Source: Octopus vulgaris
Taxonomy: Eukaryota
Reading direction: 5' to 3'
Assembly (NCBI GenBank): GCA_951406725.2
Contig: OX597827.1
Span: 58,466,001-58,530,000, forward strand
DNA length: 64,000 nt
Every line of letters begins with the position of its first letter. Positions within the stretch are counted from its first letter, which is position 1. The translations under genes and the position numbers were made by a program. The notes beneath the pieces were generated by a model. The model worked only from the letters and a program-made list of their open reading frames with translations. It did no database searches and was not told where the DNA came from. Shown piece by piece: positions 1 through 64,000 of the stretch.

Positions 1-552
1 TCCAGAATTCTTGTCTGGTACCAGATCAATCCGAAGATCTAATCAGTTCATGCCAACTATGAGTTTCATCCAAATCCACCCTGCAGTTCTTGAGATAAGT
101 GGGCTGGTTACACCCATGGTATAGGCCACAGGTTATGGTCTCACTAGGCTTGCCGGGTCTTCTCAAGCACAGCATATTTCCAAAGGTCTCTGTCACTAGT
201 CATTGCCTTAGTGAGGCCTAATGTTTGAAGGTCGTGCTTCATCACCTCATCCCAGGTCATCCTGGGTCTACTTCTTCCACAGGTTCCCTCAACCGCTAGG
301 GTGTGGCACTTTTTCACACAGCTCTCCTCATCCATTCTCGCCACATTACCATACCAGCATTGTCATCTCTCCTGTACACCACATCTGACGCTTCTTAGGT
401 CCAACTTTTCTCTCAAGGTACTTACATTCTGTCGAGTATGCACACTGATATTACACATCCAGCGGAGCATACTGGCTTCATTCCTTGCAAGCTTACGCAT
501 GTCCTCAGCAGTCACGACCCATGTTTCACTGCCATGTAGCATGGCTGTTCGT
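1..552 (-). mobile_element. RTE-clade LINE 3' fragment
   Basis: ORF 144-344 (..EGTCGRSRPRMTWDEVMKHDL..DRDLWKYAV..) is an RTE-type C-terminus; same family as 28454-29505. Confidence 0.8.
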
Positions 553-1233
553 ACATATATATATATATTATATTATATCATCATCATTTAGTGTCTGCTT
601 TCCATGCTGGCATGGGTTAGATGGTTTGACTGAAACTGGTAAGCTGCATCAGGTTCCAATCTGATTTGGCATGGTTTCTATGACTGGATGCCATTCCTTA
701 ATGCCAACCACACCAAGTGCATAAACTTCGACTTTATAAAATGCATAATCAATGAATTAAAAATTGTTTGGTATGTGTCATGGCACCGTTTTTTTATGCC
801 TGAAATTTAGAACCTGGCTACACCCCTGATATATATATATATAAATAAATATAAAGATAGATAGAGGGGAGGAAAAAGAAGAGAAAGGAAGGATGGAATT
901 ACTTGATTACAGATGTTTTATGTGGGTGGTTGACTCATTTCATGATTATATTTAAAGCTGTTTCTGAGAAGTAAATTTGAATTAAATATTAGTTTCCATA
1001 ACAACTACAGATTTACTCCAGACCAACCCCACCCCACCCCACCCCTTGAGCCACCTGCTTTGTTGCAGCTTTAGTAATTATTCTACACTGCTGAAGTTTG
1101 TAGGTGCACACTGGAGCCAGACCAATTGTCCACTCAGTTCAATGCATCACACACACACACACAAATCTGTATATCCACACACGAATTTGAAAAAAAAATA
1201 AAACCAATGTGAATGAGAAAGAAAGGGAGAGAA

Positions 1234-1270
<37 letters not shown>

Positions 1271-1545
1271 GTTGTTGAAAGTAGTAACAGATGTGTGATT
1301 CTATGTCTGACAGAATGACGTCAATGCTCCAACCAACTGCAAGACTGAAATAATAATATTGGGATTAAAGCAGACAGAGTCACAGCTGGCCAAAACAATA
1401 GGGTGCCAGCTAGAGATGTTTGAATCCCTTAAGTCCATTTAACTATAAACAGACATGACCATTATCAGCTGCCAAGTAGTGTTAGATTGGCAGAAAGTTT
1501 TACAGCATCGGATAATATGCCTTGCAGTATTTTGTTCCGATTCAA

Positions 1546-1778
1546 GGCGGTGAGCTGGCAGAAACGTTAGCACACCGGGCAAAATGCTTAGCGGTATTTC
1601 GTTTGCCATTATGTTCTGAGTTCAAATTCTGCCGAGGTCAACTTTGCTTTTCATCCTTTCAGAGTCGATAAATTAAATACCAGTTACACACTGGGGTTGA
1701 TGTAATCAACTTAATGCCTTTGTCTGTCCTTGTTTGTCCCCACTATGTTTAGCCCCTTGTGGGCAATAAAGAAATAAG
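1546..1778 (+). mobile_element. tRNA-type SINE family A (central motif resembles Deu/Nin domain). Other copies at about 6573-6800(+), 7441-7570(-), 25725-25925(-), 27133-27330(-), 29705-29925(-), 61333-61543(+), 62089-62298(+)
   Basis: Recurring GGCGGTGAGCTGGCAGAA..TTAGCA..GAGTTCAAATTC (A/B-box-like) followed by GCCTTTCATCCTTTCGGGGTCGATAAA..AAGTACCAG. Domain name is from recall. Confidence 0.8.
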
Positions 1779-3551
1779 TATTTTGTTCCAACTCTGAGTT
1801 CAAATCAGGCTACAGTCAACTTTGCCTTTCATCTCTCTGGGGTTGGTAGCATTCACCAATTCCCTCTCCACAAAATCACTGTCCTTTGCCTAAATTAGAA
1901 ACAGTCATCCTTTTGGGGTCAATTAAATAAGTACCAGTTATGCACTGGGGTCGATATAATCGACTTAATCCCTTTGTCCTTGTTTGTCCCCTCTATGTTT
2001 AGCCCCTTGTGGGCAATAAAGAAATTAGAATCGATACCACAACAGAAAAATACTTATAGGCATTTCTTTTGACTGTATGTTCTGATTTCAAATGTTACCA
2101 AAGCTGACTTTTCATCCTTTCAGGATAAATAAAACAAGTACCAGTCTGACACTGGGGTCAATATAATCAGCTAGCACACTCTCCTGCAATTGCTGGCCTT
2201 GTGCCAACATTTGAAACCAATAATATTTAATATGAGGTAACCTTAAGAAAGAAAGATGACAAAGGAATAAAAGATTATCTTATGAACTTCCATTAGCTTA
2301 CAGCCGTTTCTGCTATAAAATGCAGTGGGCACTCTCTCTCTCTCTCTCTCACAGAGTAATACAGTTGCTTCATTCCTACTTGGTAAAATAAAATGACACC
2401 TAAATTAAATAAAGACCTGGAAGGAATTAACAGGAGTTACTGACAGGAATGTGATATAAGCAAATCTAAAATTCCATTCCTTGCCAGTATAACTATAACT
2501 GAGCTTATACAAATGAGCTGCAAATTTCTGGACATAATCAAGTGCCTTAACCTACCTCAGTAGTTGTTTGGTGCTTACAACATCAACCATGGAAGGAAGA
2601 AATGGTATTGTCAATTTTGGTGAGATATGAACACAGAATATTACCCTCAGCCATTCTTATATCCACTGCTGGATGAAGTCTCTGAATGCTGTTGCTAGCT
2701 TATCTATGTGGATTGATCAAGCAAATAGCACTAACCATCAACACCTAGGCAGAGTTTGAACTCAGAAAACAAGGAACTTTTTTGCTGAATGTTCTAACAA
2801 CTCTGCCAATCTCCCACCTTGAAATGGGACTTTATTTATCAACCCCGAAAGAATGAGCTATGTTGACTTTGGTGGGATTTGATCTCAGAATATAAAGAAC
2901 ATCTTGTCCAATGCTCAAACAACTCAGCCAATCCACCATCTGAGACTAGTACTTTATTTATTAACCCCAAATGGATAAAATGCTGAGTTGACCTTGGTGG
3001 TATTTGAACTCAGAATGTAAACAACTGCAATCTCCATCATCATCATCCTTTAACATTCGTTTTCCATGCTGGCATGGGTTGTGGGTGGCTTGATCAGATC
3101 TGGTGAGACAGTGAGCTACACCAGTTCCAGTCTAGTTTGGCTTGGTTTCTACAGCTGGATGCCCTTCCTAACACTTAACCACTTTACAGTGTGTGCTGGA
3201 TACTTTTCATGTGGCACCAGCATGAGCTTGTATGTGGCATCGGCATGAGTGCTTTTTACATGGCACTAGTGCAATGCATTCTATGTGATGCTGTAACAAC
3301 TGTCAATTCACCATCTCAAAATATGAAGGATCATACACAAAATTCCATGATGAAAATAACATTTATCTTGGAATTATTTTTAGTAGTGCGGCCCACCCGA
3401 TGACGAGCTATATCCTATGTGGCCCACTTCTCAAAAAAGGTAGCTTATGCCTGGTTTTACCTTGAAATCATGGGACCAAATAATGATTATGAAGGTAATA
3501 GTGATGATGCAAGGGAAAAGAAGAATATGTAAAGAAAAAAAAATCACTTAC

Positions 3552-3630
3552 ACTTGGTTCCATCATGCTAGGATCCAAACAGCGGTGTGCAGTACTGCAA
3601 ACAATCTCATCCAATAAAACTTGGACTAAA
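3552..3630 (-). CDS. VPS51: VPS51 exon 19 (penultimate; the stop-containing exon was not found in the window)
   Basis: LVQVLLDEIVCSTAHRCLDPSMMEPS; tag/gtaag. Exons 1-19 total 2322 nt (774 codons) with no stop. Confidence 0.94.
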
Positions 3631-3749
3631 CTATAAAAGAGAAAATAAATGGGAAGATATTCTTTTAAAAAGATTTACAAAAGAGGTCATGTGATTCCAA
3701 GTGGGTTGGAATCATAGAGTGTGTAATCAAGAAAATATATCATCAAATA

Positions 3750-3915
3750 TACTTCTACAACGGTGGTTCAGTCATGCAGCCTGGCATCCAGAGGGTAAGC
3801 TGATTCACGATGTCCTCCTCCCACCTCAACTTCCCAACTGGTGCAAATGCACAGGCGGGCAGCTGAAGACCTGGGCAACAACGATAAAGGAGGACCACTC
3901 CGAACTCTCAGGTCT
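3750..3915 (+). mobile_element. Decayed fragment of a second RTE-like LINE
   Basis: LQRWFSHAA...GGQLKTWATTIKED resembles the LRWFGH..RGGQ.KTW C-terminal region of RTE ORFs. Confidence 0.55.
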
Positions 3916-3978
3916 TAGGGTTAGGGTTGTCTTGGGGAAATTTCGAACCTGGGTTCTCATTCCTAAGGCATTTTTCGA

Positions 3979-4010
<32 letters not shown>

Positions 4011-4321
4011 TCACTGCCTGGAATCGAACTTGGAATCTTGGGGTTAGTAGCACACGCTCTTAACCACTATGCCATATGCCCTGAACTAGGATAAACTCCA
4101 ACATATGGGAGTGTCGGGAAAAATATCCACTAATAATGAAACCACCACCACTATTAGTAGCTGTTTCTGATTTAGGCACAAGGCCTGCAGTTTTAAGGCG
4201 GGAAGATTAGTCTGTACCATGAAAGAGGAGTAGAAGAAAGAGGATGACAATGGTTGTGGTGGAGGTGACAATATAAACAAAACATATTACAATATCTGTT
4301 AGATATTGAAAACACACTTAC

Positions 4322-4434
4322 TTTTCGTCTGATACAAATCTCCACAGGTACAGCTGAAGATAATGGGTATCAACTTGAATTTGTTGCAGGCCATAGCGTC
4401 CAAATGTTCTCAATCGGACACATTCAAGGAAAGT
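4322..4434 (-). CDS. VPS51: VPS51 exon 18
   Basis: [37 protein letters not shown](N); aag acceptor, gtaag donor. Confidence 0.96.
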
Positions 4435-4682
4435 CTTGTAAAGAAAGAAAAAAAAAAGGCAAAATATAAAATTTAAACTGGTTAAAACATAAGCAATTGA
4501 AATAGGTTAGTGTAGGACAAAAAGTAGAAAACTGGATGAAAAATCTAAATATATCACTCTTGAAAAACATTGATTCAGTTATTACTAAAATTAATACCTT
4601 GTGCTATTATGGTAATAATGCTTGGAGTTCAGTTTCAGCCACAGGCCAACTTTACCTTTCATCCTTCTGAAGTCAACAAAAC

Positions 4683-4812
4683 TTACACAAAGATTAAATT
4701 TATGTCCAATATTTGACTGGTTCTAATTCAACTAATCCAAAATTAGAACCAGTCAAATATTGGACATAAATTTAATCTTTGTGTAATATTGGACATAAAT
4801 TTAATCTTTGTG
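4683..4812. repeat. Perfect 46-bp inverted repeat with 12-nt loop plus adjacent 28-bp direct duplication
   Basis: 4683-4728 is the exact reverse complement of 4741-4786. AATATTGGACATAAATTTAATCTTTGTG occurs at 4756-4783 and 4785-4812. Confidence 0.95.
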
Positions 4813-5843
4813 CAATTCACTGTACACATAAGGATCTATTATTGTCAGTTGGCAGATATTAGCAAACATCAGCAAACAGCTTATTTACTGATGTTATAAA
4901 CAAGAAACAACCACATCGAAACACTGCATGTCCCAGAGTCCCCTAATAATATCAAATCAAGTGTATTGTAAACATGCATATATTTTAAAGGAGAGGTTGC
5001 TCTCCTGTGACGAAATAACAAGTGATTAGCGTAATCACATTTGAATCAGAAAGAATGTATTCAGAATGAATTTGGTAATAAGTCACCTTACATGTTCAAG
5101 TGGTACACTTTAAACAGACTTAACTATGGGAAGAAAATCAAAGACAATCAATCTCTTTAACATAATTCATTATGTTATGTTATAAATTCGATGTTAAGGA
5201 AATCTATAAATGTAAGCATCAAAATAGAAAGTAAAAATGACAAATATAAAATGCAGAATTTCCCAAGGTCCTGCTTTAGTTACTGTTGTATCCTTCAATG
5301 AATGAAAATGCAAAGGCTGCTCACTGGAGCTTCAACTTAACATGTTTTTACTTTGTCTTGTTTCAAAATGGCTTACACTATCAAAACTGTTCTTGTCAGT
5401 GCAACAGTTACTGACCTCTTCACAGATTTTACAGAAACTGAATTGATGATCTTAAAAAGAAAGCACAGCTTCATCTATTAATAAGTTCAGCATTCCAGTA
5501 GTGTTTGCCTCATTAGTTACAAGCTGTAACATTCTATCACTGCCTAACCCAGATACAATATTCAAATATTCTAAGGCGGCAAGTAAGGGGAATTATTAGA
5601 ATAAAGTTAGTCCACCAGGCAAAATGCTTAGTGGCCTTTTGTCTGCCTTTACATTCTGTGTGCAGATTCCACAACAAAAGATACCAACAGGAATAAGTAC
5701 CAGACTTAAAAGAAAAAATAAAAGGAAAAAAATACTAGGGTTGATTTGTTTCACTAAACCCTTCAAAAGCAGTGTTTCGGCATGGCCATAGACCAATGAC
5801 TGAAACAAGTCAAAGATAAAAGACAAAAGCAGTAAGCACTTAC

Positions 5844-5964
5844 TTTTAAACTGATTTTAATGATGCCGGTGAGAACTGAAACTTTGGAGAACTCAACTGG
5901 GGAGAAGATTTCAATTTTCTCAGAAAACAGCTTCTGGATATTACTGATCAAGCTGTTGTCTATG
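5844..5964 (-). CDS. VPS51: VPS51 exon 17
   Basis: (S)[40 protein letters not shown]; cag/gtaag. Confidence 0.96.
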
Positions 5965-7779
5965 CTGGAAAAAAAAAAAGAAAAACAAAAATCACTTATG
6001 GCTTAAAATGTATTTGTATGTGTCTTAGAAGGTGCATGGATTAATGACTAAGGTTTTCAGCTCATAATCATAAGATCAGGAGTTCTATTCCTGGCAGCAT
6101 TCTATATCCTTAAACAAGACACTTTATTTCTCGTTGCTCCAGTCCACTCAGCTGACAAAAATGAATGGTACCTGTGGTTCAAAGGGCCAGCTTTGTTGCA
6201 CTCTTGTCACACCGAGAATGACATTAAGGGCACATATGTTTGAGGAGTGCTCAGCCACTTGCATGTTAATTTCACGAGCAGGCTGTTCTGTTGATCGGGA
6301 TCAGCTGGATCACTTGTTTGTATGTGTTTGTATGTACACACAAACATATTCAAAAACAAATTGTATCAGCAAGTATTTATGAGTGAATAGTTTTGTACAT
6401 GTGGTTGTGTACATTTGTGTGTGATTGTGTATCAATTTATTAATTAGAGAGAGAAGGGTATGGAATGAGATGACTGGGTGTGGCTGTTTGGATACTGATG
6501 ATTTGGTAGAGATGACAGCACATCTAACGTTCTGGTGAGGATACATTTTGGCACAAGAAGCAAACATACACAGGCAAGCTGGCAGAAGCATTAGCACGCT
6601 GGGCAAAATGCTTAGCAGTATTTTGTCTGCCACTATGTTCTGAGTTCAAATTCCGCTGAGGTCGACTTTACCTTTCATCCTTTCAGGGTCGATTAAATAA
6701 GTACCAGTTACACACTGGGATTGATATAACCGACTTAATCTGTTTGTCTGTCCTTGTTTGTTCCCTCAGTGTGTAGCCCCTTGTGGGCAGTAAAGAAAGA
6801 AGAAGCAAACATACACACACAAGCACCACATGTAGAAATGTATACATGGAGAGGGAGAGAGAAAGACAGACAGAGTGAGATGTTAACATGTCTGATGTCA
6901 AATAAGTCAGCATCAAATCAGTCAGGCTAAACAGGCAGCACCAAAACAGCTGTGCTGAAATGTCTCATAACCAGAAGAGCAACACCTTTGAATCTTTATG
7001 TTTTTAGGGTCTCCAAGACTAGTAGAGAGAAAAGAAGAAAATATCTACAAACTGGAGACCTGGCCTGACTGCTCCCAGTGGAGTAAACTTTACTAATGTT
7101 ATCCAGGAAACAGATGGTGGTGAATAAAACTAGGCAACTGATTGAATCTACCACTATAGAACTTGGGACAGAAAGGGCTGAAAGAAACACAAGGCATTAC
7201 TATTCAACACTAATGATTCTACCAAGAGACATAAGCTCAAAAGTATAACTGACAAGGAAATTAGAGAGTCTCTCCAGGCTGAGCTGCTGGTACTTTGCAT
7301 GGAGAGGCCACAGTGCCAGTAATACATATATGGTTAGATTGATGCAAGAAGGAATTGCAAGACAGATTCTTCAAGCTGAACTAACTGAAAGGAGATACCT
7401 AAGGGTGGATCAAGAATGAGCTGGTTGGATAATATATCCTATTTCTTTACTACCCACAAAGGGCTAAACACAGAGAGGACAAACAAGGACAGACAAACAG
7501 ATTAAGTCGATTATATCGACCCCAGTGTGTAACTGGTACTTAATTTATCGACCCTGAAAGGATGAAAGGTTCTCAGGGAAACATAATCTTACTCATTCTT
7601 ATCAGATGTATGCATGCATGGTTTTTTGTTATAAGAAACACTTATGAGCAATAACATAATTGTATGCTTGAGCCAAAATAGCAGTCTAATGGATTAATCA
7701 ATGTTTTCCTGTGTGTATGTGTGTGTGTGGGGCTCTCTGTAAATGCTTAGCTTCGAATTTAGGATTGGGATGCATTTAC

Positions 7780-8009
7780 CTGGGTGTAAAGTTCCACTGT
7801 GGTCGTCTCTGCTGTTGAGAAAGACTATAGCTGTGTGTCCGACGGCTGGAGTCACTACTACGCTCCTTACGAATCCCTTCTTCATACAGCTGTCCCACTT
7901 GTACATCAATGGCAGTTATGTCTTCCACCACACGTTTCATCACAGCTCGGACATTTCGGGGTTCAATCGTATGAAGCCAGTCTCGTGTCTCCACACTCTT
8001 GCGCAGCAT
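7780..8009 (-). CDS. VPS51: VPS51 exon 16
   Basis: [45 protein letters not shown]...QWNFTP, a highly conserved Vps51 block; aag acceptor, gtaaa donor. Confidence 0.96.
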
Positions 8010-10053
8010 CTTCAATGGTAAAGAGAGAGCAAGTCAAAATTTAGTTCTGCATAACCACAATATATTTTATAAATTGAAGTTTAAAAAACAAAAAGAAAAC
8101 CAAGATGCTGATGAATAAGATGTCATCATCATCATCATCATAGTTTTAATGTCCACATTTTCATACTAGCACAAGTTAGATGGAGATTACTGAGGCAGAT
8201 TATCTATGGCCAGATGCTCTTGCTGTCATTAACTCATATGCATTTCCAAGCAAGGTAATATTTCCAAATAGCCAGACATATTTCTCATGGAAGAATGGAA
8301 ACAAACAACTCTTATTTACAACTTCTTGGCCCTGTCTCACTGTATCATTGCTATCCATTACCCCCGACCTGTGTGTTCCACCCACACATAAGAAAATTTT
8401 TCACACACCCTATCCCCCAAAAAACAATCTACATATCTTCTCTTCTTCACATTTCCTCTTTTATGTACTATACCTACCTCTCATTCCCCAATCTTGTTCT
8501 CACAGCTCTAATTCTCTGTATCATTGTTATCTGGTACCCACCGCCCTATATACCCAGGTTTTCCACCACTCACTTCTCCTCCCCACTCTCTAATCATGCT
8601 TCTTTGGCAATATTCTGCCACCTATATCATGACCTTTGAACCTAAAAGGTATGTCCTGGCACTTGCCACCATCTATATCTCTCTCTGCCTTTACTCGACC
8701 ATCCCATTTATATTCTGATCCCCATCCCTTGTGAGTATGCCAGGCACTTTGCCAGCATCTCTATCCTGCTATCACACACTCTCACTATCCTCCTCCTGTA
8801 CTTCCTTCAAGTTGGGTAACCATGTTTCCCCTTTGTGGCAGTACACCTGTTTCTGTCCTCATTCCTGATCTCTCTCTCTCTGTCCGGCCAGGTAACCTTG
8901 TACCTCCTCTACAGCAAGACACCTTTCATCGTCTGACACAAGATCATCTCCTCCAATAACCCCTTCCCTCTCAAAGGATCTTTGTCTTACAAGTTACTTG
9001 GTGACCCTGTCAATGCTGGCAACACTTAAAAAGCACCCAGTCCAGACTGTAAAGTGGTTGGCATTTGGAAGGGTATCCAGCAGTAAAAGCTTTGATAAAA
9101 CTGACCTTGCTTGTGCTTTTGCCATGTAAAAAGCACTAAGTCCACTCTGTGGGGTGGTTGGTGTTAGGAAGGGCATCCAGCCGTAAAACTCCTGCCAAAA
9201 CAGTCACAAAAGTCTGGTGCAGGCTTCTATCTGGCTGGCTCCTATCAAACAATCCCACTCATACCAGCATGGAAAGTGGACATTAAACGATGATGATATA
9301 CATAGGATGCTGAACCTTTCATGTGAGATGACAAAGGACCAAGATGCCTGGCGCATTGCTGTACTCAAAAAGACCCATACACTGCAGCAAAGAAGTTAAG
9401 ACTGGTTCCTCTGTTGGTGTAAAACACTTGTGGCAGTGTCATATAAAAGCACCTGTGAGGTGCCACAGAAAAGTGCCTGTGCAGTGCCATGTAAAAGCAC
9501 CAAGCACACTCTGCAATGTGATTGGCATTAGGAAGGGCATCCAGCCATAGAAACCATGCCAAATCAGACTGGAGTCTGATGAGGCTCCCCAGCTTGCCAG
9601 CTCTGGTCAAACCATCCAACCCATGCCAGCTTGGACAACGGATGTTAAATGATGATGATGGCAAATACAATGTACTACTTCTAGTTTCCATCTAATAAAT
9701 AATATCACAAAACTTTGGTTGGCCTGAGGTAATAGAAGACACTTGCTCATGGTACCATGAAATGGGGCTGAACCTGAAACCATGCAGTCGTGAACCAAAC
9801 TTCTTAACCACATAGTCACACCTTTGACATTCAGAAAATAGGCACTACTCTGAAAATACCTCTTATCATACTATCCAATTAAGATAACATTCTAACAAAG
9901 TATGTATCTCTCTCTCACACACAAAAGCACGTATCTCTCTCACACACACGAAGGTATGTATCTCTCTCTGTCTCACACACACACACACATGTATAAATCC
10001 CATATCATTACATTAAAAAGAGACTTCTCAAAAATCCTATGGAAATGATGTAC

Positions 10054-10194
10054 CTGGGAAATAGTAAGTCCTTGTATTCGAACATAATGGTTTAAAAGCT
10101 TCTGGGCAGCACATTTTGCCTCTTCACATAATTTAGATATAGGAGTTACTCCGGTTGTGTCTTCCATCAGAAGTTGTTCTTCAGTCAGCACAAC
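10054..10194 (-). CDS. VPS51: VPS51 exon 15
   Basis: VVLTEEQLLMEDTTGVTPISKLCEEAKCAAQKLLNHYVRIQGLTISQ; cag/gtaca. Confidence 0.93.
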
Positions 10195-11119
10195 CTGTTG
10201 GATAGAAAAGGAATTATTGCACAAATAACTTAAAGAAATGTTTCATAGGATGATGAAGCATTGATAATGGAATGACAAGTGTGTTATGAAATCTAAGAGG
10301 GAAAGAGAAAGCAAAATACACCAAATAAAAAAGTGAACAAAATCTTTATGTGTGTGTGTATTTAACGACCATGCACTTGTATACTTGTGTGTAAGAAAGT
10401 AAGGTTTGACCCAATATGTATGAACAGCACATGACTAAGTTAGTTGTAAAGATCCCTTCAGTCATGAATGACCATAAGATTGCACCTAGGAAGTTACCCT
10501 CCAAGGTATAAGTCTGGGCAAGGTTGTTGAGGGAAGACTAGCAGTCTCTCATGCATACCAGCCTCTCCTCTCCTCTCCACACCACTGACATTATCCAAGG
10601 GAAAGGCAAAGGCTGATACAGCTTGGCACCAGTGATGTCACAACTCATGTCAACAGCTGAGTGAGCTGGAGTAACGTGGAATAAAGTGTCTTTGCTCAAG
10701 AACACAATGCACAGCCCGGTCCCGGGGAATCGAACTCACCGCTACATGACTGTGAGCTTGATGCTCTAACCACTGAGCCATAGCTAAACGGAAATTTACA
10801 GTTAATCTTCCTATATAGGTGCAATCCCATGGTCATTCATGACCGAAGGGTATCTTTTTTATATTTTTATAATTAAATATTATTAGGAATTGTATTAAAA
10901 AAAAATTGTCAAAATAATTTGTGTATTGTAGAAGTGTAACCAATTTATAGCACATAAACCTTAACAACAAAATCTTATATAGACCCTCACCAAGGGCCAT
11001 ATGGACCCCAGTTGAGAATCACTGATCTACACAATCTTAGCACGTCTTTAAAACTTGTGAGTGACTGTTATGTAGCAGTCATCACTTTTAAATATGTGTA
11101 TGTGTCAGAGTACACTCAC

Positions 11120-11224
11120 CAAATGTGATATGATAGAATTACTGAAATCTTCACAGAGTCTTGAGAGAATTAATAACAATGAAGGTGGAATAGACCCTCG
11201 TTCAGCAGCACCTTCACAGAAATC
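11120..11224 (-). CDS. VPS51: VPS51 exon 14
   Basis: DFCEGAAERGSIPPSLLLILSRLCEDFSNSIISHL; cag/gtgag. Confidence 0.94.
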
Positions 11225-12956
11225 CTGTAACAAAAAAAAAAAGAGAAATGACATACACCTCAATACTTCCAAACACATGTATCTATATAGCATCTATACA
11301 CAAACTGATTTATTAACATTGGATCACCAAGGTCAGAACAAATAAGACTTATGGCACAATATTTGGAAGAGGCCAATATAAGATATCTTATGGTCAGTTT
11401 TGTAGGATTCCAGCTACACAGAGGATGAAGAACTGCAGATGTCTGAGTATATTTTTATTAGCTTGACATTTGGCATGTTTTAATATATTTAGAGTTTCAT
11501 GTGGTGATCATAGCAGAAGCATGGAAGATAAATTTTTATTAGAGAACCACAATCATTATTAATGCTTAGCAACAGGTCTTTTTTCAGAACGCTTTTTCCA
11601 ATTCAGCTTCTTATGCATTGAGAGCTCTCCCTGACACATCACCAATCACCACCATCTTTTTTTTTAAACTTTACCCCAAGAAGACATGGGCCAAAGTACT
11701 GAAGAAAAACCTCAGGATGCTGAATTGTTCAGAGGAGATGAGAAAGGACTGGGATATCAGGTGCTTTGAAGACCCATCCTCTACAACAGAAGTGTTAATG
11801 CTGCTTTCCCTGATGAAGGGAATTGGCCTGCAAGAGTCCTGTGCTGGCACCACATAACAAGTACTTGTGACAGAACCATGTAAAAATGCTCACAACAGTG
11901 CCATGTTAAAAGCACGCAGTACACACAGTAAAGTGGTTGGCATTAGGAAGGGCATCCAGTCACAGAAACCAAGCCAAATCACACTGGAACCTGGTGCAGC
12001 TCTCTGGCTTGCTAGCTCTGGTCAAACTGTCCAACCCATGCCAGCATGGAAAGCAGACATAAAAAGATGATGATGACTCCCATCTAGTCCTACAATGTGA
12101 GAGAGCCATGTATCTCTCCTACAGTAAGAAACTTGTACCTGCTCTTCCTTTCACACTTCAACCTCTCAACATCTAGCATGAAGCCATTTCCCTCTCTACA
12201 ATAGTCCTTCTCAGTTGAGCGGGATATTAGTTTTGCAAGTTACATGGTGACCTCACTTGTGCTGGTGCCACAAAAAAGCATCCAGTACCCTCTGTAAAGT
12301 GACTGCATTAAAAAGAACAGAAACTGCACCAAAGCAGACACTGGAGCGGTCCACTGACTTGTTGAATTCTGTTGAGTTATCCAACCCATGCTATCATGAA
12401 AGACAGACATTAAATGATGATGATGATGACAATGATGATGATAATGGGATTTTAACTCAAAGCACATTAAGCTGTAATGAATACTGCAAGGTATTCTATG
12501 AACACCCCATTTATTCACTGTGTTTTGCTTCTGAATTATTCAATGATGGATACATATGATGCAGCTGCTAATAAAAAAAAGCTACAACAATAAATCTACT
12601 TTGTATACATAACGTTGGTGTGTATTTACACTAAATGGAAAATATTACGTCACCAAAGTGACAGTTATTTATTTCAGAGTTGTGTGCCCTTTTTAAAAGA
12701 AATAGCATTCATCATTTAATCGTTTGATGATACAAACTTTCTCTTCTAATATGATCGAAATTAAAATCTTCCACTAATGCTTCAAGTTAATTCATGTTCC
12801 AAACACCAGCTTGATAATGACAAAATTATTTTACTAATTTCTTTCTTTATTTTCAAAATTAATTGAAACAAAATCAGTGTATTTCAACAGAAATATGATA
12901 ACAAAAGAGTTTAAGAAAAGAAGAAGAAATCATTGTTAACAACAAAAAGTACTCAC

Positions 12957-13079
12957 AGAACAAACTTGGCATATATGCCTAATAAAGTTAGTAAGTATTC
13001 CTTCTCTCACATCTTGTATACAGAAAGGGCCCCTGAAGTATGGCTTCATAGCAAAAGTTATATCAGGGGAAATAAATGC
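12957..13079 (-). CDS. VPS51: VPS51 exon 13
   Basis: AFISPDITFAMKPYFRGPFCIQDVREGILTNFIRHICQVCS; cag/gtgag; phase 0-0. Confidence 0.93.
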
Positions 13080-13522
13080 CTGTAAAAATGAACAAAGAAC
13101 CAATTTAAAACAAATTTCATCAAGGGCAGAGGTCACCAAACTTGGGACAGTATCTACACAAACTCAAAATATCAGTTCGAAGCTAATATTTTTATGGTTA
13201 TATTTGTTGTTACGATTTTTAAATCACAAATAACATTTTTAAGAGATTAATTTTTTATCAAATTCTATAAATGTTACATTACAAGTTAGCTACAAATTGA
13301 TTTTTATGTAGAAGCTGTAAAAACACCTAATTTATAAAGGATGCTAACATCCAATGTTGAAAGATATAAACAAACAAATCATGGAAAACTGTGACCCCAC
13401 AGGACTTCCCGAATGGCATGTCTAGCAAAAATTACCTGGCATTCTTTAAGTAGTGTAACCCACCTGATAATATATATATATATATATATATTATAAAAAT
13501 AGAATATTATATATTTATTATG

Positions 13523-13565
13523 ATAACACTAGTACTTTCATGCATTATGCAATCATCAGGTTTAT
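13523..13565 (-). ncRNA. Minimal type I hammerhead ribozyme-like motif (intact core)
   Basis: ATAAAC CTGATGA T TGCA-TAA-TGCA T GAA AGTACT A GTGTTAT. Confidence 0.6.
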
Positions 13566-14308
13566 ACAGTAATAGTAGTGACAGTCATGTCTCACAATTG
13601 ATAACTGTAGTGAAATGATGAAATTTGTATTTTAAGTACCAATTGTTAGGCTCCAAGCAGATTGAATCTTACAAATAGTATTTTGACTGATCAGTATGTG
13701 GCTTAGAAGTCATGTTTTGGTGAAACCTGTTATGTGTGAGTGTATGTGTACATACATACATACAGACAGAGAGACAGACATACACACACACACACACACA
13801 CACACAGACACATATATCTATATATCTTTTGCCTCTCATCTCCTAGCAGAAAATTGCCTTCACCTTCACCCCAGAGTTTGTAGTCTTGCAAACAGCAAGA
13901 TGGCCTCACTAGTGCTAACAGCATGAAAAATGTGCCCTGTACATCAGTGTTTCTCAACGTTTTTACTCTTGCGTAACCCTTAAAATAAATTACATGTGTC
14001 AAGGAACCCCTGCACAAAAAAAATTATATTCCATATCTTTCTCATAGTTTTTTCATTGTAGGTCACATGGTAAATATCATATATATATTCACACACTTAT
14101 TGCAGTGGTCCTTCAGTTTTTCTAAGCCCTGTAAAAGAATTCAGAAGGTTGGGCTTCCAACCAGGCCTTTTGCAATACCCCTGAAACCAGAAACTTTTAA
14201 ATACTCCCTTGCATGCATGCATACATACATGCATACATACATACATGCATGCATACATACATACATACATACATACAGACAGACAGACAGACTACATGTA
14301 TGGCATAC

Positions 14309-14451
14309 CTGTAAGTTGGCGAGAACAGATTTAATTTGCTCCAATACCGAAGTTTCAGTATTGTTCAATAATTCTGATAAGCTGTCAGAACTATCTTGTT
14401 TGCCAATCTGTTTCGGAGCAGCTAAATTCTGACGAACATCTGTTAAGCAGT
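14309..14451 (-). CDS. VPS51: VPS51 exon 12
   Basis: (D)[47 protein letters not shown]; cag/gtatg; phase 1-0. Confidence 0.93.
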
Positions 14452-14903
14452 CTGAAATTTGAAGATGATAATAATGAGGATAGTATTCAATAAAAGGGAG
14501 ACGGATGTTAACAATTAAATTTACTCCAGTATATTACTGGTATTTATTTCATCAATATACATACACACATAATTAAGTAAATGACAAAGAAACAGGAAAT
14601 TATGCAAGAACTCTATTAGCTTACAGATGTTTCTGCCATAAGATGTAATGCACTCATTTTGGACCTCTAGGAAGCTATAAGCTGATGTAGAAGCACTCAG
14701 TTTTGAGTGCAATACATAATTTCCTGTTCCTCTGTCATTTCTCTAATTTTATATTATGCTCTATATCCAACCAGTGCTTATTCTGAAGCTTATTTATATT
14801 GAATTCTAAAACTAGGTTATTAGTATTGCTATGCTCAAGTGAAACATTATATGTAAAAGAAATAGGGAGATTACATGAAAAAGGGAATAAAGTGTATACA
14901 AAC

Positions 14904-14983
14904 CTAAAAAGTGCTGTTTCAACATTTGCAAGTAGTAAGCTCCTCTTTCTCTGGCAGCCTTTGACACAATTTCAGTACCAGCT
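14904..14983 (-). CDS. VPS51: VPS51 exon 11
   Basis: AGTEIVSKAARERGAYYLQMLKQHFL; tag/gtttg; phase 2-1. Confidence 0.88.
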
Positions 14984-15188
14984 CTAAAGATGGTGTTAAA
15001 CAGAAGGGTTGTCAATTTAAAAGCAACTAACATTGGACAATGTAAAAGTAACAAACAATTATTACTTCTTAACTTATGTGTGTGTCTTTGTGTTCTTTTG
15101 TGCTAGTGTTCATGTTTGTGTCTGCACATGTATTTTTCTCCTCACCAGGCTATTGTCCAAAAAATATCGAAAGGTGTTCTTTCAATGT

Positions 15189-15440
15189 GGAGGCGCGTGG
15201 TTTAGTGGTTAGGGTGTCAGCATCAGGATCGTAAGATTGTGGCTTCGATTCCTGGACTGGGCGACACGTTGTGTTCTTGAGCAAAACACTTCATTTCACG
15301 TTGCTCCAGTCCACTCAGCTGGCAAAAATGAGTAATGCTGCGATGGACTGGTGTCCCGTCCAGCTGGGGAACACATACACTATAGAAACTGAGAAACCGG
15401 GCCCATGAGCCTGGCTAGACCTTAAAAAGGGCATATTTAT
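15189..15440 (+). mobile_element. tRNA-type SINE family B (Meta-domain-like). Other copies or relatives at about 21152-21410(+), 10452-10781(-), 32764-33062(+), 44060-44370(+), 46689-46870(+)
   Basis: GGAGGCGCGTGGTTTAGTGGTTAGG..TTCGATTCC head, then TTGTGTTCTTGAGCAAAACACTT..CCACTCAGCTG..AAAATGAGTA. The 15189 and 21152 copies are highly similar. Confidence 0.8.
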
Positions 15441-15899
15441 TTTTAAAAATTTATTCTTTCAATGAATCTGCTTTACTTTTCACAGTCTTTTTATTCATTT
15501 GTTCTTCGTCACAGTCTGATGTTCTCCAGAACCATTTAAGTTTGAGACCATTTAGAAGATAGCTCTTCTAGTAATGAAGGTACATTGCCTAGTGGTTAGT
15601 GTGATGCACTTACTATTGCAAGATAATGGTTTCAATTCCCATACTGGGTGAGCACTGTGTTTTTGAGCAAAATAGTTCATTCCACTTTGCTCTGCAATCG
15701 CAATATCTGACATGTGGTACACCATGCACAGTGAGTTAGCTAATGTACAGCACAAACATTTGATCATGATAAACAAATCATTTGTGCAGGTTGTTCAGGA
15801 AGAAATTGCAGAACCCTCACCTGTTATGACAGTAGCGTCCACAATACTCTGGCAATAATACTCTATTCATATTTCCACAGTTCTCATATAGAAACTTAC

Positions 15900-16000
15900 C
15901 GTGAAAAGTCAGTGTCAGGCAAGAGTTTGTTCATAGCTTGAAGTCTCCGATGAAAACGATCCAAAGCACGTACAAGAATAGTATTATCACCTGTTTCTTT
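15900..16000 (-). CDS. VPS51: VPS51 exon 10
   Basis: KETGDNTILVRALDRFHRRLQAMNKLLPDTDFS(R), containing the conserved LVRALDRFHRRL; cag/gtaag. Confidence 0.95.
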
Positions 16001-17233
16001 CTGAAAGGATTCAAAAGGAATTTACATAAGCATATTTGTTTATATATATATAAAATACAAAATGGGACAAGAACGCAAAACATCCGGACAACTAGGTGAT
16101 ACAAAAAGGAACAACAAAACATCAAGATAGACAATACAAAAGAACAAGGATGGGTCATTCGAAGCTTTCTATCCTCAGTCAAGAACCGGATCATCCTCGC
16201 ACTTTCGACTGATTAACCTTGAGTTTGCTCCAATCTGGCCAACCCCATGGAGAAACAATGCTAAGAGCATTAGATTCCTTGGAAGAAAGCATTGAATGTA
16301 CATGAAAACAAGGACAGAAAAACAGACGATGTTACACAAATATAAATACAAAATACAATAAAAATAATAATAACCAAACATAACAGGTGTCTTTCGAGTG
16401 GGGATGAATTATATATATATATAAAGAAAGAGAAAGACATCAAAAAATTATACAGCAGGACGACAAAGGAACATATGGAAAAATTGTACAGAAGATGTGG
16501 ACATGCTCTTCCCTCATCAGTTATCATCCAAAAATCATAATAATTTTGTGCCTTTTAGTGACAAATTGTACATTTTGGTGGCATCAGCAGCAAAGAGCAG
16601 TTGGAGAATAAAGGAGTGAACATAGAGGATAGTGACAAAAATAAACAAATGATAAATAATGACAGAATAAGAGGAGACATAATGGAAAATGATACAGGTA
16701 ACTGGTACATATAAAATATACATATACAAATAAAGGCCTTACAGTTATGAGACAACATTGAGACAAAATGTGTATAATGCTTATCATCATCATATGTACA
16801 AGTAAGAAGATGAAGAATAAATTTAGCATATCTTCATAATTAGTTACAATTAATTTGATATCATACTGTTTCTAACACCAATGCACATAAATGATTCAAT
16901 GTGGAAAGTTACACAATATCTACAGTTGATTACACTGGAGTGACACTTCATCAGACTAGCATTAGGACATATGATCTTAAGCATGGCTGTGTGGTTAAGG
17001 AGATCATTTGCCAACCACATGGTTTCAGGTTCAGTCCTACTAAAAGTCACTGGGAAAATGTATTCTACTATAGATAAGTTAAACTAGGGTCAAAATGCAC
17101 ATTGTTAAATGATATATTGCAGAACAAAATCAAGATAAATTTTTTATCTTAAACTCTTAAACAAACATCTTTGGTGAATCACATCAGAGAAAAAATAACT
17201 GAGAAATCTAATTATATATTAAAATGGACTCAC

Positions 17234-17333
17234 CTCTAAGAGTACTCTCTTGTGTACACAGTCAAAGTACCTTTCCATGAGAGAGTTTACAAAATTCACC
17301 AACTTTTTCAATGCTATTGCATCTAAATTCTCA
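17234..17333 (-). CDS. VPS51: VPS51 exon 9
   Basis: ENLDAIALKKLVNFVNSLMERYFDCVHKRVLLE; cag/gtgag; phase 2-0. Confidence 0.92.
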
Positions 17334-18700
17334 CTGAAATTTGGAAATACAATATTAGACTTTAAGTTTCTCTTAAGACTAATTTGCTTAACTGATCGCA
17401 TAGAATTACCATTTAATAGTTTTTAGATTGTACACATTACACATCTTTTCACAACACTACATATAGCTTATAACATGAACAAGAGTGAAAATAGGTGGAA
17501 AACAAGATTATATGCTTATTTAAAAATAAAATCATGTCAAGCTCAAACACACAAAGCTGTCCACAAAACCCAAGTGTAAAATTGGTGGTTGTTTTTAGCA
17601 TTATACTCAAGAAGACCCATATACCACAGCAGAATTGATACCGGAGGTGGAGCCACATAGAAGCACTGGTGTTGGCACCATGTTAAAAGCATACATAGAA
17701 ACACACTGGGCACTCTGTAAAGTGGTTGGCATTAGGAAGGGCATCCAGCTGTAGAAACCACGTCAGAATAGACAATGGGGCCTGGTGCTGCTCCTGGCCT
17801 TACAAGCATGGAAAACAAACATTAAATGATAATGATGATAATAAAAATGTCTTCAAATAAACTTTATGGGTTCTCATTCCTTTGTCTAACTCAGGCATTG
17901 GCAATTTTTTAAGAGAAGTTGGCTGCATGAGAGATGATTTATCAACAGTTGGGCCACGCTACTAAAAATAAATTCAAGGTAATTTTTCATTTAGAAAATC
18001 AGTGGGGCCACAGTTTGCCTGTGACTGGTCTAATTAGTATGGTTTTTTAGTACATTAGTCAAAGGAGGAAGAGCTGTGACCAAAATCTTTGAAGCTCATC
18101 CCAAATTAGTGAGACTGGTGTGATAGATATTCAGTTGAGCATCTGTATTTCTGCATTTGTACAAAAAAATTGAAAATTGGAGTTCTGATGAAACCAAATT
18201 GAGAGAAGTGTTTAGTATAAAATCTGGGATACAAGAAAAGATGCAGTTGTGTTAGGTGAGCCTGAGGTAGGGTATTAAGCAGAAGATAGTTCAGAGCAGT
18301 ATAGCCTGTTGTAGTAGCTGTAGATGAGGCAAAACTCTTTCATATTGAAATGATTCACACAATATCCAGTATCTATTCCCATGAAATAACCTTTGTTTGA
18401 ATATTTTCTCTTGCCAGAAAAATATTCTACTTTATTACAAGTTTATTTCACACTTTTCTATTTTTAACATTTGCATTTCACTTACAAAGATTTTGCAAGA
18501 ACTTTTTTTTTATATATAAAGACAACTATGTTGATGTGTTATTGGGCAATGAGTTCTGGTTGAAAAGTGCCATTTTGCTACCAGTCAATGTACATAGAAG
18601 AGGAAAATATGGAAAGGAGTGGGGTCAAAGGTGATGTGCTATACATGACTGAGATGAAAAAAATGGTAATAAAAACAATGAAGATGACAATACAACTTAC

Positions 18701-18804
18701 TCTTCTTGAAGTCTGTTTAAGAACATGTCATTGTAAGATGCTATCACAAGACAGATGTTACTGAGGAATGTATTACAGCCATGGTCCACAAATTCAAGGA
18801 CATC
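18701..18804 (-). CDS. VPS51: VPS51 exon 8
   Basis: DVLEFVDHGCNTFLSNICLVIASYNDMFLNRLQE; tag/gtaag; phase 0-2. Confidence 0.93.
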
Positions 18805-18865
18805 CTATTAAAAACAAAGAGAGACAGAATGAACTAAACAGAACAGGAGGGAACGTGGATGGAAG

Positions 18866-18907
18866 AGTTGCTGAAGATGTCACAGATGTGTAACGAAAGA
18901 TTTCCAG
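18866..18907 (+). ncRNA. Minimal type I hammerhead-like motif (intact core, weak helix I)
   Basis: TTG CTGAAGA T GTCACA-GATG-TGTAAC GAA AGATTT C CAG. Confidence 0.45.
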
Positions 18908-19670
18908 ACAATGGACATAAGATAAAATAAGAACAGTAATAAACAAGTGAAGAACAAATAAACAGTGCATATTTTATTTGGCAAGAAAAAAAAAAGAAAA
19001 TTGATCATCCTGAAATATAACAATTTTTATGCTTGATCAATAATTTTGATATTTGTTTTGTTTCCTTAAAAGTAATTTATAATATGAGTTTGCTAAATTC
19101 AGTTACTATGAAGAATGCAGAATCTAACATTTCGAACCATGTCCTTGTGAGCATAACAGACATTTAAAACTCTTAAACATATTTCGGATGTTAAGCTTTA
19201 CACTCTCTGATCACCTTTTATGATGGCCAAATGACTACAACATCACAAACCAGATTTTCCAAAATCTAAGCTTTCTCTTAAGAGTCAGAAAATACTTAAG
19301 ATCTGAACAGGAACATGAACACCTTGTTAATATACTGCTTATGTACAAGGGAGAGTGCAGCTGTTAATGAGTGACAAACCTTCGTTTGCCAAGTTTTTAC
19401 AACCACTATCCATCACTGTACTGAATGCATGCAACAGAATGATCCCTGCTAAAGGCACCCAAGGACCAGATGGTGGTGTTAAACTAAATGATAGATAAAG
19501 TCTATCCTAAAAAAAACAGAGGACACAAACAGCTGGAGTAAATACTGCAAAGCATCAGGTTTGATGCTTTAACAGTTCTACTGATCTACCACCCTGGATT
19601 GGTACTTTATTTGATCAATCCTAAAAGGATAAAAGTCAAAGCTGACCTCAGTGGAATTTCCTCACACAAA

Positions 19671-19896
19671 TTAATCCTTTTGTTAACACATTTCTGTTGA
19701 AATACACTGCCTTTGTTTCAGTTAATACTGAAAATAATGGCAAATTCATTGAAATAATTGTCATTATTAATCTGCTGTTTGGAACATAAAATGGACGTAA
19801 AATTTTGATTGAAAGTCTTAATTAGAATTATTTTAGAACAGAATTTGGGTCATAGAACTGAGGGAAGGCTGAGGCAGGTTGGTATCAAAAGGGTTA
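19671..19896. mobile_element. piggyBac-like MITE, family 1 (relatives near 12725-12913, 29588-30030, 41340-41508)
   Basis: Ends TTAATCCTTTTGTTAAC ... GGTATCAAAAGGGTTA form an imperfect terminal inverted repeat with TTAA context; the body recurs in the window. Confidence 0.55.
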
Positions 19897-20313
19897 CTCT
19901 TTTACTTGTTTCAGTCATTTGACTGCAGCCATGCTGGAGCACTGCCTTTTAGTTGAGCAAATTGACCCCAGGACTTATTCTTTGGAAGCCTAGTACTTAT
20001 TCTATCGGTCCCTTTTGCCGAACCGCTAAGTTACGGTGATGTAAGCACACCACCATCAGTTGTCAAGCGATGTTGGGGAGGGGAGGGACAAACACAGACA
20101 CACAAACATATACACACACACACATACATATATTTATATATATACATATATACGACGGGCTTCTTTTCAGTTTCCATCCACCAAATCCAGTCACAAGGGT
20201 TTGGTTGGCCCGAGGCTATAGTAGAAGACACTTGCTAATGGTGCCATGCAGTGGGAATGAACCCGGAACCATGTGGTTCGTAAACAAGCTACTTACCACA
20301 CAGCCACTCCTGC
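19897..20313 (-). mobile_element. tRNA-type SINE family C (CORE-like, resembles octopus OR-type SINEs) with internal microsatellite. Other copies at about 23436-23992(-), 30202-30592(+), 32370-32700(-), 44565-44910(+), 52119-52450(-), 53455-53810(-)
   Basis: Head GCAGGAGTGGCTGTGTGGTAAG..GGTTC..CCCACTGC, then GCAAGTGTCTTCTACTATAGCC, an internal (TA/TG)n tract, and tail ..ATGACTGAAACAAGTAAAA. Confidence 0.8.
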
Positions 20314-21518
20314 GTTAAATACTAATGTATATAATCCTTCCTCCATAGGTACAAGGCCTGAAATTTTTGGGGAAGGGAATAGTCAATTACCCCATGCCTT
20401 GACTGGTACTTATTTCTTTGACCCCAAAAGGATGAAAGGCAAAGTCAACCTCAGAAGAATTTAAACTCAGAATGTGAAGATGGGTGAAATGCCTCTAAGC
20501 ATTTTGTCTGATGTGAAATTGATTCTGCCAGCTTGCTGCCCTAATAGTAATATAAATGCTAATTTGTGCACCTTGAGGGATGGAAAAGAAGCCCCTTCGA
20601 AGGGCAGAGGAACTTGTTAGGGTCAACAACATCATCATCATTTAACGTCCGCTTTCCATGCAAGCATGGGTTGGACGATTTGACTAAGGTCTGGCAAACC
20701 AGATGACTGCATCAGACTCCAATCTGATCTGACAGAGTTTCTATGGCTGGATGCCCTTCCTAATGCCAACCACTCCGAGAGTGTAGTGGGTGCTTTTACG
20801 TGCCACCGGCACAAGGGCCAGTCAGGTGGTACTGGCAGTGGCCACGCTCAAATGGTGCTTTTTATGTGCCACCTGCACAGGATCTTCATTTGGTGAAACT
20901 GCACAACATAGTCTGTTTGGAAGAGGCTCTTCAGCCAATGGTCAGTCTAGGGTCAACCAATCCAGTCAGCAAATTATTGCCAACTGGAAGAACTGACAAT
21001 TCATCAACCCACATTAACTACTTGAAAACACTATAGAGTTCTGAAACTTCAGAGTATCACCAATTGAAGCTCAATGACTAGTAGTAACATAAAAAAGAGA
21101 GAGAACACAATATTGTTGTTTTGAATGTAAGTATTTGTAATCAAATATCGTGGAGGCGTGTGGCTTAGTGGTTAGGGTGTCAGCATCATGATCATAAGAT
21201 TGTGGTTTCGATTCCTGGACCGGGCGACGCGTTGTGTTGTGTTCTTGAGCAAAACACTTCATTTCACGTTGCTACAGTCCACTCAGCTGGCAAAAATGAG
21301 TAACGCTGCAATGGACTAGCATCCCATCCAGCTGGGGAACACATACGCCATAGAAACCAGGAAACCGGGCCCATAAGCCTGGTTAGGCTTGAAAAGGGCG
21401 CATTTATTTTTTATATTTGTAATCAAATATACATGTGAAAATAGAAATAACAACAAAACAAGTGGATATGTAGGTATGTACGAAAGTTGATGTGTAGAAT
21501 TGTGATAAAATCTATTAC

Positions 21519-21642
21519 TATTGGAGCCATCATGTAGGCTTGAGCAGGTCTTTCTACTTCTTCTATCAGTGGAATTACTCCGGATTGTAATTGTATCTGC
21601 CTTTCCAGTTCAGCCAAATCTTCATCAATCTTTTGACGGGCA
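21519..21642 (-). CDS. VPS51: VPS51 exon 7
   Basis: ARQKIDEDLAELERQIQLQSGVIPLIEEVERPAQAYMMAPI; tag acceptor. The donor ATA|gtaata is weak but gives the required phase 0. Confidence 0.8.
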
Positions 21643-22681
21643 CTAGAAATATAGAACACGCCAGAAAATAATAAAAATATACAAAATGACATTTTTTTTA
21701 CACATTAATTTAATATCTACTCAGTTATCTGTCTTACATACATATACACTGAATAGGAAATGGACCTCAATGAAGCAGTAACAAGTTTCTTGTTACTGCT
21801 TCACTCACTTGTATCTCCAGATAAAGTTATCCAGCATTAGAATCAATGCTGTGTTACAAGAGTGTGTGTGTCTGTGTGTGTGAGAGGTAGAAGAAGGTAA
21901 GAGAGAATGACAAAATGAAGGAAAGAATAAGAGGGGGAAAAAACAGAAAGGGAAGAAAGAAAGAAAAATGAAAAAGAAATTCAGAGAAAGAATGAGAAAA
22001 AAAGACAAAGTAAAAAACAGACAAACAAAGAAAAAAATGATATGAAAAGAAATGAAAAACAGACAGAGAAAGAATTAAAGCAAAGGAAAGACAGAAAATG
22101 TGAGAATGATTTCCATTTCAAAACTACAATTCATACTCACAAAATCTCACATCATTTCTAGCATGGCTAATGTTGGATTTAAGCGTAAATTGAACAAGTT
22201 TACACTTAGGACCCTATTAACAACAGGGGTTTTATAATAATTAGAAGATATGTTTTCAATTTTTATGAGATGTTCAAGGTGCAGGCATGGCAGTGTGGTT
22301 ACAATGGTTGCTTCCCAACCATGTGGTCTTGGGTTCAGTTCCACTGCATGACTCACTTCTGTCTGATCCATGCAATCAAGGAAAAGTGGACATTAAATAA
22401 TGATGATGTCATAGCGTAAATTTCTAAGAGGGGTCTTCCATGCTTTATGTAGCTTTGGATCACTAGCATGACTAGACTGTGTGCTGTCTGGAGTAGCCCT
22501 TCCATTTGCCACCCCTCCCCAACCCCACAAAAAACACATATTGCCTACAGCAGACCCCACCTTTAAAAGTGCTGCTCGGGATGGACCGCCACCCTCCACC
22601 CCACTATGCTAGTGCTTAGGACATTACCAAGTTTAAATCTAGCATTAACTAAGGCAATACAATTTCAGTGTTTTATCAATG

Positions 22682-23064
22682 AACTAGCAGTATTGCCCAG
22701 CGTTGCTCGGGTTTGTTTCGACCCTTTAGAATTGGAATTTTTGAAAAGTAAAAATTTTGCATTATGTAGCTTGTTATTCTCTTTAAGTGAACATTTTTCT
22801 GGTTGAAATACACCAAAAAATGGCGACACAGCAGTAAAAAAATTGGGATTTTCATAGAAAAAAAGCACCCTTTTGATGTAAATAATTTTTGGTCTTAACA
22901 TGGTCCGATTTGTATTTTATCTTCTACGGAATGAAGAGCAAGCCTTCTTCTATCATACTCTCAATTTTGGTCAACTTGCCCCGCAGGGTCTCAGAGGAGA
23001 TAGTGTTAGTTGAAAGCTACCAAACCTTCCATACACAGACAACTTCAGCTTTATATATATAGAC
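22682..23064 (+). mobile_element. Non-autonomous Helitron/Helentron-like element
   Basis: Starts AACTAG..GCCCAGCGTTGCTCGGG (short 5' hairpin) and ends CAGAC..CTTTATATATATAGA, typical ends for such elements. Confidence 0.5.
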
Positions 23065-23178
23065 TAGACTTATATCAACAGAATGTATTTGATGGCAATG
23101 AAGTGATGCATGTTCACTCTCAGGTCTAGGTATTCAGATACTGATTGTTAGAAATAACAGATATTTGATTCAACTTAC

Positions 23179-23267
23179 TGGGACAGAAATTCATCACACA
23201 ACAGTTCTGCAGGTTCTTTTAATTCCAGGAGTAAATCAACACACTCAGCCAGTTCTTTAGGACTTGA
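23179..23267 (-). CDS. VPS51: VPS51 exon 6
   Basis: SSPKELAECVDLLLELKEPAELLCDEFLS(H); cag/gtaag; phase 0-2. Confidence 0.93.
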
Positions 23268-23636
23268 CTGAAAAGAATATATACATATAATGTAAGTAAG
23301 TATACATAAATATATTCAGCATACAGGATAACGATAATTTCTAATATAGGTATAAAGCCCAAGTTTACAAAGGAGATGGGTGAAATTGATTTAAGCAACC
23401 CCCAACAAATATTCATTTATTTTTTTCATTTCATTTATTTACTTGTTTCAGTCATTTGACCCCGACCATGCCAGAGCACTGCTTTTAGACAAATTGACTC
23501 CAGGACTTATACTTTGTAAGCCTAGTACTTATTCTATTGCTCTCTTTAGCTGAACTGGTAAGTTACAGGGATGTAAACACACCAACATTGGTTGTCAAGC
23601 GATGGTGGGGGGACAAGTACAAACACACAAAAATAT

Positions 23637-23645
23637 ATACATATC

Positions 23646-23698
<53 letters not shown>

Positions 23699-23735
23699 AT
23701 ATATATATATATATATGTATGTATATATATATATG

Positions 23736-23778
<43 letters not shown>

Positions 23779-23783
23779 GTATG

Positions 23784-23820
<37 letters not shown>

Positions 23821-23830
23821 GTATATATAT
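23637..23830. repeat. Compound (TG)n/(TA)n/(TATG)n microsatellite inside a family C SINE
   Basis: Read directly from the sequence. Confidence 0.97.
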
Positions 23831-24439
23831 ACGATGGGCTTCTTTCAGTTTCTGCTTACCAAATCCACTCACAAGGCTTTGATCAGCCTGCAACTATAGT
23901 AGAAGACATTTGTTCAAGATGCCACGCAGTGGAACTGAACCTGGAACTATGTCGTTGGGAAGCAAGCTTCTTACCACACAGCCACGCTGCACCTATACTT
24001 TATATATTATACTGAATCCAAAAATGTGAAGAGCAAAGATGAACTTAAAGTAAATGGTCGATACTTTAAACCATCTGGCATTACCATTTCTGCTATACCA
24101 CAACCCTAGGCATTTAAAAAAATATTTTTGTTTTATTGTAATTTCCCAGGAGGAAGGGAGGTGAGGTTGATTTCTAAATTTCACACAATGGAATCAATTT
24201 GCAGGAAGAATATAGTAGGTTTAACAAACTGTTGGCTAATTGTGTGAAGATGCTGATCAAATCAGGAAAACTGTGTTTCTATTAGTTATTCAAACCACTG
24301 ATACTGTCAGTTAATAGTAATCTTTGACAGAAGTGTCACTAGTTTTTGATGGAATTTGAACTCTGGATATATAGAGGTGGAATAGATACCACCTGTCTGA
24401 TACTCTAACAATTCTAACAGCTCTACTTCTCTGGACTGG

Positions 24440-24845
24440 TGTCCTGTTTTACCAAGCCCATCCCCCCCTCCAAAGAAAGGTCCAGTCCTTGTTGTGGTGT
24501 GGTGGCTTGTTTGCTTCAATGACACACTATGCCAGTGGAATGCAAGCTCCTAGGAGGGCCTGGCATGCTAGACAGGTCAACGGACAGAGGCCAGATTAAT
24601 ATGGACCACCTCTTTGCAAAGGTAAAAGTGAATTTGCATAAGGTCAACATCCCAATCTAGAAAGAAAGCTAAGTTACAGAACCGTCAATGACAATTCAAA
24701 ACCAACAAGACCTGGGAGAGGAAGACCTTCTCAGGTAGTGCCCCCACACTAAGAGAGTGGCTCTGAAGATGGCCCAGAGCCAAGAATAGTGGAGAAAAGT
24801 CATCAATGGCCTATACTATATAAGGAGAAAAGGGCTTAAGTAAGG
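24440..24845 (+). mobile_element. Old, internally deleted RTE-like element
   Basis: The 3' part reads like a decayed MAQ..W.KVINGL RTE terminus and ends GGCTTAAGTAAG. Confidence 0.35.
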
Positions 24846-25320
24846 AAGAAAGAATAAAAGTTGAAGTTGACCGTAGCAGGATTTGAACTCAGAACATAAA
24901 GCACCACGGCTAAATACTTGACATTTTGTCTTGTGTTCAAACAATTCTGCCAATCCACCACTCTAATATCCAACATAGACAGAAGGATAGAAATTTGGAG
25001 GAAAGGGCTTAATCAAATCAATCCCAGAATTTGACTGGTGATTTATTTTATCAACAATGGAAAGATCAAGTCAAAATAATCTCCTAACAGGATCTGAACT
25101 CTGACCATAAAGGGACACAACTACAAACTAAAGCATTTTTGTCTATCATACTGGCAATTCTGACATCTACTGCCCAAATAACAATAATAATAATGTACAC
25201 ATATACATAAAAACCCAAACATTATGTCTTGTTAAGTGTAAGATCACTCCTATATTAAAAACAATCTTATGATGTAAACTGGTTTTAGCTGTTATGACAA
25301 AAGATTTCCAATGTATTTAC

Positions 25321-25453
25321 ATCTTTCTCTTGAAATTTCTCCTTCAGTTTTTGGCAAAGTTCATCTACAATTACTAGACAGTCCTCATGAATTCGTTTAA
25401 AGCTTGGCATATGATTGTATTGGATAAGTACTTTCTCAGCTTTAGTGTAATAT
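25321..25453 (-). CDS. VPS51: VPS51 exon 5
   Basis: YYTKAEKVLIQYNHMPSFKRIHEDCLVIVDELCQKLKEKFQEKD; cag/gtaaa; phase 2-0. Confidence 0.92.
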
Positions 25454-26496
25454 CTGGTTGTATAAAGAGAAAAAGAGAAAAAAATAGTGACTTTGATTCA
25501 TTATTGAGTATTTGGGTATGCCTTTATTTTAAATGGGTTTTTTTCTTAGCAACAATATAATTATATTCTTTCAATGAGGCATAAGGTGAAATTTTATAGT
25601 GAAAGTTATAAAGAAGTTGAAGTAACAGTAGTATATCATTGTGAGATAAAAACAGAAAAAAATATAGAGATATTTAGTTCAGCCCCACCATTTCAAACAA
25701 CACAACTGCAGTAATATTAGTATCAAATTTTCACACAAGGCCAGTAATTTCAGGGAAAGGGCAAAGTCAATTACATCATCCCCAGTGACCAAGTGATACT
25801 TATTTTATCGACCTTGAAAAGATGAAAGGCAAAGTCAACCTCAGTGGAATTTAAACTCAGGATGTAAAGGTGGCTGAAATGCTGCTAAGCATTATGCCTG
25901 GCGTGTTAACGATTTTGCCAGTTCACAGCCTTATCCACAACTGCAGTAATTTTGTTACAAAATATAATACAGAAAAATGCAGCTCAAAAGTTACCATTTT
26001 AAGACTGTTGTTAAGATCCACAGCAAATCACAGACAGTCCTCGCCTTATTTATGGAAAACAACTTCTAGGCTGGATTCCAAGAATGGCAGGAATGCTGGG
26101 TCTGGTATATTGTGGTGCAAGGTGACTATTTCAAAAGAGATGATGTTAAAACTTAGGTAAATAAGTTATTTTTTTTATTAAACATAACTAGTCCAGGAAC
26201 CTTTTGATACCACCTCATACTTAAATGTAAGAAGTAGCGTGTGAGCATAGCTCATTTAAAAGTTAACTTTTTTTGGCAAGAGTTTAATGAAAATTTTCCC
26301 ATCAGTTAAACTATATAGAAAGGGTGATCAGTTATAAAATAATACTTTGAGAAAAAACACAGATCCAATCAATTTTAGGGTTTAAGCAAAGGAGAAAAAT
26401 ATTTTTAAAATTGTAGAAGGGTCATTAAAACAAAGACAATCCTAGAATAATTATATTTTTTCCTTCTTTACATTCAGCTATAGCAAAGTTTCTTAC

Positions 26497-26570
26497 CTAA
26501 CTGCTTGACTGTAAGCTTTCATCTCTACACATTTCTTTAAACGTGCTGGAAGTTCAAACAAGAACTGGAG
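26497..26570 (-). CDS. VPS51: VPS51 exon 4
   Basis: LQFLFELPARLKKCVEMKAYSQAV(R); tag/gtaag; phase 0-2. Confidence 0.95.
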
Positions 26571-27375
26571 CTAGAATCCAAAGAAAAAAAAATTAAAAAG
26601 GAAATTTAATTAACAATTTCAATTAAAATGGAAGCAAAAATTTGTGAAGAAAATGCAATTAGCACATGGAAAAAAAAACATTTATATTTGGAGATATAAT
26701 TTTTATCAATTTAAAAACAAGGTATTTTTAGATTATTAAGCTTGTATTTAATAACAAAACAGTTTTTAAATATTTACATGTACATCCTCTTTTAGTTAGT
26801 TTGATCTCCAAACATCATCATATCACAGTGATGTATTTAGATTAGAAACTCAAATCCAATCTGTAACTGTTGACACACAAAAAAATGTTTCATTCTCTTT
26901 TCAGGGGTTAATACTTTGAAAAGTTATAATCTAAAGAACACATTTTAAACATTTCCGGCTGTTAAAATCCTAAAGATCTTTGATAAAAATGATTTTTGCA
27001 AATGCATAATTGAATTAATACCTTAAATACCAAGCTTGAGATCTTTCATTTTAAAATGTGCATATTTAAATTAAACCCTTCCGTCAAAGAACATTTTGTT
27101 TAGATATCTACCAAACATTAACTTAATAATGGTTTCAAATTTTGCCACAAAGCCAGCATTTTTTGGGGGAGGGGACTAGTCAATTATGTCAACCCCCAGT
27201 GCCCAACTGGTACTTATTTTATCGACCTCAAAAGGATGAAAGGCAAAGTTGCCCCTGGTGGAATTTGAACTTAGAATGTAAAGATTGACAAAATGTGGTC
27301 AAGCATTTTGCCCAGTGTGTTGATGATTCTTTTCTACTCTAGGGAGTCGATTAGATTGACCTTAGTATGAAACTG

Positions 27376-28020
27376 TTCGCCTTCGGCCCAGTGCGTCCAT
27401 GCTGCCAACAAAGCACGCAGAATTCTGTTCTTGATTCGACGGTCATTCGGAATGCTCACAGCAGCCATATTCCTACCACTCTATGTCACGCTGGTGAGAC
27501 CCATATTGGAGTACGGGATTCAAGCCTCTTCTCCTTATCTTCTCAAAGACATACAGCATCCCGAAAGAGTCCAGAAGCTGGCTACCCGCATGGTTCATGG
27601 TCTCAAAACTTTGTCCTATGAAGAAAGGCTGAGGACGCTCAACCTTTATTCTCTTGAAAAACGCCGCCGCCGTGGTGATCTCATTCTCGCCCACAACATC
27701 ATAAGCGGAAAGTGTAACCTCTCGAAAGAGCTGTTCTTCACTCCTGCTCCAGAGCGTCGGCTGCGGGGTCATTCCGAAAAGCTCTACCTGTGACGATTTC
27801 ATCTCAATCGAAGGAGAGGAGCTTTCTCCGTCCGGGTTGCGGATCCGTGGAACAAGCTGCCAGACGAGATGGTGAAGATGCCGACGACCGCTTTGTTCAA
27901 AGCCTCCCTTGACCTCAAGTGGCCTGAACTCTTTACATGAACACCACCATGTACTTAACTCCATGTCCCCCTACATGGCCTTGCTATTTGCTTTTGAGCC
28001 AAATTAACTAACTAACTAAC
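27376..28020 (+). mobile_element. 5'-truncated CR1-group LINE nested in a family A SINE
   Basis: Frame 27377-27940 reads SPSAQCVHAANKARRILFLIRRSF..LYVTLVRPILEY..ERVQKLATRMVHGLKTLSYEERL..RRRGDLI..RGHSEKL..FSVRVADPWNKLP, with one TGA at 27791. Ends in a (CTAA)n tail. Confidence 0.92.
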
Positions 28021-28453
28021 TTAATTCATCGATCCTAAAAAAATGAAAAGTAAAGTTGAACTTGGTGGAATTTGAACTCAGAACAAAGACAGACGAAATA
28101 CAACTAAGCATTTTGCCCATTGTGTTAATGTTTCTGCCAGTTCACAGTCTAATCTTAGTTTATTAAAGACATTAATTGTTTTACTAAATTGCTCCAAATT
28201 CTTGATTAACTTCTGAATTAACTAAATAATATAGACAATGTACTCCATCAGAAATATGAACCCAAATGTAAGACAACAGGATTCCTGAGAATAAAACAAA
28301 ATATTCCTAATATAAGAAAGGAAATGTAAAGACAGACAAATTGCTACTATGCATTCTTCCCGGTGTGCTAATGATTCTACCAGATTGTATTGATGTTAAA
28401 GAGAGATTGTCACAGCAAAATGAAGGAGTATATAGAAAACATTAGCAGAAGTC

Positions 28454-29505
28454 ATCATCATCATTATTGTTTAACGTCTGCTTACCATGCTGGCATGGGT
28501 TGGACAGTTTAACTGATGATTGGCAAACCAGAAGGCTGCACCAGGCTCCAATCTGATCTAGCAAAGTTTCTACAGCTGGATGTCCTTTCTAATGCCAACC
28601 ACTCCGAGAATGTAGAAGATGCTTTTTATGTGCCATCAGCACAGAGGCCAATCAGGTGACACTGGCAACAACCACGCTCAAACGGTGCTTTTTACGTCCC
28701 ACTAGCATGGGAACCATTCAGGCAGCACTGGCAATGACCATGCTTGAATGGTGACTTTTATGTGCCACCAGCACGGGACCAGTCAAGCAGCACTGGCATC
28801 GACCACATTTGTATGGTGCTTTTTACATGCCACTGGCACAGGTGCCAGTCAGATGGTACTGGCATTGGCCACAACAATGATTTCACTTGACTCAACAGGT
28901 CTTCTCAAGCACAGTATATTGCCCAATGATTGAAGGGTACTCTTGAATGGGCCAGTTATGCAACACTGGTATAGGCCGCAGTTATAGTCTCACTTGGCTT
29001 GCCGGGTCTTCTCAAGCACAGCATATATCCAAAGATCTTGGTCACTTGTTATTGCCTCCATGAGGACCAATGTTTGAAGGTAGTGCTTCACCACCTCATC
29101 CCAGATCTTGGGTCTACGTCTTCCACAGGTTCCCTCCACTGTTAGGGTGTAACACTTTTTCACACAACTGTCCTCATCCACACGCAACACATGACCATAC
29201 CAACGCAGTTGTCTCTCTTGCACACCACACCTGATGCTTCTTATGTCCAACTTTTCTCTCAGGATGCTTACCCTGTTGTGTATGCACACTGACATTACAC
29301 ATCCAGTGGAGCATACTAGCTTCATTTCTTGCAAACTTATGCATATCCTCAGCAGTCACAGCCCATGTTTCACTGCTGTGTAGCATGGTAGTTTGCACAC
29401 ATGCATCATACAGTCTACCTTTCACTCTGAGCGAGAGGCCCTTTGTTACCAGCAGAGGTAGGAGCTTTCTGAATTTTGTCCAGGCTATTCTTATTCTAAT
29501 AGCTA
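28454..29505 (-). mobile_element. 5'-truncated RTE-clade LINE with minisatellite 3' UTR and (GAT)n tail
   Basis: ORF remnants RIRIAWTKFRKLLPLL..KGRLYDACV..SETWA and QLRWYGHVLR..EGTCGRRRPK.W, then repeats of TGGCACGTAAAAAGCACC, then (GAT)n. Confidence 0.9.
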
Positions 29506-30691
29506 TGCCTAGCAAAATGAGTTACCTTGATAGACAAAAGAATAATCAGGTATAGCACAACTTGCTTTTTAAAAAAATTACTAACTGAACCCTTTTAATA
29601 CTAATCTGTATAAGACCTTGGTTCTATGACAAAATATTCTAAATTAAAACCTTCTGTCAACCTTTCATATTATTTTTTATATTCCAAATACCAACTTAAT
29701 CTTATCTACTAAAGGCACAAGACCTGAAATTTGGAGTTGGGGGCAGTCGATTAGATTGATCCCACCACCACCATCACCACCAGTATGCAACTGGTACTTT
29801 ATTGACCCCAAAAGGATGAAAGGCAAAGTCGACCTCAGCGGAATTTGGTCTCAGAATGTAAAGACAGATGAAATACTGCTAAGCATTTTGCCTGGTGTGC
29901 TAACGATTCTGCCAGCTCGCCGCCTTTCCAAATACCAAATACCAACTTAATAATGACAAAGTTATTTTGCTAAATTATTCATTATATTCAAAATTAATTG
30001 AAACAAAGGCAGCATATTTCAGCAGAAATATGATTTCATATTTTGGCACAAGGCCAGTAATCTTTTAGTGAGAGAGCTAAGTCAGTTACATCAACCCCAA
30101 CTGGTACTTAATATTTTATCAAATCAGAGAGGATGAAAGGCAAAGTGGATCTTGGCAGGATTTGAACACAGAATGTAAAATGCCAGAAGAAATGCAGGTA
30201 AAGGTGTGGTTGCGTGGTAAGAAGTTTGCTTCCCAAATAGTTCCAGGTTCAGTTCCACACTGTGGCCTCAGGCTGATCAAAGCCTTATGAGTAGATTTGA
30301 TGGACCAAAACTGAAAGAATCCTATTATGTGTGTGTGTGTGTGTATGTACGCACATGCATGCGTATGTGTTTCTTTTTTTTGTGTCTGAGTTTGTCTTCC
30401 ACCAATGCTTGACAACCAGTGTTGGTGTGTTTACATTGCTGTAACTTTACAATTCAGCAAAAGAGACTGATAGAATAAGTACCAGGAGAGATAAAAAAGG
30501 AGTACTGGGGTCAATTCATACAACTAAAACTTCAAGGTGGTGCCCCAGCATGGCCACAGTCCAGTGACTGAAACAAAATAAAAGATAAAAGATATGCCTT
30601 TTGGTTAATGATCTGATGATTCTACCACTTCACCAGCTTATTTCAACAGAAATATCATTAAAAAAAAAGGGGTTAAAGTCAAACAACATAC

Positions 30692-30847
30692 TTTTTTTAG
30701 TAGGGCATGAACACCAGCAAGCTTTGTTATCTGCTGTCGTTGATCTTGAAGGGTGTCACTAATCTTGGCACTGAATTCTGTTATTGAAGCCATGTTGGTT
30801 GCCAGTAAATCCATCTCATCTTCCATTTTCTTAAAATCGTTTTTCAT
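30692..30847 (-). CDS. VPS51: VPS51 exon 3
   Basis: [19 protein letters not shown]...[10 protein letters not shown]; cag/gtatg boundaries; 156 nt, phase 0-0. Confidence 0.95.
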
Positions 30848-31988
30848 CTGAAATAAAGATAAATAAATTGTATGTGGGATGAATTAGAAGTGGTGAAATG
30901 TTATGCATAGTGTTGTGATGAGAAATGGTTACCGAGAATTATTTTTATTCAACACAAACAATGAACTACAGTATTTAAAGAACATTTATTTCAAAAGGCT
31001 GGCTGTCAACCTTCAACCAAAATATGCCATAAGTTATCAGGACCAGATATTGACTTCTTGTCCTCCACAGTACAAGCGTTAAGGTTGCAACCAATGGTGA
31101 AAAGGATTTGGCCTGCCAGGGTCCTGTGCTGGTGCCATGAAAAAAAGGCACCAGTTAAAAGCACCCAGCACACACTGTATAGTGGTTGGCATTAGGAAGG
31201 GCATCCAGCTGTACAAGCCAAACAAAATCAGACTGGAGCCTGGTGCAGCCCTTTGGCTTGCCAGCTCTGGTCAAACTGTCCAACCCATGTCAGCATTTGT
31301 TTATAAAAACATTTGTAACATCAATTAAATTGTGTGAGTGTGTGTATGTATACACACACACAATTGACTGCCATGAAGTTCCTGTCTACCAAATTTTATC
31401 CACAAGTTACTGTTCAAGCTTAGGCTGTGGGTCAAAAACATTCACCCAAGGTGCCATGCAATGGGGTACTTCTTAACCTAACAGTCATACTTGCACCTTA
31501 ACAATACAAACATTATATCCCTCTACATTGCTCCTATCTTTGCAAGTTTTCATTATCACATTTGAGTTCATATAAGAAGCATTATTTTTCAAAAACAAAA
31601 AAGTCTCCAAAAGATCATTCCAGGTCCTATATGCAAAGTATCCCTCCCACATAAGCTTTAATGCATTAAAATCCCCTTTTTTTGCCCAAATATGCACTAC
31701 TGAAATTAGGGTGCATCTAATATGTCCATATGTTTTTTATGCCAACCTATATGGTAGTTATGGATAATATCCATTTTTCTCAGACACAAGGATAAACAAA
31801 AAAAAAAAAAAAACCCAGAGAAAATAAATGGAAAATTTCATAAAGAACCAGGGAGATTCATATAACTTTACGGAAATAAAAGCTAAAACAATAAGTGAAT
31901 AAAAAATATATATCACCAACATCAATGCCAACAGATAAGAGCTTACAAGATGACTTCACAACCAAATCAGTTTTAAGAGACTTCTTAC

Positions 31989-32275
31989 CTTTCTGATTGT
32001 ATCAGTAGCACTTATAAACTTGTTATAATTTTCATACACCAGGGTCTGCATTTCACTGTCCAGAGCACGGATTTGACGGACTACATCAGTCTCTCTGTCC
32101 ATGAGCTCAGTCAGAGACTTCTCTCGGATAAGCTTGTTAAGGAATATATCATGCTTAAAATGGGCACCGTCAATGTCACATGGGTCGACGGTTGTCATAC
32201 CTGGTTTCTCTTCGTCTATTCCGTAATACATTTTCAACATTCCTCTGCTCTTACGGCGCATATCATCCGTCTCAT
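31989..32275 (-). CDS. VPS51: VPS51 exon 2 (N-terminal Vps51 domain)
   Basis: cag acceptor and gtaag donor. Encodes [18 protein letters not shown]...[30 protein letters not shown], the recognisable Vps51 signature. Confidence 0.97.
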
Positions 32276-33624
32276 CTGTCAATAAAATATACATATATTT
32301 TTTAAACAGTTTTAATTCCATTTATATGTATGTTAAAAGAGAATGTTTGCTATGGTGTATCATTTATTCTTCTATTCGTTTCAGTCATTGGGTTGCAGTC
32401 AAATTGGGCAACACTCCAAAGGAAGGGTTTAGTTGATCAAATTGGCCCCAGTAATTGCTTTAAATCTTCTATCAGTCTCTTTGAGCTGAATCACTAAGTT
32501 ATGGAGATATAAAGGAACCACCAACAGTTGTAAAGCAGTGAGAGACACATATACACACACAAGCTTCTAAATAAAAATCATTCACAAGACAGTGGTCAAA
32601 CTAGGGTTATAGTAGAAGACATTTGTCCAAGGTGCCACACAGTGGGACTGAACTTGAAACCACATGGTTGTGAAGAAAACTTCTTAACCACACAGCCATG
32701 GCTGTCTGTTTATTTGTTGCGTGCTGAATTCCTATTTATACCACATTAACCTTTTTGCCTTGTGGAGGCACATGGCCTAGTGGTTAGAGCAGCGGACTCG
32801 TGGTCGAGGTATCACAGGTTTGAATCTCAGACCGGGTGATGTGTGTGTGTATGAGCGAAACACCTAAGCTCCATGCGGCTCCGGCAGAAGGTAATGGCAA
32901 ACTTCTGCTGACTCTTTCGCCACAACTTTCTTTCACTCTTTCCTCCTGCATCTTGCAACTCACCTGCGACGGACCAGCGTCCTATCCAGGTGGGGAACCT
33001 ATATGCCAAGGAAACCGGGAAACCGGCCCTTATGAGCCAGGCATGGCTCAAGAAGGAACAAACAAACCCATTTGCCTTAATGTTGAAATACTGCAATGCT
33101 TTTTATTTTCTTTTTTATTTCCACTTTAGCATTCAGATTACTCTGTCAAATGTAATATTTATTTCTTCACATCATCATTTTGAATAAATAATGTATTATC
33201 TTGTGATTTTGAGATTTTGATAATGTGGTTGTTTATTTTCTTACAATGACATTGTAGGGCAGGTGTGATAGGCTAAGTCTGTCCGGTAGAATATTTGGGC
33301 CAGATATGACCAAATTTTCATACAGCCATAGGTCAGATAAATTACTGAACCAATTATTTTTCTTCTTCAGTTCGATGTTCTTCTTATCACCAACCACTCA
33401 ACCATGAATTAAAATGAAACCCATTTCCACACGAAGAATGTGTCTAGGGCACAACATAACGACTGTAGTAGTTAGGTGTAAACCTGTGATCTGTGTGGTC
33501 AGCCATCTATGAATCATACTTAATGTAAATACCTAATTAAAGGGCAATTTACTGCAGTGTTCATTCAGAGATAACATTTCATATCGATGTGGTTTGCTTA
33601 ACCCTTTAGCATTGAAACTGTCTC

Positions 33625-34052
33625 AACTGTGCCAGATCTGTTATAGAGTTGATGAAACCATTGTTTATATTGTGAACGAATGCCCTCAACTTGTTTAAAA
33701 TCATTATAAGTTGTGGCAACATGATGAGATAGCGAAAGTGATACATCAGAAACTTTGTGAAAAGTGTGGGCTAGAGAGTGACAAGGTGTGGTATGAGAGC
33801 AGCAGAGAGATCCTGTGAGAGTTCCTAATCCAAACAGACCAGGTGCTTGAGTATAACAAGCTGGACCTAGTAGTGGAGGACAGGGTGAATCACATGCGCT
33901 CAATAATTGATGTCGTGTGCCCCTTTGACACATGAATAGTCAAGAAGGAAGGTGAGAAAACAGACATATATAACTCTCTTAAATATGAGATGGCTTGATT
34001 GAGAAAAATGAAGAGGGTGAAGTTAGTGCCAATTATTGTTGGGTCCTTAGGG
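33625..34052 (+). mobile_element. R4/Dong-type LINE fragment (CCHC knuckle plus restriction-like endonuclease), pseudogenised
   Basis: CQICYRVDETIVYIVNECPQL..HDEIAKVIH..QTDQVLEYNKLDLVV..IIDVVCPFD..KKEGEK..Y..L..VPIIVGSLG, with several stops. Confidence 0.8.
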
Positions 34053-34887
34053 ATGGAAAAGGTCAGATCTGACAGGTTTGCACATAAAACAGGTAGAATA
34101 TTTCGGGTGGATATGGTTGGTTTAAATGCTACCCCACCTCTCTGATACTATCCATGTAACTAGGAATGACAGTGGATCTCCCTTATGTCTTGAACCATGC
34201 GGCTGAATGTCACAGTGTAATGAGAAATGGCATTGGATCTGACCACATTTAATATTCTATGTCACCATCCTTATCTCTTTAACACTCTGTATGGGGAGTT
34301 GCACAAGATTTGTTCATATCCAATATATGCCTTACCATCTCTCTCTTACTAGTGAACATGTAACTGCCATTACAGTGTCTCTGCCATTACTCTCCCACTG
34401 CCATTATTTTCCCCATTACTCTCTCCTTTCTTACCCTTTCAACTCAGTCACTCTTTCTTTCTTCCATCAGTATTCCTGTACTGTCTCTCTATAGCCCTTT
34501 CAACCAGTGACTGTCCTAATCATACTCTCCCCCACTTTCTTCCTCATTCTTCTTTTATCAACGTTCTTTCTTAACTCTTGTTCTGTTAATATTGGTTTCA
34601 AATTTTGGCATAAGGCTAGCAACTTCGGGAAAGGGGTTGAGTCAATTACATCAAACCCAGTGCTCAACTGTTACTTATTTTATCAGCCCTGAAAGAATGT
34701 ACCTCAAAATCAACTTTGGTGGAATTTGAATTCAGAATGTAAAGACAGACAAAATGCTACTAAGTATGCCTGGTGAGGTAATGGTTCTGCAGCCCAGTGA
34801 CTTTCATGTTCCATTAATATTAACATAGCTTATAAAATAACTATTCACCTCTACCCCACCACTCTTATGATACTAACATAAGTTTAT

Positions 34888-35622
34888 GCTGTGCATGAGA
34901 AGACCAGGCAGGACAAGTGAGTCCAGCCCACTTATGCATGTCTTTCTTCCCTTGGACACACAAAGACCTGTTGAGGCAAGCGAAGTCGAAATCGAACCTC
35001 ATCCGACGACAGGCACCCATGCCAACCTCCCTTCATTGGACACTAAACTCTGCTTGCGAAGACCTGTTGGGGCAAGTGAAATCGAAATCAAAATTGAACC
35101 AATCCTATGACTGGCACCCGGCAGTTGCCAGGACTGCTGCACTGACTCCTGTGCAGGTGGCAAGTGAAGAAACACCATTTCGACCCTGTGCTTGAGGAGA
35201 TCCATTGAGTCAAGTACACCGACATCAAAATCAATGGAAACTGCAGTTGTGATCCCTGAGCCGGTGGCACGTAAAAAGCACCATCTGAAGGTGGCCGATG
35301 CCAGCGCCACCTAGACTGGCTTCTGTGTCGGTGGCACGTAAAAAGCACCATCTGAATCGTGGCCGATGCCAGTGCCGCCTTGACTGGCTTCCGTGCCGGT
35401 GGCACGTAAAATGCACCAATCCGATTGTGGCCGTTGCCAGCCTCGCCTGGCACCTGTGCAGGTGGCATGTAAAAAGCACCCGCGTTAGGAAGGGCATCCA
35501 GCAGTAGAAACACTGCCAGATCAGACTGGAGCTTGGTGCAGCCTTCTGGCTTCCCAGATCCCCGGTCGAACCATCCAACCCATGCTAGCATGGAGAACGG
35601 ACGTTAAACGATGATGATGATG
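34888..35622 (+). mobile_element. 3' end of the same RTE family. Further copies at about 59600-60215(-) and 20630-20880(-); many shorter tails elsewhere
   Basis: Tandem 63-68-bp units, then TTAGGAAGGGCATCCAGC, CCAACCCATGCTAGCATGG and GATGATGATGATG tail. Confidence 0.85.
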
Positions 35623-37485
35623 AATAGTTCTGTTAAAACAAATTACATTTAAGAACTCCTAGTTATTCTTAAAAAACTGTTTTCTAGTTTGAGCTATCTG
35701 TGTAACAGTACAGCCAGTCTGAGTGGACTTTCTGTTAACTGATTAATTCTTTTGCATATTGCAAATTATTATCTACTCAGTACATGTTGCCTAGAATTTA
35801 GAAACACTATGGAATAATGGTGGGTTTTTCGTGTTGCAGGGCACAAGGCAATCTCACTAGTGTTGGTGTGATGATAAAAGGCACACAGCGCATTTTATTA
35901 CAATGGTTAGCAAACAAGCAGAGTTAAGTGAAAATACCCTTTTGTCTATTTAAGAAGATGGTGACCTCTCATGTGTTAGTGTCACACTAAAATACACTCA
36001 GTGGCTAGTACTCAGATGGCATCCAGATGTTGAAAGCATGTCAAAACTGGAACACAAGAATGAGAAACAGTACTCCAACCCATCTAGACAGGCACTAATT
36101 CCAAAGAAAAATTAACTCGGATTGAGATAGCCTGTCCAACCCACACCAGCAAGGAAAATGGGCATAAAATGATGACAATGGTGATGATACTGAACAATGA
36201 TGGGATAGTCCTGGCTGGAACTTCTTTGATCATACATTTAAGTGATTGAGGCAGAGTTGAGGCTAAACAACAACCCGAATACTTTAATGTTAAAACAAAA
36301 AAAAACTAGGCAATTCGATTATTAGGACATAAACAGCTTGATTCGATCCCCAAACTAAAATGGTTAAATTCCACAAGAAAATAACTTTTTTCTAATTTTG
36401 GTACAAGTTAGCATTTTAAGGGGAGGGAGCAAACCGATCATATCGACCCCCAGTACTTGACTGATATTTCATTTTATCGACCCCGAAAGGACGAAAGGCC
36501 AAGTTGATCTCAGCAGTATTTGAACTCAGAACGGTAAAGAAGCTGAAGAATATCTGTTTTAGGTGAAATCTAGACTCCGAAGAACTAATAGTGGTTGGGG
36601 CCTGCATCGGCAACAATAATAATCTGAACCACGGTAGAAAACAAATTAATTAGTCTCAAAGGTGTGAAACGCCGAATATTTCCGGTTGAAAAGAACGCCT
36701 GTCACAGATAAATGAATATGGAAATCTCCATGCTATGCCAAACTTAAAATAGAATTACAAATTATATAAATAAATTAAATCATTAGAGTTGATAACATTC
36801 TTGATTATATATGAACAATATTCTTTTCATATATCCATGATACGAACGAATTTTCTTAATATAACTGATGTGGTACTAAAACTTGTTTCAAGTGACTAAT
36901 AAATATATTTTTGTTAAATCTTAAACTTAAAACAATATTTTTGTAAATGAAACTTGGGTTGTTGCACGAAACAGTTTTTACACGTTCGTTTTTTTTTTTT
37001 TTAAATTGAAATTCTACAACAAATATATAAGATTGTTTGCTATGGCCGGTCAGAGAGTGACCATTGGTTTTTGTAGCTATTAAACGCTTAGCTTCATAGG
37101 CGGCTCGCCAGACTCAAACGTATGTATAGACATATATACACACACTCCGACTCAATGACAACTAGAATTTGACAGTCAATTGAAATTTTGGTTAGTTTAG
37201 ATTCTAGAATAAGCTCGGTATATATTTTTAAACACCCGCATAAATTACGATGTTTTAATTATAATTCAAGAGTTTAACTTGACAAGTCCCCAAAGCCTAA
37301 AACACAGCAGACGACGTAGAAACAATATTTATATTTACCATATATTCGAAGTTGCAAATTCTATAACAGTTATAACTATTTAAATTAAAATATTTTCTTT
37401 ATTTCGAGATATTTTATATCTATGACAAAGAGCAAGCTGAGAAATGCATCAAAGATACTGTTTTAATATTGTTGACAAACCTTAC

Positions 37486-37504
37486 CTCCTGGTGTCGACG
37501 CCAT
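37486..37504 (-). CDS. VPS51: VPS51 coding exon 1 (MASTPG, phase 1)
   Basis: Minus strand reads aaaagATGGCGTCGACACCAGGAG|gtaag. Good start context and canonical donor. The trailing G joins AT of the next exon to give GAT, keeping frame. Confidence 0.8.
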
Positions 37505-37746
37505 CTTTTTAATCATAAGGCTCCTTACGATATAAAATTTACAAACAAAATTAGTGAAAATATTTAATAACAACTAAAGCACATTTAAAAATATTTATTA
37601 ATTTTCGTAACAACGAAATTAAAATACTATCATTAATTAATGAAATTAATTGACATCAATAAACTTTACAATAACACATAATCTTTCTAAGCGGTTCATA
37701 TCATTCGCCATTTGTGACATCAGTGAAAAGGAAAGTTCTGTCATCG
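37499..37746. promoter_or_regulatory. Bidirectional promoter region between VPS51 and DCTN1, with two YY1-like motifs
   Basis: VPS51 ATG at 37504 (-) and a plus-strand donor CG|gtaagc at 37746. CGCCATCTT at 37499-37507 overlaps the ATG, and CGCCATTT lies at 37706-37713. CpG is visibly more frequent from about 36.4 to 39.2 kb than in the introns. Confidence 0.7.
37690..37746 (+). other. DCTN1: Probable non-coding first exon of DCTN1 (start approximate)
   Basis: Strong donor TCG|gtaagc followed by T-rich intron-like sequence, directly opposite the VPS51 start; no ATG in the exon. Confidence 0.55.
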
Positions 37747-38031
37747 GTAAGCCTTTTTTTTATTTAGATTTGCTCTGCTTTTCATTCTTTTCCTTTTGTA
37801 ATATATTTACATATCCAAAGATATGAAGTCTATTTTCTTAAAAACTAATGCCTATTTGCATATAAATAGTTATAGACAGACTATTTGCAGACGGTAAGTT
37901 TATAAATAAATAAGGTTGACGCAACAGATACCTTCCATCTATGCAGGCTTTAGTTAATTACGGTTAACACATACACCCGATTTATATACGTTTGTACATA
38001 TTTATTGAAACCACATTTTTTTTTATTCATC

Positions 38032-38239
38032 ATGTCTGCTCCCCAAAAAGCACCCGATGAATCTTTAGATGCTGCTCCTTCACAGATTCCCGTACATAAA
38101 AGCCCTCGACCAAAAACTGGTTCCTTTATAGCGAGGCGATGTCTTTCTTTATCTGCCCTACCCACGTATAAACGATCCCCGTCTGCTACATTTCGATCCC
38201 CAACTTCTCAAGAAAAAGTAAGATTGCACAATTTCCGAG
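38032..38239 (+). CDS. DCTN1: Candidate alternative first coding exon of DCTN1 (N-terminal extension with SxIP motif)
   Basis: ATG at 38032, 69 open codons plus G, donor GAG|gtgagc (phase 1). Joins the acceptor at 42938 in frame (G+CC ATT AAA ATT CCG AAG ATG). Confidence 0.55.
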
Positions 38240-41030
38240 GTGAGCTGAATTTCCCGAACCGTTGATCCGTCGTTATTATCATTCGATTTTCATCCCCCAT
38301 ACTTGCAGCATATATGACTCAGGATAATTGTAACGATTTAATTCTTTCGTTTTAACCCCATTCGTATTCAAGATACATTATAAAGAATATAAATTAATCC
38401 CGATAACTGACAGGTCATTTATTCTATCGACACCAAAAAGAGAAAAAGCAAAGTTGGCCCCTGCTTGAATTGAACTCGGAACGTAGAAGGCCGTAACAAA
38501 ATACTACTCCTGGAATTTATAAAAATCTCGACACATCCTCCCCTAATTTTTGCTTTGATTTCTCATTTCGACTAACTTCTCACTAAAATTTAGTCGAATT
38601 TGCATTTTAGAATATGACTAATTAAACGCCTTTAATTAACCCCCTTCCTCCCTATTTTGATGCTATGCATTCTAAAAATTTGACTTTTATTGCTTCATCT
38701 CAACATATGCGTTTACTATGTCACCCTGTTATTATTTTTAATTTTTCTTGTTTCTTATCTTAAACGTAGAGTCTATTAGTACTATCAAATTTGATATTTC
38801 GGCAACGCAGAATTGCTACCAACTTTCATTCATCAATTCTCGATGAGCGACCTTTACATGGTCACTCAACAGACAAGAAATATTAGTCAGACCGTCAAAT
38901 ATTGTTTTGAAAAGAAAACACTTTAGATAACGTACTCCGATATGCTGTTGTGGTGGGGTGTGGGTGTGAAAAAAATAAGACAGGCTGGTCATAAACGGAA
39001 CGACAAGGTTGATTTGGTGGGTAAACAACATACTACTCGGGGCATGAGTACTATCAAAGCGAAAACGTGTGAGCATGATCTGCTAGAAATAGCAGCCAAA
39101 CCTCCTTTATATCTTACAATAAGGACGCATTAGAAAATTTAGCCTTAGATACACCGCTTGAAAAAGCCCACTCATATAAAATTCCGCGATTAGTTTCGAC
39201 CTGAGGCTAAACAACTCGTACATTTTATAACTACTTATTTTCATAGCTATTTATAGATTTGAACAGTATTTTATGGTTAAAAAAAAATCATTATTTAAAA
39301 TATCGATTTTTTTTTTTCCGATTAGGGATGAGGTCAACTTTGTAGAGGACGAAGTGTGATACATTGAATTAAAGTAATATTATTCTGGTTGCTTAATAAC
39401 CCTGTTGAGAGTTGAACTCTGGTTTGAGGTTCTGAATAATTAAATAATTTACTGTAAAACGTCCAGTCTGAACCCTCTCCCCTCACTCTCCACCTAAAAA
39501 AAAACCCAAAAAAAACCTTGAGGCAATATCACTGTCCTACTAAGATTGACGTGTTACAAATTTATTATAGATTTCTTATTTGACACATAAGACACCAATA
39601 TTTATTTCTAGATGCATAGAAGGAAATTGTATGAAGTTTATACTTATTTGTATTAAATGGCCACAATCCAAAACTGATTATCAAAGTGATAAAATTAATT
39701 TATTTGAAAGTTAATTCCATGTTTTTAGTGTCAGGGGAGAAAGGAGGGTGGTTATATTTCATTTCATTCATTAATATATCTTTGTCATCTAGATGAGAAA
39801 GTCTGGCCTTTTCAAGGCCACTTGGAGTGGGAATGTAAGAGGTTGTCTTCAACTGGAGATCAGGTCTGAATGCTTGTGGCATTGGTGTTTAACTAAAGCA
39901 TAATGAACTCTGAAAAAAAAAAAAAACTAAGAAAAAGCTGAATAATCTTGAATAGAATAAGCATGTAACTTGAACAGTTTTTTTTTTAATAAAATATTTA
40001 TTTAACATAAATCATTTTTAATGCATTATGTAGATGAGCAGAATCAATGGCAACAGACAAAATGCCTAATGGTGATTAGTTGTGTACCTTTGCTTTGCCA
40101 CAGTAAATAAAATGAGTAACAATCAAACATTGATTTCAAATTTTGGCACAAGGCCAGCAATTTCCAGAGAGAGAGAGAGGATAAGTCAATTAAATCAATC
40201 CCAGTACTCAACTGGTACTTATTTTATCAATCCCAAAGCATTTTGCCCACCATACTAATGATTTATTCATTGTAAAACTCCTCTCTTAATTTAATCAATT
40301 TCTCATTGCGATCAGTACTTACTTTCCAACTTGTATGGATGATAAAGAAAGCATATTTTTTATGAATAAGCTACATGTGACCATATAGTCTGTTAATCTT
40401 GATGATAAAACCCTTCTGCTTGAAGATTTGAAGGAAACCCAAATTATGGCCACATACCAAGTGTGAGACATGGGGTATGTGGATACACTGCAAATAGATT
40501 GTTAGCAAAGACAAAACTACATGGGTGCATCAGATCTACAACATGGTAGATTAATACATTCCACTGACAGGCTGATCACAATATAGTTCTGAGAAGGTAA
40601 AAAATCAGAATATAACAATCATGAACACTGTAATATAATGTTTGGAGGAAAGAAATATTAAGCATCTACAAGATTAGCAACAATCATCATACCACTTTGA
40701 ACAAGTCTTTGTAATCAGTGAGTATGTGGGACCTCAATGAAGAAGGGTGGAGCATTCTTTAATCAATTGATTGCGAGTAAGGATACTGTATTTTGTCATG
40801 CAATCTTAATATACTATCAAGAATATATTACAGGTTTATAAGTCAATACTGTGCCTCACTTGTAGATTATGGTTGCATAACCAAATACAGTATCCTAACC
40901 AGCTATTAATACGTACATACAAGTTACCAGGAATATGTTTATGGAAAATTGGTATACCCAGTAATGTTACACCACTATATTTGGTGGCTATTTAAGCAGT
41001 GTGTTTGCAGATGGTTAATGGGTCGGATGT

Positions 41031-41075
41031 GATGCTGATGAAGGAGCAAGAGCTCCTGAAATATGCATATACACC
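41031..41075 (+). ncRNA. Minimal type I hammerhead-like motif (intact core)
   Basis: GATG CTGATGA AGGAGC-AAGA-GCTCCT GAA ATATGCATAT A CACC. Confidence 0.65.
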
Positions 41076-41890
41076 TATTATGTATTTTGCTGGCTTCATT
41101 CGTGTTTACATTAGACATATTTCTATACAAAACACTGTAACAAATCGGTGCTCCTTCTAATTTCTATAGAAAATCTGCAAAGATAACATTAACTCTTTAA
41201 CCTTTTAGCATTCGGATTACTCAAATGTAATGCTTATTTATTCAGTCTTTTAAAGACATCATGTATTATCGCATAGCTTTGAGATTTCAATGATGTGGTT
41301 GTTTATTTGTAGAATGACATAGTGAGAGTGGTTCTTTCAATTAACTTTAAATATAACAAAGAATTTAGTAAAATAACTTAGTTGTCATTAAGCTGGTGTT
41401 AGGAACATAAATTGTGGCTAAGGTTTGGTGGAAGATTTTAATTCAAAACTTATGCAAACAAGGCATTTGTACTACAGAGCCAAGCCGGGTTGATATTGAA
41501 AGGGTTAAACATAACTAGTCTGGGACCCTTTTGATAACACCTTGTATTCATGATCATACTCTTTCATTCATTATCCAACATTCAATAGATATATATACGC
41601 AATCACACATATACACAAATATATATTTGTGAGAGAGAGAGATTTTCTATTCACTTTCAGTCTGTCTTTGATTCCACTACACTACTTGTGTACTCATAGA
41701 TCATGAATACTACATTGTATGGGGTTTCTGCCTTCTTTTCTGCATATTGAACATGGCCATTTCCCTGATGTTATCACTTCCTTGTCATCATTCCTACATA
41801 ATAAAGTAGTACAGTTTTATATTTAAGAGATGAGGAATTATGTATATTATTTACATTTGACAGATTTTTGTCCTCATCTTGTTTGTTGTT

Positions 41891-41936
41891 AACACAACAT
41901 TTTGGCTGATATGCCCTCCAGCCTTCATCAGGTGTC
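41891..41936 (-). ncRNA. Decayed minimal hammerhead-like motif in a Penelope-like repeat (about 41810-41960)
   Basis: GACAC CTGATGA A GGCTG-(10 nt)-CAGCC AAAA TG T T GTGTT. GAAA is mutated to AAAA. Confidence 0.5.
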
Positions 41937-42937
41937 TTGGGGAAATTTCAAACCTGGGTTGGTTCTCGGAACCATGTGGTTGGTAAGCAAGCTACTTACC
42001 ACACAGCCACTCCTATGCCTGGAAATGACTAATTATGTTAATATGTATACTAAAGGTTTTGCATTTTGAATATGGCATGCTTTCATCTGATCTACAAATG
42101 CAATGAACTCTCTACATTGCACTGGTTGATGATGAATACTAGTGGTTGAAATGGGGATTGTCTGAAGGATGTTTAGGGCAATGTTACTCAACATAATGTG
42201 TAGTTCGGAAATCAAGAAGTCTCTCCAGGTTGAATTACTACTTCTCCATATCGGGAGGTACTACAGACATGTGATAAGAATATTGCAGGAAAGAATTTCA
42301 AGACTGATTCTTCAAGCAGAGCCAACTGGTAGGGTGTAGACCTAGAATAAGATGGTTGGATAATATTTATAGTCTCAGTTGGCCACACTTTGGGAATCCC
42401 GCCAGAGAGTGTAATGATAGTTGCTTCTAATAGGACCCAGTGGTGGAGGTGCCTGAAGACTCCACTCTCATGACCCTCCCAGTAATAGTGGGCTGAGAAA
42501 ATGGATGGATGAATTTGAGATAAGGTGGCAGCCTGCATGACATTACAAAAAAATTTTCTCACTTGAGATGTAGGGTTTGAAGCATGTAGTTCAGTTTTAA
42601 AGATATTCAGGAATTTATTATGGGGCGATGTTGGCACCCTGACGAAGTCAAAAGATTACCCAGTAGCTCCCTTTTCAGTTTGAATATTACCCTATTAAAT
42701 ATTACGCTAGAGAAACTGGGAAACCAACCCTATGCTCTTTGTGGAGTCATGTGGACTAACTGAATATTAGTGCATTTTGAAGATTCTGATTTGGTATCAT
42801 ACACTTTTGTTCAATATCTACACGGGCTGACTTTGTACTTCTGCTCCCTTGAGAAAGGCTAAATAAAAACTGCTTGTATTATCTAATTTAGTAAGTAAAT
42901 TATTGCATTTGAGATTTTGTCTTTGTTTATATTGCAG

Positions 42938-43051
42938 CCATTAAAATTCCGAAGATGGGTGATCGGATTAAAGTTGGTACTCGAGTGGAAGTGATTGGTA
43001 AAGGAGTTTTTGGTCAAGTGGCGTACATTGGCACTACACTTTTTTCAACTG
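42938..43051 (+). CDS. DCTN1: DCTN1 (dynactin p150Glued) exon, N-half of CAP-Gly; ATG at 42955
   Basis: MGDRIKVGTRVEVIGKGVFGQVAYIGTTLFST(G) matches the p150Glued CAP-Gly start; ttgcag acceptor, gtgagt donor. Confidence 0.93.
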
Positions 43052-43689
43052 GTGAGTTATTCTGTTCTTTGTCAAATTTATTTTTAATCTTTTATGAATG
43101 GAGACTAAAGTATATACTTTTTAAAATTCTAACTATAAAATTTGTTGCCCAAATTATATAATTTACACCTCCACCAAAGGCTACTAGTATTTTAACTCCT
43201 TAGCTTTCAGATTAATCTGTCAAATGTAATAATTATTTATTCAGAATATCTTGAATTAATCATGCATTATGTTGTAGCTTCAAGATTTCAATGACGTGAT
43301 TGCTTATTCTTAGAATAACATGGTTGGGTAGTGTGAGAGACCAGATCTAGCCAGTGTGAACATAAAACAAGCAGAATATATGGGCTGGATATAGCTGGTT
43401 TAAATGCTCAAGCACTTGAGGCTAAAATATTTAACCTGCAACCAATGTTTCATAGGTATTTTGTACCACTTTCAAGTAAATAAATAAATATATAGCAATA
43501 AGTAATGGTTTTCCTCAGAGTTTTGGTAGCCTGGCTCAAGCTTTTGGAATTACGGAGATGTACTTACATAGCAAGTGACCTGATCTGAGATTGTGTGCTG
43601 CATCAAAAGCAGTTGCAGCGTGGAAGGTTTTATAAACCATTTAAGAAACACACAAAACCCTTTAGATTCACTTCAACACTTAAATTTAA

Positions 43690-43740
43690 TTTGTCAAAAT
43701 ATTTTCATCACTTTGAGACTACGACCTGTTCACTGACAAA
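43690..43740 (-). ncRNA. Hammerhead-like motif with compensated G3:C8 core
   Basis: TTTGTCA GTGAACA G GTCGT-AGTCTCAAA-GTGAT GAA AATATT T TGACAAA. Confidence 0.5.
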
Positions 43741-46700
43741 ATTCCGTGTTGAAATTTACAGAAAGACAAAAGATGAAGACAGGTGTAGGAACAACAAACA
43801 AGTGTGTTAATTTGATGCCCGTGAAAAATGGAAGTCTTTTGTGTTTTGAGCCTATGCTTTTCGACAGAAAGGAAAAAAAGGAAATAAATAGAGAGAGAAT
43901 GAAAAAAATGTGTAGAGTTCAGTGGTCCAGCATAGCGAATATATATATATATATATATATAAAGGTATGTAGAAAAATACAACATGGACAAGAACGTATA
44001 ACTCTTAGAAGACGAAACAATAAACACGGACAGGACATTATATATATATATATATTGTGTGAAGGTTCAGTAGTTGGGCTCACAGTCTTGAGGTCGTGAG
44101 TTCAATTCCCGGACAGGGCTGTGTGTTGTGTTATTAAGCAAGGCACATTATCATGTTGCTCCAGCTCACTCAACTGTAGAAAATGAGTTGGTGCCAAGCT
44201 GTATTGGCCTTTGCATTTCCCTTAGATAACATCAGTGGTGTGGAGATGGGAAACTGGTATGCATGGGCGACTGCTGGTCTTTCATAAACAACCTTGCCTA
44301 GACTTGTGCCTTGGAGAGGAACTTTCTAGCTGCAATCCCATGGGCATTTATGACCGAAGGTGGTCTTTTTATACACACACATTTATTCATTATCAGTAAG
44401 AATATTAGGATGGATAAGAGGTTTCACTTAATGATCTCAGTTCCAACTTTATAAGTAATTGTGTTCTGATTATTACTTTACGTATTTCAGTCTGTCTGAG
44501 ATATGAAGAGTTCATTAGAAGAAAGGTATCCAGGTATTAAAAAAGAAACAAAAAAAAAAATTTAAGGTGCAAGTATGGCTGTATGACTGAGAAGTTCGCT
44601 TCACATTCATCTGGTTTTAAATTCAGTCCTACTTTGCTGTACCTTCAGCATTTGTCTTCTATTATAGCCTTGGACTGGCTGATATCTTGTGAATTTGGTA
44701 GATGGAAACTGTATGGAATGTGTTTGTGTGTGTGTGTGTGTGTGTGTAAGCATGTGGTATTGTTTTGTTTACATCTCTGTAACTTAGCATTTAAGCAATT
44801 AGAGACTGCCAGATTAAGTACTAGACTTGAATGTATTGTAGTTGATTAAACTTTTCAAGGAAGTGCTCCAGCATGGCTGTGGTTTAATTAGTGTAACAAA
44901 TAACAGAATAAGTGTACACACCAATTTGCAAATCACCCCCCACTCCCATTGCTAAATGCTTTGAAACAGAAATGATATATACTTTATAATGGCACCTATT
45001 TACAAATAACAAGACTTGCCTGTTAAAGAATTATCTTTGAGACACGATGCAGTCATTCTTAATGGTGTATAAACCACTGACTATACAGTAGATAGTTAAC
45101 CAAGTGCTTGGTGTTGAAATCATGAGACTAACAAACTAGTCTAAAATATTTACTATAATGATTGATTATGCCATTAAGCTAATCCTGTTTGTTACACTTT
45201 GACTAGTATATACTTTGATCATTGATAAAAGATTATTATAGTATAGATATCGTGTCATATTTACATACGTACTTTACTTTGAAATTAGGATTTTTACTAG
45301 CATTCAGCTGCACCTCTAGGTACTGGTAAAGTATATGTGATTATCATATCAGAAAATAATCTGAGAGAACACCAAAAGACACAGTTCATAAAATGAAGAT
45401 GATAATCTGATTACTCTTTAATGCTTCTGCTATTAATGCCTTACCACAGAAGTACGTCTTACATTAGCCCTTGGCTATTTATACAGTTATAGCAATGGGG
45501 TATTGATGATTGAATTTTATAGAGTTTATTTCTGGTACTTTGCTTCTTGAATGATTGATCTAATAGAATTTGACCCCAAAATGTGTAGGGCACGTGTATA
45601 ACTATGCAATTAAAGTTTGCTTTGAAATTGCATGATGCTTGAGTGGATTCTTCTGTGTGGCACTTGAGCAAGAGTCTTTAATCTCAAAGTTCAACCCAAA
45701 TCTTAGGTGAAATCAAACTGGATGGAGACTGCCAGAGTCCTTCAGATGGATGGTACCAGTTCTTGGTTGGTTAATTTATACTTCATCTAGTTTAACTCTA
45801 CCACCTGATCCTTGGGTACCTTTAGCAGAGTCCAATTTTAGATTAGGTCTTTGGTCTAAGGATGACCCATGAATCATGGTCTCTTCTTCCGTTCCCCTCT
45901 TACCAATCTTGGAAACTCTTCAGAAAAGTCATAAAAAAGAACCTTACTTTTAGTTCCACATCTTATAGATACTCTGGGATGTATCATCAGCTATGTTTCT
46001 GGGCTCTCAAGTGGTTTCAGATCATTCATCAACAGACCCCGTTACCTGGTTGACTCATTTGGGGTTGATCAGATACCAGCTTGCATCCCAGTTACAGTAA
46101 ACTACTTGTGTGCCCTGTTTACCCAAAGCCACCTAGTAGCCTCTGCTATTTTAGTGATGACATTTATTGCCTTCCACTTTGCTGCTCCACTAACTCCAAG
46201 CCCAATCAGAGCTTCAGCCATTTAGTCTACTGTCCACTGTCCATTTATCTTAGAAATATACTAATGTGATTCATAATTATTCTCTATTTGTTAGCCATGC
46301 CTCCACCCCTTACTTTTTTTTTTAAAATCAGCTGGCTAGTAAGTTGGGTTTTGCATTTAACTCCAGTCCATTGACTACAGTTTTGTTGTTATTGATATTG
46401 CTGTTGCGTGTCAGACAGTTTTCAATCACTTCCTTTTTTCTGAGTTCATATCCTGCCAAGACTACCTGTAACTTTCATTCTCCCAGAGTTCATGAAATAA
46501 AGAGATTGACAGTCTGAGTACCAGACTTTAAAATAAGTACTGAGGTCAATTTGTTTCAGTCAGATCTTTCAAGATGGTGCTCCAACATGGTCACAGTTCA
46601 ACGACTGAAACCAGTTAGAATTGTATGTTATTTCGAGTAAACACTAGTGGTATGAGTATAGTTTGAACCCTGATATATTACTGGTATGTGGAGGCATGTG

Positions 46701-49014
46701 GCTTAGTAATTGTAAGATCGTGGTTTCATTTCATGGATTGGCGTGATGCATTGTGTTCTTAAGCAAAACACTTCATTTCACATTGCTCGAGTCCATTCAG
46801 CTGGCAAAAATGAGTAATTCTGTGATAAACCATTGTCCTGTCCAGTGGGGGAAATATATATACACCACAGAATCTGAGAAGGACCTTTGATATTTTAATA
46901 CCACTGGTACATAATTTATTAATTATGAAAGGCAAAATGCAAAAAATTGTGGTCATTCAGATTTGACTTCTGCTTAGTGACCTCATAAAGTAGCTACTCT
47001 AAAATACATAGGTTGATTACCATTTGTACCAAATCCACCACTGCAGTAAGTTTTTCAATTAAGTACAATGCTTCAGGCTAAATAGCTGACCAAGTTTTTC
47101 TATTCTGATCTTTTGTTCCGAGTGTCAGACATGAAAGTTGAACTTGCTCAGTTGCCCTCAATGTCAGTAAAGCAATTATCTATAAATCCCATATTTCATT
47201 GTTTAGCTGCTCTCAAGAGTATTGAAGTTTAAACCTCATTAATCCACACTGAGAAAGCAATATTGATTAACGTGTTTATTTGACATATCAATCACTTGTA
47301 AACAAGTAGCATCTTCCAGTTGTTATTTATGTTTGTGTATCTGTTTTAACTGCTGGTAAATGGACGTTACAAGTCACCTATATGGTAGCTCTTCTTCGCT
47401 GGATGAAAGGTTATTTTTATTATTATTTTATCAAATCTACAATGATAGAATATGTTGCATATCATAGTAAAACAATTTCTGTCATATTTCTGTAAATAAT
47501 TTTTCCAAACAAATTTTGTTATCATTACTATGTTAGCATGTTAAGTCATTAAGTGATGTTCATTAACTTTATTTTTAATTCATTTAAAAACTATTTGAAG
47601 ATTTTTCTTTTTCATTATTTCACTTCACAAGATATTTTTTATTAGAATATTTTATACTTTTAAAAATGCCAAACTTTAGAAATATTAGACATTTTTTTCT
47701 AAAATACCAGATTCCCTTTTTTAATTACCAAACTTTTTTTAAATGTCTTAACATTTTACTGTAAAGTTTTACATTATCTAAAATAATACGTGGTATAAAA
47801 ACTTTTTAGCTGGAATGTGTTGCAATTTTTCCTAAATATTTCAACTTCATACAAAAGATCAGGATCTATATAGACACACATTTCTCTGACTGTACTCTTC
47901 TAAAGATGGGCTTTTTGTCTGAAATATATATAAAGTTTTTTCAACTTTCATCTTTTCATTGTTAGAAGCTTTTCTCATTTATCTTTTCATTTATTATTCT
48001 ACTTCTGTGCTACAATGTTTCAAGCGAACTACAATGTTCTTCAATCATAACTTAATTGAACATAATCAGTACTCAAATTTTTTAGCATTATGCTCGCGTG
48101 CATCCCCCCTCCATAGTTGGCAAGAAGATGCTAGTCCAAACTTAGAATCAATAGAAAAACATTGAATTAGTGCTTGAACTGATGAAATTCTTAAATTCTA
48201 ACTTACTAATTAAGGTAAAATAGCCCAGCAGGTCAATAGGTGGCTATAAGAAATACAAAAAAAAATGTTCTGTAATTTCCCCTTGCTTCAAGCAAGTTGA
48301 AAACATTTTTGCTTATTTGCAGTGAGTAGTATTGTCTCATTATGTTCACCTGTTTGCACCTGTTGATATGCATAATAATATCAACCATTCACCATACCTT
48401 TGAAACAGCTGTAAAGAATTATTTTAATTTTGTTATATGTAACAGCTCCTTCAAATGAATTCCTGTCATCTATAATTGTTTGTTCATCTTCTCTCTCTCT
48501 CTCTCTCTCTCTATACATATATATATAACGTGTGTGTGCATGCAACATGAAATTGAGATTTAATAAAATGTTCAATGTGTTTGTTATTTAATGGTTTAAT
48601 AAAAGTAGTGGATTCTCTACAGTTTTGAGCTACATTCCTTTGCATTATGAGTTGAGATCTTCCCAAGGTTGACTCTACATTTCATTGTCAAAAGTTGATA
48701 AAATGAGTGCCTGTAATGTACTGGTAGGGACTTCTGTTGACTGTTACCACTAATTAAAAGATTAATGATTTATATAACAATTAATGATGACAGAAAAGGA
48801 GGGTTGGACTATTAACTCATTTCTTGAAAATGAAATTAAAAAAAAAACAAACAAACTAAATAACTCTGATTAGTAAAGGTGATGGTAATGTGGTTTAAAG
48901 GTATTGGGTCAGTATGATGGCCAGTAGCAAAAATTCTACCAGAAATTAAGAATTTGGTATTGAATTACTCTTATATAAAGATGCCCTGTTCAGTGCATTC
49001 TGTAAGAATTAATT

Positions 49015-49251
49015 TTACCCCTTAGCATTTAAACCGGCCATAAGAGCCCCAAATATTCTACCTGTTTTATATTCAAACTTATACTACATGTTTATTCTAA
49101 ACATATGTTTATTCCACACTATGTTTATTCTAAATAAAAATAGCTATGCCACTGAAGTTTCAAGGCTCCAAGATGATGCATAATTAATTCAAAATGATGT
49201 GAATAGATAAGCATTGCATTTGAAAGAGTAATCTGAATGTTAAAGAGTTAA
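49015..49251. mobile_element. piggyBac-like MITE, family 2 (relatives near 33120-33310, 41190-41330, 43192-43410)
   Basis: Ends TACCCCTTAGCATT ... AATGTTAAAGAGTTAA; the body recurs in both orientations. Confidence 0.55.
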
Positions 49252-50294
49252 AGATGAGAACTGTGGTTTTATAACTTAATCACATAAGGGACCAGGAGAT
49301 TTGGCAATTTGCTATACTTGGTAAGATGTATCAGGCTAAGTAAAATTGCAGTCTTCCACACACATATAGGCTTGTCCCTTCAGGTGTTGGCACTGCGTAA
49401 ATGCTCCCATGCCAGTGTTGCATAAATGCACCCATACTGGTGCTGCATAAACATACATGTGCCAATTGCATGTAAAAAGCACCCCACACACTCTGTTAAG
49501 TGGTTAGCATTAGGAAAGGCATCTAGCTGTAGAAACCATGTCTCAACACACAATTGGAGTGAAAATCCGTTTGGCCGTTTCCCAGTAGTTTTGCAAACAC
49601 TCGAACAGACAAAGACGAGTGACTACAATAACCCTGCTTCGCTTACACATGTAGGGTTGAACATTCCATCAAAATTCCCAGTTAATTTCCAAACACCAGA
49701 TCAAAAGCGACAAAGAATTTTACTCAATTACTGTTTTAAAAATTAATTAAAACAAAGGCAGTGTATTTCATTAGGAAATATGAAACAAAGGGGTTGAGTT
49801 GATTTAATTTTTGGATAGCAAAGAACCAAACTATGTACAATAAATTGTATACATTAGCTTTGTGTTCTCTCAATGGTGATGTGTCTTTTTGTTGTCTGAG
49901 GGATGGAATTAAGCATGTTATAGGGGCCTGATTGTATCTGCATCTCTGGGCAAGGAACTGTTGGTGGCTTGTATCTTTGTACTGTGTACAGTAAATGATA
50001 TTTACCTCTCACTGGATGGGTTACTTTTTTTTGTTGATCTTACCTTAAAGGAACAATATACTCTGTGTGTGTATGTATACGCAGTCGTGTGTTTATGTAT
50101 GTATATGTAATGCGGGTGTGTGCACATCTATGAGGGTGGTTGGGGGTCACAAAGAGGTGGAAATATTTAATAACATTTTTTTAAAATGGACAAAAAAAAA
50201 AAAGAAAGCCAAAAGAAATTGCCTTTAGCTTTAAAGTTTTATATAATTGTGTGACCCTGTTGTAATTTTTAAAAATTTTACTTTATTCTTTCAG

Positions 50295-50410
50295 GGAAAT
50301 GGGTTGGAGTTGTATTAGATGAAGCGAAAGGTAAGAACAATGGAACTGTACAAGGCAAGACTTACTTTCAAAGTCCCGAAAACCATGGAATCTTTGTGCG
50401 TCAGTCACAG
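50295..50410 (+). CDS. DCTN1: DCTN1 exon, C-half of CAP-Gly
   Basis: (G)[38 protein letters not shown]; tttcag acceptor, CAG|gtacag donor; phase 1-0. Confidence 0.95.
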
Positions 50411-50682
50411 GTACAGCAACGTCAATAATAATTCATCTTTTTGCATCCGAGTCATTGTTCTATTGCATACTGTGTTCATAACATTTATCCAGATTTTTGC
50501 TATTTATTGTAGAAGTCATGTTTGGTGTGGCTGTGACAATGTCTGACTCAGTGAATTAGAATTAGCTTCATTTTTCTTGATTGTTGGAATAAAATCTAAA
50601 AAAAAACAAACAAAGGCACTAGTAGGAATTGACTCATATTTACTTTTGAATTGGTGCTTGTAAATGTTTACCAATTAATATA

Positions 50683-51570
50683 TACGTGGTCTGATCAATA
50701 AGTATCCAGTCTGTTGCCATAGTAACGAAGCTAAAGCATGCAGAGGGAAGCCGCTTGGTACAGATTGACCTTGAACTCTGCTGTTCATCTGCACTAAGTT
50801 TTAACATTCTAGCTCACTTCTGCTATTTACAGCAGTGCTTGGAAGGAAGGTGTGTATAGTGTGTGATTGTTGCATTAACCATAAGAGTTGAGCAGAGAAT
50901 CTGCATCAAATTTTGCCAAAAGCTTGACGATACCTGTTCAGAGGCCTATGCAGAGTTTTCAAAAAATTTTCCTCGTTCTCAACACAATGAAGGAGATCTT
51001 GAACAACTGAAACCCGAGTGACTTCTTGGCCAGCTTAAAGCAGTTTTGCTACAAACTTGGCAGACACACATCTCATGCCCAAATCTTCAGTGATAATGGA
51101 CTGAACTGAACTGAACTGAACTGTAACTAATGTGCATGTCCTCTGATAACTCACAGATGTTGATTTGATGATTTCCCCTCACAGCTGCACACACATCTGT
51201 GATGTTTTACTCAGTTCCGCTGGTTGCAGGTCTCCCAGAACGTTCATCAGTATCGACATTTTTCGGCCATCTTGGTAACAACTGAAACACTCGTACACTT
51301 GCGTGTGGCTCATACATTCCTCTCCATACATCTTCTGCAACTTTGCGTAGGCCTCTGATTAAGTATCGCCATGACAACTTTCTCTGTCATGGTCAATGCG
51401 ATGATCACACACTACACATCTTCCTACCAAGCACTGCTGTAAACAGCGAATGTGAGCTAGAATGTTAAAACTTTGTGTGCATGCACAGCAGAGTTCAAGC
51501 TCAATTTCTGCCAAGTGGTTTCATTCTGTGTACTTTAGCTTTGTTACTATGGCAACAGTCCGGTTACTTA
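50683..51570. mobile_element. Fold-back mariner-derived element with long inverted arms
   Basis: TA-CGTGGTCTGATCAATAAGTATCC mariner-like terminus. The left arm encodes VEQRICIKFCQKL. The minus strand of the right part encodes decayed EAYAKLQKMYGEECMSHTQVYE..DERSGRP..SIITEDLGMRCVSAKFVAKLL. About 50698-50955 is inverted to about 51338-51570. Confidence 0.85.
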
Positions 51571-51686
51571 CTACCAACATAAAAATAGTCATCTTATGCT
51601 TCAACCTGTGTAGTATAATGTAAACTAGTAGCAGCTGTAGTTATATATTATTTTTTATCTACAAAAATAGTTGAGGGCTTTTAAAT

Positions 51687-52526
51687 GTCCCAGAATTAGC
51701 TATCTATTTCAGTGAAATTGGTCAAATTAAAAAAAAACAAAAAAACTGACCAAATTTTATGTTTATTACTTATGATACCAAAACGGATAGATTTATAAAT
51801 CTTATGTCAAAACTTTATTGAAAATTTTCAACATGTGCTGTCTGCCTGCATCCCTGCAATTTTCAAATCTGCCCTTAGCGTTGTGAAACACATTTTGAAG
51901 CATTTGAGGAATAATCTCTTGCATTGCTAACTAAATGCATTCTTTATGTTCAGCTAAACTATTGCTCCATCATGGGGATGAAGGTATAGAAAATGGTTGC
52001 AGCCAAATTGGAAAAACAAACAAAACCACCATGGAATAGATAAGCGGGAGCCAATAGGACTGAAAATAAAATCATTAAAATAAAAAAGAATAAAATTAAA
52101 AATTCTAACACATGTTACCCTTTTACTTGTTTCAGTCATTTGACTGTGGCCATGCTACAGCATCCCTTTTGGTCAAGCAAATCGACCCCAGGACTTATTC
52201 TTTGTAAGCCTAGTACTTATTCTATCGGTCTCTTGCTGAACTGCTAAGTTACGGGGATGTAAACACACCAGCATCGGTTGTCAAGCGATGTTGGACAAAC
52301 ACACACACATATATACATATGACGGGCTTCTTTCAGTTTCCGTCAACCAAGTCCACTCACAAGGCTTTGATTGGCCTGAGGTTATAGTAGAAGACACTTG
52401 CTCAAGGTGCCATGCAATGGGACTGAACCCGGAACCATGTGGTTGGTAAACATGATAAACATAAATGAAATTGAGTTTTTTAAAATATTGACTGATTTCA
52501 CTGAAATAGATAGTTCATTCTGGGAC
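51687..52526. mobile_element. MITE with about 70-bp imperfect terminal inverted repeats, interrupted by a family C SINE
   Basis: GTCCCAGAATTAGCTATCTATTTCAGTGAAAT at 51687 versus ATTTCACTGAAATAGATAGTTCATTCTGGGAC ending 52526. Confidence 0.7.
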
Positions 52527-54185
52527 CCTTGGTAATTTCAGGGTAGAAATTTAAAATGTTCTTGGTGATTTGGGGTTCAAATATTTTTCTTATTTGCAGC
52601 CCTATTTGCTCCTATGCCAGTTTATCTCTTACATACTAGAGTCTTTGTGTATAAAATAATTTTTTTGTATTCTTTTCTCAAGGATATTTGATGTATAATT
52701 GTAGTGAAATAGTGCCAATTCTCTGTGTAGAAATAACCAAATTCTATTTGAGCCTGTGAGGCAGCAGCTTCCAAATTTGCTTGATACTCTAAAAATAATA
52801 GCTATATTTCTTTTCGAATCAGAGAATGCTTCTATTTTAAAGCCCCTCATTAATGATGTCTGTTATGGTTAGCTCTGAGATGATTGTAGTTCTTATAACT
52901 ATTAAGACAAGAAGTAAAATGATTGATGTGTTGAGATAATAGCTGGATGTGTTTTTTTAATGAAAATACCTAAACCATAACAATACTAATGATTTTATAA
53001 TCTTTCATATATGTTGTGTTTTCAGTTCAAGAGAAACTTAACATTGTCTTTTAGTTCCTGCTGTTGAGTTATTGCTAAATTTGCATGTGTTCTTATTACT
53101 TACATTGTTCAATGTAGTGATTAGTGGAAGATGAAGAAATCAATAACAAATGTGCTTGGATGTATTGATTGGCATTGGTTGTTATTGTTATGATTTACTG
53201 TAGTTAAAACAGTAGAGTTTTTTAAAGTTGTGTTGCATTGCATTCTGGGTTGAAATCCTGTCGGGGGTCTAAATTTACCTTTTTATCTCTTGTTTAATCT
53301 ATGGTTGCTAATATCATCTAAAATGTAGACCAAGCAAACAGAGCAATAAACTGGATGAGTGGTTTTCGACAAAGGTTCATTGACTTCATAAATGTCTATG
53401 CATTAGAAGAACCACACCCTGAAGTGATTCACTCAAATGGATCTAGTGTCTTTTATCTTGTTTCAATCACTGGACTGCAGCAATGCTAGGGCGCTACCTG
53501 GAAGGGTTTAGTTGAACAATTTGGCCCCAGTTTTTATTTTTAACCCCAATTCTTATTCTATCGGTTTCTTATGCCAAACTGCTAAGTTATGGGGATGTAA
53601 ACAAACTAACACCAGTTGTCATGCAATGGTGATATGATGCACGCACATTCACACACATCTATCCATCCATCTACAAAATCCATTTGCAAGGCTTTGGTAA
53701 GCCTGGAGCTATAATAGAAGACACTTGGCTAAGTTGTTGCCCAGCAGGACTGAACCCAAGTCCATGTGATTGGGAAGCAAGCTTCTTAATCACGCAACCG
53801 TGCCCATGCCAGATAGTGAGTTTTCTAGCTTAAACATTTGTGATTCATTTTTACTGTTGGCATTTCATTGTATATTTAGTCACGTCTCAATTTATCCAGC
53901 TGTTGGAAGTAGATATCAGATCATCTGGAAATGCAGCATAAGATAGGCCAGCATTGTTACCTAAGGGAAGATCGACCTTTCAGTTGCTTCAGGCAAGATA
54001 AAGAAGAGAAAAAATAGGGGAGAGGAGGGGGTTAATATCTTGTCTCTGGAAGTCCTCTGGGGCTTATGAGGTGTTCCTCTTTCAGAGAATGTAAAAACTA
54101 GGTTGTTACCCAATGCATAAATTTGCATTCATTTTCTGTAACCACTGTTGGTTTTGTTCTTAACTGTAATATCGATTATCTAAAC

Positions 54186-54451
54186 CAGTGGTTCTCGGCC
54201 ACTTTTTATCTATGGACCCCTCTGATTGCAATTTTTATTCTGGTGGACCCCCTTATCCATTTGATGTTTAAAAACTAGTTTTATAGATCCTTCTTTCAAA
54301 ATTCTTAATTTGCTTTTCACACATTCACTTCTGTAAGCTGAACTATGTAAAACTTTTGAGAAAGAATTTACTGTTTTGCTTGTGTGTCCCCACCTCCCAG
54401 TCTTACATGGCTCCCTAGGGGGTCATATGGACTGCAGGTGAGAAGCAATGA
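54186..54451. mobile_element. hAT-like MITE
   Basis: CAGTGGTTCTC ... GAGAAGCAATG termini with internal ATGGACCCC/GGGTCATATGGAC motifs; related ends near 11020 and 13944. Confidence 0.5.
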
Positions 54452-56062
54452 TCTAAACTAAATACTATTCTCAAGTAACCAACTGATTAGTGCAGGAAAA
54501 AAAATGTATCCAGATAAATTAGAATTTTATTTTGAAACTTATTTAAAAAAAAAAATTTTGCAGGTAGTTTTTAAAAATCTATTTCTCCTTTTATTGGAAA
54601 TTTGATTCTGTTTTAGTATTTATTTCTTCATGTGCTGTTTTATCAAACTTAACTGTTCAAAGAAACACACACACATGTATATTAGTGTGTGTGTGTGTTC
54701 CCTCCCACAGTTGAGTTTGATAAGACACTACATGACCCTTTGAACCCCATTCCAGGCTCCTACATAGACAACATCTATAAGACGAGACTTTAAGATAAAA
54801 TTTTTGAACATGTTCTTAACTATGCACAAAATATGAGAACAGACTGTTTTTAATTTCTAATTTTTTCTTATTTCCTAATTTTTGACTTTCAGTTTTAAAA
54901 ATTTGATAAGATGGACATACACATTGAAATCAGTAATAATTTATAAAAGTCACTTAATGTAACAAATATTTAAAAAAATTTAAAAAGCTTACTTTCATGC
55001 TGTTTCCACCTTTATTTTTTAACTATATATAAAGTGTGTGTGTGAAGGTGGCAGCACATAGTACTTCCAGCAGAGGTGGAATGTTGTGGGTTCATAATTT
55101 GATTCACTGTCCTGCTTGGCTGGTATTAGGCTTAGGGTAAATAGGGGAGCAGTGATTCAGGGACTTGAAATGAAAACAGAAAGTGCTTCATTGCAAATAA
55201 AGCAGAAGTATGTGAGAAAAACACTAGAGCCGAGAGTAAGGAATGAATCTGCAGTTTGTAGTAAAATATAATAGTTGCTACTTAGTTAGAAGTACACTCA
55301 GCTGACTGTGGTGCCTGCAAGGATAAACTGCAAGAAAAAGCATGTTATCTATGGGGGCCAAAGGAATTTGGAGATTCTGTGATGTTCAGCTCCACTGGAA
55401 GGAGCAATACTGTTGGTAGGTATCAAAATCATTGAGATCTTGTGTCGAAAGCTGATGTAGGTTGAATCCCATTGTGCAAGCTATGTATAATAAGATATTA
55501 TGTATGTGTGTGTATGTATAAACTGATTTAGAGAGCTATAGTAATGTTGTTAGGGAAAGATTAAATGTAAATAGAGCAAAAATAATGCTTGAATTTTTAC
55601 CTCAAAACACTTGAATGATCCTTATATTTCACTGAAATATAGGAATTATTAGATACTTTTTAGGTAAAAGGTTTTTCTTTTGTTTATATTTAATCTTCTC
55701 CTGATTACATTTCTCTGGGTTTTTAAATTCCTGTTTTTTTTTTCATGTTTCACATTGTTTCAAACAAAGAATATAGTATGACTTTATCATTAGTTACAAT
55801 TGCTTCTGTACCACTCCATTTCTAACCCCATTGTATGTAAAGGGTTTCATATGAAAACTTATGTAATATGTGTGACTGAAGTGGCACTTCATTAGACTAG
55901 CATTAAGTCCAGTGTTTTTTAGCACACTGTAAAAAAGGTATGACTTAATGCTAATCTTATGAAGTAACACCTCAGTATAAGCAGTTGTACTGTATAGCAT
56001 AACTTTTCCACATAGCATCATTTACATGCAGTAAGGTGGTACAGAAACAATTGCAGCTAATT

Positions 56063-56529
56063 GCGGTGAGCTGGCAGAAACGTTAGTGCGCCGGGCGAAA
56101 TGCTTAGCAGTATTTTGTCTGCCGTTACGTTCTGAGTTCAAATTCCGCCGAGGTCGACTTTGCCTTTCATCCTTTCGGGGGTCGATAAATAAAGTACCAG
56201 TTATGCACTGGGGTTGATGTAATTGACTTAATCCCTTTGTCTGTCCTTGTTTGTCCCCTCTGTGTTTAGCCCCTTGTGGGCAATAAAGAAATATGTAAGA
56301 AGGCGGCGACCTGGCAGAATGGTTAGCACGCCAGGCGAAATGCTTACCAGTATTTCATCTGCCGCTACGTTCTGAGTTCAAATTCCGCTGAGGTCGACTT
56401 TGCCCTTCATCCTTTCGGGGTCGATGAAATAAGTACCAATTACGCAGTGGGGTCGATATAATCGACTTAATCCGTTTGTCCTTGTTTGTCTTCTCTGTGT
56501 TTAGCCCCTTGTGGGTAGTAAAGAAATAT
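56063..56529 (+). mobile_element. Head-to-tail pair of well-preserved family A SINEs
   Basis: Two full copies at about 56063-56293 and 56301-56529, both retaining CpGs. Confidence 0.9.
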
Positions 56530-57054
56530 AGTTGTGCTACATTCATTGTTTGTCTTCTTACTTGTGTTTTATCTTACTTTGTAAGAATTACTGTTTTTAT
56601 CAGTGATGTACCTGGAATTTTTGCACCAATAGATTTTCAAGTTTTCTCAGAATTGCATTATGAGAGACTGAGGAATTTGGGTTGGGTGCTGTGTTGGAAA
56701 TACACTGATTCTCTACCTGTTTGGAATGTACATTGTGTGTGTGTGTGTGTGTATAAACTTTTTTCTTCAAAACTTGAATTGTGTACCACTAACAATCTTG
56801 AGTTAGAAGAAAAAGAAATTCACTTTAAATAATATACTCTACATATATTGAGTATTGTTTTTCTCTTTTGTTGATAAACTAAAACATTTGAAGATGTGTG
56901 TATATTGTGTGTGAGTGTATGCACACACATACACGTATATACATATATACATGTGTGTGCTGAATGGTTAGGAATTGAATTGGAAGTAAAGTCATCTGAC
57001 AGGATGTGTGATTGACTGTTTAACTCTTTCTTAAATTCTTCTTTTCCTTACAAG

Positions 57055-57072
57055 ATTCGTCTTGCAAGTCAG
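57055..57072 (+). CDS. DCTN1: Probable 18-nt DCTN1 microexon (IRLASQ)
   Basis: Long pyrimidine tract, then ttacaag|ATTCGTCTTGCAAGTCAG|gtgaga. Phase 0-0 matches the preceding exon, and the peptide plausibly continues VRQSQ. Confidence 0.6.
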
Positions 57073-59515
57073 GTGAGAAACACTTTTAATGGTTCACTTT
57101 ACTTCTTTCTCATGTATCCCAGAACTTTCTCCTCTTTTCTTATTCTGGGGGAAGGTAGTGTAGTGAGGTGGGGATATCTCTAAAACATTTAAATATATAT
57201 ACATATCTATTAGCATATGCAAGTTTTTCTATATTTCTTACTCTCTCTCTCACTCTCATATCCTTTCCATAGCAACCAAATTTTGCATTGCTCTGTACTA
57301 TCTTTGTTGATGATGACAATTGAAGAACATTTAATTTACTAAAATAGTCATTACAATAACTAACTTAGTTTCTGTTTTCCATATTAATTTGCAAATTGTC
57401 AGCCCTTCCCTCTCTCTGTCTCTCCCCCTCTCTCTCTCTCCCTTCTCATTTTCTGTGGCTGTTGCTAAATATTGGCCTCACCTCATGTCTTATCGATGAT
57501 GTATGCAATGAGAAACTATCCTAAATCTCATTGGATTATCCTATCCAGCTTCTCAGCTATTGGTCTCCACTTAAAGTAGCATGTCAACCAGCTTGCCTTA
57601 ATGCATTTTAATCCCCTCCACCTCTATCTACAATTGCCGCAGCCAAAATATCCCTGTTTCTTTCAGCTCTTGTCTCTCCACTGACTCTGATGCCTTCTTG
57701 TTTTACCTTTTGAAGATGATGAAAGTTAACATTCAGCCCGTTTTGTCAACCTCTTAATCTTTGTTAAACAGCAGCAATCTTTTCCTTGAGTATTCATGTT
57801 TATCAAATGAACATATATTCTTTGATTGTCTTTTTATAACACACTACTACATATATTTCTTTTGTATTGAGATTGAAATCAGAACTTTTTCTTTTTTTTT
57901 CACATTTTCTTTTCTTAGCCTGACAGGGATTGCTCAAACTGTGATCTTTGCCAGACCCTTCTCAAGTTGGAAACTTTATTACAACTTGCAGAGTTCATAA
58001 CCATTTTGTATTGCTGTTCCTATGTCTATTCAAGGCCTATTCTATTTGTCAGTTTTGGTCATACATGTGTTAATTTTAGTTAAAGACTGCCTTGACGTAA
58101 CCATTTTGGGTTAGTTAGTATTCTTATGTTCTGATACCAGGTAATTTTTTTTCAGCTTCCACAAGTATTCCTTGCCTGTAATAAGAGATGATTCCCATTC
58201 TGGCATGACCATTCATTTATATCTTTTGTTACTGTCATTAACTCATCTAGTTGATCCAACAAGCTTCAATGCAATGTTCCACTTGCTAGAAATATAGCTA
58301 AATCTCTTTCAAATCACTTCCTGTCATCTACAAAATATAATGATCCCGTCTTGAAAGAAAACACGAGATAATCTTGGTTGGAATATCTTTTCTTATTGGT
58401 CAGCACAATTAAGGCTTGAGTTGGATTAAGTACTATTACATACAATTAAGCAAGCCAATCAGCAAGTCCTTATTTAGAAATTGACCTACTTGAAATAACA
58501 CTTAAATCTCCTATGAATTACAACTTAATGTCTTGTCAAAAAATATGAGTCCTACATATACTGACTAAAAGGTAGGCTGGTCACTGCTTTTGATCATAAG
58601 TGCTTGATCAGGGTTAACCTGGAGCTGAACCTCACCATTGCTATATATTTAGAGTTTCTTATTTGTATAAATATAGGTGTACTGGGTGCTTTTTTTTTCA
58701 TGACACCAGCACTAATGATGATAACCCTGTAAATTAAGGCTTTAGCCTTGAAACTTACAAGATGACGATTATAAGTGCTGGTGTCATGGAAAAACTAAAC
58801 ACCCAGCACACATAAAGTGGCTGTCATTAGGAAGGACATCCAGCTTTAGCAACCATGCTAGTGTAGATATTAGTGCAAGATGCAGTCCTTCAATTCATCA
58901 GACCCTGTCAAACTATTCAACTTGCCACCACATGGAGACCAGATGTTAAATGACAATGTTATGATGATGCTGTGTAACACCATTCATATTGTTGTGAATA
59001 CTTCACACCCAGATTTTCTTTTTTTTATGTCTTTCTGTTAATTTAAAATGTATCCATGATCATTTGATATTTGAATATTCCTGGAGCTAATTAATATATA
59101 TATTGAGCCAATCTCTAGTAAATCTGCATGATGTCATATCTAAATGTAGTATTCTTTGTTAGTTGTTCAATAATTCTTAAAGTGGAGAAAGAAAAAACAG
59201 ATCAAAAGAATCTGATATTGATTTACTTTCTCCATAGCCTTAAAATGAATAAGTTGAAATTTAGTAGTGTGTGTCTGAGATCATTATCATAATTTAGCAT
59301 CCATTTCCAATGCTGCCATGTGTTGAATAGTTTAACAGGAGCCAGAAAGCTGCACCAGGTTCCAATTGCCTGTTTTGGCATGGTTTCTATAGCTGGATGC
59401 CCTTCCTAATGCCAACCACTTTACAGAATGTACAGGGTGCTTTTTACATGACACCATTTCTGGTGCTTTTTATGTGGCAATAAAAGTAGCTCTAGAATAA
59501 AATCTTTGACATAAT

Positions 59516-59554
<39 letters not shown>

Positions 59555-61288
59555 GTTGAAAAGTCTGATTTTTACAATAATATACATACATAAAGTATGT
59601 CATCATCATCGTTTAATATCCACTTGCTAGCATGAGTTGGACGATTTGACTGAGGTCTGGCGAACCAGATGGCTGCACCAGACTCCAATCTGATCTGGCA
59701 GAGTTTCTACAGCTGGATGTCCTTCCTAACGCCAACCACTCTGAGAGTGTAGTGGGTGCTTTTACATGCCACCGGCATGAGGGCCAGTCAGGCAATACTG
59801 GCAATGGCCATGCTCAAATGGTGCTTTTTATGTGCCACCTGCATAGGAGCCAGTCCAGTGGCACTGGCAATGACCTCGCTTGAATGTTTCTTTTCACATG
59901 CCACCAGCACAAGTGCTAGTAAGGCGATGCAGGTAATGATCACACTTGAATGGTGCTTTTAACATGCCATCGGCACGGAGGCCAGCTCGTTGCTCTGGTA
60001 ATGATCTCACTTGTATGGTACTCTTAGCATTCCACTAGCAAGGATGCCAGTCATCGAATTTGATTTTGATTTCACTTGCCTCAGCAGGTCTTTGCAAAGC
60101 AGAGTTTGGTGTCCAATGAAGGAAAGGCACGCATAAGTGGACTGGTTACACCTCTGGCATAGGCCACAAGGTTATGGTCTCACTTGCACTTGCCGAGTCT
60201 TCTCAAGCACAGCATAAACTAATATAGATATATTTGTTCACTTTTATTCTAGTAATTCCATTATTAGTATGAGGGTGTGGTTTGATAGTATTGTTAGTAT
60301 TGAAAAAAATGTCTCATGGTATTTCTCTCAACTGTTATGCTGATATTGATCTAATCAACTATATACCAGCTCCCATTTTAGAACCTGTGCCTGTTTTACA
60401 AATTTTTTTTTTAGGAATTCTTTTATCAAATATCTGTATTTACATTTTTTATTTTATTGGTTTGCATCCCACTGCAGATGTTCTGTGTCATGCTCTCTGG
60501 GTATATTACTTAACCCTGCTTTCTTAATGATATACGTGAAATATTTAAAAATTATTTTTGGTATTTTGTCACATTTAAAACAAAAATATTTGCCCAGTAA
60601 TAACAGTGAAATATAGTAATTTTTGCTGAAATATTAGGAAAAATATTAATAATGTTTGGCTTAGCTCTATTTACTGTCTAATACATATATTTAGTGTAGG
60701 AACATCTATGCCAGTCGTGAACAAACTGCAACCCATGGGACTTGCTGAATGGCATGCCTAACAAAAAATTAGCTTGAATTTTTTTTTTTCAGTGGCACAA
60801 CTTGCCTGATAATGAATGAGCTATGTCTCATGTGACCTACTTCTCAAAAAAGGTTGTTCATGCTTGATCCATGCAACTACTAAACCTGCTTGAAATAATG
60901 ATCAAATCTCTCTCAAATCACATATTCCCCAGCTTTAAAAAAATGTTTTCCATAATTGGTCTGCATGATCAAAGCTACCGTGAGGGTCAACCAAAAAGTT
61001 TTGATATTTTTTTTTTTGACCTTTCATAGAAGTTATTCACATTCTTCATTATATCTTCCTCAAAAGGAGAAAAAGCAGCAGAGCTTTTAAGACTGGTAGG
61101 TGAAGTGGTGAAGATCTTGATATCTTCTGACTGTAGACCATATCTGAATGTTTCCACCAAAGTGGACAGGACTATGAACTTGTATTAAAGAAGGTGATAA
61201 AGACTGTCACGATTATTTTATTTCATTTTATTTATTTATTTCATCTAGTTTCAGCTCATGAGCTGTGGCCATGCTGGGGCACCACCAC

Positions 61289-61330
<42 letters not shown>

Positions 61331-62940
61331 GAAGGCAGTTAGCTGGCAAAACCATTAGCATGCTGGGCAACATGCTTAGCAGCATTTTGTCTGTCTTTAT
61401 GTTCTGAGTTCAAATTCCACTACAGTTGACTTTACCTTTCATCCTTTCGGGGTTGGTAGAATAAGTACCAGTTGAGCACTGGTGTCAATGTAATCGACTT
61501 ACCTCCCCACCGTACTTGCTGGCCTTGTGCCAAAATTTGAAATTATTATTATTTTGTTGTTGTTGTTAAAACTGTTTCTATAAAGAAGTGGTTACACACT
61601 ATGTGATCAATGTTTTCCCATATTCTCTGGTCCCTTTTTGAATATTCATCTAACGCCTCATGTACTTTGTCATAACCATTATTAACTTGGGCTACATTTG
61701 ACCCAGAGGTGGTCAATGACTGCCCTTTTGTTTTACAAGTCATTTCTGCTAGCTGTCCTATCATTTTTACCTGTTAGTTTTTTCTCCACTGTCACAATTT
61801 CTCTGCATTTTAGCGAATCAATGAAGGTATTTGTCTTTGAGATCATTGAGCCTGCTAGGGATAACAATCATATCTTCCTCAACTCACACCCATCATCTTG
61901 AAAGAGAGAGGGACACACTGAATTGATCTGGTCTTAGATCATTCCAAAAAAAAAAAAGGGTTGGGGTGGGGTAAAGATAAAAATGTTTAACCACAGATGG
62001 AATGCCTTTAATTAAGGCTCTGCTCAATCAGAGTTGACCTGGGACTAATTAGCTATTCTGCAGTTCAATATATCTATTAGAAATTAAAGCGGCAAGCAGG
62101 CAGAAGCATCAGCACACCGGGCAAAACGCTTAGCAACATTTTGTCCATCTTTATATTCTGAGTTCAAATTCTGCCAAGTTTGACTTTGCCTTTCATCCTT
62201 TTGGAGTCGATGAAATAAGTACCAGTTGAGTGCTGGGGTCGATGTAATTGACTTATCCTCTCCCTGAAATTGCTGGCTTTGTGCCAAAATTTGAAACCAG
62301 TATATTCATTATGATCCAGTTCAAAAGGGTAACAAGTATACCATCATTTATTCAAGGAGAACAACCATACTAAGTAGAACAAGAAAGTGTTTTTACTTTC
62401 TTTTAAAACCTTTCTGTGAACCTTCTTTAAATACCTGGTCAAGCAAATGATCAGACATTAGTCAATATTCTGTTACTGTCTTTGGAATTGTGGCTATGCT
62501 GGCGTACCATTTTCAAGGGCTTTAGTTGATTAAGCTTATTTGATTGCTTATTTGATTGATCTCTATTGATTGGCATATGCACCTAACATAAAGTAGCATA
62601 ACATAGTCTAAGTATCTGAAGGTTCTTTTGTTTGATGCAATGATTTAATCAGATGTTTCCTTACTGTTACATGCATATATATATTATGGGCTTCCATACA
62701 ATTTCTGTATTCCAAATTTCAGAAGGCTATTGCAGACATTTGCTCAAGGTGCTATGCAATAAGATTACACTTGGATCTACATGATTGTGATACACACTTC
62801 TTAATCATAGAGCCAGTGTTGTTTCATTCTTGGAAATTACCTGCTGTCAGCATGGAATTATTACCCAATTTATAAAGCCTCTGTCCCATTGTTACTTTAT
62901 ATTTTCTAACTGTAAACCTTTATGTTATTCAGTGGTTTAT

Positions 62941-63150
62941 ACCAAGGGGCGCTGAAAAGTTCCTGGCTTTGGGTAAATAACATACAAGATCAGTTAATTA
63001 TGATTTTATTTAACATATTCCCCTCTCAGATTCACACACTTATTGCAGCAGTCCTTCAGTTTTTCTAAGCCCTATGAAAGAACTTGTAAAGCTGGGCCTC
63101 CAACCAAGCCCTTCATGATACCCATGAAGCCAGGAGCTTTTCATACTTGA
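62941..63150. mobile_element. Mariner-like MITE (partial relative at about 14085-14201)
   Basis: TGAAAAGTTCCTGGCTT ... AAGCCAGGAGCTTTTCA inverted ends; the body is shared with the 14.1 kb copy. Confidence 0.7.
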
Positions 63151-64000
63151 GATGGACTGCTGTTAATGTTTTTTTTTTTCTTGTCAGCATCCATTTTACA
63201 CTATATGTACTATGGATAGAAATCATTTATGTCTTTAGTTCTTAGTTTTTAGTTCATACCGTTATTGATCTTATCAGTTACTTAAATCGTGTTTGTTTTT
63301 GCAAACCATATGTTGCCATATATCACACATATTCATATTAGTCTATTGTCAAAAGTATTATCTTACATGTACACAAATATGCCATACTTGTTTTTCTTGT
63401 CACATTTAATATAATATATAACCAATCAGAGGCACAGTGGTTGAATTAAGATACTGAACTGCTTTCTGACTCCCATTGTTGTGAGTTCAAATTTTGCTTA
63501 CAGCCATTGCCTTGTTTTCCCTTGGCAAAAGCACATGCTCTTGCTTGCTTCAGTCTGTTTGGACGGTAATAGCTTTCACTGCTATTTCATTACCCAGTAT
63601 TTAATGGTAGGAAGGGCATCCATCTGTAAAATTAATTACTCTGATAATAACTATAATTACATGCAAAATGTTGAAGTTTGCTCAACTTGATACCCAGTAA
63701 GTTATAGAAAAACTTGTATCAATGTATTCTGAAGATTTATGAAGTTATTGTTTCTTAGTATCTTTCCAAACATCATGCGATGAATAATAGCTACAAAAGC
63801 TAGATGTAAATTTGGCTTCATTACAAGAATTTCATAAATTTGTGTGTCCATAATTTTGGTTCAAGCCCATGTTCATTGTTGACTGTTCAATTTGCTTTGG
63901 CAAATGTTATTTGCTATTTAAACTTGCTAAAGCATGATTGTCGAAGGCTTTGAGTATATAAATACTTGTGTTGTTCCACTTTCTTTAAACCTACATAACA

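What the first reader, a model, noticed from the sequence alone, without database searches (positions are those of the whole stretch)
13523..43740. A set of five unrelated minimal hammerhead-like motifs, each with its own palindromic helix III
Seen: five loci share the layout helix I - core - helix II - GAAA - palindrome - H - helix I', with unrelated helix sequences. The helix III segments are AGTACT (13.5 kb), AGATTT, one change from AGATCT (18.9 kb), ATATGCATAT (41.0 kb), ATGT, one change from ACGT (41.9 kb) and AATATT (43.7 kb). Established: Penelope-like retroelements carry minimal type I hammerheads whose palindromic helix III is thought to form by dimerisation. Inference: several hammerhead-bearing families have colonised this genome. 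Distinct palindromes could act as a family-specific pairing code, so solitary intronic copies stay silent unless a same-family partner RNA is present.
Basis: partly seen in the sequence, partly recalled or inferred. Interest (0 to 1): 0.7.

Follow-up and report, generated by a model that had tools for sequence, protein, structure and literature searches.

The report
Penelope-element hammerheads, no palindrome code
The five motifs are damaged single copies of five abundant jumping-gene families in an octopus genome, each carrying a small hammerhead-shaped RNA of a known kind that likely cuts only as a pair; unrelated families reuse the same palindromes, so these are unlikely to be a private code, but one family keeps two paired core letters swapped in thousands of copies.

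Summary
All five motifs are in the sequence and far above chance (strict descriptor: 17 hits in 600 kb of unselected genome, 0.15 in shuffles). Each is one decayed copy of a dispersed repeat family. Three families (13.5, 18.9, 43.7 kb) lie 3' of GIY-YIG ORFs of Penelope-like elements; 41.0 kb is a ~380-bp tandem, retrozyme-like unit; 41.9 kb is a SINE-like element with a tRNA-like head. They are the published minimal, dimer-type hammerheads. The pairing code is not supported. Unrelated families share ACGT, ACATGT and ACCGGT, at about the rate chance gives. In a dimer helix I also forms between partners and carries most of the predicted specificity. A full-length element holds two copies in cis. 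The 18.9 and 43.7 kb motifs come from related elements. Three of five copies are antisense to their host genes. The unusual part is the 43.7 kb family: a G3-C8 swapped core in 96 of the first 100 listed of 4,630 structurally intact copies, which I found in print only as a laboratory mutant. This scan had already reported both the swapped core and the failure of the code idea on other DNA. No cleavage was tested.

The parts
13523..13566 (-). Minimal type I hammerhead, family F1 (C3-G8 core 13559-13553, helix III AGTACT, site after 13530); helix I mismatch at 13527; sense in a VPS51 intron
13488..13724 (-). 5'-truncated 3' end (pLTR) of a Penelope-like element, F1; relatives have a GIY-YIG ORF upstream
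18867..18909 (+). Minimal hammerhead, family F2 (core 18871-18877, helix III AGATTT with G.U pairs, site after 18904); helix II pair broken at 18892; antisense to VPS51
18815..19028 (+). pLTR stub of a Penelope-like element with Cys-rich linker and GIY-YIG; its 3' tail runs into the ORF start
41031..41075 (+). Hammerhead with 10-nt palindromic helix III, family F3 (core 41035-41041, site after 41071); helix I mismatch at 41032; sense in intron 1 of the CAP-Gly gene
40766..41192 (+). About one unit of a 360-390 bp head-to-tail repeat (retrozyme-like); no ORF found beside it
41891..41936 (-). Minimal hammerhead, family F4 (core 41931-41925, helix III ACGT in intact copies); this copy has G12 to A; antisense to host gene
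41804..41960 (-). 3' part of a SINE-like element whose longer copies carry a tRNA-like head and an (AAT)n spacer
43690..43740 (-). Minimal hammerhead with swapped G3-C8 core, family F5 (core 43733-43727, 7-bp helix I, helix III AATATT, site after 43697); helix II decayed here; antisense to host gene
43548..43758 (-). ~205-nt pLTR stub with fixed ends, from a Penelope-like element with GIY-YIG ORF
3549..32276 (-). Host gene VPS51, coding exons matched (context)
37700..50410 (+). Host gene with CAP-Gly domain (likely dynactin p150; name recalled), exons ending 37745, 42937-43050, 50294-50410 (context; start approximate)

Best explanation
The five motifs are decayed single copies of five dispersed repeat families, three of them 3' ends (pLTRs) of Penelope-like retroelements, each carrying a minimal type I hammerhead that likely cleaves only as a pair formed between two copies in the element's own tandem transcript. 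In such a dimer the palindrome of copy A pairs with that of copy B, and helix I forms between the 5' strand of A and the 3' strand of B (follows from the double-hammerhead geometry). Selection therefore needs helix III to be self-complementary, not unique; lack of cross-pairing between families is predicted to be a by-product of divergence, mostly in helix I. The 41.0 kb (tandem) and 41.9 kb (tRNA-like head) families are inferred non-autonomous users of the same machinery. The window copies are predicted inactive. The 43.7 kb lineage fixed a compensatory G3-C8 core that is predicted to keep partial activity.
For: Repeat families with 371-4131 first-look candidates each; fixed 3' and ragged 5' ends; inverted head-to-head partners in 20, 12, 2, 6, 2 of 30 loci for F4, F5, F1, F2, F3, as described for PLEs (PMC8557442, passages). 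ORF link: F1 7 of 30 loci, two of them overlapping; F2 3 of 30 upstream on the same strand plus longer copies; F5 14 of 30 loci chosen by its GIY-YIG ORF, seed included. RVT_1 and GIY-YIG Pfam hits in the F1 sister ORF. Full-length F2 sister L196: 1310-aa frame with the hammerhead in both pLTRs. Palindrome kept through change: AGTACT vs AGTATACT in sister lineages, ACATGT vs ACGCGT within one family; 19 of 21 hits are palindromic when no palindrome is required. Shared palindromes and helix I dominance. Published: min-HHR inactive as monomer, weakly active as dimer (PMC4209133, parts 1-2 of 4 read); C3G/G8C partly restores cleavage in a PLE hammerhead (PMC11167929, parts 1-2 of 4).
Against: No cleavage assay. 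No autonomous partner found for F3 or F4. Among the five window families homodimers are predicted much more stable than heterodimers, which a code would also predict. The young intact F2 sister has C at position 9 and an imperfect palindrome (AGAACT), and the young F1 sister has U4C, so some active elements may not need an efficient ribozyme; in the anole PLE cleavage needed protein and was dispensable for insertion in vitro. Energies are rough sums of helix terms. The census is enriched for families I searched for.
Confidence: 0.8

Rival explanations
1. Palindromes are a selected family-specific pairing code that gates cleavage of solitary copies on the presence of a same-family RNA in trans.
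For: The five window families do differ in helix III, and predicted heterodimers among them are weak (sum -4.6 kcal/mol or weaker, against -13 to -25 for homodimers). Sister lineages F2, F5 and the young L196 family differ in helix III.
Against: Unrelated families share ACGT, ACATGT, ACCGGT, ACGCGT; 3 colliding pairs among about 9 lineages with perfect 6-mers (grouped by eye) against 2.25 expected at random. Sister subfamilies share AGTACT. AGAACT pairs better with AGTACT than with itself. Two copies are available in cis.
Confidence: 0.07
2. The motifs are structural relics or protein-binding folds; cleavage is marginal or lost in these lineages and the fold serves packaging or template choice.
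For: Core deviations fixed in young elements (A9C, U4C, G3-C8). In the anole PLE, catalytic mutants did not affect insertion and no reads ended at the site (PMC11167929).
Against: Positions 3 and 8 stay paired in every lineage seen (C-G, U-A, G-C), as catalysis requires; helices show compensatory changes between sisters.
Confidence: 0.11
3. Chance matches in AT-rich intronic DNA.
For: Only 1 of 5 window copies passes the strict descriptor; Rfam finds none.
Against: 17 against 0.15 in shuffles; 7-25 of 30 copies per family pass the strict descriptor; 4,630 intact F5 matches against 0 for the reversed pattern.
Confidence: 0.02

Closest known systems
Minimal hammerheads (min-HHR) in pLTRs of metazoan Penelope-like elements (Cervera and De la Pena 2014, PMC4209133; parts 1-2 of 4 read)
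   Same: Type I layout, short helix I, extra nucleotide between 9 and 10.1 (F2, F4, F5), palindromic 15.2-16.2/loop 3, many families per genome, mostly single truncated copies, inverted pairs 100-700 bp apart, U3-A8 variant present.
   Different: F5 has G3-C8, not reported in the parts read; F1 has a U.U pair and F3 an A-U pair at 10.1-11.1; young sisters carry A9C or U4C.
Small dimer-cleaving PLE hammerhead variants (Lunse, Weinberg, Breaker 2016; not held, seen only as a reference and in the review PMC6765202, passages)
   Same: Short palindromic stem III, PLE association, cleavage as dimers.
   Different: Could not check whether it lists G3-C8 or discusses family specificity.
Non-LTR retrozymes (PMC7229834, passages; bioRxiv 10.64898/2026.07.22.740005, parts 1-2 of 5)
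   Same: F3 is a 360-390 bp head-to-tail unit with one type I hammerhead per unit, mostly left as monomers.
   Different: Only degraded 1.5- to 2-mers seen; no circular RNA shown; 10-nt palindrome.
Schistosome SINE-like elements with promoter followed by a hammerhead (review PMC6765202, figure legend passage)
   Same: F4 has a tRNA-like head with A- and B-box-like motifs, then a hammerhead.
   Different: F4 is dispersed, has a minimal hammerhead and PLE-type inverted insertions; tRNA origin not confirmed by ARAGORN or Rfam.

Membership tests
PLE minimal hammerhead | Core C3-U-G-A-N-G8-A, GAAA and UH with helices I and II | tested here: met
   Met for F1-F4 in family majorities; 7-25 of 30 copies pass a strict descriptor. 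F5 meets it only with the 3-8 pair swapped.
PLE minimal hammerhead | Canonical C3-G8 (or published U3-A8) pair in F5 | tested here: not met
   G3-C8 in 29 of 29 aligned copies and 96 of first 100 listed, 0 C3-G8; pairing is kept.
PLE minimal hammerhead | Palindromic, unstable helix III | tested here: met
   F2 through G.U pairs.
PLE minimal hammerhead | Located in pLTR of an RT + GIY-YIG element (F1, F2, F5) | tested here: met
   for F2 and F5 only the linker/GIY-YIG end was seen directly, RT in sisters.
PLE minimal hammerhead | Located in pLTR of an RT + GIY-YIG element (F3, F4) | tested here: inconclusive
   tblastn of six PLE proteins found no ORF beside 30 loci each; insertion pattern is PLE-like.
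PLE minimal hammerhead | Cleaves as a dimer, not as a monomer | not testable with these tools
   Needs in vitro assay.
Neptune/Nematis-type PLE | Cys-rich linker between RT and C-terminal GIY-YIG | tested here: met
   Seen in translations; definition from PMC8557442 passage. No tree with reference PLEs, so clade not assigned further.
Non-LTR retrozyme (F3) | Head-to-tail units of 150-400 bp with one hammerhead each | tested here: met
   Older tandem copy 360-395 bp upstream in 8 of 9 loci examined, short matches in three.
Non-LTR retrozyme (F3) | Expressed as linear and circular monomers | not testable with these tools
   Only assembled contigs available.
tRNA-derived SINE (F4) | tRNA-derived head with pol III boxes | tested here: inconclusive
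   Box-like motifs by eye; 35 of 52 B-box matches are followed by the F4 tail; ARAGORN 0 of 10 loci, no Rfam tRNA hit.
Family-specific palindrome code | Each co-resident family has its own palindrome | tested here: not met

The most novel reading that the evidence does not exclude
The 43.7 kb family is a naturally fixed, working G3-C8 hammerhead: one Penelope lineage reversed the catalytic 3-8 pair relative to its sisters and then amplified to thousands of intact copies, so this genome holds all three of C-G, U-A and G-C cores, and standard CUGANGA searches miss a whole class of natural ribozymes. Helix I plus helix III together then keep co-resident families from cutting each other.
Probability: 0.5. 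Interest if true: 0.5.

Novelty: new variant of a known kind. Interest (0 to 1): 0.32.

Why it matters
As a set, these are ordinary members of a described class and the proposed code does not hold, so the headline is low. The value is in the natural variants: a G3-C8 core fixed in a large family, beside A9C and U4C cores in young intact elements, gives ready material to ask whether PLE hammerheads need to cleave at all, which is still open (PMC8557442, PMC11167929). It also shows that ribozyme descriptors should allow any 3-8 pair.

Tried and rejected
Rfam scans found no hammerhead model in the window or in 13 loci nor in a tandem family with canonical features, so Rfam silence is uninformative. 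ARAGORN and Rfam did not confirm the F4 head as tRNA. Pfam on short broken F2 frames gave nothing useful; the 1310-aa ORF had no Pfam hit and the 687-aa one a weak RVT_1 hit; no PDB match. A second G3-C8-like hit in L325 lacked helix I and was rejected as likely chance. No autonomous partner was found for F3 or F4. Run search: no RNA holder listed; laid runs are contigs guessed to be RNA, so no start, end, strand or level can be read; one 171-nt contig bridges the 41.0 kb site uncut, but may be DNA or pre-mRNA and is not used as evidence. The F3 representative had a decayed helix I; a better copy gives -12.0. The alignment used wrong coordinates for L243 and L252 and was not used for them. Look-ups of earlier findings by sequence returned nothing. 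Lunse et al. 2016 is not held; supplements of the papers were not opened and may list cephalopod or G3-C8 motifs.
Full report
Observation. A descriptor written after seeing them finds 3 of 5 in the window against 0.04-0.09 in 300 local dinucleotide shuffles; its strict form finds 1 against 0.01. In 60 stretches of 10 kb taken at round coordinates it finds 17 strict hits, 7 from one tandem locus, against 0.15 in 20 shuffles; with no palindrome required it finds 21 against 1.35, and 19 of the 21 are palindromic within one mismatch. Rfam reports no hammerhead model.

Setting. The genome is an octopus by VPS51 similarity (95% to the closest listed protein). VPS51 runs on the minus strand over 3.5-32 kb (spliced joins). 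A CAP-Gly gene runs on the plus strand with GT..AG joins 37745-42937 and 43050-50294. The 13.5 and 41.0 kb motifs are sense in introns; 18.9, 41.9 and 43.7 kb are antisense and would not be in the host pre-mRNA.

Families. Each motif is one copy of a dispersed family (first-look candidates 371, 2830, 1155, 2377, 4131). Of the 30 best loci per family, 11, 10, 7, 9 and 25 pass the strict descriptor. Ends are fixed 3' and ragged 5', and inverted partial partners lie within 800 nt in 2, 6, 2, 20 and 12 of 30, the insertion pattern described for PLEs (PMC8557442, passages). Every window copy is damaged relative to its family: helix I mismatches at 13.5 and 41.0 kb, a broken helix II pair at 18.9 kb, G12 to A at 41.9 kb, CpG decay of helix II at 43.7 kb. 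AGATTT is the F2 majority (22 of 29) and is self-complementary through G.U pairs.

Parents. F1: GIY-YIG remnants lie upstream on the same strand in 7 of 30 loci, two of which overlap; a sister family with RVT_1 and GIY-YIG hits carries the same palindrome with a compensatory change in helix I. F2: longer copies run into a Cys-rich linker and GIY-YIG; its young sister L196 has a 1310-aa frame with the hammerhead in both pLTRs. F5: 14 of 30 loci chosen by a GIY-YIG ORF, seed included, have F5 within 1.5 kb downstream. F2 and F5 parents form one clade (100/100 in an 18-row tree without outside references) and share the helix II scaffold, so the five are not all unrelated. F3 is a 360-395 bp head-to-tail unit, like non-LTR retrozymes (PMC7229834, passages). 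F4 has a tRNA-like head and (AAT)n spacer, not confirmed as tRNA. No ORF was found beside F3 or F4.

Mechanism. Published: min-HHRs are inactive alone and weakly active as dimers; many families per genome and the palindromic helix III are already described (PMC4209133; PMC3088659, passages). Inferred: two copies in a tandem transcript pair through helix III, and helix I forms across partners. The palindrome must be self-complementary, which the data bear out: AGTACT becomes AGTATACT in sisters and ACATGT and ACGCGT occur in one family.

The code. All fetched DNA (1.94 Mb, enriched for searched families) gave 114 distinct strict hits in 24 clusters. Unrelated clusters share ACGT, ACATGT, ACCGGT and ACGCGT. 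About 9 lineages with perfect 6-mers, grouped by eye, show 3 colliding pairs against 2.25 expected at random. One search for hammerhead heterodimers in retroelements listed nothing relevant.

The variant. F5 has G3-C8 in 29 of 29 aligned copies. A pattern leaving positions 3 and 8 free matches 4,630 places, 0 for the reversed control; 96 of the first 100 listed are G3-C8 and none C3-G8, across several loop II subfamilies. Sister lineages have C3-G8. The natural covariation I found in print is U3-A8; G3-C8 appears as a laboratory mutant that partly restores cleavage in a PLE hammerhead (PMC11167929; PMC3884650, passage). Searches for a natural case listed two papers, one read as passages and one seen only as a listing; Lunse et al. 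2016 could not be read, so novelty is provisional. Against a simple catalytic role: young intact sisters carry A9C or U4C, and in the anole element cleavage needed protein and was dispensable for insertion in vitro.

Earlier notes of this scan, looked up after my reading was formed, report the G3-C8 family and the failure of the code idea on other DNA; they are not counted as evidence.

Verdict. Observation confirmed; Penelope link shown for three of five; dimer mechanism inferred from published work; palindrome code not supported; one family is a probable natural core variant. Interest 0.32.

Noticed in passing
L196:2100-7000; L206:5900-6600: Young, full-length Penelope-like family (open frames to 1312 aa, many near-identical copies) whose hammerhead has C at position 9 and an imperfect palindrome AGAACT.
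   Followed up: partly
L247:4770-4870; L250; L253: Young F1 sister subfamily with U4C core; L243/L252 sisters have an extra core nucleotide and the longer palindrome AGTATACT.
   Followed up: partly
window 41804-41960 (-), window ~3900-4090 (-), L008, L014, L275: F4 is a SINE-like element: tRNA-like head, (AAT)n spacer, hammerhead tail, inserted head-to-head in 20 of 30 loci; possibly a SINE moved by a Penelope-like element. Two paper searches listed nothing on this by title or abstract start.
   Followed up: partly
L357, L367, L368, L370, L373-L375, L385; window 43758: F5 stubs begin at a fixed point that in longer copies follows a branch-point-like, pyrimidine-rich stretch ending in CAG; either an intron 3' splice site or a start site. 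Fixed ends fit internal initiation of reverse transcription (PMC11167929).
   Followed up: partly
L266:3080-4600; L275; L207: Intact tandem retrozyme-like arrays with 353-362 bp units, one with a C3-G8 and one with a U3-A8 core.
   Followed up: no
L223-L244, L199, L201, L212, L254: Several U3-A8 core families, one in the 3' UTR of a young 781-aa RT/GIY-YIG family.
   Followed up: partly
window 37500-37750: VPS51 (-) and the CAP-Gly gene (+) appear to start head-to-head within about 250 bp; a further possible first exon lies at 38033-38217.
   Followed up: no
window 4687-4788: Near-perfect ~100-bp inverted repeat (MITE-like) in a VPS51 intron.
   Followed up: no
L236, L237, L248, L251, L265: GIY-YIG PLE families with no canonical hammerhead seen within 900 nt after the ORF.
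   Followed up: no

What the first reader, a model, noticed from the sequence alone, without database searches (positions are those of the whole stretch)
38032..38239. Candidate N-terminally extended dynactin p150Glued carrying an SxIP (EB-binding) motif ahead of CAP-Gly
Seen: ATG at 38032 opens 69 codons (MSAPQKAPDESLDAAPSQIPVHKSPRPKTGSFIARRCLSLSALPTYKRSPSATFRSPTSQEKVRLHNFR) ending at a good phase-1 donor, GAG|gtgagc. The 17 nt between the acceptor at 42938 and the ATG at 42955 are open in exactly that phase (A-IKIPK-M), giving a 75-aa extension. It contains SQIP (38080-38091) and SALP in a basic, Ser/Pro-rich setting. Established: SxIP motifs in such a context bind EB1-family proteins, and canonical p150Glued reaches EB/CLIP-170 through its CAP-Gly domain. 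Inference: promoter choice could switch between ordinary p150 and one with a second, independent plus-end-tracking module. I do not know of such an isoform being described.
Basis: partly seen in the sequence, partly recalled or inferred. Interest (0 to 1): 0.75.

Follow-up and report, generated by a model that had tools for sequence, protein, structure and literature searches.

The report
Fast-evolving leader exon of octopus dynactin
The octopus gene for the motor helper dynactin p150 has a stretch that likely serves as a minor alternative first exon adding a fast-changing 75-residue basic tail; its proposed EB1-binding motif is lost in a related octopus, so it is likely not a conserved microtubule-tip-tracking switch.

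Summary
The reading frame is real: ATG 38032, 69 open codons, phase-1 donor 38239, in frame with DCTN1 exon 2. It beats chance (1.2% of intron shuffles) and has coding-like codon periodicity (0 of 2000 nulls). The same 75-residue isoform already stands in two database gene models, O. vulgaris CAI9733126.1 and O. bimaculoides XP_052828984.1. So it is likely a true alternative coding first exon. I saw no spliced read from this donor; one contig joins an upstream exon (ending 37746) straight to exon 2.

The SxIP reading is weak. SQIP and SALP both fail the published context rule. The leader differs at 19 of 69 residues, against 2 of 123 in the Ser/Pro-rich linker, while its charge is kept. The concept is also known: exon skipping creates an EB1-binding SKLP in human DCTN1, and vertebrate DCTN1 has an optional N-terminal leader. 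Verdict: a genus-level leader variant of modest interest.

The parts
37486..37504 (-). Likely first coding exon of the head-to-head neighbour VPS51 (ATG 37504, donor after 37486); it would share the promoter region with DCTN1
   Evidence: a downstream exon in 31959-32321 (-) matches PF08700 at E 2.8e-17; the link between the two exons is inferred
37723..37746 (+). 3' end of DCTN1 exon 1a, non-coding in this genome; splices to 42938; true 5' end not seen
   Evidence: GT..AG joint in one contig of run X3, 23 letters on this side; O. bimaculoides A0A0L8GSR3 and Argonauta GAB1603614.1 begin with residues that fit this exon
38032..38239 (+). Exon 1b coding part: 69 codons + 1 nt, basic and Ser/Pro-rich, likely disordered leader of p150
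   Evidence: identical to residues 1-69 of CAI9733126.1 and 50 of 69 identical to XP_052828984.1
38080..38091 (+). SQIP motif; SPFP in O. bimaculoides; fails the context rule
38152..38163 (+). SALP motif; kept in O. bimaculoides; fails the context rule
38215..38223 (+). Competing donor-like site AAA|GTAAGA after 38217; its use would put the upstream ATG out of frame with exon 2
   Evidence: use not seen
39453..39987 (+). Region where the long DCTN1 contig of a related organism (run X11) begins: a possible third 5' end
   Evidence: record 13; its joint to 42928 is not GT..AG and has 14 other letters between
42938..43051 (+). DCTN1 exon 2: 17 nt leader, main ATG 42955, start of the CAP-Gly domain
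50295..50410 (+). DCTN1 exon 3: core of CAP-Gly (GKNNG motif)
   Evidence: the rest of the gene lies beyond the window, to about G000:C14:58602845

Best explanation
The stretch 38032-38239 is an open, codon-biased frame in the first intron of octopus DCTN1 that is likely a minor alternative first exon and would add a 75-residue basic, Ser/Pro-rich, likely disordered leader ahead of the CAP-Gly domain. Transcripts from exon 1a give ordinary p150 starting at ATG 42955. Transcripts from exon 1b would give the long form. Composition and charge are kept between species while the sequence drifts. The leader therefore likely acts, if at all, by bulk properties: extra positive charge for the microtubule lattice, phosphorylation sites, or steric tuning of CAP-Gly. 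It likely does not act through a fixed SxIP site. A restricted, perhaps germ-line, promoter is my guess by analogy; I have no tissue data.
For: Shown: frame, donor and acceptor. The frame beats shuffles at 1.2%. GC at codon positions 1/2/3 is 0.51/0.58/0.26; 0 of 2000 stop-free shuffles reach this periodicity and 1.15% reach its synonymous-codon fit to the DCTN1 body. The stretch has one match in the genome by protein and one by DNA. ATG, length and frame are kept in O. bimaculoides. Two separate annotations hold the long form, and O. vulgaris holds both long (1358 aa) and short (1283 aa) forms. Drift: 19 of 69 residues differ, against 2 of 72 in CAP-Gly, 2 of 123 in the linker and 25 of 904 in the rest (Fisher 6e-8 against the linker). 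The changes are not clustered (P 0.27). K+R is 14 vs 13, D+E 4 vs 3, S+T+P 25 vs 25.
Against: No spliced form from donor 38239 was among the rows shown. Two contigs read through the donor unspliced (X3 38189-38364; X11 37486-38283), and one X3 contig joins 37746 to 42938 across the exon (the runs are only guessed to be RNA, and 15 of 116 joints were shown). All five O. sinensis RefSeq proteins listed start at the main ATG. Only 2 of 133 CAP-Gly-bearing p150 sequences examined have a leader of 60 or more residues, and both are this exon. Neutral simulation keeps the ATG and an open frame in 19-41% of runs at 8-15% divergence, so openness in two species is weak evidence. I could not see whether either gene model rests on reads. 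The bulk-charge mechanism is inference and was not tested.
Confidence: 0.55

Rival explanations
1. The stretch is promoter-proximal intron or 5' UTR with a chance or decaying open frame, which gene predictors extended to the longest reading frame; no long protein is made.
For: Only unspliced contigs were seen over the donor. Amino-acid change is at or above the rate of the flanking non-coding DNA: pN 19/153 = 12.4% against 24 of 385 = 6.2% upstream. An older O. bimaculoides model extended p150 through exon 1a with a frame that is closed in this window, so such extensions can be spurious. The O. sinensis models lack the leader.
Against: Codon periodicity was reached by 0 of 2000 nulls, with synonymous fit P 0.012. 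The frame plus donor has a chance of about 1%. The GC rise begins about at the ATG. Two pipelines chose the same exon and junction.
Confidence: 0.25
2. One reading: promoter choice adds an SxIP site (SQIP, or SALP) that binds the EB homology domain and gives p150 a second plus-end-tracking route.
For: The motifs lie in a basic Ser/Pro-rich setting. Val at +1 and Lys at +3 of SQIP match aptamer preferences (PMC3967968 passages). SALP is kept in both species. Two such motifs occur in only 1.8% of shuffles. The octopus linker motif (SGIP/TGIP) fails the context rule, so an added site could matter.
Against: SQIP is SPFP in O. bimaculoides. Both motifs lack R/K at X1-X4. SxIP alone did not suffice for binding in a large peptide screen. 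A single motif arises in 5-15% of shuffles. SALP would survive neutral drift in 44-65% of runs.
Confidence: 0.1
3. The exon is mainly regulatory. Used with donor 38217, or as a cassette after exon 1a (acceptor-like AGs at 37946 and 37953), its ATG forms an upstream frame that overlaps the main ATG out of frame and lowers p150 output; the long protein is a by-product.
For: Donor 38217 gives an out-of-frame product that runs past ATG 42955 and stops in exon 2. The upstream ATG has A at -3. The protein sequence is barely constrained.
Against: No use of 38217 or of those acceptors was seen among the rows shown. R64G in O. bimaculoides implies a weaker 38217 donor (inferred from the residue change). 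Both annotations use 38239.
Confidence: 0.1

Closest known systems
Database gene models O. vulgaris CAI9733126.1 and O. bimaculoides XP_052828984.1
   Same: The very same 75-aa extended p150; residues 1-69 of CAI9733126.1 equal the window's translation.
   Different: They are predictions with no stated function; their read support could not be seen.
Vertebrate DCTN1 start site 1 versus start site 2 (Hammesfahr and Kollmar 2012, PMC3583065)
   Same: An alternative upstream exon adds an unstructured N-terminal leader ahead of CAP-Gly; its function is stated to be unknown.
   Different: That leader is about 20 aa and conserved across vertebrates. The octopus leader is 75 aa, fast-evolving, and not similar in sequence by my searches.
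Human non-neuronal DCTN1 with cryptic SKLP (bioRxiv 10.1101/2021.09.29.462463)
   Same: An isoform choice gives p150 an SxIP-type EB1-binding motif.
   Different: That motif is made by exon skipping in the basic linker after CAP-Gly; the matching fish/amphibian/bird junction motifs pass the context rule, and the isoform was tested in cells. The octopus motif lies before CAP-Gly, fails the rule and is not conserved.
Long, testis-specific SKAP isoform (PMC4862331)
   Same: A plus-end protein with a lineage-restricted, divergent N-terminal extension from a separate start site.
   Different: An unrelated protein. There the extension reduces plus-end tracking. Testis expression of the octopus leader is untested.

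Membership tests
Dynactin p150Glued (DCTN1) | N-terminal CAP-Gly plus dynein-associated domain PF12455 | tested here: met
   P0121: PF01302 E 4e-21, PF12455 E 3e-71; colinear exons on C14
SxIP-type EB-binding +TIP motif | [ST]-x-[IL]-P core in a basic, Ser/Pro-rich region | tested here: met
   SQIP and SALP; K+R 14, S+T+P 25 of 75
SxIP-type EB-binding +TIP motif | At least one R/K at X1-X4 and no D/E at X1-X6 (Jiang 2012 rule, as quoted in PMC3649978) | tested here: not met
   Both motifs fail for lack of R/K
SxIP-type EB-binding +TIP motif | Motif conserved in orthologues | tested here: not met
   SQIP is SPFP in the one orthologue available; SALP is kept but no better than neutral expectation
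SxIP-type EB-binding +TIP motif | Binds the EB homology domain and tracks plus ends, lost on IP-to-NN | not testable with these tools
   Needs a bench assay
Alternative coding first exon | Open frame with ATG and in-phase donor, coding-like codon use | tested here: met
Alternative coding first exon | Spliced transcripts from this donor | tested here: inconclusive
   None among 15 of 116 joints shown for 4 of 24 listed runs (contigs only); two annotations use the junction
Alternative coding first exon | Purifying selection on the protein (dN/dS well below 1) | tested here: inconclusive
   pN 12.4%; synonymous changes were not seen directly; an indirect budget gives pN/pS 0.56-1.85 for flank rates of 4-8%, and no lower than 0.33
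Alternative coding first exon | Own start site and translation in vivo | not testable with these tools
   Contigs show no start sites; no ribosome or proteome data

The most novel reading that the evidence does not exclude
Octopus has a tissue-restricted, perhaps sperm-line, p150 whose 75-residue leader evolves under positive selection. In one lineage it carries a working EB-binding SQIP ahead of CAP-Gly that makes up for a weak linker motif, so promoter choice switches dynactin's plus-end behaviour in a species-specific way.
Probability: 0.08. Interest if true: 0.55.

Novelty: new variant of a known kind. Interest (0 to 1): 0.25.

Why it matters
If translated, this is a young, fast-evolving N-terminal addition to a core transport protein that is otherwise about 97% identical between the two octopus species. 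It offers a small case of how a new first exon changes an old motor regulator, and a handle on the still unexplained optional leader of vertebrate DCTN1. It does not reveal a new plus-end-tracking principle: splice-dependent SxIP gain in p150 is already described in human cells.

Tried and rejected
Run search: no listed holder is on record as RNA; this is no evidence on expression; the 38104-38304 bin had depth 0.11 in X1 and 0 in X2, which is lack of cover and not evidence. Repeats in intron 1 crowded the tables, so most joints and loose ends were not shown.

Complex prediction of the leader (residues 5-55) with two copies of the octopus EB homology exon gave no verdict (score 0.02); it is no evidence either way.

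Searches for more orthologues of the leader found none beyond O. bimaculoides: longer proteins, 1 of 51 candidates; short proteins, none; the 50% representatives gave P0001 plus an unrelated repeat protein, P0139, rejected as a composition match. Pfam has no match to the leader. A repeat origin is not supported. A coding frame on the minus strand was rejected: each of the five other frames holds stops.

A conserved core around SALP was not significant (P 0.27). The SALP count and one residue index were script slips, corrected.

Passages of PMC7737607, PMC7927185 and bioRxiv 10.64898/2026.09.05.749416 held nothing on this isoform. Earlier findings of this scan: none returned. Nucleotide-level dN/dS and further species remain open.

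Full report
Observation. The sequence is as described. ATG 38032 opens 69 codons and one base up to the donor GAG|GTGAGC at 38239. The acceptor at 42938 and the 17 nt before ATG 42955 keep that phase, so the joined frame adds 75 residues to p150. The window is G000:C14:58466001-58530000. The DCTN1 exons run colinearly on C14 to about 58602845; the only other matches are weak ones (38-49% identity) to the N-terminal CAP-Gly region on C19 and C30, from a search that used a stricter first look. The candidate stretch has one match by protein and one by DNA.

Is the frame coding? Likely yes. In 1000 block-wise dinucleotide shuffles of intron 1, a donor with such a frame arose in 1.2%, or 0.3% with G at -1. 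Three of 223 donor-like sites in the window have one, this site included. GC at codon positions 1/2/3 is 0.51/0.58/0.26. None of 2000 stop-free shuffles reached that periodicity, and 1.15% reached its fit to DCTN1's own synonymous codon use, built from 1282 of 1283 codons. The product is already in databases. O. vulgaris CAI9733126.1 (1358 aa) is the long form, with CAI9733127.1 (1283 aa) the short form, and O. bimaculoides XP_052828984.1 has the orthologous leader at the same length. The O. vulgaris genome paper says alternative forms were added by PASA updates from RNA-seq and Iso-Seq (PMC10700109, passages). That these records come from that annotation is my inference, and I could not see the evidence for this exon. 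The five O. sinensis RefSeq proteins listed all start at the main ATG.

Transcript evidence. I laid 4 of 24 listed runs, all assembled contigs only guessed to be RNA. One contig of X3 joins 37746 to 42938 by a GT..AG intron and so skips the candidate exon. Exon 1a, ending at 37746, has no open in-frame ATG here and faces VPS51 on the other strand. Two contigs cross donor 38239 unspliced (X3 38189-38364; X11 37486-38283). No 38239^42938 joint was among the 15 of 116 joints shown. Contigs drop rare forms, so splicing from this donor is neither shown nor excluded.

Evolution. Between the two species the leader differs at 19 of 69 residues, each needing one base change. CAP-Gly differs at 2 of 72, the Ser/Pro-rich linker at 2 of 123 and the rest at 25 of 904 aligned residues (Fisher 6e-8 against the linker). 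pN is 19/153 = 12.4%. Run X11 agrees with the O. bimaculoides record A0A0L8GSR3 at 3 of 4 informative places in exon 1a, so I used it as a rough stand-in. It differs from the window at 24 of 385 upstream non-coding bases (6.2%) and at 63 places over 37486-38283. An indirect budget then gives pN/pS of 0.56-1.85 for flank rates of 4-8%, and no lower than 0.33; synonymous changes were not seen directly. Changes are spread evenly (P 0.27), while charge and Ser/Thr/Pro content are kept. Under neutral drift at 8-15% the ATG and open frame survive in 19-41% of runs, so two open frames alone prove little. Only 2 of 133 CAP-Gly-bearing p150 sequences examined (drawn from the best 120 of 564 hits plus cluster members) have a leader of 60 or more residues, and both are this exon.

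The motif. SALP is kept, as it would be in 44-65% of neutral runs. Both fail the rule that X1-X4 hold an R or K (Jiang 2012 as quoted in PMC3649978, passages; tested; the original was not read). One Sx[IL]P arises in 15% of stop-free shuffles. A large screen found SxIP alone insufficient for EB1 binding (PMC3967968, passages). In the motif's favour, that screen prefers Val at +1 and, for human EB1, Lys at +3, which SQIP has. Two motifs together occur in only 1.8% of shuffles.

Mechanism. Shown: an in-frame upstream exon with coding-like codon use, a transcript form that skips it, fast amino-acid change, kept charge and a non-conserved SQIP. Inferred: exon 1b is a minor first exon whose use yields long p150, and the leader is disordered and acts by bulk charge or steric effect on CAP-Gly. 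The number of basic residues near CAP-Gly is described as tuning how dynactin slides on microtubules (PMC3583065, section 6 part 1 of 2). Guessed: germ-line expression, by analogy with long SKAP, a divergent testis-only N-terminal extension that lowers plus-end tracking (PMC4862331, passages). I put this reading at 0.55, a non-translated or annotation artefact at 0.25, the SxIP switch at 0.10 and an upstream-ORF regulator at 0.10.

Comparison with what is known. Vertebrate DCTN1 has start sites in exon 1 and exon 2 that differ by an unstructured leader of about 20 residues of unknown function; that paper found no alternative forms outside vertebrates. In human non-neuronal DCTN1, exon skipping creates an SKLP motif said to be required for EB1 binding (bioRxiv 10.1101/2021.09.29.462463, passages; its supplementary figure S3, which holds the data, could not be seen). 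The same junction motif appears among my vertebrate hits and passes the rule. Ordinary mollusc p150 linkers are enriched in such motifs: 45 against 12.1 expected in 28 proteins. So an SxIP route for p150 is known and would not need this exon. I found no paper on the octopus leader. The search dynactin + octopus + isoform listed 6 papers, none on it by title, one opened; some searches were read as listings apart from the papers named. The library lacks most subscription journals.

Verdict. Observation confirmed; interpretation partly supported. This is a likely real, already annotated, fast-evolving leader exon, so far seen only in Octopus. The SxIP module is not supported. New variant of a known kind; interest 0.25.

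Noticed in passing
p150 linker after CAP-Gly in proteins; in this genome SGIP at G000:C14:58536422 (L002:1639): Ordinary mollusc p150 linkers are rich in [ST]x[IL]P. There are 45 motifs in 28 chosen mollusc proteins (28 of 133, about one per genus, one unnamed) against a shuffled mean of 12.1 (max 21 of 300). 20 pass the context rule against 3.1 (max 9), and 14 of 28 proteins have a passing motif. Related species are not independent. This suggests SxIP-type EB binding by the p150 linker may be widespread beyond vertebrates, and it is a better lead than the exon itself.
   Followed up: partly
window 37486-37504 (-) and 31959-32321 (-): VPS51 lies head to head with DCTN1; its likely ATG is about 240 nt from the end of DCTN1 exon 1a.
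   Followed up: partly
window 39453-39987 and 42928: In run X11 the long DCTN1 contig begins near 39453 and passes to 42928 by a non-GT..AG joint. That organism may lack about 2.9 kb of the intron and use a third 5' end (inferred).
   Followed up: no
window 37640-37746: An ATG at 37640 is closed by a stop here, but in O. bimaculoides A0A0L8GSR3 the matching frame is open and annotated as a 41-aa leader: a likely spurious extension through exon 1a.
   Followed up: partly
P0137 (unnamed Logan protein, cluster of P0004): One of 12 members of a more distant cephalopod-like p150 cluster has an 11-residue basic leader before the main Met, so in-frame upstream starts may recur in cephalopods.
   Followed up: no
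window 50396-50410 and P0124/P0001: O. sinensis and O. bimaculoides models carry a 6-residue insert right after CAP-Gly that the O. vulgaris models lack: a likely micro-exon or alternative splice site.
   Followed up: no
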